NCBI GenBank assembly: GCA_013115125.1 | Contig: JABANN010000160.1 | Span: 1-58,969, forward strand | Direction: 5' to 3' | DNA: 58,969 bases | DNA from: Perkinsus olseni | Lineage: Eukaryota | Shown here: positions 1-58,969 of the stretch, in pieces | Position numbering within the stretch: the stretch's first letter is position 1 | How the letters are laid out: every line of letters starts with the position of its first letter | Position numbers and translations under genes: made by a program | The notes under the pieces: model-generated | What the model was told of the DNA's origin: nothing | Seen by the model: only the letters and a program-made list of their open reading frames with translations | Database searches by the model: none

Positions 1-224
1 CGCTTTCGTACAACATTGTCACTGCTACTTGCCGCGTCTTGAGTTACGTATAAGGAGTCACTGGTCCTACAGCGCCCGTTTCGGGGTTGCTTTCTAATTG
101 ATACTCCGAGAGCGTTGGCGTTTGCGGGTTTTAAACGCTAACACGTTAACCCATCATACCGGATACGTTAAAACGTTGCAAAGGATATTGCATATCTGGC
201 ATAATCTGGCTGGAACAGCGCACA

Positions 225-333
225 GTCGCAGATTTCAATTTTTTTCGAAATTTCCGCCTTCGCCGGAAATTTCCGAAACACTCTTCGGAAATTTGAATGA
301 AATTTCCGCCGCGGAAATCTATGTGCACCCATA
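225..333 (-). mobile_element. Candidate DNA-transposon terminus (hAT-like end with subterminal repeats)
   Basis: The minus strand starts TATGGGTGCACA, similar to TAGGGxTGCA-type hAT termini. It is followed by clustered AAATTTCCG/CGGAAATTT motifs in both orientations (248-318). No partner end was found. Confidence 0.35.
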
Positions 334-736
334 TAATATAACCGGCCAGTACAACTTACAGTATGTCAGTTGGATTTCGAAAGCAAATGTGAGCTCTCTC
401 GATGTTACGGAAAACAAGGTTCTTGAACGTCGCGCGGGGCAGGAAGTATCCCTAAGGGGTGAAGATTTGATTGATATAAATCGGTTGATGAAGGCTGATT
501 CAGCGAAGTACGATGCTATTTCTGACTTACGTCCCCGTGTGGGAAGGTGCCTTGGACTCCTAGGCTTGGAGGCCCCGCTTTACATTGTACATGTTATGAA
601 AACATGATGAAGTGCGTCTGATCGATGAGATCTGTCCACCCCGCCCTTGGGAGGAATGAGTGGCTGTGAACGTATCCGCGAACGTAGCCGTTTACTCTCA
701 CCGTTGCTCATCGTTGCTACTGTAGGGATTCTTGTT

Positions 737-758
737 ATGGTCTGAGACCATTGGTCTC
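737..758. repeat. 22-nt double-palindrome scar, 8-mer atggtctc
   Basis: atggtct+gagaccat+tggtctc. Confidence 0.85.
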
Positions 759-1513
759 AACAGTATCGTGGTATGAATAACCACCCCAGTTCGTCAGTAT
801 CGTCACAGAGCGGGAGTTCCGAGTTGCCTAGTCTCGAGGGGCCACTAAATCCCGATATCGATCAGTCCGACGAATTATTACATCGGTACACTATTTGTCT
901 TTTGTGTATCTAGTGAAGACAAGTGTTTTATATCGGCTGTTGTGTGTTCCCCATGGCTGTTTGGAAGAGATGCTACGGTTGGTGCGCTGGACAATAGGTG
1001 AGTCAACTGGTGTACCTTACGACATTCTTAGTAGGTTTCTTGCTCGAAATGCGAGTTATTATCCGTGTTAAGAGAAAGCCGTATGGGTTAAAGACGTTTG
1101 TGACTTGTGCATCTTGATCGTATCTTCATCTTCTCCGCTACCTTTTTTTGTAGCCTGGGGGAGGGGCCCCGGGCTCTAATGTGCCGCATGGAGGCTCACT
1201 GCGAAAATGGAAGACTGGGAAGCCGATTCCGCGATTGGTGCATCGGGCTCAAAATGGCACCAATCGACTCCTCTCGTCGAGCTGAGTATAATAGTGATGG
1301 AATTTTTCAAATATTATGCGCCATTTTGGGGCACTGATCGATTTAGTTTTTCAAATTAAAATTCCCGCGGATTTTACTGTGATCATGAGTTCAGCAGTCG
1401 GATTAGGGTAGTTGGTTGAGGTTGTGAGCTGTTGGTTGGGTGACCCGGGTTCGGTTCCGCTGCGGGACTCTTATGCGGAACTTCCGCATAAGAGTATACT
1501 ATGTATGATACTA

Positions 1514-2016
1514 CACCATTTCCAGACCTACTTAGTGAAACCCCAGAGCAAATTAGTAAAACTCCAGAGCAATTTAATCGACACGCGAGACGCATCCGGA
1601 TCGTCCCTCCTCCCTGCCCGGGGACTCCGGCCATGAGTGGCGGGAGATGCGGTAGGACGAAGGCAGAATACCTCCTGCCGTACTGTGATATGTTGCTCCG
1701 AGAAGGCGTTGAAGCAGTTACTATGCAACTTTGTATACGATACTTCAATCACGCCCAAACGTTTTATCCTCGTCGCTCAGCTATGGAAGGCATGTCAGTC
1801 GGAGCCCCAATTCGCGTGTTCAAGGATTAAACTTCAACCTGCGATCTGTAGGATACCGAGGGCTTACTTCATGTAGGCTGACGTTGTGAGTTTTCGTACT
1901 TGCTAGTGATTTCGTTGGGCTCTTTCATAAAATCAAATTGCTTTGGGCTTTTACTAATCTGGTCTGGGCTTTATTGAATTGCTTTGGGGTTTTACTAATT
2001 TGGTCTGGGAATGGTG
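1514..2016. mobile_element. Non-autonomous TIR element (MITE, Tc1/mariner-like) flanked by TA
   Basis: Left TA|CACCATTTCCAGACCTACTTAGTGAAACCCCAGAGCAA matches the reverse complement of the right end, TA|CACCATTCCCAGACCAAATTAGTAAAACCCCAAAGCAA. Both ends carry ~21-nt subterminal repeats. No transposase ORF. Confidence 0.8.
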
Positions 2017-2204
2017 TAGTTGAGCGGTCATGCTTCAAGTCTGTTATGCCGAAGGGTGTCGGTTCGATTTACACTATGGCAATCACTTCCTTTCGCGTAA
2101 GACCGACTTTCAAAGACCAAGAGTGCAACATTTAAAGATTTCTTGTGTGCAACATCACCATACTTCGCCTTGCACGCGCAAATATGGTTCAACGAATCCC
2201 ATCG

Positions 2205-2274
2205 GTTTAAACGAACTGTTGCACTACTTTCAGTTGTTAGTTTAAACGAACTGTTGCTCTATCTTCAGTTGTTA
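2205..2274. repeat. Tandem duplication, 2 x 35 nt
   Basis: gtttaaacgaactgttgcactactttcagttgtta followed by gtttaaacgaactgttgctctatcttcagttgtta. Confidence 0.9.
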
Positions 2275-2725
2275 TCGTTTTCGAATGCTAGCTTACGGTA
2301 AGCTCGCCACCAACATTCCAACCAACGCCAGGTCTTGTGGATGCTCTTTATTGATAGACTCGTTTTTCGCGGAACTGGATGCTGATGATCTCATTACTCA
2401 CACGGCACTCTCAAGGTAAGAAGAACATTCATCTCATCCGCAATGTCATCTTCGTACAGTTGCGAGTGCGGAGGCAGTGAAGCTCCCAACTGCTCTTCCT
2501 GCTCGCGTCATTATTGGCGCCTAAGCATCATAATTGTCGTTGTGTCGGTAGTGCTCCTCAGGAGAAGATGCAGGAGCTGATAGCTGCTCTCGTACTCGCA
2601 TCACTACTTGTCACTTTCAAGTTCTTAGGTCTCGAGGATTCATTCGTTTGCTGATCGTCATACATCTCACATGCTGGAGGAGGATTTGCGTTTCCGATTT
2701 GATTACTGGTATGTCTCCTGAGTAG

Positions 2726-2747
2726 ACTCTACAGTAGAGTCTCTACT
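2726..2747. repeat. 22-nt double-palindrome scar, 8-mer actctact (inside a GT..AG segment)
   Basis: actctac+agtagagt+ctctact. Confidence 0.85.
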
Positions 2748-4160
2748 CCTCTTGTTCGTTTGGCATTGATTACTCAGGTTCTTGGGATTTCCGTACAGAT
2801 ACAGATACAGATGCTCATGAGGAGAAGCACACTGCGACCAGTTCAGTCGCATCGTTGAAAACGTTCGCATAGAAGGTGTATGATCTTGGTCCTGATAATA
2901 TTGGTTATCTCTTAGAAATTCTAAGTTAGAATATGCTGAAGGTGATATTAGTCGTGTATCAATAGTGCTGAAACGATATCTCTCCAGCAATGAACTCAAG
3001 CTTCTGTATATTTTCCCGTAAAAGAATTGTTTTATGTTGAGTTGGTGGTTTGGGATGTACAGTATTGTACGAAACAGTAAAATGCGTCAATCTGCACAAT
3101 ACTACACAAAGAGGGACAGCAATAGATGTTTCCATAGCGTAATCCGTTATCTCGTAGCTGATATACAGAATTACCGTTTCTTTTCATTTTTGCTGCATGG
3201 AGCTCCCAAACGACTTGCCGATTCGCCCCAAATGCCGTAAATGGGGTTCATGGGAAAGGTGATGAGGAAAGGTTATCTCCTATAAAATTTGAACGATGTC
3301 GTAGGATTCAAAGAAGATTTTTCTGTTGGCTGGATCGGGCTTTCCCAAACGCGGTACGAAACACTTGAGTAACATATATATTTATTATTGGATTTCTAGG
3401 TACCTCAAAGATTACTGTGGCAGGCCGCCACTGGCAGTGGCAGCACATAGTCGCTTGGATGACTTGGAAAACAATCGGACCGAGGTAGGTTGGTTTTGTT
3501 GGTTTAGTATTAGACTGATACAAGGTTCGGCGCTGAAGATCCTTCTGGGGGAAAAGTTGCCGCTGTTTCGTTCATCGCTAACGAGTTGTCCGCCGCAATC
3601 TGGGTTATGAATGCCGACTACCCCGAACGGGTTCCGTGGAGAAATGTGAATGATCTACGCGGACGCGTGAATGGTAACCCAGCCGAAAGACAACAGTATT
3701 TGGTAAGCATTGGGTGTGTATGCAATTGGTTTATGGTCTTTCGTAGGCTTGGGAGGTGGCGTGGAACCATATTAGAAATGCGCATTTCGAGCGTTCTCCT
3801 GTTAACACTGGAGTTCAACCGCACCCACGTGGCCGGTTGATAAGCAAAGGATGATAAGATATCTAGGCAGTACAATGTGGGTAAGCAACAATTGGGTTAC
3901 TCTCTTTCATTTGAATTCTTCCACCAATAGAGCCGAATCTTCATTATGAGCTTAGGTTCGGGAATAGGAAGGCGAATTATACTCATATTGTAGGTAACCT
4001 CAGAAGTCTCGTGATTATTCTGCGTTCAGATAAAAAAATCGTCTCTGATATTGCTGCCGTTTCATTGAGAACCTGGCTCGATATTCGAGAACATACATCG
4101 TGGGGGAGGTCGTCGCTCATGTTATTTTGTTGGTGGACTGGAGAATCTATTGATGATAAA

Positions 4161-4221
4161 TATCGTAGTAAGAAGCGATATAGACTATATCGCTTCTTAC
4201 TACGATACTATATCATATAGT
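4161..4221. repeat. Long double-hairpin scar, 8-mer gatatagt
   Basis: Perfect 23-bp arms around the single base 4184 (4161-4207), then actatatc+atatagt (4207-4221). Confidence 0.9.
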
Positions 4222-4796
4222 TGAAGCTTTTATCACGCAGGCGTGCACCGTCAAGCCATGACTGTCGCTCGCCTATTAAGATTATGGCCTGTGTGCCGTC
4301 TCGTCTCATGATTTCCTTATTGCTTTTACCGCTTTACCGTTCACGAAGAGCGTTAGAGATATTTACAAGAGGAGAACATAACCAATTAGAAGATATCAGA
4401 AAACCGACTCTTTACAACAGGGTTTGGGACATACTCTTCTTGGGCGATCCGGTTTTATATGGATACCACGTTGGAAATGTCCTTTTTTCAGTGCATCATG
4501 GGGTTCTTCCGAGGTTGGCTATAATTTGATAATATCGCTTCAGGTTTAAATTCTGCTTCAAATTTACGGAGACGTCTATTCAATGACGAGGAAATCGACG
4601 ATGCCCCAAGCAAATAACGTAGCTTTTGCCTTATTTTGTTATAATTCTGTATATTTTGTAGAATCGTATATTTCGTATTGAGGTACTGTTGAGTTGTTGT
4701 GTTTTGGGGAGTATTGTGATTCTGTCTTATTCTCCAGTTGGCCTCGTCTACTATTGGCATTAAGGCCTCCTGTTTCATCTGAAGAAGCGAAATTGA

Positions 4797-4894
4797 GTGA
4801 TGAATCATCACTGATGATGTTCTTCGTCAGACTTGCACTAATAATGTTAGTCTAACACGTACAGGTAATGGGACCACGACTCGTGGTCCACGAG
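4797..4894. repeat. Two 22-nt scars (4797-4818 gtgatgat; 4873-4894 accacgag)
   Basis: gtgatga+atcatcac+tgatgat; accacga+ctcgtggt+ccacgag. Confidence 0.85.
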
Positions 4895-5705
4895 GAGTTA
4901 TTGGATTTGTTGAGAGGGGTCCAAAAATATGATAGTGGGAAATGGATACCTTTATGATGGAAACTTCAACGACTTGGTCAAGATTGTGGACGCGTCATGT
5001 TTCAGCCGTGTCATTCAACCTGTTGGAAGTCCTATGTCTCTGGCAGACAATCTTGAGAATGATCCTGCTCTGGCTGAATCCGCTAGGAACGATTTTCCAT
5101 TGCCTTTGCGGCTCACTTCGACGACGAACAGAATGAGATTAAGCTTGATTATCTGTTCGACATACAGTATGCCAACGCACTACTCTGCAATCGATACTCG
5201 TACCTGTATGCGTTCTTGCTCTAGGCCGAGGACAGATATTCAGCAGCTATTTCTCCAATGCGGTGGCCTCTCTGAAATCACAACGGTGGTACGCGATGCA
5301 AACCCGGCCACCATACGAGCCGCTCGCTCTGTATTCGCCGAGCACTGTTCGGTCACGGTGCCACAAGAGGGATAGTATCCGCGATATTACCGCCGGATTG
5401 ATGCCTGCTTGATTCTCAAGCACCTCTGTTGGCATGAGCGAAGGCTTCACAGTGCACAGGTGTAGCATACACCGTGTAGGTGGCATCGTCGAGAATCCAA
5501 CAAAAGAGCAAAGCTTTCGGCTGCCGAAATTCGGAAGCCGATCAAGATCAGCTGCGAGAGATCACGCGGGAGATCACTACGATTCACTTGCAGGCATGCC
5601 ATGTTCCTGTTGACCCCCTCGAGGTCCTCCTTTCAGGGCTGGAAGTCCCCGTATGACACAGCGTTAGACTTTTAGTCTTAGTAAGATGCTATTGGACTGC
5701 GCGAG

Positions 5706-5902
5706 ACTTTGACTCAAAGTCTTTGAGTCATAACCTTATTTTCCGTGGTCGAGGTGCCAGACACCACTGCTGGAGCGTCGGTTCCAAGAGTACAAACAAC
5801 CCGTAAATCTCTAGCATGGAACCTCAACAATCATACCGAGTTCGCTCGTAGCGACTCGCTCCGTGCCGCAGCGCCGTTGTGTGGCTGCCAGCCACTGGCT
5901 GG
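5706..5902. repeat. Two 22-nt scars (5706-5727 actttgag; 5881-5902 gtggctgg)
   Basis: actttga+ctcaaagt+ctttgag; gtggctg+ccagccac+tggctgg. Confidence 0.85.
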
Positions 5903-8069
5903 TGGCGACGGTCCCTGACCACACAGCACATAAGCTATCTGTCCTCATATCTTAGCCTAGCTATTTCCATTTATTAATGATGATGTACTCTCAATAATTA
6001 AGACCTAATATCAGTCTCTTGAGAAGTCTCTGGTACTTGAGTTCACCATGAGTGGTAACAATGTCTTTGCCTAGCGTCATGTGAGCCTACTATCATATTG
6101 ATGGACGATTTTCTTCCTATCATTCGTCTACTCCAGCTATGGACAGTCCATAATGAACTTCCTATCTTGCGTGTTGTACGGTAGCACAAATGACATGGTC
6201 TCTCATCATAAGGACTCCATAACACTTGGCAAGCATAAGAGTCTTATGACGGTCGCGCGTGGCGACGCGCCATTGGCGAGTCCATTGTCAGCGACGTTTC
6301 AACCAGGAAGGCTGCCAATGGCTATTCGACGAATAGGCTCTGAGCACTGTGCTCATAATATGAGTCATATTGCAGAACAGGGGACCCCACGCTTGCTCAG
6401 CGCGTCAAGAATCTTGACTCAAGAGGGACTCGAAACTCAAACGGACCCGACAGGAAAGAGACGTTAGCTACTGGTAAGGGGCCAACTTAGGCAGCCTCTT
6501 CTCTCTTCGACTTGCGATTCTTGCGCCTGAGTGGCAAAACAATTCCACCAACATATTCGCCGGTTTTGGGAATTATGCTAGACGGCGTCTACTAGACGTT
6601 TATAGACTATAACCGAACAGAAACGCGATCGAGTTTGAATAATAAACTCAATGAACACGCTCGCTGGCCACGACAACGGTACTCGACGTACATTCTATAA
6701 ACGACAGCGTTGTAGTTAAATGGAAACGCACTCGGAGTTCGGTGGCACATCCGACCAAACAATAACCAGCGCGCTGCTCCTGCCAATCACTGCTATGTCG
6801 TTCCGTCAGAAACGAACCCACACGAGCTAGTCCTATCGTGAAACGCCCGGCAGTACTCGGTGGCCTTTTCCATCTGCTCCTTCACCCATCGATTCTCCTC
6901 CTGTTTGAACTCCTCGACATTAGAGGCGGGGAAAGCACCTTGCCTGAGGAGACGGAGCTACATTAGCACGCATTGCACATAACAAGGAATCTAGAGTGTG
7001 AGGCACAAACTGTGAGCTGAAGTTCGATTCGATTATTCGAACCCGGCTCGGCCAGGAGAACCCGGGATCTCTCAGGCTGGGCGGAGTCGAGGTGAGTCTT
7101 ATTCTTGCCAATAGTTACACTCATATTCATACTGTGATGATATTATGAATGGTGACCTCATGGTTTTGCACTCTATCATTGCACAGGTATGCTGTGTGAA
7201 GACTATTACATATATAATGATTGTAGTTCGTTAGATACAGTACCAAGTTGATGCTTTCAACTGAACTGATCCATACGGACAACGAAATCAACTCAATCGT
7301 CACCTACCTTGCATACACCGCTACTGCCAAGCTATTACTACACATATTGAGGCCGACCCAGTCACTTCGAAAATACAAGATAGAGGTTGATTCTTATCCG
7401 ATTCGAATGGAAGCAGACTACTTCTACTTCAAGGGGATTATATCTATGTATGATTTATCCTGACTTCGTGTTCTATTCCACGCGTGTCCCCGTCATTACC
7501 AGCGTCCACGTATCTTCTGGTTCTCCAACTCCCAGCTGGGCTCGCCAGACATAAAGTAGCGATCTGAAAGCAGAGAGAACCCCGTTCTCTGTGATGGTTC
7601 TACCGAACCATCACAGTCTCTTAAGTCGCAGAGAACATGTAGAAGCGCGATGGCGCAGAGATGTATTCACGCAGATTCAGTGATGAGCTTCTTTCAGTCA
7701 AGTAATCCAGAAACTTAGAATCGCATTTTAGGCGTTCAAATCAATTCGAGAATCGCCTCCCGAGTTTCACGAACCTCGATTTCCCTCAGAAGCGCCGCAA
7801 TAGTGGAATGCCGCCGATGCCACTAGTGACCATTAAGCAAGGTAGTTCTATTGTAGACAGAACTCCAGTGGAGTGATGGTGGATTACATCAAGCTACGGC
7901 ACGGGGCTTTGCGAGACAGTTGATGAAATGCAAGTACAGCGAAACCATCCAGCCAAAACTCACCAGGATAGCCGATACTCACTAAATCGCGCCGAAATAA
8001 GGTGTGAAACGCGCCATTTAGGGAGTGCTCAGACCTCACGACCCACTAGCAGGCTTGTGTCTTCGAATA

Positions 8070-8401
8070 TTGAGATGAAACATGGAGGGATAGCTTTTTG
8101 AAAGACGCTCTCTCCACTGGTGTACCGCATTAGATCAGATGCAAAGTTGTAGATGTAGTTCCCGAGTAAAAGTTGGTATTTTGAGGCGCAATTTTAAGCC
8201 GTGTATGCTAAGAATTTGTGGAGAAAATTTTTTACGACTTTTCGAGTTCTCACTAACTATGAAGAGTTAGGCTCTGAAACTTGGAAGTTATATCCTGGGA
8301 AGCATAAGAATAAACCTCCTTGAGTTGCAGTTCCGTACTCGTCCAGGTGACACTGCACGAGTCGAAAAACCGGATATGCTAAGAATTTGTGGAGGGGTGT
8401 A
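8070..8401 (-). mobile_element. Orphan DNA-transposon end
   Basis: The minus strand begins TA|CACCCCTCCACAAATTCTTAGCATA. The 20-mer tatgctaagaatttgtggag occurs twice (~8204 and ~8375), like inner and outer transposase-binding repeats. The region is AT-rich and non-coding. Confidence 0.5.
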
Positions 8402-8702
8402 GGACTTGGACGAACGTCCGGAGGTTCTGACTGACTCGACTCGCTGTAGAAGACCTAGGCAAGGCAGGCCCTACTCGGGACAGGACGATCAGACTGACGC
8501 CCTCACTAGTGCCATTGAGACGTGTTACACGTCAAGTGTATTTTTCGTATGTATATCGGAAATGATTCTTCCCACAATTCAGTGTGATCCGCTGGTCAAT
8601 TTCTCTCGTTCAACTTTATTGGCTCCCTGGTGTTCAGTGCCGTATACTCAATCGACCTTCGACAAACGTCTTCGTACAGTTTCGTTGTTTGTTCTATAAA
8701 CC

Positions 8703-11700
8703 ATGCCCGATGATATTGCGATGGCCACCAATGGCGTTAATGGAGACTATGATGAACCAACAGTGCAAGCAGTGGCTGAGTATATAAGAGAGGCCGTACA
8801 GGAGACTGAAAGGGCACTGCTGGATGAGGGCAAGAGGACCCCTGTAGAGCGATGGGTAGTGTTATGGTGGCAACTCGTGTTCACCGGCCTATTACTCATC
8901 AAGGTGTTCGATCGCATTGCTGGTACAAATCAGTAGGATCGCCTGTGCTCGACTGATGTCTGATAACGGTGATGTGCCCGCCAAACTTGTTCTTACGCAG
9001 TCAGTGTTAATCGTTTTAAATCTCCGGTAGCCACCATCTTCTTTGGAACTGGTCTGTATTGTTTCAGTCGCTCTCTGGTTCGTCTTTGACTTAACTCTCG
9101 CTTATCTCCGGGCAGGTGTATTCTTCATCATATTCACTCTCGCCCTATACTAAAGATGTAGTTCTCTGTTCTCAGGTTGATTTGGTTGATAGCAATAAGT
9201 GGCTGTCAAGCGCCTTGCTGGACGCCAAATTCATCAGCCCTCTTCGGGAAGCATCCCTTGGCACGAAGTCTCGGGGGTTCGGTAGATTTATAAGTGGCCT
9301 GGTGAGCTGACTAAGTTGTCATCGTGAGAGCCAGGAGCGGTATTTCTGTAGGCGTTCCTGATATCATCAGTGCTGCGAGGATTCGGCCAGGTGGTCTTCC
9401 AGGACAACCCATGTGAGTGGACGGGCGCCAGAGGCCGTGGTCAGCTCCGCTCGGTGCAGAACTGAGAGAAGCGTCTCGCTTCATCGCAACAGTCGTGACG
9501 GTATATCCATCTCGCACATTCGTCGGCATCTTGTTGCTATTATGTAGTTTCGGGTAGGAATGCTTAGCGTGACTGAATATGACCAGAGACAAAGCGTGGA
9601 GCCTAACGTGTTTTCCGAGGGAACGGAGTGACATTGAGTTGCAGTTAGTGACGGAGTTCATTAGTGAAATTTTCCTGGTTTCGGCGGGATCTCGGAACAT
9701 TATTCCTGAGATCTGGATGACTTCCTCAATATGAGCGTTTGCATTCTCGCGAACGATCCGTGAAAACTAGCCATTGGGCGTTTCTCAAGGTGCCATTGTT
9801 CTTTCATCAGGGACGGGCGCCTTTGTATGTGTTGCTGGCGGTTTACCTCACTGGCCGACAGCTATAATGGGCATCCTAGGATGTAAGGATCGATACGCCC
9901 TTACTCCCTACCTAGAGTAACGCGATCAGGTACCATCACTACTGTCTTTCCCTTGCTTGTGCAGCCACCGGAAACGAGAGCGTAGGTGGGCGGACCCTCT
10001 GTTCGCTCGCTCGCTTTTTGTTTTCTCGGAATGCCTGTTGTGATCAGGTTGGTCGCCAGTGGGCTGTACGGCTTCAACGGAGTACTGTTGGGATGGGGAT
10101 ATGCGACATTTGACAATAACATCCAGCAGGCTGATACATGTAGGATCAGGCCGTAGTGGCTGTGATGGGGATTTTCACTCTCAGTTGCGTCGGGTATCAT
10201 CGCGCTGCTGAGGGCCCTGCCAGCATTGCTCTTCCTTGGGGTAGTAACGGGAGAGATCTCGTTGATTTTACCGATCGGAGGGAGTCTTTCCTGATTTAGC
10301 ATGCTCTGCAGGAGAGGACGCGTCGTCCATGGAATTCGCCATAGTCGCCTTCGTGACGCTGCGGGGCTTGTGTATTGTGTTGGCCAACTCTGCGCTCCGC
10401 GCTTGCGCTTTTGGATTACCGTTTCGAGTCCTGTCTCTCAGATACTGACTGGCATCCTGCATGTCGTTATTAGTAGAAGCTTCACTAAGGCCACGAGGAT
10501 ACCTCCCTTAACTTGGCCGTAAATTGAAAGCCTCTGCTCGGCAGTGCGACAGAATCTCGGATAGGTATAACATCGCTTTGCTTATGTGGATGGCATGTGC
10601 TACACTCTCTACAAACTATGGTAATGGGGCGAGAGGGGAGAGCTGGTTGAAGCCCTTCTCAGAGGGGTTGTGGGAATGTGAATATTCCTAGCATGATGAA
10701 AGTGATTTTATTCGAACGAATTTTTCCTTTTCCTAGTGCTAGGGTCAATGATTCTGTATCATCGACTAGACCACGCTGTTGGAATGACCTCAAAAGTTGA
10801 GTCATCATTGTCCTGCTTTGATGGGTGTGGCTCTCCATCCGAATTTTTATTGCTTCGCCCTGTTGACTCGACCAATTTGAGTACACTGTTAGCTGATGGA
10901 TGGTCTTCACTTGGTGAGGTGTCCAGTGGCCGCTTGTCAGATTGTCTGACTCAGATACGCTTTTCACTAATGCCGCTACCCCGAGAGCTGTGGCGGGTGA
11001 CTACACAGTAGCTTGGTTCTTCGAAGCCTGGTTGAGAGGAGTCTCCCAGGTTGTCTTCAGTAATACTCGGGGCCCTTCACATGCATGGGAACTGGCCAAT
11101 GCTTGCGATGAAATTCTCATGTCTTCATCACCATGATCGTGGATTCTATTTCATCGTGAAATTCCCGTTCCATGTGGCAGGTCCGGATCTATGGTCGGGC
11201 GTAGTGCTGTTGATCGGCATTCTCTTCGGGTGAGTGTTGGTCCATGTCTTCTGTACGCGGTAGCGTCGTCACGTTCAGGTCGCCTTATTCTGTATTTCTC
11301 ACGGCGTACGGTGCCCTCATTGGGCTCCTAACCGGCATGGGCATCGGGCTCGACTTCCGCGGTATGCTTGATAGTGGTTTGGTAATCCGGTTCACGTCCG
11401 CTGATGCCATTCCGATCATCTATGTCAGGTCTGCTATAACCCAGTGCTAGTCGCGCTGTCTCTGGGCGGCTTTTATGTGGCACCCAGTTTGAAGGGGTTC
11501 ATTCTCATGACCTTCGGCTGCATGCTGTCGGTTATCGCCTTTCAGGGCGTGGTCAATTTACTGGTAATTTTTCGGCATTTTCGTGGCTGGATGATGTTAT
11601 TGCGGTCAGGTCCTGCCGAACGGAGGGCCGGCGTTGACTGCCCCGTTTTGTATTACGGTTACTATTCTGTTTGGCGCGATGTCCTGGGATTTCATCGACG

Positions 11701-12279
11701 GCGTAAGCGAAGAGTTGAGAGCGATGAATGTAATTCCACTGCAGTTACCCGTCTTGTTCCCACGCCAGCTCACATGCACTGAGAGGCACTGGGCGCTGAA
11801 GAGCCGCACTCAACGTGCTATCCGGGTTGTGCGGGAACTGGAGAGCGGCAGCGATATGAATACGCTGGTTTCATCGGTAGGGCAGCGGACGGCGGGGTCG
11901 CGTGGGCTGTGACGGCGACCGTATTTTGAGGTTGATGTTGGCTTTTGACAGGATGTTGTCCGGGACCTTGGTCGAGCTGTGTCGATGAAAGTTCAGGAGT
12001 TGCTACCTGTCTCCAGTACTATCACTTCTGTGTGCTTTACTACTCGCATCCGTCCCTGGTCAGGTATGAGGCGATCGAGCGAGGACGGGTATGCAGAAAC
12101 ACTGCTGTCTAAAGCGGGCCTCCATCATTGGCATCAGTAGCGAAGGGAGGGGTGTCCCACGTGTGGCACTCTCGTTATTCAGTCATATGGTTACATATGG
12201 CGAGGAGGGCAAGGACCATGGGGATTACTCCCTTCAGAAGGTCGCCGCAATAGCGGAGTATGCTGCTAAATACGAGTAG
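8703..12279 (+). CDS. Urea transporter (UT/SLC14 family), multi-exon
   Basis: Exons encode VASGLYGFNGVLLGWGYATF (~10052), WFFEAWLRGVSQVVFSN (~11013), PDLWSGVVLLIGILF, SAITQCLVALSLGGFYV and PAERRAGVDCP-adjacent hydrophobic segments. These include the UT signature motifs. Starts MPDDIAM and ends AEYAAKYE*. Confidence 0.88.
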
Positions 12280-12611
12280 GGCTGACGCAGGGTTACATCT
12301 TCGTGTTTGAGGATGGTCATCAACAGGCTCTTGGTCGTTCAACAATTTGATGGTCAGGTTGCTGAGGACTGTGTTCCTTCGATGCTGTGAATTCGGTAGT
12401 GAGTGTAGCCTCATGGACTCGATATTAGTCGGGCTGAATGCCGCTGATGGTTTCCCGGCCAGTCTTAAGGAGCAGGTGAGGAGGCAGTGAAACTCCAGTG
12501 GGGAAATTTCGCTATCGTCGCGAATGAGATTATCATCACTGGCATTACTATCAGTTCTAAATTCAGAGGAGTATGGCCGATCCACGCTGCCAATTTTAAC
12601 GCGAGAAACCA

Positions 12612-12633
12612 TAGGTTACTAACCTAAGGTTAG
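12612..12633. repeat. 22-nt scar, 8-mer taggttag
   Basis: taggtta+ctaaccta+aggttag. Confidence 0.85.
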
Positions 12634-13825
12634 TCGAATATCTCGACGGATAGCACCCAGCGTTGAGCGGTTATGGCTGTATTACTAACCGTGATACTTT
12701 CTGCTGTTTGATGATCCTCGTCTTCATGCGGGCACGGCTGCCCAGGCATTTCTGTACTATATGAACTTCACAAGTTGATGACTTGACAAAGCGTACCCAA
12801 GTGATCACTCCTGGGTCTGAAATGAGGGCTCTGATCATGACACCCGACCATACGTTAACTCCGTATGTCTCGCGGCGGATCGGAATCGCCCAGTCTTCCC
12901 GGAAGCCCGGGAAGACTCCTCCACAAGAGAATGTGGGTTACTTCTTCAAAAGCGCCGCCGATTGCCACGCCAGCCGTGGAGCCGTTGGATGCATACCTTT
13001 TAGCAGACTAGATCCGGTATGATATCGGCGAAATCGTTGCTCTGAGGTCCCAGTGGCCTCGCTGATGGTAAGGGCAACAGCCTTCGTCTATCGGAACCTC
13101 AGGAGTTTGGCGGTGGGTTGGTTTCCTGGACCTTTCGGGGTCTGGCTGGTTTAATCAATTACAACTCGGTTATTGATCGGAAAGCCGATCATGAGGTTTT
13201 CCTAGGACGCCTGAGACAGGCGGCACAATTCATGAACCGCCAGCGGTCATGAAGGCAGGTCTCGGGTTATTAGGACCGAAGTGACTCCGACGGAGTCAGT
13301 GCCGCTGAAGCATATTCTCGGAGTTTAATTTAGTCTTCGGAAAGCGATGGCTGACAGGCCTCAAATCACAATCCCGCGGGTGATTGACTCGATTAATGGC
13401 AGCGTCAGATATCAGTGAGTGCGGTCAGTACAGCTCGGTCCTCCATTGATCGCAATTTTTACCACTCGAAGGAGGCCTACATCGAAGCTGAAACCTGTGA
13501 GAAAAGGGACAACAGTCTTTATCCCATTCCCATTACTCAAGACCCTAGGCTTCCGCTGAAAGCCGCGCAGGCTTGGAATCTGCCGCGGGGCATTTTTCCT
13601 CTTGAGCAGGCAGTGGAAAGTTGGCATCTGGTGGTGGAGTTCTACGAGAAAGCTGCTGCTTGAAGTTGGTTCACCTCCACTATCTGCTATCCATCATGGA
13701 TGATCCATGCTTTGCGAATGAATGCACGGAGCGTGACGTTTTTCGCATGCTCTTAAAGTTCCGAGCCCAGCATGCCGAGTGAATGAGAGCCCTTCCTGAA
13801 CCTGAGGGCGTCGAAAGGCCTGCGC

Positions 13826-13859
13826 CGGTCTGTCAGACCGGGTCTGACCGGCCCGGTCA
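13826..13859. repeat. 22-nt scar, 8-mer cggtctga, plus an overlapping third odd palindrome
   Basis: cggtctg+tcagaccg+ggtctga (13826-13847); tgaccgg-c-ccggtca centred at 13852. Confidence 0.85.
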
Positions 13860-15339
13860 AATCGTGCTGGAACTCGCGATAACGAAAATCATCTTCACCA
13901 AAAAATCGCAGAGAGAATGAGTTACTTGCTACCTTACGTGGACTCTCGTGTTCTTCTCAGGCCGTTCTGTCCGCTCGACGAGTCTGCGGACCCGAGGAAG
14001 CCTCTGAGATCGGCATCATATTCGGCGGTCGTGACTTTGATAACAAGCCTTTAGAGGGAATCATTTCCGACTGTGCTACCATGGCAGTGAACGACTCAGT
14101 TTAACACGTTGCGGCGTATAGCTGCGTCACTCCCTTGGCTTGACCACTTTCCTCGTCCATTCTCTATTTATACATCATCCGATCTGTAGCATGTATATCG
14201 CTGTGTTTTAGCTCTATGTACGAAGCGGTGTACCCGTCGAGGACGGGATCGTAGTGGTAGTGCTATGGATATTCTAACGTTGTTCTTTCTATATTGATAT
14301 ATATCCTGACGAAGGGATGACAGCTCCGCTTGGTCAAGAGTGGGTAGATTCGTATTGGTAGGGGTAGGCATTAGGTTGATGTTCTCGGGTTACCATTGAA
14401 TTCGCAAGTGTGTGGTGTTGCATCACAGTAATTAGTGAGAGGGTGGGGGCTCATCTTCGAAGTTGAGTCTAAGGGTGAGATTGACGAGGGCGCTGCAGCT
14501 CCTCGGGATATGCTGCCCCTGCGCCTAACAGCGGTCTAGGTACTGCTGCCACGCTGGATTGAATGTTTGGGTAAATGTGGAAGATATCGTGTCTAAGAGA
14601 TAGCACCACTTCCCGCGGATAAGCTCCACCATAAGTGGCTAATGCGCTCGGACTGTAATTGTTACGCAGTCTCGAACCATGTCACATTGGTTGGCAGCTG
14701 ACATTCTACGCGTCGCGTCAGGGTCATGGGGCGCATCGCCGCCGTCAGGAACACGCCAAAGCATCCCTTTGCTGTATCACAGTTTTCCATGTCCTGGCGA
14801 AAAGAATCTGACCATTGGCGCGGTTCTTGGCAGCAGCGGGAATCTCGGAGCTCCGGCTGGCATGACTGGCGGCAGAGAGGCACTGAAAAGTGGGATGCTG
14901 ATAGAGGAGGGAGATATCCTGAGTATGGCCGGATTCGGGATAGTGCTGATAGATACTATCCAATATCGAATTCATAGAAATGAAGTATTTATGAAATGTA
15001 TGGTATAGACTTTGGAATAAAATGGAAAAAGTGAAACCGATGAAATAATTCGGTATATAAAGAAGAAAGATCGTTGAATTTATGCTATTTGTGATTCGTT
15101 CATAGTTGTCCATTTGTCGAAGCTCGATGTAAATTTTTAAGATTTATGAGAAATGCAATTTCAGTAAACATCTCCTGAATAGGGAGGCAATGCCGCACTG
15201 CCAATGCGTCTTCGAGCATAAGCATGCAGGTATCAGATCAGCGGGGACCAGCGGTATGAGTACAAAAGTGGCAGATCGGCTCCCTCATGGTAGTAGTCGC
15301 TCTTGTTGAGGTCTCACTGCTAGTAGTGGTGGTTTTAGG

Positions 15340-18300
15340 GAGAGCAATACTCGACAACCACGCTGGGATGAAGATAGGAGTTCTAGAGGAGGGTACTGGG
15401 AGGGAAATGTAGTACGAGACTGGAGGCAGATTGCGAAGGTTTCCTCTCTGGCAAGCGCAACCCTAGTCGCAGGCCTCATCGTACATTTCCTAGGGCCCCT
15501 AGGCTAGGGGCACACATCAATATTCTGTGCATTTCTTGGGATCCATCGCGAGAACTCCTAATGTTTCTCCAGGATACCACCGGTAACTACAATCAAGGTG
15601 CAGCCGACTGGAGTGGAGCGACTGGGCGATGGGCTGGCGGTGAGGGAGCCGCGGCGAACCGTATGGCTGCTACGGAGGTGATACAGATGCTGTTTCCCGC
15701 GTATTCGGTCAAGTGTGTGGCTGTTCAGAGTGGAGGTGGGGAGAATTCGTCTGTCCGATCGCGTGCACGGTCACGGTCTCGATCTCGCTCTAGTCCTAGG
15801 TGAGATCTTGCGCTGCTCTATGGGCATCATTGGGGGCGAAACTGGAGCTAGCGCGTCAGATACACGCGACAGAGGAGTCGTAGTCCCGATTACTCGTATG
15901 ATCAGCGGGATACCACACGATCGAGTGAAGAGGAGGGCTCGTCGGAGCCGGAGGAGAGCGAGTCCATGTCTCCAGAGGGGATGGTAATACGTCGCTTGGG
16001 CTTAGCTCGAGTCTTTCACCGGTGCTGTTGTCTCTCGGAAAATTCAATCTGGGTGGGAAGTGGTCCCTAGGATCGCTCAAGGATCCGCAGGTGCTCTGAC
16101 TGAGTGGATTTGTCGATGGATCGTCTATAGGTTGTTCGGAGGGAGGCTGGCGGGCTGCTGGAGTTCGACGCCCCCTGCACTGTTAAAGGCGTGGAGTCCT
16201 TCAGTGAAGAGGAGAAGAGAAAGTAGTAGTGATGGTGGGAAAAATCTGTAGAGAGAAGATCCTTCATCCCCAGGCTGGGTCGAATAACTACATGGGAGGA
16301 AGCAGTCGAGCGCGGCATTCTGCTGCAGAGTGTGGTCAACGCCCTTGAGGCCTCCGGGGTGAGTTCCTCCGTCCCGTTGTTGGACGAGTGGGATAGCTAT
16401 TGTGATTCCATCAGGCTGCCCGACCCACCCCGATCCAGCAGCATGCGATTCCTGTTATAGCCGGAGGCGTGGATGTGGTAGCAAGCGCTCAGACTGGCAC
16501 GGGTAAAAACAGTCAGTAGAGGATACCTCTTGGAGCCAGTTGTGCTACTATCAGGGAAGAGCCTAGCGTTCATTGCTCCCATAGTCTCGAAGATTGGTAA
16601 AATGTCTTCGACTGTTCCTCGACCCTTCTTTCCTGGGAGGTAAGACATCGTGTCAAACGATTCGTACGAACAACGCCAAGGACTGGCCCGAAGCATGACC
16701 GCGGTCGAGTCCCTCGATGGTCGACGTTGCGCGCTGTAGCAGTCGATTTCTGAAGAAGTGGGTGATCTTGGGATTGTGGTTCAGGATGGCCCAGGCTTCT
16801 CCGCTGTGTATGGTGTTGGCCCCGACCAGAGAGCTGGCGATGCAATTGGTGAAAGACTTCGAGGTGAAGTGCCCTGCTGTTGGTGGAAGCTCGTGGATTC
16901 TTCGTTCGTCAGTCATGCTCTGTGAGTCTGGAAAAGGGAGAGATGTGTCGCACGAAGGCTGCTTATGGCGGGGAGACCGCATCGCGTCAGGTGAGGTGGA
17001 ATGTTCTGAAACGCGGGATGCCTCCGTTGCCCGTAGGCTGATCGCATCTGTGCAGAACAGCTCGATGTATTGGTTGCAACCCCGGGGAGACTTCTCGAGT
17101 TCAACGAGACGGGGAGGGTAATGGTGGCAATTTCCTCGTCCTCGTGGCTTGGTGATGAGTCTGCAGGTGTCCCTGGGGTACGTCAAGTTCCTCGTGTTGG
17201 ACGAGGCTGACCAGATGCTCTCGATGGGGCTTGAGGTGAGGAGTGCTATCCGTTTGTGATATATATTTTACTTCGAGATTCGTTGATAGAAAATAGGCGT
17301 CTACTGAATCAGTGTGCGGCGTCTCGGGTGTCAACTGTCTCCTTCTTCAGGCGTATGTTAATAATATATTAATGGAGACCGACCTGACGGAACCCAACGG
17401 CCGCCAGACACTTCTGTTCTCCGCGACCATTGACAATCCTAATTTAAAGCCATGGCTCGAGGGAGAGGTACGGCCTTCACAACTCCCTGCTGTTCCTGAT
17501 ATCCTCAGCCAGACCCTTCTCCGGAAGCAGCGGGTCACCATTGCCGTTGGACGAGGGCGAGGAGCTGGCGGTGCTGGAGGAGGAATGCGATGCAATGTTG
17601 CCCAGTCTGTTCGGGTGTTGAGATCGGACCAGGCCAAAGACCAAGCGCTTTGGGAAGATCTAGCGAAGCTCGACATTGCCAGCGGAGAGCAGGTCAGTAC
17701 TCCCAAGTTCGAAAGTCAAGGAAGATTCTGGAAATAGTTCGACTGATGGCTGTGTCGCCTGGGCGATCAATACAGGAACGAACGCAGTTATCGGGACCGG
17801 GCTTCGCTCTTGCCGTTGGGAGGTGCTCGTGAGCCTCTACCGTTGATTCGGCGCGGTGTGCTGTCTCCGCCCTCGCACTTGCGTTGTTCTCTCAACTAAC
17901 CTTAGGCCATTATTTTCGTGTCATCTCGTGATCGAGGCAAGGACCTCCATAAGCGTATATGCGGAAGTGGGAAGCTGTGCTGCGGTCTATTACAGGGCAA
18001 GCAACTGCAGACTGTCCGGGAGGAGGTTGTCAGGAGGTGGGATGTGATAATTAGGGGCGGTTGTGGAGATGTTTCCCTATCTTCGGAGTTCCTCGGTCGT
18101 GGGTCGCGATGATTTGTTGAGCATCTTCTGGTGCTCTGGACCGAAGGCGGTCAGCCTCGGAGCTCCTTCGGACTATTTCAAAGCGACGTTGGAGTTGGAC
18201 AGTCACTCTGACATCAGCGGCTGATGTCAGAGTGACTGTCCAACCCCTGTGAAATTGACTCACTCAGCAAGGAACACATAAACTAACGCTGTAACGCTGT

Positions 18301-20480
18301 TAGGCTAATAGCGTTATCACTTCTGCGAGGGATTGATTCGCTACCAGAGTTTCCCTAATATAATATTTCCGAGCACATCACAGACGAGTATAATTCTATC
18401 ATTTTTCGTGCCTCGGGAGGTTCATCGATACTTTTCTCGCCTGGTGACCGAGGCTCGGAAGTTGCCCGCCGGAAATCATGCCACTGATGTTTCAGTGGGC
18501 AATCACCATGGCCACCGCGCTCGGTTCGCTGGATATCTGCTTCAGGGATATAGCGACGGAAGCAAACACGACCGAATGAAGGGAGGATTGATCCATGAGG
18601 ATGGACCTTCATATAACAGTATTGCTACCATCTTTCGGGCCACCAGTCGGTAGCGACTATGCCGTATGAAGTTCGGGACTTGAAGTATCTGCCCTTCATG
18701 CTGAACGAGGGGACTTCCTACTGGCATGATTTTCCCGGCGACGTTGAAAGTGGAACCCCGAATTAGTCGGAACAGGGGGGTATACGGTGCTGGGTGACCT
18801 CGTTTGGGCTTCTCACAACATCTATCTACTGCTTGGGGACACTCGGCCCGGAGGACTGGCGGGGTGTATGTTGAGTATGCCGACCAGCTATGCAAGGACC
18901 TTGCAACAACGCTTGGTGGGCCGTCATAAACTCCGGGGGGAACGTCGTTCCAGCCACGTCGTTTCAGTCCCTCTGAGAGATTCCCGCAGAGGTCGGCGGT
19001 TCTCTCGCCAGAGAGGGGGCTATCCGGGATCATCCGGTAGTTGCCCAGCTCGTCTACCGTCTCCGATCCCGTTAAAATTAGAGACGAGCAAGACTTTTTT
19101 CACTCGATAAGTTGACAAGGATGACGAGGAGCCGCTGGTGATTGACGTCGACCCCCGACCTCGACGGTCATTTCCGCCCATCCCCACCACTGTTTCCCGC
19201 CTCCCCTGACCAGCTTGGAGATAGCCAGACGGGTCCCCTCGTTGACAAGGCGATTGAGGCCTTCAGGGGCCGTCAGTACAATCAAGCTAGACTTTTTTCA
19301 CTCGATAAGATGCACGAAACCTCGAGCATGGTCGGGGTCTACCTACTCCTCACTGGGTTGAGGAATTCACGCGCGGTCGCGTTCGCGATGAACTGAATTA
19401 AGTTCCCCGTTCTCGGCAGTCTTTAACATATATCGGGATGCGTGGCATGTGATTCGTGGACCGTCGAAGGGAACCGAGCGCAATCCAGCTGTTCATCCTC
19501 ACGAGCGGGGCTTACTGTTAGCAATGATGCGTAACCCCGAGCTGTCGCTTATCCATCACATTCTTGATAGCAGTGTTGTTGGCGTTTCGTTCTCTTGGCT
19601 CCGGCGTTGCGTCCTAGGTGCCAACTAGAGTGTGTTGCGTCGGCGTAACGAGCCCGGGGACCCCCGGTTGCCGCCTGTCGTCTCTCCCGCAAGCGTTGTA
19701 GTTTCACTCACGGGGTGGCGTAGCTCGATAGTCTGCTCTTCACTTATAACTCTCCCTTGTTCAGATTCCGTGCCAACGAAGATCAAGTCCTGGTGTCGAC
19801 CAGCGTTGCAGCCAGAGGCCTGGACTTCCCAAATGTGACATTAGTAATTAATTACGATATGCCAGAGAGTAAGGCCAACAACATTTGCTCTGTGCGTCTT
19901 CCGATCGTTTTCGCGCCAGTGGACACTGTGAACTGCACTTACTATTTATGGTGTGCAGGTATTGAGACGTACACGCATCGGATCGGTCGGACGGGCCGCA
20001 TCGGTCACGAGGGCCGCGCTGTCGCCTACTACAATCCGGCAAGCAAGGACCGACGGATTGGTGAGGCCTTAATAAGCTTTCTGAGGAAATATAACCAACC
20101 GGTTAGCGAGGAGCTCGAGGCTGCTGTTCGGCCGAGACGGGTGAGGGGAACTGCCTGGACTCTCTTCGGTCAGCTCGTGGATGCCACAGGGATGCTTTTC
20201 TTGTTTCAGCACAACTTTAGAAGACAGTATCAAGGATATAGATCTGACCGTAGCGGACCAGGTGAGGAATGGTGGGATACGGAAGAGGGGATTTTTGCAC
20301 ATGTCGACCCAAGTTCAAAGAGCATACCAATTCCGCTATCATTCGTCAGGGCCTTCACCCTCTAGCGATCGGTGGAGTTATGGTAGTTCGAGACAGCTAG
20401 ATCGTTCGCAAGAGCGTAGTGGCCATCGCCGTCCCGAGAGGGATAGGTCGGATGGGTCGTCTCGGTACCGCTCATGGTGA
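15340..20480 (+). CDS. DEAD-box RNA helicase (Ded1/DDX3/Vasa-like), multi-exon, start uncertain
   Basis: Motifs: Q motif PTPIQQHAIP, motif I AQTGTGKS (split by an intron), Ia LAPTRELAMQ, Ib ATPGRL, II VLDEADQML, III LFSAT, IV AIIFVSS (17906-18036), V STSVAARGLDFPNV, VI YTHRIGRTGRIG. Both termini are R/S/G-rich. Confidence 0.92.
15489..15510. repeat. 22-nt scar, 8-mer cctagggg
   Basis: cctaggg+cccctagg+ctagggg. Confidence 0.85.
18194..18244. repeat. Perfect palindrome, 25-bp arms, 1-nt centre, in helicase intron
   Basis: gttggacagtcactctgacatcagc-g-gctgatgtcagagtgactgtccaac. Confidence 0.95.
19091..19309. repeat. 21-nt direct repeats flanking 177 nt in helicase intron
   Basis: agacttttttcactcgataag at 19091-19111 and 19289-19309. 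Confidence 0.85.
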
Positions 20481-20818
20481 TCGAGAGAGACTCCCGTGTA
20501 ACGATAAGGTTTCTACTGGTTCTGTTGGTTGTCGAGCTGCCCAGACACGAGATCTCCAACTTGTTTAGATTGTACTGGAGTCGGAAGCGAGTGGGTTACA
20601 CTCTCCCTTGTATTAACAATCTAGGGCTGGAGACGAAAGCAGGCCCTGAAAGGGCCTCCTCTCGAACCTGAGGAGATGTTATTCGCTCTGTGTTGCCCGT
20701 AGGGTTGCTGATGCCAAGACCCCCCTCATACGAATAAGTCTGCTCTGGGTGACTCTTATTAGAAGGAGCTAGTTTTCTACTTTGACGATTGGTATCCCAT
20801 TCTCTCGAACTGCTTGCT

Positions 20819-22483
20819 ATGGCGGATTCTCCACGGTTTACGGAGTTTGTCTCACGAGTCGCTGCGGACCCCCTAGCACGGCTGGTTGTCATCAGCAGCG
20901 GAGGGACTACGGTGGCCCTGGAACGTCGAACTGTGAGGTGAGCCCTTCTCGCCTGCACTCAACGAGAGATAATAGCATGGTTTTGAAAAAAAATCGGAAC
21001 TGAAGAATTTCTGGTCGCGGAGCTGAGATGTGTCGATGTTCATGTTTCGCTTCGTGTAGGTTTTTGGAAAATTTCTCGACGGGAAATAGGGGAGCGGGCA
21101 TGGCCGAGAGTTTCATCATGATGAATGAAGAACCGTCGTCCAGTAAATACTACGTGGTTTATTTCCATCGGAAAGGTGAGGGATGATTCTCGAGTTTTAT
21201 TGGCGAGATCCGATCCAACCAGGTGGCAGCTGCGCTATGCCTTTCGTTCGTCACCTCCCTGACGCAACGGAACAGCTGGAGTTGATGAGCACGGGAGATC
21301 AGGGTTTGCAGTTCGACTCCTATATACAGGTAACACAAGGCAAGACAGTTTGCGATGGCTGATTGTGTAGAGAATGATGGTGTTTTCAGGCTCGCTCTTC
21401 GTCAGACGTTTTAAGTCGCTATCTGCTTTGTGTGGAATTCTCTAGTGTCACTGAGTAAGATCCGCACCACGTCGCGCTCATCGCTGCTTCGACAACTCGA
21501 AATAGCACTACCGCCCAACCGGTGAGGGGATAGAGCCCCACTAGATAGCCAATGCCAAAGGCACATGCGCGCGCCACAAGTTGTGGCCCACAACAATGCA
21601 TGCACACGAATGAGAGATCTTATCGACTCTATACCGCTGCTTCGAGCAATATGAACTCTTTAGACGCTTCTTCCGCCCGGCCGCTTGGATCAGTGTATGG
21701 TTCGCTCGGTCTCCTGTGGACAGCTGTCCCCCGCGGAGCCGAAAGTGTCATTGGTTCAGTTGAACGCGGCACCGATGGTCATGCTAGCTGTTGTAGTTAC
21801 CTGAGTTCCCTTGAGAAGATCGCGAAGATTGTTAACCCCCTGGGCCCTCGGGCAGCACTAATACTAGCTGCTGCGGTATCCGACTTCTACGTGCCTCTCG
21901 ACCAAATGCCGGAGAATAAGATCCAGAGCGGCGCACATCAGGAAGACGGCCTCACGCTGCACCTCACGGGTGTTCCGAAAGTTCTGGGCCGCGTGAAGGG
22001 GACGTGGTGTCCGCAAGCGCTGGTCGGCCATTGGAGCTGCGACGTACGAGTCGAATCCTTCTCCTTGTAGGTCGTCTCGTTTAAGTTGGAGACCGAGCCT
22101 GACATACTTTTCGAGAAGGCTAGCGGGGCGATCGAGAAATACGGCGTTGATGCTGTGGTCGCGAACGTTTTGGAGGTAACGAGTTCGAGGACCCGGGGTC
22201 GATCCCGAGGCTCGGCATTATTCGTCCGAGACGCACTTGGCTCTGGCTGAATTTCTCTGTCGCTCAGTCGCGATACCGGAAGCTTTGGATAGTCCGCGGA
22301 GCAAAGAGCGTCGACACCTATCGTGATTACACGACGCGACTCATTACCAAGCCAGAATCTGAAGGTGATCTATCGGCTGTAGTCTGCTGTACAGCTACCT
22401 CCATCGTGTCAGATATCGAAGGGGTGCTAGTCAAAGCTCTCCAGGAACTTCATACTCATCATATACAGCGCGCTTCACAGTGA
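20819..22483 (+). CDS. PPCS: Phosphopantothenate--cysteine ligase (CoaB/PPCS), multi-exon
   Basis: LVVISSGGTTVALERRTVR, FLENFSTGNRGA, LILAAAVSDFYVP..MPENKIQS, VPKVL, VVSFKLETEPDIL, YGVDAVVANVLE; ends HIQRASQ*. Confidence 0.93.
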
Positions 22484-22659
22484 CTTTCTTTTATTCAACC
22501 TTCAGCCTCATCACGTCGGTTCTGCGTTGTGAGATTGGGGGTGGTTCATAGTACCACTAGATGCCATGGTTCCCACGTTGGTGCTGAGCTGGCGAGGTCG
22601 GGCTTATCCGATCTTCAGCACAAAGCCACTTGTTTTTTATCGTCGGTCATGTCGGCAGA

Positions 22660-23429
22660 GCGGCGATGTTCTGGGCAGCTAGGGAGTGAATGGGAGTATC
22701 ACCAAACCCAATGGTACTCCTCGACGGCCCCAACGACGGCTCATCACTGGTGCTAGGTACAAGCGTATGATGCGGGACGCCAAGTTACGGAACGCATATC
22801 AGAGTGAATGCTTTGTCGACCTCATGCGAGAGTATGGGCGGAAGGCAACTGACGCGGCAAGTCCTGGTCCGGTGAGCAACACATTACATTGCGATGCTGA
22901 GGATAGCACAGAGGGCCGACAGATTGGGCCAGGTGAGACCTTGTTGTCGGAGGGACTCCTTCGATGCTTCGCTTGTGGATAGGCTCATCGAGTATCGAGT
23001 CCTCGCTGCTCTCGTCGAGCACGCCTCATGTCGCTGAGGCGGTGAATCAGAAGAACGAGGCGATGACGATGTTATTGAGGGATCTCCAAGAGGAGATAAG
23101 ATGCCGAGATTCTGAGTTGGCCCATACTCGTCAGGAGCTGGCGGAGAGAGTAGAGGAAAATGCCAAACTCGTGGCGCAAGGTGGGGATTTTTACTCTGGT
23201 CGAGGCCGTGGAGAATTGCGTGGTCCTTTCAGGTGAATCATTGGAGGCGGCCGTTGAGTTCAAGTCGAGTGAGGTTGCACGTATGCGTCAGGAAATAGAA
23301 GTGCTGAGTGAGCAGTTGGACTTCTTTAAGAAGTGCGGTGTCGGGGACGAGTGGACTCTTGTTGACTATGAAGAGGCTCACCAGTCGACTCCTCCCAAAG
23401 ACGATGGCCTGGATAATCGGTCGCCCTAG
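22660..23429 (+). CDS. Hypothetical coiled-coil protein, multi-exon
   Basis: Overlapping ORF pieces joined by GT-AG introns. The heptad-like stretch LLRDLQEEIRCRDSELAHTRQELAERVEENAKL is present. Confidence 0.5.
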
Positions 23430-24339
23430 CTGGGACCTGGCGTTTCAGGTTTCAGGACCACCTCGGCGTAGTTCGACCACCAAAAGCATGAGGTTGATAT
23501 TATATTTAGAGTACAATTCGGAAAACCATTAACTATTCTAGTAGTTGTCTCCGTGCTTTGCGTTAGTTCGAGTCTCTCAAATCGCAAATGCATGGAAGAC
23601 TGTACTAGAGGTTAGCAACCGTTACTGGGCTTCAGGAATGGACAATAGTGCGGAGTACGTCTCAAACGACAGACCTAGTAGGGGTACAGGGGCCAATACG
23701 AAAGTGAATTAAAATTGTTGCATCTTTTGTAAGAATGCATCAGTCAAAACGTATAGACGCTATACGCGATTTGTGGTTGATGCGGTAGTGCACTCCTTTT
23801 CGAACGGCCCCTGTTAATGTATAGAAAGACCTGAACAAGGCCCTCTCTCGGTGGGTAGAACGTCTTCGGAGGTGCCAGCAAAGAGCATTGAAGGAAACTA
23901 TCGAACCCTCGAAGCACTCCGCCATCGAGCCTTTGGTCGCAAATATACCCCGCAAAGGGCAGTGAGGTCACGCTTCCAGTCGCTTGAAGTCGTTGATTTG
24001 ACTCGCAATCGGGCCACTGTGAGCGTACTTGTTCTTCGGTGTTGTGAAAGTGGCGACCGGCACCACTGAGATGTCCCGCAAAAATGAGAAAATCACCATC
24101 ATCGCGACAGTCGCGTTTCATAGCCTCGGAAATGAGCAGCAAGAGTGATATAATGGATGAAGCAAGACTAGCTACACTAAAACGAGTTTCCTCGTGAGCG
24201 CACCGATTACGTGGCTTTAATGAAGACAGCCCCTGTGAGTGGTTGCCTGAGTGTCAATTCCCGCATGAAAGCGCCGAGCCGATACCGCCAAGCTTGTTCT
24301 TCGTGAATCACGTTATAAAGACGACCTCACGAGACCTCA

Positions 24340-24967
24340 GTTCGCTGACTAAGTCAAGTGGTGCCGGCTTTCTGCCTGTCGTCCCTCACCTCTTGCCGGC
24401 ACTACCACAGACCAGTACGAGTCAAAATGGAAAACTTAACGGCCCACAAGCTGGGCATAGAGACGTCGCTATACTCTGGCCGCCTACAACGCAGGTGACT
24501 CCAGCACCGCGTTACTCGTGATCCAGCACCCCGTTACTCGTGATCCAGTACCGCGCTACTCGTGATCCAGTACCGCGTTACGCGTTACGGAATGAGAACA
24601 AGCCCGGGGACAGAGGGTCCCTCTGTCCCCGGGCTTGTTCTCATTCCGTGAGTCCGCAGGCGAGCAGGTTGAAATTGACTACCGCGTATCCTCTGACGAC
24701 CTTGTCGATGTCCGCGTTGGTTGTCGCGGACTGGATGGTGTTCGCGCAACCTTTAAGTTGGTTGGAATCACGAGTCCCCGCAACATTTACTTTCTGTTTC
24801 CTCATGAAGGCAGCTCTCACCCGACTTTCCTGAATCAGGTAATACACCTGTGCGGAGAAGTGAGAGGTTTTTTCGATTCAATCAACTTCGCTGACCAGAA
24901 CAGGCTCTATGCGCCCTTCTCGCTCGACGGCCGACTTTCATCACAATTGCCTCTGGACAGGGTCTGA
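24340..24967 (+). CDS. Hypothetical lineage-specific protein, 5' end uncertain
   Basis: RRYTLAAYNA-G|EQVEIDYRV splices in frame across the phase-1 intron 24495-24659 into ORF 24635..24967. Confidence 0.45.
24495..24583 (+). repeat. Minisatellite, 4 x 22-23 nt, starting at the intron donor
   Basis: Unit gtgatccag(c/t)accgcgttactc, head to tail with no spacers. Confidence 0.9.
24587..24649. repeat. Perfect palindrome, 31-bp arms, 1-nt centre, intronic
   Basis: acggaatgagaacaagcccggggacagaggg-t-ccctctgtccccgggcttgttctcattccgt. Confidence 0.95.
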
Positions 24968-25061
24968 GGCAATGAGAGACGATACTTCAGTGATACCGAA
25001 TTTTTTAGTTTTGCTGGCAGCGAGTCGGCTTCATCAAATATTCTGGCCGCGGCTGATGTAA

Positions 25062-25656
25062 GTCTGGCGGCCAGACTCTGGCCGTTCAAGTGGCTCTCTG
25101 TACTCATTTTTCTGCCACTGCACTTTTCAGTTGTAAATCCTTTTCATTATTTCGTCCGTGTTCAGAGTACGTCACTCCCTCAGTAGAGTATGGCGTGTCG
25201 CTCAAACCTGTGCTCAGACTCAGTCTGACAGACTGCATATGTGTCTGCCGCGGTACTGCAGTTCCCTTTGGAAAAAACACTCGCGGCCGCGATGCTGAGG
25301 GTAGCTTAAATATTCGTAAATGACGAATCGTCATTCCTCAAGATAGATCTCAGCAGCACCAGGCCTACTCTGAGGATGCTACTCGTAGCCACGTCATTCT
25401 CGCCTCTATCTTGCCCTTTCTGTGCAAGGCATGAACAAGTTTTGTAAGCAGTCAGATAGAGGGCACGTATGGCTCAGTCCGTCTACCCCATTTCGGTATG
25501 GAAGTTTCTTCAAGAAGGGCATATGATTGTAGAAGAGGTTCTTATGTCTTTGACACGCTCTTCGATCGGCTATCATTACTACGCAGTACAAGGCTTTCTT
25601 CAGCGGTTGACCCTCTCTTGCGTTCTTCGAATGCATCACTCTGAGTGATTCACTCA
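25062..25656. repeat. Three 22-nt scars (25062-25083 gtctggcc; 25214-25235 tcagactg; 25635-25656 atcactca)
   Basis: gtctggc+ggccagac+tctggcc; tcagact+cagtctga+cagactg; atcactc+tgagtgat+tcactca. Confidence 0.85.
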
Positions 25657-25858
25657 ATTATCTCGTACTGTATTGGCATCGGTATGGCCGTGCTACCATT
25701 CTTCACGAGGAGCGTAACTCACTTGGAGCCTGGAAGGGACTTGCTGCCAGACGGAGCGTCCGAAAATCGGATTCCGAATGCGCAAATCATTGCCGAAGAT
25801 TTGTTGCTATACTTCCTTAAAGGAAGTTTCTTTAGGTATTTGACGTTGATAATCCTCT

Positions 25859-26431
25859 ATGACCAAAACTAAGCCGTTCAGTATCAGAGAGAAGGTTGAG
25901 TTCAATCAGTACTGGTATTCTCGCAAGACCATTGAAACTCTTGTGGATGAACTACTACACCTACAGCAGCGTCTGAAGCCGGATGGCCCCCTACGTGTTG
26001 CCTGCCTCTCGACACCCAGTGTCTACTTCACCCTAACAACGGCACCGGAAATCTCAGACAAGCTGGAATGCTGGTTTTTCGACTTCGACCCGCATCTCCT
26101 GCAGGGGGAGAGGTGTGTTAAGTTCGACTACCACGAGCCCAAGAATGTGCCAGTCGATCTGTGCCACACTTTCGACTGCGTCTTGATCGATCCCCCCTTC
26201 ATAACAAAGGAGGTGTGGGAGAATTATGCGACAACCGCAAAGCTGTTAGCTGCAAGTGGCGCCCACTTCATTGGCTCGAGTGTCCGCGAAAACGGCGAAC
26301 TTCTCCACGAACTACTTGAAATGATATCTGTACCTTTTCAACCATCGATCCCTAATCTCGTGTATCAGTATGACTTCTTTACCAACTACCCTCCGGAGGG
26401 CCCATTTAGGCATGTCAACAGTGAGGTGTAG
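25859..26431 (+). CDS. EEF1AKMT1: EEF1A lysine methyltransferase 1 (N6AMT2/Efm5 family), single exon
   Basis: 190-aa ORF with the family motifs FNQYWYS, VACLSTPSVY, FDFD, KFDYHEP and VLIDPPF. Confidence 0.9.
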   Translation: MTKTKPFSIREKVEFNQYWYSRKTIETLVDELLHLQQRLKPDGPLRVACLSTPSVYFTLTTAPEISDKLECWFFDFDPHLLQGERCVKFDYHEPKNVPVDLCHTFDCVLIDPPFITKEVWENYATTAKLLAASGAHFIGSSVRENGELLHELLEMISVPFQPSIPNLVYQYDFFTNYPPEGPFRHVNSEV

Positions 26432-27049
26432 CATGGCGAAGTTGGAGAGTGATTCCAGTATGAATCACGGCATTTGTGTTCTCGGATGAGGTTCTTTCGC
26501 TCTGCACTTGGGCTCAGGCAGTAGTGTAATACACCGAATTGCTGGAGAATTGCCTTCGAGGCGATTAGAGTGGCGAACGCCCTCCATGCAGTGGTTCTCA
26601 GGCGGGGCGTCACTTGTCGAACTGGTGTTGGAAGGCGTGGAACGCAGAATACGGGTACGACACCCGTACATGGGCTCGAAGTTGATCATTCTGAACAATA
26701 TAATACTGACCGTTCTTCCATCTTCGGCGGTGACATGCACGTTGATTCCGGCGTCTGCTGGTGTACCCATGTGCTCAGTGTCCCTGGGATAACCTCTAGT
26801 ACTGAAATTCATTTACAGAGCATTCGAAATTCTGGTTTTATCACTATGAACCAAATCGGACATGTTCGATTTCCGATGGGACGTTCCAAACCGGACACTG
26901 GCAAGCTAGTACAGGGAGCCTTTCATTGGAAGGCTTCCAATACGATACCATTGCAGGGCGACGTAGAAGTCACGATGTAACAGTGAGTCCTCGACGCGAC
27001 ACTAGCTCAAATCGTACGAAACATATGGACCTCCCAAGTCTGCCCGTCT

Positions 27050-27990
27050 TCCTGTAGCCTTGGAAAAAGCTGCCTCGCGTCTGGGGAGGGCGGGGCTCGG
27101 CTCTGAGGGCTGTCTCCACCTCATCACCAAAAGGAATGTCCCTTCGGGAGCAACGTCGCGCATTGGTCCGTAGGTGTCGGCTCGACCCAGTCGGCTCAGT
27201 CATGAATGCCTCCTATCCTACATGAGCTCGTTGAGTGGTTCAAGCGCCGATAATGGAAGCTTTTTCGGATATGAATATCAGCCTGACGCTCTGCCCTCTC
27301 ATGATTAGTTGAGCCCGTGGACCTCTAGGACTTTGACCATACATGCTGAGCGATCACTTCGCGGAGGCTAGTTCCGATACTGCGCGCTGCCCGAAGGTGT
27401 ACCCTCCCTCAGCCGTACGCACACACACTGACGACGCAACATCCATGTATCGAACACGTCACTCAGGCAAAGGTCACTTGGGCAATTGGACCTCATCTCG
27501 GCCAGTGACACTTGTGTAGAAGCTCTTGAATCCCTCCATGGGGACTGAGCTACCCACATCTCCCATCGGCGATGATGGCTGTAATGACGCTTCCTCGGCC
27601 GTGAGAGTCATTGTGAACAGCGCTGGATCGGAGTTCACTATTCTTAGCATCTGCATAAACGCGTGCGAAGTACTTCGTGCGATCCCTACGAGTGCAGCCC
27701 ACCTCAGTCGTCTCGCTTATTTGATTACATGCGGATATTATGCCGCCAAATTCGAGTCTGTAATCTTCGCAATTCCACCTTATAAAGAAATGGTCCTTTG
27801 CCAGATGAAATTTCGATGAAGCCCGCGATAGGTAATCGTCCCTCACCTGAGTCCCTCCGTGGTGCAGGACCGTACGGGAGCTTCCACTGGTAAAACACCA
27901 GCATAGTATCGACGCTCTGGTCGCACGCAATCTGTTCGGCCTAGCTGTAGTGAGTGGTCTCCAGCTGGGAGGACCTGAGAGCTGTTCAGG
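27050..27990 (-). CDS. Hypothetical multi-exon gene or relic
   Basis: Coding-like minus-strand pieces (ASSKFHLAKDHFFIRWNCEDY..., MEGFKSFYTSVTGRDEVQLPK) bounded by splice-like sites. No family recognised. Confidence 0.3.
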
Positions 27991-28136
27991 TGGGAGCCCG
28001 CCGGAGTTCGAGTGGCCTGGACTGGGGAATAGTGAAGCAACAAAGGCTCTTCACCTCGACTAGTGAATGCCCGGTCTGCCCTCCAAACACATCTGGGTTT
28101 TTCACTAATCGAGGCCAATGTCACTCCCAGAACTGC

Positions 28137-28239
28137 TTTGAGACAGTTTGTGCATAGACTCTGCGCACAAAGTGTCTCAAACTGCCAGAACATTTGAAGC
28201 TCGACTCAAGCTCTATGCCATAGAGCTTGAGTCGAGCTT
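28137..28239. repeat. Long double-hairpin scar, 8-mer gcatagag
   Basis: Left: 22-bp arms with 3 mismatches centred at c28159, preceded by gcataga. Right: perfect 21-bp arms centred at c28218, followed by catagag. Confidence 0.9.
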
Positions 28240-28699
28240 GGAAACAACCTCATGGCATCAGGTTCGCATGGCTTGAAATATTGATACTCGACTTGTGTGA
28301 CACAAGTTGGGTCGGACGTCGCGCTCGAGACTCAACGGGGTTCTCCGTGCTCTTCGTTACTCTACAATATCTATATGAAGGGCCCACTGCTGTTATGGCC
28401 GCCTTCGACCCTAAGGGCCCCCTAGAGGCTCAGGAGGGGCCTATGGAACACCTCGCACATGCCCACGACTGAGGCGCGAGCTGAGTTCACTGGGGCGACA
28501 TCCCTGCTTACCATGGCGAGGCAGTCGGGATCCAGTAGGATCGGGCGGAACTGAGACGACGGGCCCAGTTCGAAGTGACGAGGAAGTCAGCACTCTACCT
28601 TATTAGGCAAGCGCATAGCATACGCACCCGCACTCTCTTTAGAGGTCCCTCTGGTTGCAGTTAATAAGGAATTGATGATAGAGAATGTGTGGTCCAATC

Positions 28700-31600
28700 G
28701 GCCACCATAGTTTATCGATCCAGCGACGGCGACCAAGGGAGCGGCTTCGTCATGACCAGCTGAGAATCATAAGTTCGTTGAAGGAGTACGGACCATCCCC
28801 GCTCACCTGCAGAGTACTCATCCGGGTTGTGGTTGTAATGGTAGGCTGCATAAAGCATGCACTTGTCCAGGTCAGTATTGCACTGAGGAAATACAAGATA
28901 CTGCAAGATAGCAAGATGAGTCAGCATATCCTGTTTACCTCGTCGGAACATTTGATGACTCGTAGTGGCTCTCCGAATTTGCTCGATTGGAAGCTCTGTA
29001 TCACTTCCGGCCGTACCTGAGCCGAGCACACACAAACTCTAATGTGCCGGTAAGTCACCATGACGCCCTCTCCCAAACATTGACGTTGACCGAACCAACC
29101 AGCGAGTTGTGATAGGGAAGATGGATGCTGGAAGCGTCTGTAGAATGGAAGCTCGTACCGAGTCGAAGTCCCCGATGATGACGTCTGGTACCAGTTGGCC
29201 TCTGAACTGATCGTAGAGTCTGTTGGAACCGCCGTCTGCGCATATCCTGACTCCTGAGGATCACCAAGAAATAAATCTTAGCCGAAAACCGCCTCCCACC
29301 GGGTTGCGACGAGCTCGACGGCGCGAATGTGAGCGTAGTCAGGAGCACTAGGAGGGAGTATGCCAGGACATAATACCACACCAATTCGAACTGAGCGCAG
29401 TTAATGTGATGAGATAATATCATGTCGAACACCCGCGAGATGTCCCGCCAAAAACGAAAAGATATTTCACATTCTCTCAAGGGTTCAATTCGCCTTAAGC
29501 TGCTCAGGGATTTTCGATGAGGTTCATTTGGGTGCGTCTGTGAAAAGTATCATAAACAGCAGTAACACATATACTGAGAATGGAAGAAAGCGTCGCATCG
29601 AGCTAGGAAATACTACAGGGATTTCCCGCGCATTCACCGGCGGCTGGCAGTGCCGTAGAGACACACGGTCCGAGCGAATCGGTGAGTCTAGCAGGGTGGC
29701 TCCGCACGCCAAAAGCGCAACATCGTAGTTGTGCAAGGACACAACCATTGAACCCAAGCTTTACGCTAGTTGATGACTCTATCAGTGTTATAGATCGAAT
29801 GCCAGCAGTGCGCTCAACCAAGCACGCATGTCAGTCCAGCGGTCGTGGTCATGCAAGACAGTGCGCGAGCTGAGATACGGCACAAACGGCCGAATCGGCA
29901 TGAGAGCAACGGTAGGGTTCCGAGCGGCTAGTCAGAGGTAGAGAGGACAATTACCCGCAGTGTCCCACAGCTTCTTCATGGCTGTCCCCCCAGGTAAGGG
30001 AGAATTCAAAACGATGACGGCAAGAGGGCGGACCGATGACTGAAGCCCTGAGAATTAAGTGGGCTAGTTGACACGATGGAACCCCATTTCTCTCATGTGG
30101 AGACGCCGGAAGCGATCGAATCGCCCAAAGCTCATTTCACGAGAAGCATACCGAAAGGAGGGAGGTTTTTTGCTGCAAACGCTCTCACATAACTTTCGAC
30201 CGCTGTGATAATGGACAGCGGTCCTGTCGTCCTGTCTCACAATCTTGATCTTGCGCACTTAGAGACCATCCAATAAACTCCCTAACCAGCACCACCCTCA
30301 GCTCGGAAGAACTGACCAGCCGTTGCTGCTCCACCATTAAATTTGACCCTATCCCATGGACGCTGTGACCGCCCAATCACTGTGACCATTGGACGGATGG
30401 TCCACACACGCTTGTATACGCTCAGGCGGTGTCTACTGCGCAACTTATGAAGGAGACCCCGAGAGAGCTATATCCCGCCCGCTCAGCCTATTACCGGACG
30501 CCGAACTCCGCTGAAGGAACGGCCAAAGCTCCCAAACGGGCATGTGAGGGTGGAAACCAATCTCGGAAGTTTGTCGATCAGGCAGTAGTCGCCAGCCCGG
30601 ACTAGAGAACACAAGGGTCGAAATCATGTCGCGAAACATGGGCAAAAAACTCAGTACGTCATTTGGGTTGCTGAAAATTAGGGGGAACCATGCCTTGGGT
30701 TTTCCACTCTTCCAAACTGGTTCTGCGCAGCTCCGCCTGCAAACGCTTCTCCAGTTCTGACCGAGCGAGAAAGAGTGAGCGCGGGTCACAGACGACGCAT
30801 TGTGGATGCCATGCAGTATCAGCCGAGACGCGTTCATACCAAATGTTGCCGAACGAGCAGAAGATTAACAGAGACAGCACCATGCTACAGACCCTTATCA
30901 ATAGAGTTAACCCAACCCCAGAATACTACCATCGTTATCCTCTCCCCTCCTATACCGCCATACTGCTGCTCCCAGAGCAACCGCCGCCGCTGCTGCTGTG
31001 AGGGTCGTCGGGCGTGCCCGGAACGACGGCATAAAATCCTACACTACCGACCGTATAGAAGAAGCAACAGGTCTGAAGGTGGTCGATTCCCGTCGGGTTA
31101 TCGCCTCGAACACGCTGGCAGTACATTCTAACGACGTCGAGATCATTTTTTTACTGTCAACCAAACACGACAATTGTACAAGTATCTTACAAATGCTATT
31201 TGTGTATGCCACATTAGACTTATGGTGGGGCCCTCGGTAACCAACACTGACTTCACAAAATGGGGGGAAAGGGAGTCGACGAAAATCGAACGGCGGCAAT
31301 TACGATATAGCTTTTCCCAAGCTCAGAACGAACAACTCCGCTCAGCTACGATAAAAGCAGCAGCAGAGACGTCGCAAGAGTTTACTGGTGACCACAGAAT
31401 CGTAGCGGCGCTCGGTGAATCCAAAATGCCCGTTTAAAATGCCATACAACAACGGCGATGAGCATCTTGGGAGAGCGCCGATCGGGGCAAAATTGTAGAT
31501 AAGGTTATCATAGCTAGAAGGATACTGCTCCTGCCACAGGAGCGCGTCCACTTGATACGTTAGTCAGAAAACCAGTGCAGCGCAAAAGGAGAAATGCTCA

Positions 31601-32341
31601 AAAGGATGATACCGCGCGACGCCGGCTGTGGTCAAGATCGTCGACGGTGTGCTCATCAGCCAATACTCTGCTACTTTCCGATGGTGCCTGAAGGGAATGA
31701 ACTCACGGTGAGATGCGCCCGTTGCATTCCTTCGAATCCTAGATAAAGCGAAGCGATGTCGCCCAAAATGGTAAGTACACGAGGGCTTGGCTCTGTTATC
31801 AGCACGAATCAAAGGCCCAGCAACGTCGAGAATTACTCAAAATCACCATTGCACGAGCAAATCTGGCGGAAAGATCGATGCGCCTTTCGACCGTAATCGG
31901 TCGAAAAACCTGTTCCCCACGAAGGAATCCAACTTCGAAACATATCGAACAGCCAACGCTGCGCGCTAGATGCCAATTTGATACCACTCCTTCCCGAACT
32001 CCTACCAGAAGCTTGCCCTCCACACCGGTCCGCCTCGTCAATCTATGTTTGTGATACTTCAGCTTCGACCTCAAAATAATCTCCTCCTCGCGTCCGGCTC
32101 TATTGAGCGCCAGAAAACGCGGGGAAGCTTCGCCGTCATAGTCACAGTAAACCAAAACCCTCCGACGATCGCCATCGATGTCCGCCTTTAGTATGGCGAC
32201 ATCCTTCCGACCCCGATGACGGACGGGAGAGGCAACCGTAGTGGGCGTGAGGGCCCCTTGGCACGCCTGACGACGAATACCAGTAGAGCGAAAAGTAAAT
32301 TGCCGAGAAGTTGCAATACTCTGAGACAGTGCGATCATCAA
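28700..32341 (-). CDS. One or more lineage-specific hypothetical genes, multi-exon
   Basis: Several coding-like minus-strand ORF segments (28712..29035, 29524..29757, 31799..32341). No recognisable domain. Confidence 0.3.
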
Positions 32342-34843
32342 TAGACGGCCACAACACTATGGATAATCAGCCACAGAAATCAGATAATACACAAAATATC
32401 AGTCAAAATGATTTCAGTCTATTACTCCATCATACCAATTTTTCACCATTTCTCTTCCATTCCCATATGCCCATTCAATTATCATGCTCCACACGATTTC
32501 ATTTTTATAACGTCGCGGGCCGACAAAATGAAAAATGAACTATTTTTCCGCCATTTTTACATCAAGGGCGAAGCGCCGGTACACCGTGCGTTTCCTACGA
32601 GCGTTCATCCCGCGCACTACATCATCCCGTTTGGCATCTTTAGGTCTACGCTGCTTTTGCTGCTGTTGCTGCTGCTCTTCCCTCATCTTCCTTCCCCTTG
32701 CTTCCTCATCCTCTCTACGATTGCTCCGTGCCCAGCACCAAGCGGAGAGGGCCAACGAGAGGCCCAGTAGAAGGAACATAAACTGAATTAGTTGCAGCTT
32801 GCGTGGTAGTGACCGCCACGCCCTGAGAAAATACCATTGCTCCGGTCGTTTAGTCACGTCACTGACTTTGGAGTAATGACGCAAATTCAAGATATACACG
32901 ATTGATGCCGAATAGCGATGCTGAACGGGTGATGATGATAAACGGTGATGACGTTATGGGAACCACTGGGGCCCCTCACCAAAATGATTCCGGAACCGCA
33001 TTTCACGAATGAAAATCAATCTCAGAATCTATTATGAGTCTCAGAATCAGTCTGCGAACAGGGGGCTGAGTCCTAAATTCCGAGTTGGACATGGAAAATC
33101 GGAACGAGACGAGAACTTCCTAAATACTCGGAAATGCTTTGCTAATGCGAAATAAAATCAGCGAAAAGATCGATTTTTCATCAACCGTTGAATTTAAGAG
33201 CAAATATGCAATCCCAAGGCGCTTCCATATACTATGAACGCGATCATTGCCTTCCACACGCGTGAAGCACCGCGCAGTCTGGTCGCAACAAGCATTACCG
33301 ATGTCCGGGATAAAGTTAGGAGCCGCGGCCACTGAGACTGAGCTACCACGAAGAGCTACCCGAAGCCGATTCACTTTTATTTGGTTATTACCCAGCAACG
33401 TCCCTCTCCCATCCTTGAGGGGTTGAGATGGAATCTACAATAACCTCGTTAAGTGAGGCAAGATTTTCTCGGACACGGCCCACAGCGATCCCGAAGGTTG
33501 GCAAGGTCGACCAAAAATTGGAGACCAGGTCTTCGCCACTGCGGAAGAGAACCACCATGAGAGGAAAATGACGCTGACAAACGAGTACTCAGGTGGAAGA
33601 GACTCGAGAGTAGCGGCGGAAGGAGCCGAGCGCAGGAAAACGAGAGGGCGCGCGCGTGTAATGCAGGGCGTAGCGAGTAATTTCGTGGCGCGTGACTCTC
33701 GGCGCACTCCTATTCGGTGGAACAACGTTGCCCAGCATTTAATTCGACGTGTGAGAATAAAAAGGGAGAATTTAGGAGATTAGGTTTACTGAAGGCCCGG
33801 TGCCACCAGGCTGATGATAATTGATTCCCACCGCCTTGGTCATCTAACCTCATGCTGTTGAGAGACTGAGCACTTTGGGTCTTCATCTTCGACTGCCGCG
33901 ACGAGCCGGGTGAAGTCTAATCGCTCTGTGTGTATGCGTGGTACCTTTACGTTAATTACGGCGATTACGTTTACCTTTGTCAATAATTTGGATCTATTGC
34001 AAATATCCGTTACGAGTGACTGTTCTCTTCAACCGTGTAGAATCTACACTAGACACCTGTTTTTATGATAACATCATTATCATCACGACCAGCCACTACC
34101 CCGATCCTCACCGCACTGAGGAGAATCTCAACACTTCAGAATGCTGCAAAGAGGCCACTCTGCGTCCAAGGCCGCAGGTGAGATGCTGGGGAACAGCGCT
34201 TTGATTTTACCGAAATCGAGCGTTTATCTCAACGGGTGAGCGTCGATCTTTACATCACTGACCGGAGAGGAAATGCGACGGTTGAGGGTCTGGTGGGAAG
34301 GCGAAGGTATGGAGATGGGCTGTTTGAGAACACAACTCCCGGGTTTTCCCATCTGGAATCCAATCTTTAATCTGCTGTCTTCTTATCATCCGCCACTTAG
34401 CTTACCTTCAGCTCAGCTTCTTATTGGATCAGCAAGATAGGATCAGCGTTATAAACATTACGAAGGCTCTCGTCTTCGTCCATCATATACGTACAACGGC
34501 GGAGCATACTTCGAACCGTTGGTACTGAGTTGTTTAAGGCTCGTACGCGGCAGAGTTTCCTTCCGTTGACTGTGAGAAGTGTCTTCGAGATGGTCGCCAA
34601 ATTTTCAATTTCTGAGGAGCGGTAGAATGATGTACTCGAACTACAGTCGGACAAAAACTTTCACATAGTCGGACTATATGCGAGTTTTCATCTCTACACC
34701 AAAATCGAATATTGGAGATGCACCCGCGAAGTGGAAACCGCTAGCGAAAACCACATTACCCTTCGCGAAAATCGCGAGAAAAAAGGATAACCGCGTCAAG
34801 TTTTCTCGAAAAAGTATTTTTTACATAGCTAAAACAGGATGTG

Positions 34844-37800
34844 ATGAAGACGATTTCCTCTTTGCGGTCTTCGAGGTTCTACCATCTCGTGGTTAACGCC
34901 ATTTCTCGTTTAGCTGGTGCATCTCCATTGATAGTCATCTCAATTGCTCAGTACTTGTTCTTGCCCTCAGGTCGCTTATCCATAGACCCGTCTTCGTCCG
35001 AACCTTGTCCACTCAGCCAGCGATAGCTGATTCGCCGTCACCCGGCAAAATAGCAACAACTTTCGAGCCCTGGTGGAGTGGCGAGGAAATCGCAGCTGGG
35101 ATTGAGGCAGGAACGGTAGTACTGCATGGGGAGGTTTTCCTTCGTCTATTTTCACGGTTCGGATTTTCTAGCCTGCTATGCTGCTCATCATGCATTCCTT
35201 CTCTTCCCGCGCGGGCGAGATGTACCGTAAACTCTTTCTGATCATTGTTTCCAATGATTGATGCCTCTTGGTGGCATAGCTGAAGCAACGTGTCGCTGCT
35301 GAGGTCGTGTGGTTAATTATTTTAAGAACTCCGTACCACACTTTGCAGAAATCAGTTGGTGCTTCTAAGTCTGTTGTCGCTTCGATGAACGGTTTGTCCG
35401 TACGAACTACTCCATTCCATGATGGCATTTTCATCTGGCAAAATAATACGGAAAAATCTCGTTTTTGGAGGGTTTCATGTCGGTCTTGATTCAGGTTCGC
35501 TACGGTAGGCTGCATGTGCCAGCCTTTGAGACCGGTCAAGCTTCCGTCGAGCTAGATGCTGATGATGATGGGCGACGAGTCCGAGTGAAAGTACCGGGGT
35601 TCATGGCACGAAACCGAGCTGTGCATGGCGACAGAGTGGCGGTAGTAGTCTTTCAGTATTCCCACCGAAGGTGGGAAGTTTCGAACAGGTGCGACTTATG
35701 TGGAAGGCCTATAAGCGTGATGATAGTGGGTCAGATGGTACCGGGGAAGATGAGGCCTCGGTGGGGCGAGTCGAAGATGCCAGGGCTCGAGTGGTGGCGG
35801 TAATAGTCGTAAGGTCGTTGGACGAGGCCGATACGTGTCTAATGTTCTGAGTGCGTCACGAAGAAATGAACGGTATCTTGCTGACAGCAAGTTGCTGTGA
35901 GAATTCGGGAAACATTGGATATGTGAGAAAAAATGAAATTGGATAAAAATAATTTGAATAAAGATGGATAAAAATTACTGATATCTTATCGTAAGTCAAG
36001 ATTTTATATCGTTGAAGATTCGATCGTAAAGTGTTGTTCTTTCTTCGAGAAGTCTGTTGGTAACAGCGTATCCCTTCAGGTGGTGAGGAGAAGTGAGGTA
36101 CCCGTGGTTGGTGTGGCGCGCCCAGGAGAGACGAAGATTCAGCCGAGGGATCAGCGCCTGCCTGCCATGGACTTGATTCACCCGTGAGTAGAGGTCGAAC
36201 AGGGGGATTTCTTGGCACTGTAGATTCTGATAGGATTTTCGGATTTCTGAAGCTCGGACTCGATTTTGAATTCTCAGATTTTCTCAAGTCGAGGAGGGAG
36301 CCCATTTAGTGGCCTGCGAGATCGTCGACTGGGATGAGACTAGTGTGAATCCGAAGTGCAAGATGGTAGTAATTATTGGGAGGGAGTTGGAGTTTCTCCG
36401 ACCTTCGAAGGAGTGCTATTTGGACGCGTCTGTGGGTCTACGAGCAGGGCGCTTCTTTCGGGATTCCTCGATGACTATCACACACCAGTATCGTGGGAGA
36501 TGCAGCCTGTGACGGAGATAATGGAGTATGTTAAAAAATTAGGCAGCCACTAGGACATGACGAAAAATTAAGTCGCTATGACACATGCAAAAATGAGAGG
36601 ACTCCGAAACAAGACTTGCTGTCATGGCCAAAATGGAGTCTCTAAATGATCAATGTCAACTGAGTTCATTCGGCCCATCGTCGACACTGTATTCAATGTT
36701 ATCTGACCTCTTCTGACTTAGTCAAGCACCAGTGTTGGATACGTCTGCTCTTTGGGAACACTTCCTGGGATGCCAATGGGAAGAAGATGCTCGTCTTTTC
36801 AGGTGTATCATTTGGGGCCGGTCGGGTCGGGAGTAGCCGAGCACCGAGCTATCATGGAACGGTATGGCCTTACCAGCCAGGAGTATAGTGAAGATATAGA
36901 AGGAGCGTTGAGAGAACGGTAGTTTGGTGAGGGAGTGGTACTGCCGCTGGGAACGAGGTCATGGGCATCTGATGTGGCCTTGATGTTGGGGGATACGCTT
37001 TTCCTTGCGATCGCGGGTCGGCTGCTGTTACGTTTGCTGCTAGTAACGAAGTGGGCGATTAGAGCTGAGTTGGCCCCGCGTGAGGTGTGAGAGAGCTTGC
37101 CAGGGTGGTTGTGAGTGTGTATGAGAAAGATCAGGTCGCTGGTGTTATCTTTCTGGGGCGAGCGAGCTTTTGATCAGCCTCGCCGCGGAATCGTCGATAA
37201 CGCGTAGCTGTGACTGGAGAAGCGACAGTATCTGGCAGTGCTCACTTATGGATCTTGCTATCTTGGATTTCCTCAACGAATTGTTGGTCATCTGGAGGGT
37301 ATGCGCGGGTTTTAGGCTTCCATCGTCTGAGGCTGTGGTGGAGGAAGTGCGGAGGGGGAATGGTCCTAGGAGGTGGGACTTGAGGAAATGTAAGTGGGAG
37401 CAAGTTCAGCAAGATTGCCTGTTCTTGATGTACTTTTATCAGCACATCGTGTGATATCGATCGATCCACCGACTGCCCGAGACTTGGATGATGCGCTTTC
37501 GGTTGAGGTCAAGCCTGATGGAAGGCTGAGAATAGGGGTAAGGTGGTGGGATAGAACCGGGGACCTTCCGGTTACCGGGGATTTAGCATCCGCTTGGTCA
37601 TCAGGTCCACGTGGCTGATGTCTCACATTTTGTACCTGCGCACTCTCACTTGGACAAAGAGGCGGCTAGAAGGTCGACCACTGTGTACATGCCACACAAA
37701 GTGAGTTGGGGAAAAGTTGGTATAGCGGCATGGTCGTTGGCGATCTGCACTGTACCAGTGCTGACCGTATATCAGTTTACATGCGTGTGCATTGTCGATC

Positions 37801-39955
37801 CGGCCGTACCATCTGTTCTGCAACTCTTATTCAGACCTACCCGATGCTTCCGCGGCATCTATCGGAGAATCTGTGCTCCCTTCTACCCGGTGAAGATCGT
37901 CTAGCGTTCAGCGTTTTCTTCACGCTCGACTCAGCCACGGGTGGGTCCAAAGCGTTCACGTCGAAAGCTTTTTCAAGTGCACGGAACGATGTTCTGTTGA
38001 ATCCCCACGTCGCAAAATTCGTTATATGGCGGGGGTGGTCCTGAAGGAGTCTCTAGCGGCCCTTTAGGGAGTCTGTGCGGCGATGACCCGGTCGCCTTCG
38101 GGAAGAGTATCATCAGAAGCTCGGCACGATTGAGCTACGACGAGGTCGATGCCGCTATGGCAAGGGGGCCGTCGGAGGTCTCTCAGATTGGTGGGTTGTC
38201 TCGAGGCTTCCGGGTGCTTCATTCGAGGGAGCTGCTCAGATCCGAAGGTAATGGCAGACGTGGAACTGCTGTGGGACGTCGCAGCTAAGAGGAGCATTTC
38301 CCGCACTGATGACACCGTAAGAGTTGGCTCATCCAAAGTACGAAAATCGATCATCTGGGCGCGCGCTACTGACGTACGTCTTACCTTAGATGAGGTTTGA
38401 GTTTGCATCGGCGGATTCGTTTTCACCCACAAAGTGCTGGTCGGAGTCGCCCTCGGATTCCCCGGCCCCCAATAGCCACTCCTTAATTGAGGAATTCATG
38501 GTATCACCTCATCCCGGTGGTTGTCACAGCGGATTGTAGGAAACGTAGGTTCTGGCGAATCGCCTGGTAGCGGAGCGATTGGTGGAGGGAATTGATATGA
38601 ATTGCAAGTCGCCGCCGCCGATTCTCAGGCAGCATCCAAATACTGAGGCGCAGGTGGGGTCTTGAACAGGGAGCTCTGCTTACAGGGCCAGGGCTCAAAC
38701 CGATTTGTTCGGAACTTGCAATCTAGCGTCATCTTGCTATTTCTCAAGTCAGGTTGTGGAGACCATATTGCCCATTTTGCAACGCGGGTGTCCTGATCAC
38801 GATTGGACTTCGGAACGATGGCACGGGCGGCGCCTCGCTGCGCTCTTAGAGGAAGCCCGAAAGATACTTCCCGACCCCTGCTTCAAGGCCCTATCATTCG
38901 AGGCGATGGTGGCCTTCCAGATGGCACAGTATGTGGTGGTGACAGATCCTGAGGAGGATGATACTGCTCACTGGGCGCTGGGCCTTGGCCGATACATGCA
39001 CTTTACGTCTCCTATTCGACGCTATGCTGACGTGCTGGTCCATCGGCTGTTGACGGATTTGGTTTGCGAAGGGGCGTCGGTGTATAAGCATAGCGTGGAT
39101 GAGTTGATAGGGGCGACGGCGCGGTGTAATCAAATCCGAAAGGGGAGCTTGGAGGCGGACCGAGAATGTGCATATTATTTCTTCAGCGATTATGTACGAG
39201 CGAATTATTCCGAAAACGGAATGAATTTGAACGATTTAGTGGTGACGAAGATTTTCCCGGGGAAGGAAATTGCCAAGGGAAAGTTTACGAAGGATGCGAT
39301 TGAAGTTTTTGTGCCTTTGGTGGGATACTCGAAGAGTGTCTCGCTGGAGCAAATAGGAGTGGAGAAGACGGAGAAAATTACCCAGGATTCTGTGACGTTT
39401 TTACGCGAAGGCAGGGTAGTGGAATGGAAAACGCTGAGCGTCGTATCGATGAATGTGGTGTGTCCGAGCGGCGATGACTCTGTTCTCAAGCATTGGACGC
39501 TACGGTTACCTGCAGCGAGCTCAGCTGAGAAATCTTCCGAGTGCGCAGAGGAAGGGGTATCTAAGAGTATCCAAAGACCTTCCGAGTGCGGGGGGAATCG
39601 GAATTCCTCAGAGGAAGGGAAACATAAAGGTATCCAAAAACTTTCCAAGGGTGGGAAGAAAGGGGCTCCTCAGAATGTCCGAGAATCTTCTGAGTGCCGG
39701 GAGGAAGTATCCAAAAGTATCCCGAAACCTGCCGGGGGTGGTAAGAAATCTGGGGGTATCCGAAAATCTTCGGAGTGCGCATCCACGGTACCTCCTCCTC
39801 CTCCGCCGCCGCCTTCCTCGCCTCCAGTGAATGGTTCCATCCGGCCGGTGTTGCCGCTCTTACCTCACGGGCCAGCCTTTGCAGTTTTGCGGACCCGATT
39901 GGAGCGCTCGGTGCGGGAATCGAACCCGGGTGCATCGATAGCTGCACGGAAGTAG
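34844..39955 (+). CDS. DIS3L2: DIS3L2-like RNase II/RNB 3'-5' exoribonuclease, no PIN domain, multi-exon
   Basis: CSD1 EPWWSGEEIAAGIEAGT..GRLHV..GFMARNRAVHGDRVAV. RNB motifs SIDPPTARDLDDALS, VHVADVSHFV, RSTTVY, PMLPRHLSENLCSLLPGEDRLAFSV and HWALGLGRYMHFTSPIRRYADVLVHRLL. Low-complexity C-terminal tail. Confidence 0.9.
39525..39785 (+). repeat. Degenerate coding repeats in the nuclease C-terminal tail
   Basis: KSSECAEEGVSKSIQRPSEC / RESSECREEVSKSIPKP / RKSSECAS, followed by poly-Pro. Confidence 0.7.
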
Positions 39956-41048
39956 TAGATTCATTTAACGTGTTCCTGAATTGAATTAGTGTTTCTGAGC
40001 CACTGAGAGCGCTGCGTTGGAGTCGCCTCGGATTCTCGGCGAGTTTGAGTGGGAGATCCTCTACGCCAGAACCGATTGCCTCGGGTAGGGGTGACTGTGG
40101 TCGAACAGCAACGGCATTTTTCGGAGGAAGGTTGTATCATAGACTTCTTTTCAGCTTGAAGAGCGCAGCTAGGATTGAATTTAACGTTGGTATTGGCAGA
40201 GCGATTGGAGCACACGGGAAGACTAGTGAACCCCTGGAGCATCGCAATTTAGGGGCGGGTCTCTGAGACCCGGTTTCATCTCGTTGTGACTGAGAATTGC
40301 AGTATGACCGATGAGGTCGCGTCGGGCCATGCTTGCATGTTCCAACAGCCTCCTCTTAGTTGTTGTCGAGTACTTTCTCTATGCGGTAACGTCCGGAGGT
40401 CCGATTTTCGCTGCAGGCTCTTAAGGACCCTATGGACTGAGAGGTGTGGTACTCTGTAAAGGGCAAGTCCCGTGGATGATGGAACTTATGAGCGGGGGTT
40501 GGTATGATAAGGAAGGACTTTGTGCAGTCTGATGCTCTAACGCATACCGCGACAGTAGTCTACTATCAGTAGTCGAAGTTAGTACGAGAGAAATGCTCCC
40601 TCCAGATACTTGGTTAATGCCGTGGTTTTAAAAGACATCACGGTTAAGCTGATGAGGACATCAAAACCGATTGATCGCATCTCGTAACTTACGGTAATGC
40701 TGTACAGGAGCGGGAATCCCGGCAAGATACTTTCGGCGGGCCCGAGCTGTTAAATAATAATGGATAAGTATCATTAATTAATTTTCATCTCGGAGGCGCC
40801 AGAAAATTTTTCCTTATTGGACCTAATATGCTATCCTGACGCTGTTTGGGCGAAAGAATTGAGGACAACGGTGACCCTAGCACAATCGTTCCAGCTGGTG
40901 CTGATGCGTCCCACTCGACTCAGTAACACGAGAACTTCACCGCTATACAACAACAACAACTCATCGCACTGAGTAGATGGAAATTTAGCCGGTGGAATAA
41001 GACAGCTCACATGTGGCAGGGATTGGACCACAGCGACGATCGTACGGC

Positions 41049-41954
41049 TTATGAAGGGGTTTCCTCTTTCCTAGCCCGTTTTTTGAGAGGCACCTGTGTT
41101 TCCTTCCATCCATCCCACGACTTGGCCGGAGGCACCGCTGGCCCCTCTTGGCTGCGTGCTTCCCGTCTGGTTTTCGATCTTGTCGTTGGTCCTCGATAAC
41201 TTGGGGCGTCGTCTATCAAGGTAGACTGCCCGGGCGGAACCGTTGCCTGGCTCTGCGGAGGTGAATCAGTCTGCGATGTCGATCCAGAGCTGGAGATCTC
41301 TTCTGTGTCCTTGGCTTCATTCTGAAGGGGTATGGTTGGTCCTTCACCAACTACGTCGAGGTCAGAATCTTCTTCTCTTTCCAGGGGCATTGGTGTTTCG
41401 CTTGACGCGCCCAATGATTGACGGGGTCTGGCCATACCATAATTTTCCACAATCACGGATCGATGTAGGGCCCGCAGTGTCATCGGTACGGAGTGCTCGA
41501 TCTTAATATAGTCATCGGTGTACACTGTTACAACACTCAGCGTCACGCGAGTGTAGTCCCCACTGGTCGTCTTGCTGGTCTCGTCAACTACAAGATATGC
41601 CTGCCATACTATACTATCCGTCGTACGACCACCGTCACCTAGGCGGAGGCAATTTTCGGACTTGAACTCTTCAAAAGCGCTGTCCTGACACGTTGACCAG
41701 ATCAGTGGTAGACCTACGAGGTCCAGCTCATCTCCTCGCGACGAGGAGAAGTGTAGATCAGCGGTTCTGTTCGAGGGCTCGGTCTCCTGAATGACCATGC
41801 TCGCGTCGTCCATTTCGAAGGGAAGACTAAGTCCCGGGGCGGGGTCGGATCGGTAGAGGCCAACAGAGGGGTAGGGCGGGGACGGGAGTTGTCGCTGGTG
41901 GAGGCTGCCCTCTGTGGCGAGACAGAGGGTTATCAAAGGCAGCAGGGTGGACAT
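41049..41954 (-). CDS. Hypothetical secreted protein, 301 aa, single ORF
   Basis: Signal-peptide-like start MSTLLPLITLCLA and an acidic/Ser-Pro-rich disordered C-terminus. Confidence 0.7.
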   Translation of the reverse strand: MSTLLPLITLCLATEGSLHQRQLPSPPYPSVGLYRSDPAPGLSLPFEMDDASMVIQETEPSNRTADLHFSSSRGDELDLVGLPLIWSTCQDSAFEEFKSENCLRLGDGGRTTDSIVWQAYLVVDETSKTTSGDYTRVTLSVVTVYTDDYIKIEHSVPMTLRALHRSVIVENYGMARPRQSLGASSETPMPLEREEDSDLDVVGEGPTIPLQNEAKDTEEISSSGSTSQTDSPPQSQATVPPGQSTLIDDAPSYRGPTTRSKTRREARSQEGPAVPPAKSWDGWKETQVPLKKRARKEETPS

Positions 41955-42462
41955 AATGGGAAGCGCCGGTTGGAAGAAGGAAGCTCGAGCGGAGGGCGCG
42001 GAATTGGCGGATCGTGCGAGTTCTCCCCTGGGCGACGAGCCTGCTTTCGGGGTGCAAGAATGGCGTCCCTTCAGAAGGAGTGGCGAATGTGCTTTAGCGC
42101 ATGATTGTTTTTTATTATCTGCATCGCCGCTGACGGGGGATGCGGACGGGTTTTGCGGGCATGATTGTGGAGACTATTCGATTCAGGTCAGTGAAGCTGG
42201 ATAATTCCGCGGCGCGTGACGGGAGATCTCGGAGTGCCAAGGACGGGTCGGGGAGTCGAATCTTCGTTGATCAGCTCTCGTGAATGCAATTGATCGCTGG
42301 AACATCGCGAGATGGCAGGGTGAACGAGAGGGAAACTGGGCCAACATGTTTTCGAAGCAGCAATCTTACGCGCTCTCATTAGACTTGGATCGAACACTCT
42401 TCATCCGAAGAGTTCGGATCATGAGAGGTTCACTTGAATGAGAAGCTGTAGGACACCTTCTA

Positions 42463-42503
42463 GGAGCGCTGATTCGGCGCTCCCTTCAGCGCCGCTGAAG
42501 GGA
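42463..42503. repeat. Double-hairpin scar, 8-mer gcgctgaa, joined over tcc
   Basis: ggagcgctga-t-tcggcgctcc overlaps tcccttcagcg-c-cgctgaaggga by 3 nt. Confidence 0.85.
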
Positions 42504-42924
42504 CCCTAGACTCCAGGCCTTAAAGGACCCTGACGGACCGGGTTGCATCCCAGTCACTAACAGAGGAAGAGAGCCTGGAGCGCACTCTGTCTGAGTCGCC
42601 TTTCATGTCATTTCGAGGTCTCCTGCGTTTCCTTTGTAACCAATGGATTTTGTGGTAGGGTTGGGCTTCGTCTCCTGAATGCGGGTCTGTGGATCTCGAA
42701 GGGTGTGGTTGTGTTGAAACAATAGTAAAGGCGTTGTTAATGCCCAGGACTAGTCGTCGTCTATGAGATTCGTCCCACGTAGTTGTTCGTTCCTCCCATC
42801 GCGCATGGCTAGCATGAGCGCTCTCGAGGGCGCTGGAGTGACGTCGCCAGGGGAGGTTCTTCAAAGGATGGAAACCGATGAGGTAGGGACCTCCGACGGG
42901 GCGAGACCGATGAGCGTATCTTAG

Positions 42925-45900
42925 GTTGAACCTTGCCCGTCGTTGTGGCAGTGGCTGCTACAGAATTGGATACTCGGGAAGAAGCATCTTCATGCCGAAA
43001 CGGTTGCGAAGGATTCTATCGATCTAGGAGCTGAGGTCATACAGGGCTGCGCGGGAAAGAGAGTTTTTTTACGTTTTTTCTATCAGATTCTCACGGCTCT
43101 GCCTCCTGATGCGGTGACGGTGCACCCCTTCCACACGGTAGCTATCTTGTCCCTCATCACCAAGACGCTACCCGGAGCTTCAGAGAGCACAAAAAATCTT
43201 CTCTGTGCGCTCCGGGAGCGCTGTAGCGGATCTTGGGCACCTCCGGTGGAGGCCCTATGCAAGATACTCAGCGCCACTGCATGTCCGCAGCTTCGAGAGG
43301 AGCTGATGATGCATTTAGCGCTCGCCCTGGACGGACAAGCGGCTGGGAAGAAGCCCTTCCTTGCTGTAGTGAAGCATTTGGGAGACCTGACGGGTCCGGG
43401 AGCGGAGGTGGTGATCGATCGTTTGTTCGATAAGAACTATTGGGACGGTTACTCGAGGCTGCTGTCTAGCCCGAGTGTGAAGGGTCAGCGACCGATACAG
43501 GAGCAGCTGTTCAGAGCTGTCGCGAGCATGCCAGACAAGGATCGGCCTAGGATACTGCCGCTGCTATTGGAAAGATATTTCCTCGCGGAAGCCCCGGAGG
43601 GGTTCAAGTTTTTCGCCCGACTGGCTGGGATGGCGGAGGACCTTGAGCTGCTCTCGAGGATGTGGGAGATGGTATCGAAGAATCATCGATATCGGTTGCG
43701 TGAGGACACGGATGGATCTCAAAGAGAATCTTTGAAGCGTTTCATGCAAAAGTGCTGCGATAAAAATTTCCCGAGTGGAATTACTACTGGCCTCGTTGTT
43801 GATTCGGTGAGCCACTTGGAGTTCCTCTTGAGAGAACTCTGGACTGTAGACGCAGCAGGAACGGTTGAAATGCATCTTGGCTTGATGCGTGCCTTGCTCG
43901 AGAAGGGTGATTTGCTGGCTTATTTTGAGGCGTTCGTGCGAAATTTGAAATCGCGGGGGGTCGCGGGACTTGCGACTAGCGAGAGATGGTACAAGGCAGT
44001 GTCAGCGCTGTTGGTTGAAGAGGAAGAGTCGATCCGAGCGGCGGTGGTTCAGCAGGGGGTAGAGGTCGTGAGGAAGCTGACGGAGAATCGTGGAGATGGC
44101 GGGGTCGTTGAAAGGATGATGGGTAGTGGCTTGACTGGGGCGTATCTAGTGGTCGATGGACGGATGGGAGGGGATCATCGGTTTTCAAGATCTTGTTGTC
44201 TGTTTTTTAATGATACCAGTAGGAACTGTGGAAGGAGTGGTAGTAGTAGTAATAATAGTGGATAATACATTATCAGTAGCAAAAAAGTTGTGGAAGTGGC
44301 GCGAGTATGAGGAATGATTCTGTAGCAAATTTCCTCAATTGATCATCCTGTTCGTCTCAGGTGCGATCTTGGAGGGCCTCCGACCGCTAGAGCACCAAGT
44401 CACGCTTGTACGCCAACTCGTCGAGGATATCCCACAATCGTCTTGCAAGCCTTTGATGGCAGCAGTTTGTGCCGCTCGGCAACGGCTGGACGGGTGGAGG
44501 CTGCCTACCGAGGAGGCTGATCGTGAAGATTTTGATGGAAAAATCGACAAACTGGGTCACAGCGCCGACTCCTTGCTGGTGGGTGATCTTCCGCGCCCTG
44601 CATTGCAGCGGTGCCTTTGCCTTTGCCAGGTCGGGGTCCTTGCGTCCCTCGCTTCATCACAGTATGATGATGAGATAATGCGAAAGTGTCTTGTGAGAAA
44701 ACTACGACGCCATTGGAAGACCGGCGCCTCGGAGCCAATCTGGAGGAACGATCTTGTGAGTGGGATTGGGCAAATGCTCTCTATGATGTGCTCGGGCCAA
44801 GCTTGGAAGCGCTGCTTCGGGTCGGCGGGTCCGGCAGCAGTTTCTCTTTTTCCTAGGAATTCTCCGCATCTCGTGCATGTCGCTCATCATCCCGTAGAAT
44901 GGAACTGAGTTGGCGTGAACCTTGTTGCTATTGGGTTTCGTTTCCTCTACGTTCGCCATAGTAGCACTGCTGCTGCCGCCCTCAGAGCCCCAACCTTCAC
45001 GCGATTGTAGCGGCCGCTGAAGAGGACACCATCATGGAGATTGCCGATATTATTGTGGATGATGTAAGGGAATCGGGTAGCGACTCATCGCCTTTCGTTT
45101 GAGAGCAGTTTAATACTGCGAGATGTGAGAGTTGGGAGACGGATTGATCAGGATCTCCCATTCGAGTGGCGATCGTGGCCAGAAGCCCTGTCTCTGGCTG
45201 TGGGCGAGAAGGTGTTGCAGAACGGCGGCACTCGGGAGGTCGTGGGCAAAGCCTTGGCTGATTCGGCAGGTACGAGGGGATTTTCGATCATCGAATTAGA
45301 GAGGGGGAATGCCTTGGGGGGGGCGAGGAGAGGATTGCGCTTCCAGACCTGAGTTGTCCGTTTGTCTAGTCTGAATACGCTTATACGGACCATCGGTGGA
45401 CAGGGCAAGATATTGTTCGCAACGCCCTGGTTTGTGGAGACTGGGTCTTGGATCTTGCGTGCTGACGAGATGCGCAACTGGCCGTTGCGCTTCATGAGTT
45501 GCTCGGACCAGTGGGGGTGTTCAGCCAACTAATTCTGAAGCTCGAAACCGCACTTTACGTGTAAAAACCAATCTGGAAGCGATTCTGAGTTTCGGAAAGA
45601 GTCCACTGAACAGGGGGTTTCCTTTAGCGATCGATTGAATGCGATGAGCCATCGCAAAGCGACTTCAACTCAGCATGAATTTGTGGAAGTGTCGTCTGAG
45701 TGAATGCCCCTCGTCCCCCTAGGACGCTGTTCCACTCGATAGTGTCACCATCCTCCGTAGTTCCCCTCGATCACTCTCTCGTTGTCACTCGGGAGGTCCA
45801 TCAGGATGTGATGGAGCCGGAGATGCTTTAGGCACATCATTCGTGTATCTTTCCCTGAAGCCCTTCGCGAGTGAGGACCTGCCGGACTACCTCTTGCCTC

Positions 45901-48900
45901 TTGATGATGGTGCCGTCCCCGTCGGCCGAGTAGAGCTCTTGAGTGGCATCAACCAGAAGGATATGCGTAAGTTGGTGGTGGGCGTGGTGATGATACTGTA
46001 TGGCAGCCCACGTAGTAAAGATTAATATATCTATGATACAGTCCCGCAAATAATTTTCGCAGTGGAAAATTTGCTCTCGAGTATTGCTCCGGACGAGTTC
46101 GTCAGTAAACTCAGTGGGTCGAAAAAGTCACGATGCTCGGCGTCTAATAATGCTCCCTAGGTCGGTCCATGCAGCCGCCTCGGCTCGCTACTGCCCGGCC
46201 ACTCTAGAGACCCAGTTTCAAAAATTCCGATAAATTTATTAATATAAGTGAGTTCTATGATTCATGGCATTGGAAAAGTAGTCAGCTGAGGAAACATCGG
46301 GAAACTCATTTTCGTTGATGGCGGTGGATGGTTGGTTATTCTCTATGATCAGCGGATAATCTTGGATTATTTCGGAGAAATGTGGTATGTTATTTTTTAC
46401 ATAGATGAACCCTGCAGTAGCATTCCAGAGATCGACAGTACTAGCGGTCTTCAGGTTCCCCATCTCCGCTCGCTCCGTCCTTGAGGTGGTCGGAAGCGCA
46501 TCAGTCAGCGCTGGCCGACGTCATCGCGTCGAGCCCTATGGAAGCAGCCGCGGGAGCTTGTGCGTTCATGCTGAGGTCCCACCACCAGAGCAGTGCTGCT
46601 AGGGCAAAGAGTTTACAGCGGCTGATCCAGGTGGGCAGGGAGGACCAGGCCATGCACTTGATCGGCAACGTGCATGGAGATGAGTGGGGAACCGTTGAAT
46701 CTTCTCTCTCTCGGATATGCTTGTTTTTTTTGACGAACTCACGACCATAGGGAGGAAAAATCTGCTGCTGTGATACCACGTAGCACCGCGATCGTTCGCA
46801 GGTTCCAGAGGACTGGCTCACCCAAGGTTCGCTCCGAATCCCTGTGGAGGAGCTGAGCTCGACGACGATGACGTTGCTCGCGAAGATTTTCGAACTGGCG
46901 GGAACGGAGTGTCGGGAAGTGTGCCAAATTGTGGTTCCGGGAGAGAGGAGTTCTGTGGATGACGAAGCTGTTGCGCGGCTCATTGGTGCGGCTCTGACCA
47001 ACGAGGTGAGTTGGGGTCTTCGTTACTATGCCATTCAGGATTATTCGCTAGTTTGATGTTCTTTTCGGCGGGGAAATTGTTTTCCTTGACCGTAAAATGT
47101 GGAGCTTCACTCGCGAAATCTAACTTTCTGCCCCTGCCAAAGTGGCCTCTTTCTTCCCAAACTCGATGCCCCTTTTTCGACTCTACCGCCTAACTGCTGT
47201 CTTTATTCGCTGATGGGATATCCTCGGTCGCTGGCATAACGGCCTCACTCGCCGAATTGTCTTCTGAATGCTATAAGCTTGGTGTGTTTTCGTGGCGCGT
47301 GAAGTTGTTGTTGGCTCCGAGCGCTGTCTTTTCCACCGGGAGATGGCTCTCCTTGGCCACGCAGATACCACTCGAATGGCCGCCGAGTTCCGGTGGAGTA
47401 TCCGAATCGTTACTGGCAGCGTCCCTGGCGAAAGAGTCTCCAGAAGTGTTGCTGCATCTCCTGGGACGAAAGGACTGCTCTGCCGAGCGGCTTTTCGAGG
47501 AAGTCGTCTCTGTCACGTGTCACGCCATGTCACGTTGCCAAGGAGTTTGGTGGCTGCCGAAGGGCCTCCTACTCTCGGTAAAGGAAGGAAGTCCCTCCGA
47601 AGGTGGGTCCGTCTTATATTACAGTTCGAATGCTCGCGGTAAATTTCATGTTTTCGGGGGGTCAATTTTTGTCGCTACGGCGCGCTCTCGGATCTTGACG
47701 AGCACATATGGAATCGATTCAGTGAGAGTGTGTAACGATGGGCAATAGAGTTATTATCATTAGCTGGTAGAGTGCCGAACCTGTAGAGGGGAGCACCAGC
47801 GATTCCTCATGATTCTGCCCCCTGTCGAGGCCTGTATCCCGTCAGGTGCTGCTAGGCCCTCGAGTGTCGATGCGGCCGTTGATAAGTGTTGGGCTGCCTT
47901 GGCCAAAGCTGGCGAGAGACAGTCTCCGAGGAGCGGCTTATTCGACTTGATGGTGAGTACTTGACGGCGAAGTGTGGACCAGGGTGATCGACGACGGTCG
48001 TCAACAGCGACGACAACCAGCTTCCATAAAATCGAAATTGTGGCCTCCTAGCGCGAGAGCCTTGAAGTTACTCTCAATGGAACCTGCCCTCGGGCGGTAG
48101 AGGGTGGGAAAAAATCGGAAAATCTCAGACACAACTAACAGTCGAGTGAAATAAATAGGTAACGTCGCCTTGACTCTCAGACCTAGTTAGTAACGTGCGA
48201 TACAAACACAAGCCGTATCGTCGACTGATCATCATCATAAGTCCTCTTCCCCCAGGTGCCTAGTCTGCAGCGAGAGTCTTTGCATTCTGACAGATCAGGC
48301 AGCCGAATCTCGGCACTTCTCTACGGCATTGCGGTGACTATCGAAGAGGCACTGTAAGGGACGATCGGTTGCTCGTGTCACCATTGGACGGCGAGTCAGG
48401 TACCATCAAATCACCGAAAGGGACGTCGAGATTCTCCTCGCAGCGATGGCTACACTCGGCGATGATGAGTTCTGTTCGGAACGGTAGGTGGTTTTTCCGG
48501 CTATCTGACCCTTACTTTGCATCATATTGTTTACTCAATTTGGTCGTTCCGATTCTTATCATGATACTGCGGCTACCGCCTTCAGCATCCTCGCGAATCT
48601 TCGCTGGGAAATCTCTCAGATGTCGAGTCCTCCTGTCGCTCCATCACGCGCTGGTTCCGACCGCCGCACCGAATGGTCTGGCGGTGTGCAGTCTCTACGG
48701 TGCGATGGTCCGACTGGGAATTCGTCTACTGGAGGAGGACTTGAGGTAAGCGCGATTCGTCATCGTCAAGAATATTGGCTTGTGAATGTGGAAGACCCAC
48801 CTGCTTCCAGCTGTAGATTCAACACGATTCCGCTCAGCACGGGATTGCAGATTTGCTTTACCATCTCAGTAAGGATTCGAGTCTGTACGGGTTCGCACTC

Positions 48901-49940
48901 CTGTGGTCGGTGCTGTCGTCGGCCCCTCCGGAGTGGCTTGTGAGCACTCTCGGATTGGTGGGTGTTCGAGCTACGAGTGCCCTGAGGTCAGCAGGAAAGC
49001 GAAAGCGAAGCGAGGAGGAAGAGCTCAGCTGGTGAGTGTTTTTCCGAACGGTTCGAGCGGTTGGAGTTTCCGCGGTCCTGCAGGATCCCGTACTTGGCCC
49101 GGTATCTGGAGAAGCTCAAACGGGCTGTACCAACCCCGGCCCTTCGGAAATATTCCCCCATCATCGCCGCCGAGCTCATCTCTAGATATTGGTCAGGCAA
49201 TAAGAAGCAACGGACTGCTGTCGGTGGAGGTATGCGGCGGCGTGTATCGTGTATCGTGTATCGTGTATCGCTGATAATTGCGTTCGTTCCCATCCAACGC
49301 GACGTCTACCGAGGTTGAAAGTCAGCTTGCTGGGAAGGTTTGCCCTACACTCTGCCCGACCGCTACTTTCTGTGCACAATAAACTTGCCTTAACTCATCC
49401 CTCTTGAAATAAGATACATCGATGCTAGTCTGACTGAGCGGGTTTTCGGTGTTGGACTTGAAACTCACACGCACTCCTTCTTATTTGAATGGTCTGTTGT
49501 GATTTGTTCTGAATCTGTGAGCTTCCAGTAGTCCTATGATTGGTTTTCAGAGAACCTCGCCGACGACAAAGTGGATGAAGTTATCGCTTCGTCGTTGTAC
49601 CCTCTCCTTTGTGAGGGCTCGACCGGGACCAAGCAGCATGCGGGAGAGGCTACCTCGTACAAGTCTGATGATGTGAGTCCGCGCACCATCATCACGGTGC
49701 TGCTGTCCTTGTGATTGTCGCTGTGCTGTGGAGTCGGATAGAGCGATCAGTTCGTTTGGCGGGGTTGCGGTGATCCCTAGGTCCTCCACCTCTTCGCGTC
49801 AGCTGGAAGCGACTCATCTCGGGAGAAGGTCAAACGGATGCTCCAGATGTATAATCAGCGCGCTTCATGGTTTTAACTCTGGCGTTGATGAAGTCTACCT
49901 CAGGTACAACCAAAGATTCCGGTACAAGGGCCGAGTGTGA
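42925..49940 (+). CDS. URB2: Large helical-repeat protein, Urb2/Npa2 ribosome-biogenesis factor-like; further 5' exons probably lie upstream
   Basis: Long alpha-helical exons. The C-terminal exons LARYLEKLKR..ALRKYSPIIAAELISRY, VDEVIASSLYPLL and the terminus YNQRFRYKGRV* resemble the Urb2 C-terminal domain (recognised from memory, not searched). Confidence 0.62.
49241..49270. repeat. Microsatellite (cgtgtat)4, intronic
   Basis: Read directly from the sequence. Confidence 0.9.
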
Positions 49941-50195
49941 ATCAAACTTCACCAACGCATCTTCCGTGTTTCTTACGTATCTTAATCACAACGTCATTTC
50001 GGTCTTCTTCGAGTCTTGCGTCTGCGAGTGGGAGTGGGATATCATGCATTCGCTGACCCTGTGTTTGAGCCGCTCGAACGGAAACCGTCGAAACTTGTTC
50101 AGACAAGCTGTTTTTAGGAGATATCGCGACATGCGAGGATGTAGAATATCTTGATGCAAAACCTTTGAAGCAGCAGTGTGAACCGAAGTTACCAA

Positions 50196-51449
50196 ATGCC
50201 ACGGCAAATCGAGCTGGCGCCTGGTTGCCGGATTTCTTACGAGACCCAACTCGAGCGGAGCTCAGCGCAAGGAGACGCAAGCGATCCTGATGCGACTTAT
50301 GAGACAGTATGGATCGGAGCGACCAGAGCTCTGTGTTGGATGATATGCGAATGCCCAGAGATGAGGTGGGCCATCGTTGCAGAGCGCTGACTATCGAATA
50401 CGTCGTTCGCTGTGCAAGGGAACTGTTTTGCCCCGGAAATAGTCTGGTCGTCGCTCGAGCAGTGAGCCTGCGATGGAAACGCGTGATGAGACGAGAGCAA
50501 TCGAAAGGAAGTACGGTCACGCAGTTTCAGTTGTTCTCGCATGTAGGATACAATTGCGAAGCGCTTGTAATAAGAGCGCCGCCCGGGAATCGAACCCGGA
50601 TCATCCGTTTGGCAGACAGATGTCGTAACCTTTAGACTAGCGGCGCGGGTGGAAACTTGTGATGAATCTCAGCCACTCTATGATTCGCTCAGGAACTCGA
50701 ACGTTCTAGAGTTGGGTTGTGGTCAAGGACTTGCGGGCATGTTCTGCGTTGAACATGCGGGAGCGTCTCGAGCAGTGAGCATTGGGATCTGACTTGGCCG
50801 TTGCGTCCTCAAAAGATCGCATTGCAGGTGCTCACCGACGTGTCGGAAACTGCTTTGGCGATGGTTGAAGTGAATGCCAAGCTGAATGATATAGGTGACC
50901 GTGTGACGACCGCGGTACTTGATGTGTCACGAACACTGAATGGGAGCGAGAGGTAGACGTCATAAACGACCATTTATCTATCATCTATCTGAGATGACCC
51001 TGCTGGTCCCGCAGAGCCCGTATCGCCTTCGAATTCATCGTGCTCCATGCAGGTACGACTTCGTTGTTGCGAGCGATATGCTATTTTCCAGCAAGATAGC
51101 TCGGGAGGTATTTGCTGCTTGTCGGCACCTCATCAAGCCGGGAGGGACGATACTGTTAGGCCACGAGAAACGGTGAGCCGCAATTCACTGGCCTTGAGAA
51201 CAGCTGGGCGAGTCGCCTTCCTGCGAATTGGACGTTCCGAAAAAAACTTCTCTTCTAGTACCCCAAGCGGTTCTCTACAGGTATTCAGTTTACCGAGATG
51301 CGGAAACCGGGGAGATCAGGCAAGAAAGTGTGGACCAACCGCTTCAGGTGTTCCTCGGCCTGTCGCAGGAAGAGAATTGGTCGGTCCAAGAGGTGTCACC
51401 CTTCCCAAATGAGCCTAATCTTCTAGCTACAAGAATAAAATGTATTTGA
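50196..51449 (+). CDS. SAM-dependent protein lysine methyltransferase (Methyltransf_16/METTL21-like), multi-exon
   Basis: TYETVWIGATRAL, NVLELGCGQGLAG (motif I), VLTD (post-I), VEVNAKLN, YDFVVASDMLF (motif II), HLIKPGG. Confidence 0.88.
50575..50646 (-). tRNA. tRNA-Gly(GCC)
   Basis: Cloverleaf: GCGCCGC/GCGGCGC acceptor, TCTGT-CTGCCAA-ACGGA anticodon arm, CCGGG-TTCGATT-CCCGG T arm; 72 nt. Confidence 0.93.
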
Positions 51450-52099
51450 TGCGCTTTTATTGTTTCCCACCGGGTCAGCGATATATAAGCTTGTGTTCGA
51501 TCAAAGTGAAGCGGCAATGGCAGTGTTGACTGAATGAAAGAGTATGTCGACTCGTCCCGGGTACGTATCGCTGCATGTGATGGCGCATTGCGGAGGCTCC
51601 CGGTCGATACTTGACAATAGTTGATGATGTGTGCATGAGCATAAACAACTTGCCATCCACTATAGAAACACAACAAGAATAACCATGAGAGCGACCTGCT
51701 GTGGCCAAGGTAAAGAGGTGACCTCGTATTCGATACGATAGTAAGCATCGGTTGATACCAAACGATCATAACGGATCGTAACGGTTCTAACGGTGGACGA
51801 ACCGATCCTCTCTGAGAGATGGTGTTAAAAAGTATCACGGAAAAATCTCCGAGCTTCGTCACCTCTGATGGCTATTATCGGTAAGAAGGGGCCCTTGAGC
51901 TGGCCAAAAATTATTCCCAACCGCTAAGTCCGAATGACTCTTCAAAAATCCTGTGAGGTCGCAGCTTGAGGACTGTCAATGGTCCTAGCTGGAGTAAAAG
52001 AGAAACTCTCCAAGACTTGAAGGTCGCTTGAAGCGTTCAGCAAGGGAAGCCTCACTTCTGTGGGCAAACCGAAATCGAAGCTGTCTAATCATGATTGTG

Positions 52100-54158
52100 C
52101 AGCTTTCTAGGACCCGAAAGCCGTCGGATCCTCGCTTCGACGGCCTCGAGAAGTTGCTTGGCAGCCTTCAGTTGTCCTTCGTAGTTACTTGGTTTCCCTT
52201 CCTCGCGCACGAGTGCCATGTACCTGCAGGATGGCGACTGGACACTCCTTCCTCAGTGCCAAGGTACGCGTTATGGATCGGAACCATTGATGAGGGGATG
52301 CTGCTCATCTTCCTGACTTCGTGAAGCCTCTCCTTCTCGGTAGCCTACAACCGTGCTATCAGTCTGCACTATCTTCCCTATTCTCACCTCTACACCGGTA
52401 CCCGGCTTCGGATGACGAGGGAAGAATTTACGGAGAACATCCTCAGCGGCAAGTTCGGACCTGACCTCAAGAGGTCGCGAGAAGCCACTGTACGGAGCAA
52501 TACCCAAGCATGCGATCACCGAGCAAGCTCAGCTTCCTCCCTCCCCTGTTGCCCATAAACTCATCGGTCAAATCGCCGGTCCAGGTCGTGTCTCCGTATT
52601 GTGTCACGTTGCTAGAAAAGCTAGTCATCAATCGTGGCACTTGTCGTGTAGCGTAGCGAACCTCAATGTTTTGTTTCTAACTCTTTCATACTGCATCTGC
52701 AGAGTTTCCGAGCCGTCTCCTTGCGCGTCCTCATCCTCCATCCAGTTCACAGAGAAAAGATCCCCAAGGCAAGTACCCATCCACCTGTTGCCAACCATAT
52801 CACTCTGAAAACCATGACTTGCAAAGTGCAAAGATTCGCTCTCCACCGACCATGGGATTGAGACTTCCGCAATACGTCGCATAGCTGTTCTCATAAGGGC
52901 GTGAAGCAGTAACGTAGTATCTACCAAATTGGCTGGCGAAGGCGGCGAAACGCTGTAGAGACCCTCAGCAAAGAATTGCGCGTGAGTCTTCTCACTGATT
53001 CGGTATTGGTTCCAGCCCATCAAACATGCTGCCCGAATCACACGCTTCCACGTAGAATACAAGTTTCTTGTACCTGCCCGAAGCAGCTACGAAACGATTC
53101 GGTGACACTGAAAATTCACATTTTCTTGTCGGCCATAGTCTCCAGCCAGGATCGCAGTTCCCTCTTGTATATGAACTCACGAGGTAGTTCAAGGTGGTTC
53201 TCTAAGGACCATCGCAGTGCCGCGCACAGAGCGGCATCACCGAGCGACCTACCCCCGCCATGATCCACCAAGTAAATGAAGACGTAGTCGTTATCTGTAC
53301 TGTTCAGTACTTTCCTCCCGAAGGGCCCAGCGTCCCCGGTCAGGACCTGAAGAGAAGTAACGTACCTGGCGCCTCGCGTGGAAGCGGTTTCGGAAGCGAT
53401 TAGAGAGTGTATGAGCTTCAAGTCCGGCGTCAAAAACCGGCTTAATCAGGCTAGCACCGATGTATCTTGTTTCAAGAGGCATGTTTGTTGAGCACTGAGA
53501 GTAGCGCTCAGGTAGAGGGTAGGGCAAACTCAGGTACTTTCTTTCCTCCCGGCAAGCGGCTGTATATTCCGACCACCAACACAAGCTCTTCCCACGAGCT
53601 TGTGACGACGTTCACCGTGCGTGTTCTTCGCTGGGGGGCCTTACTCGCTTAACATTATCCTTCGACGCTTGGCGGCCCGGATAATCCACCTTGCAGCCCT
53701 GGTAGACGTCCACGCCCGGGGCAGTGCCTGGACCGAGTACTAGTTGTAGCTGAGCTAGAAAGTCCCACCCGTGGGCTTATTGAACAGCTTGCCCCTATAT
53801 GGATTCCTCCAGCTGTTGACAACGTCGTTGTACCTGTGTGCGAGACTTAGTCGTTGGTGGCAATCTGCGGAGCTCTCTCTCACGATAAGGTTATGATTTG
53901 GTCTTCCGGTATACCGTTGCGCTTGAGGATTTGATAAGCGTGGCATAAGCCGGCCTGATGGCGATAATTATCATAACCTCTTGACCCGGCGATAAGGACC
54001 TGAGCGAGGATTCGAACCCGGGACCGTCTGCCCACGCCCTAGGGGGAAGTGAAGGTCCGCACGGATCGACCTACAGCCCAATGGCGCGCTTTTGAGTTCT
54101 CTCCCCCGTAAGCCAGAGCCGCGGTAATGAGTCCAACCAAGACGGCGAGAGGGTTCAT
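52100..54158 (-). CDS. LGMN: Legumain / asparaginyl endopeptidase (peptidase C13), multi-exon, 3' end approximate
   Basis: Signal peptide [55 protein letters not shown]; catalytic VFIYLVDHG and [37 protein letters not shown]. Confidence 0.92.
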
Positions 54159-55086
54159 GAGCGTCAATCGGATGGGCTTGAAATCTACGAAAAGCACCAC
54201 TGCGAACATACTCACACGCCCCCAATGATCCACTAGTCACCTCGAGACTCTTGAGTCGAGAGTCGTGTCTCATGCACCACGTCGCGGCGAAGATCGGGCA
54301 TGTCTCGGGCGAGTGCGTTCACGGCGTCACAGCGTCACGCTGATACACCCCGCCGAAGCGTATCAGAACTTCTCCGTAGATCTCGCAGATGCTTCCGTGT
54401 CCCCTATGCACTCAGTACTGCAACTGATGGATATAGTGCTGGTCACAGTCGCTTGGGTCTTGGCGTTAGGGCGTGTCAAGCTCGCAGGCCGGTTGAGAGG
54501 GTGAACTAGGTGCCCACAGGCGTGACAGTTTGCTCTCAAGAAGAGCAGGGTCTAATCTCGTCCAGGCAAGAAGTGCTGACTCTGTCCATGAGGGATTCTC
54601 ACAGCGATGTTTTTCTTTATGAAGTCAGTGCAACTGCTAGGCCGGAATGCTCTCCTGGGCGAGAAACAGCATCAATGTGGCGCTGAGTGTGGAAAAGGGA
54701 CCACTTGTCTTGACCAAGTGGCCCGTGAACAAACCGCCCCTGAGTGTCCGGCTCATCTGAAAGGTCCTAAGCAATAAGTGCCACTTTAGAAAATCCGTCC
54801 CTAAGTGTCAGTGTTAGTGGCAGTTTCTTGGGAGTAATGTGAAATAGGCCCCACATGAGCGAATAAGGAAGGCAGTTTAGCAGCGTGTCCCGAACAAACA
54901 ATCCTATTGCGCGTATGAGTGCATCAATTGATGGTTAGGCAGAACAGCTTCGCCGATGAGAAAGTCATCTGGTAGGAGTCGTCTGCAGCGACGCGAGTGA
55001 ACCTTCAGGCTGTGTCTCGCTCCTCAGCGTGAATCGTGCGACTATGTGTAACCGTATGACAGGACTCAACACAAGACGTCATCATA

Positions 55087-55766
55087 GTGCAATTGTACGG
55101 CACTCTTCTCGCAGCGCATGGAATGATTGTGATGAAGAAGCAGCGGCAGTCTCCAACCGGGGCTTGCCTCCGAGGCCCCATGCGTACTCCGGAAGGTGGC
55201 GGAAGGCCTCGGCTACATCGACTGTCCGAGCCACGGGAAGATCATTTCGATTTCCTTTCCATTCTGAGCCCCGAGGAACGGCTAGAGGATATGGCCCCGC
55301 CAGGGGTATTGGTTCTGTCGAATTGGAGGCAAGCTGAAATACCAGTAGTTTCCAGCCATCTCTCTGGCTGGCGAGTTGGACATGATAAGCGGCTCGTAAT
55401 ATTCTTCGCGGCCCTCGTACGGGCCTCCGTCGGGCCTCCAAGACGCTCCCTCAAGTGAGGCAGTTTTGGGAGATTAGGTGGAGCGTGAGCTTCTTCTACG
55501 GGATGTTGCGAAGACTGATACCTGCGGCGGAAGTCGATGGCTCCATACCACGAGCCCAGCGAGGGCTGCGTCACCAATCTAAACTTCACGAGCATTCACA
55601 CATGATTAATACTCCAACCGTGTATAGATGGAGAACAGTGGACTGGGCCGGTGAAAGTGGTCCGCTGTTACCTGCGAAGCTCGGATCGGAGCTGTCTGAT
55701 CTCATTGTGATGACTCCTAAGGATTTCCTTAAGTACCTAAGCCAACAGTCCCATCGAGAAGGTTAA
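55087..55766 (+). CDS. Hypothetical protein, likely spliced
   Basis: Two abutting coding-like ORFs with a probable short intron near 55455. No family recognised. Confidence 0.35.
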
Positions 55767-55931
55767 TAGGCACGAAGTCGCGCCGCCACAAATAAGAAAA
55801 CTCAGCGATTGCTCTGACCTGGATGTCTGCGTCTTGTCTGTTGATCCTTGGGTGTTGGTTCTTATTCTGGCCCCGCTGTGTGGCTGCAGCTACCGATATT
55901 GGGCGTCCGAACCTTGCAGGTGGAAAGGCTA

Positions 55932-56013
55932 TGAGTGCTGTGGGTGTCGAACCCACGCGGAAGGTGTCCAGTGGATCTTAAGTCCACCCCCTTAACCACT
56001 CGGGCAAACACTC
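55932..56013 (-). tRNA. tRNA-Leu(TAA)
   Basis: GAGTGTT/AGCACTC acceptor, AGTGGTTAA D loop, GTGGA-CTTAAGA-TCCAC anticodon arm, long variable arm, GTGGG-TTCGACA-CCCAC T arm; 82 nt. Confidence 0.93.
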
Positions 56014-56069
56014 ACATACAAAGACTACGTAGAATTCCTGACCTGTCAATAACTATATCATCTTTGTTG

Positions 56070-57150
56070 ATTGGGTGCGCTTGGAGCTCCACCTCGCTCG
56101 GAGCTTTCAGGGTCACTTCTTTTTCTCTACTTCTACTTTCTATTATTCTGTGGGACTTCCGCACCTGAAACCAGACACAGCTAGACTCTAGCTGCTAGAG
56201 TAATTAACCAAGGGCTGAATGCTCTAACAGCATTGAACCATATGCTGTAGTCACGTCGCGTGCTGTGATCGAGACACGCTGCGATAGCGAGGAGAGGAGA
56301 TACCTGCTCGGCCAATTTCTCAGCTTCTCCTCTAGCTTCCTCGAGCTGCTTTTTGAGAGAACTGGAGTGCCTGAGGGTCCCAGCGATCACCACTGAAAAT
56401 TGTGCTGTCTTACGATCTCTCAGCTGCCAATGCCCTCTCAAGTCGAGCTAACTTGGCCTTGTACTCGAGCTCTCGGGCGTGATAATCTAGAGACTGCAGC
56501 GAACCGCAGCCCATTTCCCCCGGGCGCTCTACAACGACTGAAAGGTCCCCTCCTCCAGTCCCTGTTGGTTCAGTAGAGAATATCGATCTCAGCTTCACCT
56601 CAGTCGGCACGCCTGGGAGACCTACTCCGCTTGAGTCGCCTTTCGAGGCAGGCTATCCGCTCTCGCAATCTCTCCACTTCACCGCGGTATCGATCATTAC
56701 GACGCATGAGGGCATATCGATCTTCAGTTAATCTCTGAAACTTTCGCATACCAATAAGGGCTTCGAGGCTAAACGACCTTCGTGCTCGGCAGGAGGGCGC
56801 GATGTGCTCTTCGCATACGCTTCAACTCTCACTAAGTGAGACTCACTTTGACCTCCTCCCGCAGGCTCTCAGCTAATGTAAGGCGCCTCGGTGACGATCT
56901 CTTCGTCTGAACTCCGCAAGAAACACGCACGGGAACCGCCGTGACGCTGAAACCAGTCGAAGAGAAGCTGAAATTAATCTTCGATCATCGGTGATCTCTG
57001 GAAGGGTAGAGTTTTTTACAGAGTCTCTGCTGGGGACCCTGGGATCCTTTCTATGTATTCACGAAGTGTCTCGTGTAATGTGTGCTCGACCATGTTTTCA
57101 GCCACAGAATCCACACCTTCTACGACCTGAATGATGATTGGTGAGCGAAC
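56070..57150 (-). CDS. Hypothetical coiled-coil protein, multi-exon
   Basis: Exon pieces VAENMVEHTLHETLREYIERI, DYHARELEYKAKLARLERALAAERS and SLKKQLEEARGEAEKLAEQ. Confidence 0.5.
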
Positions 57151-57352
57151 CCAAGTTCCATCGCAGGGCGACGGAAGTCTCAGGTCTGAACGACGTAAAA
57201 CCAAGACTCCTAATGAGCTAGACCACACGTATACGAATGATACGGCTCTCTCGGCGCCTCACTTTTTCGTGTGGAGCCTCAGCGGGGTACAATGGCTCTT
57301 CGACGGACATATGTAATGTGTATGTAGCCATTAACGGCCCGTTAATAACGGG
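56179..57352. repeat. Three 22-nt scars (56179-56200 agctagag; 56827-56848 tctcactt; 57331-57352 ttaacggg)
   Basis: agctaga+ctctagct+gctagag; tctcact+aagtgaga+ctcactt; ttaacgg+cccgttaa+taacggg. Confidence 0.85.
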
Positions 57353-57669
57353 TACAACACCTGGACACGGGTATCGCAAGCGTGCTTACTCAGTCAGGCC
57401 GTTTTTCTCGGTTGCCCGTTCTCCCTCAAACTGTGGCACAGCTTGTCAGGCAAAGCAAACACTCTCTCCGTCTTCCACAGTCGAAGATCCGCACATGCAC
57501 ACTTGCATACTGCCGACAGACCCGAACAGACACTCGTTGGTATTCCAAACTCAGGGACTCCTGACTCCAAAATTAGAAACACCTGGCGTAGCCTCTACAC
57601 TGGTCAGGATTTTCATCGATTTCTGCGCTCAAAACAATACCACCGCCCGGTTGAAGAATGCGGTGCCGT

Positions 57670-57759
57670 CCCGCGCCCTGTAAACTGTTAACTCAGTTAA
57701 CAGGGCGCGGGTCGGGACAGGGCGGTTTACAGGGCGGGGGGGGGCAGTTAACTTAACTG
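57670..57759. repeat. Double-hairpin scar, 8-mer gttaactg, with patchwork templated filler
   Basis: gttaact-c-agttaac (centre 57694) and cagttaa-c-ttaactg (centre 57752). The filler between them consists of inverted copies of the left flank. Confidence 0.8.
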
Positions 57760-58969
57760 TAGAGCAACTGCAACGAAAGAATGCGCAACAACTAGCTAGC
57801 TAGACGCTAGGGAGCTCGGGCCCCGAAGTTCGGGTAGGCTACTCTAGCGCAGTATCTCTAGACCTATGGCTTAGCAAATAGCGTGCTAGCTGTACGAGAC
57901 GGGCATTTAGCGACGCATCATCATAGCTAGCCGGTTGCTTACGCGCGCGCCTCGGAGAAGTGTTCGCCCTGTCGCGTGCTGCACGCGTAGCTTTCAAGTG
58001 CAAAGGCGCATATCAGAGTATGATAGAGAGTGCGATGATAGTTGTGAATCAATCGAGGCTTGGGATTGGGAGAAAATTCCTGATTCGGGATCTCATCGTC
58101 ACGCTGTGAGTGTCAAGCACTGCTCGACATGCCACACATCCATCTTGGGATACCCAGTAAGCTGACCTTCCCTTGCCCTATGAGTGAGTCCTATGGGTCG
58201 GCGACACTGTTCGCATGAGCCTCTTGTTAAATACTCTGTGGAAGCACTATGGAACGGTTGGAACCCGTGGATCCTCGGATAAGGACGCGGCCCCGTCAAG
58301 TGTGCAAGAACAACTTGTTCTGTACAATTGAATGTCATCGAGGAGGACATGATTCCACCTAAGGGCACTGATCCAGCCGATTCAGTAGCGCAAATGGCTT
58401 ATATAAAACGTAAAGGCAGGAGAGCGAGTTAATGATTTTCAAAGGATAATCACGGAATCAATCAGTGAAATAAGTAAGCGATGTTGTCTCATCAGCAGAC
58501 TGCCTTGCCCAACATTCTGTGACAGTCTCAACTTGTTGTGAGCGAGCTAGAGCAAACGGAGTCGCGTAAATGCTGACGCTGAGACGCGCCCGTCGCGCTC
58601 GCCATAACTCTGTAAAGTTCGATCCGAGCAGGGCGATGATGCTGCGAACAATCTGTCTGGTTGCACTGGATGTCAACGCTACAGAAAGTCTCCAACGGAG
58701 CACGTCCAACTAAGCCGAAACAATTTATAGTTGGACGATAAACTCACACACACGCTGCCAGACATTGGCTAAACTCACAAAGCGTTATCATTAAAACAAG
58801 CCCATTTGTGGCTGTCACAATGCGACTGTTTTCCTGTTTACTTCGTTGGGGGACGCTCCCAGTGCAGTGCTGCTGCATCAATACCGTAGTGTGACTGTGT
58901 ACCACACCGTCTGTCTCTAAGTCCCTGAGTATCGATTATCGCGGCTAGCGCGGCACAACCGTTTCATGT

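Follow-up and report, generated by a model that had tools for sequence, protein, structure and literature searches.

Eighteen perfect copies of a 22-nt structure, which can be written as X1-7 + revcomp(X) + X2-8 for some 8-mer X, lie in the 58,969 nucleotides of nuclear DNA from Perkinsus olseni analyzed here (the window; Table 1), and, to judge from their form, they are probably footprints left behind when a cut-and-paste transposon using hAT-type chemistry excised, a reading to which we give a probability of roughly 0.8. Perkinsus is a shellfish parasite that belongs to the alveolates. Different copies have no sequence in common. What we observe directly is a geometry that is exclusive to one combination of lengths, that has variants, that recurs in independent data, and that in one case is paired with an allele carrying a single 8-mer.

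The 15 perfect copies named in the original prediction are all where it placed them, without a violation of the 14 constraints, but it overlooked three others (starting at 2911, 21573, and 35877), which brings the total to 18. Its imperfect copies are also present: those at 6404 and 40257 violate one constraint each, that at 54241 violates two through a single substitution in the middle block, and those at 6578 and 40552 have two substitutions each (three constraints at 40552). Dinucleotide-type shuffles gave 0.0 perfect copies (5 shuffles). When up to one, two, or three violated constraints were allowed, the window gave 28, 42, and 68 matches versus 0.00, 0.20, and 2.0 in 10 shuffles. Only one perfect copy was found in a control of unrelated eukaryotic metagenome contigs (80 loci, 513,959 bases). 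Counted by substitutions, classes 0, 1, 2, and 3 hold 18, 15, 14, and 24 scars versus 0, 0, 0.5, and 5.2 in shuffles, a spectrum that fits steady accumulation. With decayed copies included, at least 59 and up to about 65 scars are recognizable in 59 kb, or about one per kb, denser than the one per 3–4 kb first proposed.

Among the analogous patterns that we scanned in the window, unit length k = 8 with an offset of 1 is the sole enriched combination, and hAT chemistry predicts both of these values. At offset 1, the 18 perfect copies at k = 8 stand beside one at k = 7 and none at k = 6 or k = 9–13; for k = 9 and k = 10, the count stays at 0 in the window even with one mismatch allowed. Offset 0 gave no copies in the window for k ≥ 5, and offset 2 gave none for k ≥ 7. 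The peak at k = 8 over shuffled controls, proposed as a genome-wide expectation, is thus borne out within the window.

Table 1. Scars, related palindromes, and the empty site, by position in the window; X is the 8-mer from which each scar is built
Feature	Position	X	Remarks
Perfect scar	737..758	ATGGTCTC	in run X3 contig 249-807, 0 differences
Perfect scar	2726..2747	ACTCTACT	in run X3 contig 1980-4318, 0 differences
Perfect scar	2911..2932	CTTAGAAT	in run X3 contig 1980-4318
Perfect scar	4797..4818	GTGATGAT	in run X3 contigs
Perfect scar	4873..4894	ACCACGAG	in run X3 contigs
Perfect scar	5706..5727	ACTTTGAG	in run X3 contigs
Perfect scar	5881..5902	GTGGCTGG	within 155-nt stretch 5794-5948 missing from X9 contig
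Perfect scar	12612..12633	TAGGTTAG	in intron 12473-13957 (joint seen in X7/X8 contigs)
Perfect scar	13826..13847	CGGTCTGA	in intron 12473-13957; followed by another odd palindrome centered at 13852
Perfect scar	15489..15510	CCTAGGGG	in run X3 contigs
Perfect scar	21573..21594	GCCACAAC	
Perfect scar	25062..25083	GTCTGGCC	
Perfect scar	25214..25235	TCAGACTG	
Perfect scar	25635..25656	ATCACTCA	
Perfect scar	35877..35898	CTTGCTGT	
Perfect scar	56179..56200	AGCTAGAG	
Perfect scar	56827..56848	TCTCACTT	
Perfect scar	57331..57352	TTAACGGG	
One-substitution scar	550..571		
One-substitution scar	5459..5480		
One-substitution scar	5515..5536		
One-substitution scar	6138..6159		
One-substitution scar	6404..6425		
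One-substitution scar	8519..8540		
One-substitution scar	10936..10957		overlaps 3' end of intron 10620-10953/4
One-substitution scar	13688..13709		in intron 12473-13957
One-substitution scar	15187..15208		
One-substitution scar	25313..25334		
One-substitution scar	25812..25833		
One-substitution scar	26919..26940		
One-substitution scar	28292..28313		
One-substitution scar	40257..40278		
One-substitution scar	54241..54262		substitution in middle block
Sole k = 7 analogue, 19 nt	6352..6370	CTCATAT	within cluster of four odd palindromes, 6322-6371
Compound scar	1454..1495	GTTCCGCA	X1-7 + 5 left-hairpin letters + 1 extra letter + 29-nt odd palindrome (right hairpin, arm 14)
Compound scar	4161..4221	GATATAGT	47-nt odd palindrome (left hairpin, arm 23) adjoins 15-nt one (right, arm 7)
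Compound scar	42466..42503	GCGCTGAA	X1-7 + revcomp(X), 1 substitution; then 23-nt odd palindrome (arm 11) from right flank, joined without overlap
Complex scar	57685..57759	GTTAACTG	odd palindromes centered at 57694 (arm 9, imperfect continuation) and 57752 (arm 7), 58 nt apart, fit one 8-mer; interior not explained
Isolated perfect odd palindrome	18194..18244		arm 25; probable one-sided hairpin scar
Isolated perfect odd palindrome	24587..24649		arm 31; immediately after 22-nt tandem array
Isolated perfect odd palindrome	28197..28239		arm 21
Empty site	5781..5788	GTTCCAAG	single 8-mer; diverged X9 contig has perfect 22-nt scar on same 8-mer

The palindromes of the window carry the same signature. 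Odd-length perfect palindromes are enriched about 20-fold (66 with arms of 7–19 and four with arms of 21–31, versus ∼3.5 expected), and even-length ones are not (two with arms of at least 7 versus ∼3.8 expected); the metagenome control of 514 kb shows no odd excess (117 odd, 158 even). Hairpins of the RAG/Transib type lack the one-base offset and yield even palindromes, and the Transib duplication is 5 bp, in contrast to the window, where neither even palindromes nor k = 5 patterns are enriched. In each of the three clean compound scars, a single 8-mer accounts for both arms and for both center bases, the latter being the complements of X8 and X1. The arms are unequal, as they would be had the left and right flank hairpins been opened at different points (distances of 5/14, 23/7, and 8/11 in the scars at 1454, 4161, and 42466, respectively); pairs of this type numbered zero in ten shuffles.

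From this geometry we infer an element, an enzyme, and a repair pathway. An 8-bp target X would be duplicated on insertion. At excision, the transposase would nick one base into each flank and seal both flanks as hairpins, so that each hairpin tip would be the complement of the base formerly adjoining the element. Host nucleases would then open both hairpins several bases off the tip, exposing two 3' tails, revcomp(X) and X on opposite strands, that would be perfectly complementary. In-register annealing followed by fill-in would then produce X1-7 + revcomp(X) + X2-8 and lengthen the site by 14 nt, and the 22-mer may well be this product. Ends joined without annealing would instead leave two abutting unequal odd palindromes or one long palindrome. 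In the three compound scars the ends met without annealing, and blunt joining of tails with lengths summing to 8 yields the identical 22-mer sequence. Short palindromic additions at junctions are at chance level; the one product that dominates carries the complete inverted 8-mer, flanked by both copies of the duplication. Hairpin opening of the Artemis type typically occurs 1–3 nt from the tip, whereas the hairpins here would have been opened 5–31 nt from it, a difference that counts against the hAT reading. On repair in the organism itself, the excerpted text of a Perkinsus CRISPR paper mentions NHEJ in general terms only (PMC8062965). The mechanism as originally proposed, hAT-type excision through flank hairpins followed by their annealing, draws support from the k = 8, offset 1 peak, the odd palindromes, the compound scars, the allele pair, and the target sites.

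The scars are also found, unchanged, outside the assembly. A DNA run that was filed independently (X3) yields contigs that contain all 10 perfect scars of positions 1–20000 and differ from the window by 0, 0, 2, and 0 letters, without gaps, and several perfect scars recur in contigs from other studies (X7 and X8). The allele pair comes from a diverged contig (X9), which matches the window to 5787, continues with 20 letters, which complete a perfect scar and include the next five window letters, and resumes its match at 5949. Of the empty and filled alleles proposed for orthologous sites, the indel, joint, and loose-end rows listed show at least one pair of single 8-mer and 22-mer, and no filled allele was seen among them. 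The pair is readable in either direction because slippage between the direct repeats of the scar would restore the 8-mer. The scars have built up over a long time, and lineages still differ in them.

Target choice points the same way, although the effect is modest. The 8-mers favor T at position 2 and A at position 7 (T at symmetrized position 2 in 27/64 versus a background of 24.5%; p = 0.0014 before correction for 16 tests), with extra biases toward a pyrimidine at position 3 and a purine at position 4; GTCT/AGAC occurs in 5/32 targets. Hermes, as its excerpted description has it, prefers nTnnnnAn, and hAT elements of the Hermes/hobo type make 8-bp target duplications (PMC10368747). The scars thus resemble Hermes target sites in unit length and in the T2/A7 preference, but the preference is weaker and accompanied by the extra biases, and the window shows no TIRs, BED finger, or hAT dimerization domain of the Hermes kind. 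As to location, the scars are mostly in introns and intergenic DNA. The proposed avoidance of exons is weak and counts against the hAT reading: long stop-free frames make up 50.7% of the window and contain 20/59 scars (p = 0.007), and among the perfect scars 7/18 (p = 0.22).

The closest precedent is Ac/Ds, whose footprints in plants, Saccharomyces cerevisiae, and Candida albicans, in the excerpted text of the comparison, contain palindromic additions centered on the complement of the element-adjacent base, which are attributed to the opening and subsequent joining of flank hairpins (PMC5873905). The palindromes of the window are centered in the same way. Ac/Ds palindrome arms reach 20 nt in yeast, microhomology is used at 85–100% of junctions, and in C. 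albicans 28 footprint types were found among 128 revertants, mostly with 0–3 palindromic letters (PMC5873905). Unlike these heterogeneous spectra, the window is dominated by one product, which counts against the hAT reading; moreover, the Ac/Ds events were induced at a reporter locus, whereas the window holds natural, fixed scars, about one in every kb, and shows no element. Indeed, no filled site was found within the window by a search for an 8-bp duplication with an 11-nt TIR (at most one mismatch in each) or a perfect duplication with a 12-nt TIR; a high-copy TIR element at 1510–2020 lacks an 8-bp duplication. Likewise, 0/92 stop-free window frames of at least 110 codons match Pfam families of hAT, BED, or other transposase domains. 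The missing filled site and the missing transposase domain both count against the hAT reading.

These absences bear on who made the scars. Transposase-type enzymes more generally form flank hairpins, and off-centre opening of such hairpins leaves palindromic letters, as in the P nucleotides that RAG leaves at V(D)J coding joints (PMC5499845, in excerpt). A different superfamily with flank hairpins and 8-bp duplications, MULE-like or an uncharacterized DDE family rather than hAT proper, could have done the same, since no hAT transposase is seen in the window frames and the MULE Muta1 combines hairpins on flanking DNA with 8- or 9-bp duplications (PMC5499845). We regard this as unlikely, however, because k = 9 copies are absent from the window even with one mismatch, the T2/A7 preference matches Hermes, the Muta1 flank hairpin is even-length (43 + 43 = 86 nt), where here odd palindromes alone are enriched, and more than 90% of Muta1 excisions in yeast are precise (PMC5499845). 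Less probable still is that a domesticated hAT-like transposase purges insertions, so that the scars would record genome cleaning or programmed excision rather than selfish transposition. The ratio of scars (at least 59 in 59 kb) to resident elements flanked by 8-bp duplications (none) and the dominance of a single repair product would fit this idea, as would Kat1, reportedly a domesticated hAT transposase that makes hairpins. But no such gene is seen in the window, the ratio is equally explained if a handful of elements are very active and insertions are selected against because the genome is compact, and the flat decay spectrum requires no programme.

Two further explanations dispense with a transposon. 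DNA breaks are known to acquire templated inverted insertions, and template switching or snap-back synthesis of a polymerase-theta-like kind at random breaks would make the unseen element unnecessary. Such events have no fixed length, whereas here the unit is 8 with a one-base offset in 18/18 perfect copies and 0–1 copies occur at other k; perfect palindromes centered on a single base would need a covalent hairpin rather than a looped, folded-back primer; and a pair of hairpins on one duplicated 8-mer accounts for the compound scars. This origin therefore seems highly improbable. The idea that the pattern is an artefact of assembly or sequencing, or else a functional motif, has nothing in its favor beyond the oddness of the pattern and is scarcely credible, because the copies share no sequence, decay by substitution like neutral DNA, and are missing from unrelated assemblies (one perfect copy in 514 kb). 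An artefact in particular is ruled out, since the scars recur in contigs that were assembled separately from the runs of three other studies.

Excision footprints of hAT elements are textbook knowledge, but those described are infrequent lesions of varied form at reporter loci. Here they are a major feature of the genome: 59 kb contain at least 59–65 recognizable scars, which represent essentially a single stereotyped product, and no resident element lies close by; full-text searches on Perkinsus and on footprints, outside subscription journals, gave no earlier report. If its shape reflects hAT-type visits, the pattern suggests that the window densely records past visits by transposons, about one scar per kb, and the lone perfect scar in an unrelated metagenome contig suggests that similar records may exist in other eukaryotes. 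More tentatively, Perkinsus genomes might be subject to continuous hit-and-run transposition, in which a hAT-like element that is highly mobile but low in copy number, or else a hAT-derived purging nuclease retained by the host, would visit roughly every kb of non-coding DNA and nearly always leave, the breaks being healed by one almost deterministic pathway of distal hairpin opening and tail annealing. Were this so, the repair landscape would lack classical hairpin processing of the Artemis/Ku type, the scars would steadily lengthen introns and spacers by 14 nt at a time, and they would form a countable, datable, strain-polymorphic record of transposition and would also show, in nature, how an alveolate parasite repairs double-strand breaks. 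If the pattern is genome-wide, it would allow past transposon visits that are invisible to repeat-finders to be counted and dated independently of sequence, provide insertion/excision markers that distinguish Perkinsus lineages, and offer a natural experiment on how an alveolate opens and joins DNA hairpins.

A scan of the full window returns 18 perfect scars, 22-mers of the form X1-7 + revcomp(X) + X2-8 in which X is an 8-mer target, and shuffled sequences return none. All 15 perfect and five imperfect copies of the original prediction lie where it had placed them, and three perfect copies that it had missed are found at 2911, 21573 and 35877. When at most one, two or three violated constraints are allowed, the window contains 28, 42 and 68 matches, versus means of 0.00, 0.20 and 2.0 in 10 shuffles; 59 scar sites are left once overlaps are removed.

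The enrichment had been expected to peak at k=8 and offset 1, and in a check run on the window the peak is there alone. At offset 1, the window scan finds no copies at k=6 or k=9-13 and one at k=7; at offset 0 it finds none for k of at least 5, and at offset 2 none for k of at least 7. Permitting one mismatch at k=9 and k=10 still gives no copy in the window. Perfect odd palindromes number 66 with arms of 7-19 and four with arms of 21-31 (~3.5 expected), and even palindromes with arms of at least 7 are not enriched (two, versus ~3.8 expected). As a negative control we used 80 metagenome loci (513,959 bases), all from distant eukaryotes (at most 52% protein identity), which contain one perfect scar and show no excess of odd over even palindromes (117 versus 158). 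That lone scar, with X=GTACAATG, lies at 7759-7780 of L065, an unrelated eukaryotic contig, where ~0.002 are expected by chance in 514 kb; the same repair product thus occurs, rarely, outside Perkinsus. Within the window, the sole k=7 analogue belongs to a cluster at 6322-6371 of four odd palindromes that overlap or adjoin one another, and this cluster may reflect repeated events at one spot.

The letters of the scars are independent of the window's assembly; X3, an independently filed DNA run, is possibly of the same strain as the window. Logan-built X3 contigs cover 10 of the 10 perfect scars of 1-20000 (see table), and contigs of X7 and X8, runs of two further studies, cover the scars at 737, 5706, 12612 and 13826 and show no difference at those places.

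Positions of matching contigs, compound scars and tRNA genes in the window
Feature	Coordinates	Strand	Description
X3 contig	249-807		0 differing letters, 0 gaps
X3 contig	1980-4318		0 differing letters, 0 gaps
X3 contig	4294-7974		2 differing letters, 0 gaps
X3 contig	8373-20000		0 differing letters, 0 gaps
Compound scar	1454-1495		GTTCCGCA X1-7, then the five first revcomp letters, one additional letter and a palindrome of 29 nt (arm 14)
Compound scar	4161-4221		47-nt palindrome (arm 23) abutting a 15-nt palindrome
Compound scar	42466-42503		GCGCTGAA X1-7 and full revcomp (one substitution), then a 23-nt right-flank palindrome (arm 11)
Fourth, more complex case	57685-57759		GTTAACTG
tRNA-Gly(GCC) gene	50574-50646	minus	
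tRNA-Leu(TAA) gene	55931-56014	minus	

Allelic differences come from X9, the run of a diverged relative, which has the same organism label as the window and yet shares only 20% of sampled words with it, its contigs being mostly 90-95% identical. Empty alleles with a single 8-mer had been anticipated at orthologous scar sites, and one such pair of window and X9 is seen among the matches listed. Here, an X9 contig aligns to the window up to 5787, continues with 20 unplaced letters and resumes at 5949. The window has GTTCCAAG at 5781-5788, followed by AGTAC; of the unplaced letters, the first 15 read as revcomp(GTTCCAAG) plus letters 2-8 of that 8-mer, and the last five as AGTAC. The unplaced letters complete the 22-mer, so X9 has a perfect scar where the window has one 8-mer. 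The 155-nt stretch 5794-5948, which includes the scar at 5881, is absent from the X9 contig and starts 5 nt downstream of the X9-specific scar. This pair shows that 8-mer and 22-mer are alternative states of one site, either possibly ancestral, and it does not decide between them because slippage between the direct repeats of the scar would restore the 8-mer. Elsewhere, X9 contigs lack 15 window letters within 15282-15622, which contains the scar at 15489, and have 16 extra letters within 5972-6371; both gaps would fit further polymorphic scars. Other X9 rearrangements that we inspected (538->2216, 2385->2470, 4639->4679 and the omission of 15 letters at 5373) are not interpretable as footprints.

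We looked for odd palindromes that pair up to imply one common 8-mer by both arms and centres. The search returns the 18 standard scars, whose centres are spaced by 7, and two differently spaced pairs, versus none in 10 shuffles. From reading these pairs and other long palindromes, we recognize three clean compound scars, in which two odd palindromes with unequal arms fit one 8-mer. At 4161-4221, the left arm's final 7 letters, the complements of both centres and the right arm all spell GATATAGT; at 1454-1495, X2-8 and the right flank make up the 29-nt palindrome. Perfect odd palindromes also occur in isolation, with arms of 21, 25 and 31, and within 24495-24649 a 22-nt tandem array (4.1 copies) adjoins a perfect 63-nt odd palindrome. 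Judged from their letters, these products are what would be expected from covalently closed flank hairpins, each with a tip complementary to the duplicated base that lies outermost. They would arise if the two hairpins were opened at differing distances (5 to 31 nt), many of them large, and were joined unpaired afterwards.

We infer that the standard 22-mer would derive from the same flank hairpins. Opening of the left hairpin on its 3' side would yield a top-strand tail x8'...x1', and the right hairpin would yield a bottom-strand tail x1...x8, the two tails being complementary over 8 nt. In-register pairing and fill-in would then generate X1-7 + revcomp(X) + X2-8 when the opening distances total at least 9, and blunt joining would yield the identical 22-mer if they total exactly 8. 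Junctions whose palindromic additions are shorter, with distances totalling 1-7 and with the classical footprint of a single complementary base per side among them, are at chance level in a scan of the window; hence, either hairpins would seldom be opened near the tip, or such ends would be restored precisely and without trace.

Several known systems bear on the origin of these products. The available portions of work on Ac/Ds footprints in plants, yeast and Candida describe palindromic additions that have the complement of the element-adjacent base at their centre, with arms of up to 20 nt in yeast and with microhomology used at most junctions (PMC5873905). The chemistry that the Perkinsus scars suggest would be the same. 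Compared with the Ac/Ds footprints in those portions, however, short additions are nearly absent, one 22-nt product dominates, the scars are naturally fixed at about one per kb, and no elements lie nearby in the window. MULEs also share flank hairpins and 8-9-bp duplications, but in the accessible account of the MULE Muta1 the hairpin is of even length (43+43) and excisions are mostly precise (PMC5499845), whereas here k=9 is empty. Even palindromes of the RAG/Transib type are not enriched in the window. Taken together, the analysis supports the hAT-type excision put forward in the original prediction, to which we assign a probability of roughly 0.8; we infer the element, the enzyme and the repair pathway. 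On repair in Perkinsus, the one genome-editing paper found mentions NHEJ, in its available text, in general terms only (PMC8062965). Our full-text search, which covered the main text of papers largely from non-subscription journals, turned up no description of scars like these, either from Perkinsus or as a record spanning a genome.

Target preference was examined in 32 8-mers, from the 28 scars with at most one violated constraint, the three compound scars and the X9 scar, and counts were symmetrised since scars have no orientation. Position 2 is T, which amounts to A at position 7, in 27 of 64, versus a background of 24.5% (uncorrected p=0.0014); pyrimidines occupy position 3 in 43 of 64, and purines position 4 in 41 of 64. 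For Hermes, the accessible part of one study gives the preference nTnnnnAn (PMC10368747). GTCT/AGAC is found in 5 of the 32 targets, versus 3.8% of window 8-mers (p=0.007), and is possibly an extra target preference.

Within the window, two scans for terminal inverted repeats (TIRs) plus duplication detect no TIR element with an 8-bp duplication, and Pfam scans detect no transposase domain in 92 of 92 long frames, only host genes. A high-copy element at 1510-2020 (contig depth ~30-100x single-copy) ends in inverted repeats of ~51 nt, and its subterminal repeats of 21 nt contain CCAGACC/GGTCTGG; its parts are joined in opposite orientation in other genomic copies (joint 1560/1883). It has no 8-bp duplication and is not supported as the source of the scars. 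The inverted repeat 49338-49476 / 53403-53529 is not an element, because it has no duplication, and genes for a tRNA and a peptidase lie between its arms. Further high-copy repeats at 1142-1306 and 8062-8401 are bounded by loose contig ends in several runs and have no Pfam or Rfam match.

The window itself is nuclear DNA of a Perkinsus olseni-like alveolate, as indicated by protein matches, host domains, two tRNA genes and GT..AG introns. A frame of 192 aa at 25853-26431 shares 99% identity with a Perkinsus olseni protein and also matches P. marinus and P. chesapeaki; Pfam assigns eukaryotic host domains to long frames (RNB, helicase, N6-adenine methyltransferase-like, peptidase C13 and others), and spliced contigs from two RNA-like runs define the introns, no run that contains the window being on record as RNA. 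A 27-nt fragment at 39903-39929 resembles the 3' part of the tRNA-Gly gene; tRNA-gene-targeting Dada transposons are reported in P. marinus (PMC3706591). The gene at 8855-11277 has many 45-66 nt GT..AG introns among longer ones (121-398 nt, then 1485 nt). One spliced RNA-like X8 contig begins at 8678 with 10 unmatched letters, TCTTGGCTCA, which we take for the 3' terminus of the Perkinsus/dinoflagellate spliced leader; if so, 8678 would be a trans-splice acceptor of the gene 8678-14398.

Per 5 kb, scars are densest at 5-10 kb (13) and sparsest at 45-55 kb (1), and the gene-dense 36-55 kb part has few. Between 8678 and 20000, 8 of 12 scars lie inside two introns among the joints listed, 10620-10953 and 12473-13957, the latter with six scars in 1.5 kb; in the gene at 8855-11277 they are seen in two longer introns only (334 and 1485 nt). 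Intron 10620-10953/4 has its 3' splice site in the one-substitution scar 10936-10957, which includes the AG acceptor. RNA contigs do not cover ~14880-15642 (scars 15187 and 15489) or ~18010-19343 (palindrome 18194-18244); these parts are probably introns, but since none of the listed joints bridges them we left them out of the evidence. Stop-free frames of at least 110 codons make up 50.7% of the window and wholly contain 20 of the 59 scars (p=0.007) and 7 of the 18 perfect ones (p=0.22), and no scar overlaps a Pfam-matched stretch, such stretches totalling just ~2 kb. It is plausible, if weakly tested, that scars avoid coding sequence. Sorted by substitutions, 18 sites have none, 15 have one, 14 have two and 24 have three, versus shuffle means of 0, 0, 0.5 and 5.2, and these counts, decayed copies included, give a total of ~65 scars in the window, or ~1.1 per kb. 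This near-flat spectrum is what would be expected if scars accumulate steadily and decay neutrally.

Follow-up and report, generated by a model that had tools for sequence, protein, structure and literature searches.

The excision of hAT and Mutator-like elements (MULEs), like cleavage by Transib and RAG, forms hairpins on the flanking DNA that are then opened by host enzymes, as set out in the available excerpts of PMC5499845. The footprints of the hAT system Ac/Ds are the closest described counterparts of the locus presented here; in the portion of PMC5873905 drawn upon, they consist of palindromic P-nucleotide tracts centred on the complement of the base that adjoined the transposon. The same portion quotes palindrome arms of up to 20 nt for Ac/Ds in yeast and, for Candida, 28 footprint types that comprise short deletions and P tracts no longer than 3 nt. 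The introner elements of Amoebophrya, which is related to Perkinsus, are repeated intronic elements with 8–20-nt inverted repeats at the intron ends and 3–5-nt direct repeats (PMC7789003).

The DNA analysed here, hereafter the window, is the whole 58,969-nt (59-kb) contig JABANN010000160.1 of Perkinsus olseni (assembly GCA_013115125.1). A palindrome scan demonstrated that positions 4161–4183 (tatcgtagtaagaagcgatatag) are the exact reverse complement of positions 4185–4207 around the unpaired a4184, so that a reading made from the sequence alone, which had proposed a perfect 23-bp palindrome with this centre, was borne out. The palindrome (4161–4207) is 47 nt long, with 23-nt arms and a 1-nt centre; by arithmetic estimate, about 1e-9 palindromes with arms of this length are expected per 59 kb. 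A second perfect palindrome occupies positions 4207–4221, with 7-nt arms actatat (4207–4213) and atatagt (4215–4221) flanking c4214. The sequence-only reading had placed this second hairpin directly after the long arm; its sequence and coordinates were right, but its start was off by one, since a4207 is common to the long arm and the second palindrome (1-nt overlap).

Both palindromes yield one and the same 8-mer, GATATAGT (hereafter T), just as the first had been taken to predict for the second. They do so independently, the eight-base agreement being made up of six shared bases, ATATAG, and the two centres: a4184 is the complement of t8 on the right, and c4214 is the complement of t1 on the left. 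Given two palindromes, the chance of such agreement is about 1.5e-5 (arithmetic estimate). With rc denoting the reverse complement, positions 4162–4221 parse exactly as a 15-nt left flank + T[1-7] + rc(T) + rc(flank) + rc(T) + T[2-8] (Table 1). The 61 nt of 4161–4221 contain no mismatch, and the inferred net insertion at the site is 37 nt. Folded as single-stranded DNA, positions 4150–4235 gave z = -11 relative to shuffles, a value that does no more than restate the palindrome.

Table 1. Parts of the 4161–4221 locus and related scars elsewhere in the window; rc, reverse complement; T, inferred 8-bp target of the respective scar.
Feature	Coordinates	Strand	Remarks
Last 15 nt of the original left flank, atcgtagtaagaagc	4162..4176	+	Reverse complement of 4192-4206; template of the long palindromic tract
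T[1-7] = gatatag, left copy of the inferred 8-bp target-site duplication GATATAGT without its last base	4177..4183	+	6-nt overlap with the right copy, 4215-4221
First rc(T) = actatatc	4184..4191	+	a4184 is the palindrome centre (inferred hairpin tip), complement of t8
Inferred extended P-nucleotide tract, gcttcttactacgat, the 15 nt of reverse-complemented left flank	4192..4206	+	15-nt gap between the two 15-nt units
Second rc(T) = actatatc, inferred P tract of the right hairpin	4207..4214	+	a4207 is the junction, 0-1 nt microhomology; c4214 is the centre, complement of t1
T[2-8] = atatagt, right duplication copy without its first base	4215..4221	+	Original right flank (tgaagc...) from 4222
Sister uncollapsed scar in mirror orientation, T = GTTCCGCA	1454..1495	+	Short side 1454-1468 (1 mismatch); right palindrome with 14-nt arms, centre 1481
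Sister uncollapsed scar, T = GCGCTGAA	42466..42503	+	Short side 42466-42480 (1 mismatch); right palindrome with 11-nt arms, centre 42492
Scar with both tracts long, T = GCATAGAG	28137..28239	+	Degenerate palindrome centred on 28159, 15-nt filler, perfect palindrome centred on 28218
Uncollapsed scar, T = GTTAACTG	57687..57759	+	43 nt between the halves

Taken together, we read positions 4177–4221 as the footprint that a cut-and-paste DNA transposon, either a hAT element or a close mechanistic relative, left at its donor site when it excised, having earlier inserted at GATATAGT in non-coding DNA of P. olseni; we give this reading a probability of roughly 0.8. Two features of the site agree with it: i) the 8-bp duplication is present on both sides (gatatag and atatagt), and ii) each of the two centres, a4184 and c4214, is a single base complementary to the outer duplicated base. 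This combination of duplication length and 1-nt complementary centre fits hAT best, and Ac/Ds footprints in maize, Arabidopsis, budding yeast and Candida albicans likewise combine an 8-bp duplication, a complementary 1-nt centre and the possibility of long arms. The exact parse supports the proposal, made from the sequence beforehand, of one excision whose hairpins were opened about 23 and about 7 nt from their tips and joined without collapsing over the shared 8-mer. Judging from the reverse-complemented flank at 4192–4206, the left hairpin would have been cut 22–23 nt from its tip, and because the 61 nt carry no mismatch the excision is probably a recent, young event. Against the footprint reading, the window holds no element, terminal inverted repeat or transposase, its target 8-mers are only weakly hAT-like, and two long palindromes, centred on 18219 and 24618, stand without a partner.

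The locus is a rare, long variant of a scar that abounds in the window. Palindromes that have a 1-nt centre and arms of at least 7 nt number 70 in the window, compared with about 3.2 in ten first-order Markov simulations, whereas 0-nt and 2-nt centres remain at background (2 and 0 compared with about 2–3 simulated). The excess is highest at arm lengths of exactly 7 nt (n = 41) and 8 nt (n = 18). Over half of the centres (36/70) pair at a distance of exactly 7 nt, which yields 22-nt units of the form T[1-7]+rc(T)+T[2-8]. Counted at zero, one, two and three mismatches, these 22-nt scars number 18, 15, 17 and 29, against simulated means of 0, 0, 0.4 and 6.0 (five simulations); the window thus has 18 exact and 32 near-exact scars, or about one per kb. 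The 22-nt scars to which the long palindrome had been tied are thus real, with their 18 exact copies confined to length 8 with a 1-nt offset. When the 1-nt-offset form was scanned for duplication lengths of 4 to 12, only length 8 was enriched (18, with one case at length 7 and none at length 9), and a scan of the window for the zero-offset form T+rc(T)+T at lengths 5–12 returned no case. Direct repeats of 6-mers show a sole spike, at offset 14 (55 vs 11). The one scar with a length other than 8 is a single exact 7-bp form at 6352–6370 (6+7+6 = 19 nt).

A transposon-free origin would have a broken or stalled 3' end fold back and copy its own strand, by template switching or snap-back, into an inverted duplication. 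Fold-back synthesis is an established source of inverted duplications, and the lack of an element in the window agrees with it. Snap-back priming, however, needs a loop of several bases and gives no reason why centres should be exclusively 1 nt; it also leaves unaccounted for the second centre with the same 8-mer, the fixed length of 8 and the 6–7-nt direct duplication on both sides that underlies the offset-14 spike. We regard this origin as highly improbable, and give just as little credence to a hairpin selected for function, whether as a binding site for a protein, as part of an origin or terminator or as the precursor of a small RNA, or to an artefact of sequencing or assembly. A perfect 23-bp stem does fold very stably, as a functional hairpin might. 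Yet the roughly 70 palindromes have no common sequence, neither a 1-nt centre nor a flanking copy of the same 8-mer is needed for function, and no curated covariance model of Rfam matches the site. Artefacts, for their part, do not produce graded decay (zero to three mismatches) or nesting. Fold-back, functional hairpin and artefact are each contradicted by centres of 1 nt only, by an 8-mer common to both palindromes, by a length fixed at 8 and by graded decay in unrelated sequences.

A footprint left by the same hairpin chemistry in the hands of another superfamily with 8–9-bp duplications (Mutator-like, Merlin), or of a domesticated hairpin-forming nuclease, is a more serious competitor, though still an unlikely one. 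The MULE Muta1 combines flank hairpins with 8–9-bp duplications in the excerpted account of its excision (PMC5499845), and Merlin elements have 8–9-bp duplications, with Merlin-related ORFs that lack recognisable ends found in Perkinsus marinus (PMC8101967). The missing hAT element or transposase in the window and the weakly hAT-like target logo point the same way. Set against these are the scars themselves, which are strictly 8 bp (18 at 8, none at 9, one at 7) where MULE and Merlin duplications are commonly 9. The literature consulted describes no flank hairpin for Merlin, and Muta1 excision in yeast is more than 90% precise according to the same excerpts (PMC5499845); Muta1 shares its flank hairpins and 8–9-bp duplications with the window but differs both in this precision and in the window's lack of 9-bp scars. 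A 1-nt centre complementary to the outer base is, moreover, the documented signature of Ac/Ds in the part of PMC5873905 that was consulted.

Among the target 8-mers of the window, T occupies position 2 in 15 of 33 and A occupies position 7 in 12 of 33, with at most 0.22 bit of information per position. The hAT target consensus is nTnnnnAn, and the targets fit it only weakly; positions 2 and 7 of GATATAGT itself are A and G. No sequence is common to any two scars in the window, which indicates that they are built from local target DNA only, with no element-derived remnant.

RAG and Transib place their nicks precisely at the border and so produce even palindromes that lack a central base; Transib duplications are 5 bp long, and P tracts in V(D)J recombination typically span 1–4 nt. 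The likeness of the 4161–4221 locus to Transib products and V(D)J coding joints lies in the flank hairpin and in an off-centre opening that yields palindromic additions. Unlike what would be expected of RAG or Transib, the window shows no enrichment of 0-nt centres, and the 5-bp form is at background. The introners of Amoebophrya resemble the window in placing short inverted and direct repeats in non-coding DNA (PMC7789003), but the scars described here are unique, consist of local target DNA only, carry an 8-nt duplication and enclose no intervening element.

Even relative to Ac/Ds, the nearest described system, differences are apparent. In place of the variety of Ac/Ds footprints in Candida, at least as given in the consulted part of PMC5873905, the window is dominated by a uniform 22-nt scar that holds a complete inverted copy of the duplication (25/29 at no more than one mismatch). 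Arms of 23, 25 and 31 nt exceed the maximum quoted there for Ac/Ds in yeast, and the cut distances that the retained tracts would imply, 11–31 nt, lie far from the tip when compared with the Candida tracts of 3 nt or less. The scars of the window are also natural and inherited, at about one per kb and with no element nearby.

Drawing upon the anatomy of the site and upon published hAT biochemistry, a mechanism can be proposed for the footprint reading. An element would have inserted at the 8-bp target GATATAGT and later excised. Upon excision, the transposase would nick each flank one base inside the duplication; Hermes, as Zhou et al. reportedly found in 2004, makes its first nick 1 nt inside the flank. 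Joining of the flank 3' OH to the opposite strand would then seal the chromosome ends as hairpins, the tips of which would be the complements of the outermost duplicated bases (a4184 and c4214). Host nucleases would cut the hairpins beyond the tip, and unfolding would expose a palindromic, P-nucleotide 3' tract on each side. In the usual outcome, the tracts would anneal through rc(T), the 8 nt common to both, and the flaps would be removed; whatever the cut distances had been, the product would be the same 22-nt scar, T[1-7]+rc(T)+T[2-8]. At 4161–4221, the left tract of 22–23 nt would instead have been kept untrimmed and joined end to end to a right tract that stops exactly at the rc(T) boundary, the two overlapping by 1 nt at most.

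The window was scanned for scars of the form [T1-7 rc(T)] - gap - [rc(T) T2-8], a single mismatch being tolerated. Collapsed scars, in which the gap is -8, number 25, and uncollapsed scars number four, with gaps of 4, 5, 15 and 43; the 4161–4221 site is the one with a gap of 15. The gap-0 form, a 30-nt unit with two adjacent copies of rc(T), did not occur in the window scan. In the three simple uncollapsed scars, reverse-complementing the adjoining flank gives the extra bases. In the scar at 57687–57759, the 43-nt filler is a copy of the left flank, rearranged with a deletion, together with a run of 9–10 G, and looks like templated and untemplated repair synthesis. The scar in which both tracts are long has arms of about 22 nt at its degenerate palindrome (13/16 inner pairs) and perfect 21-nt arms at the other.

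The short side stops exactly at the rc(T) boundary in all four uncollapsed scars, which suggests, speculatively, a first annealing at rc(T) that proved abortive. One flap would be trimmed in it, the ends would dissociate, and a second, nearly homology-free join would follow; this second join would resemble end joining of the polymerase-theta type. If annealing was abortive in this manner, the retained tract lengths would record real cut distances. The palindromic tracts retained in the window measure 11, 14, 21, ~22, 22–23, 25 and 31 nt.

From the 4161–4221 site it had been anticipated that long palindromes with 1-nt centres and arms over 15 nt would have a partner centre with the same 8-mer within 100 nt. 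Within the window this held for 4184 and 28218 and failed for 18219 and 24618. With the threshold lowered to arms of at least 9 nt, five of seven palindromes outside the 22-nt scars had such a partner within 100 nt and two did not. The partner is exact for 4184, exact and 58 nt away for 57694, and contains one mismatch for 1481 and for 42492; that of 28218 is the degenerate long palindrome at 28159, 59 nt away. For the centres at 18219 (25-nt arms) and 24618 (31-nt arms), no partner was found within 400 nt even with errors allowed.

Two further observations concern the surroundings of the partnerless palindromes. The 31-nt-arm palindrome (24587–24649) abuts a tandem array at 24500–24585, which consists of about four head-to-tail copies of the 22-nt unit tccagcaccgcgttactcgtga; this unit is not scar-like. 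The 10-mer GAAATTGACT, which contains GAATTGACT, has only two exact copies in the window, at 18251–18260 and 24671–24680, and both lie just to the right of the partnerless palindromes. It could be a remnant of an element end; with one mismatch allowed, it has 5 matches against 4.5 expected, and the coincidence was judged likely to be chance.

At 13824–13859, one scar lies within another: an inner exact 22-nt scar with T = CGGTCTGA (13826–13847) interrupts an older outer scar with T = GCCGGTCA, and excising the inner 14 nt exactly restores the outer scar. This nesting implies repeated insertion and excision at one spot and, together with the spread of mismatches from zero to at least three, shows a long-running, repeated process. 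In successive 5-kb bins, scars with at most two mismatches number 8, 12, 9, 2, 1, 8, 1, 2, 2, 0, 1 and 4. They are thus strongly clustered, with 1–15000 and 25001–30000 rich and 15001–25000 and 30001–55000 poor, a distribution that could reflect exon exclusion, local hopping or both.

Searches for the element itself were carried out across the window. A strict search, for a perfect 8-bp duplication around inverted repeats matching at 10 of 12 bases and up to 8 kb apart, found none in the 59 kb. A relaxed search, for a 9-nt inverted repeat and a duplication with at most one mismatch, returned two weak candidates, near chance level, where about 0.3 are expected by arithmetic estimate; these, at 14497–17566 and 39706–42974, overlap exon matches and have unrelated ends, and were rejected. 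None of the 127 ORFs of at least 100 aa matched a transposase family in Pfam, and there are no dispersed repeats of at least 40 nt in the window other than the 22-nt tandem array. The absence of an element or transposase from a 59-kb window says little about the organism.

The excision chemistry proposed here is already known, and the 4161–4221 site is a clear natural example of it with an unusually long tract. The full-text literature searched, outside which most subscription journals fall, describes such scars neither in Perkinsus nor, at genome scale, anywhere else. Nor does it mention a density of about one scar per kb, a uniform 22-nt product with a whole inverted copy of the duplication, or the absence of an element across 59 kb. 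Extrapolating from the window, we tentatively suggest, at somewhat less than even odds, that the non-coding DNA of P. olseni is saturated with tens of thousands of uniform 22-nt scars (about 1/kb), an unreported archive of hAT-type events in which scars far outnumber surviving elements. According to this suggestion, hairpins would be cut 11–31 nt from the tip, and repair would normally proceed through annealing of the 8-nt inverted duplication instead of through an Artemis-like opening close to the tip and classical end joining.

Excision footprints are usually too short or too variable to be recognised, and the history of cut-and-paste transposition is therefore mostly invisible. In the window, every event seems to mark its site unmistakably, with a palindrome built from the target sequence, and the long form at 4161–4221 keeps the hairpin cut distance that collapsed scars have lost. 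Should the suggestion be true, the scars would serve as a clock and a map of past transposition, with clusters and nesting indicating local hopping, and the driver of excision would be either ordinary selfish elements or an excision activity retained by the host. Were the pattern genome-wide, transposition could be counted and dated, local hopping and target choice could be tested from sequence alone, and the hairpin-opening and end-joining pathway of perkinsids could be inferred in the same way. Perkinsids are the sister group of dinoflagellates, and P. olseni is a polyploid mollusc parasite. The scars would also read out double-strand-break repair in a lineage where such repair is unstudied. 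In practical terms, they are a large source of indels of at least 14 nt and of perfect palindromes, and in a polyploid parasite these can mislead assembly, alignment and the comparison of haplotypes.

The first 9 kb, which hold the 4161–4221 site and the highest scar density, contain only short ORFs in all frames, with no family match or convincing coding frame. A coding origin of the site was considered, given that ORFs 3915–4220 and 4221–4529 lie in one frame, and rejected, as these have no family match and the 37-nt insertion is not a multiple of three. An intron-free ORF at 25853–26431, of the N6-adenine methyltransferase family, is 99% identical to a P. olseni protein, and further ORFs are pieces of ordinary intron-split genes (RNB/DIS3, helicase, peptidase C13). 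An Rfam search of the whole window at gathering thresholds returned two tRNAs only, and neither Rfam nor tRNA scans placed anything at 4161–4221; the tRNA genes, Gly-GCC (50574–50646) and Leu-TAA (55931–56014), are on the minus strand.

Mapping of the P. chesapeaki DIS3 protein to 35477–49861 on the plus strand yielded about 24 exon matches. None of the five footprints in this DIS3-like span falls inside an exon match, and the exact scar at 35877–35898 is intronic; because the exon matches cover about 42% of the span by our own sum, this avoidance is only weakly significant. A 3.1-kb gap in the DIS3 match (39736–42841) holds a 374-aa ORF on the minus strand, at 41052–42173. As an element gene the ORF was rejected, with no Pfam match even at E = 5; its relatives are three P. 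olseni hypothetical proteins only, and its best Atlas score of 0.81 is not a usable lead. The ORF could represent a nested gene; alternatively, two genes may have been fused in the P. chesapeaki model.
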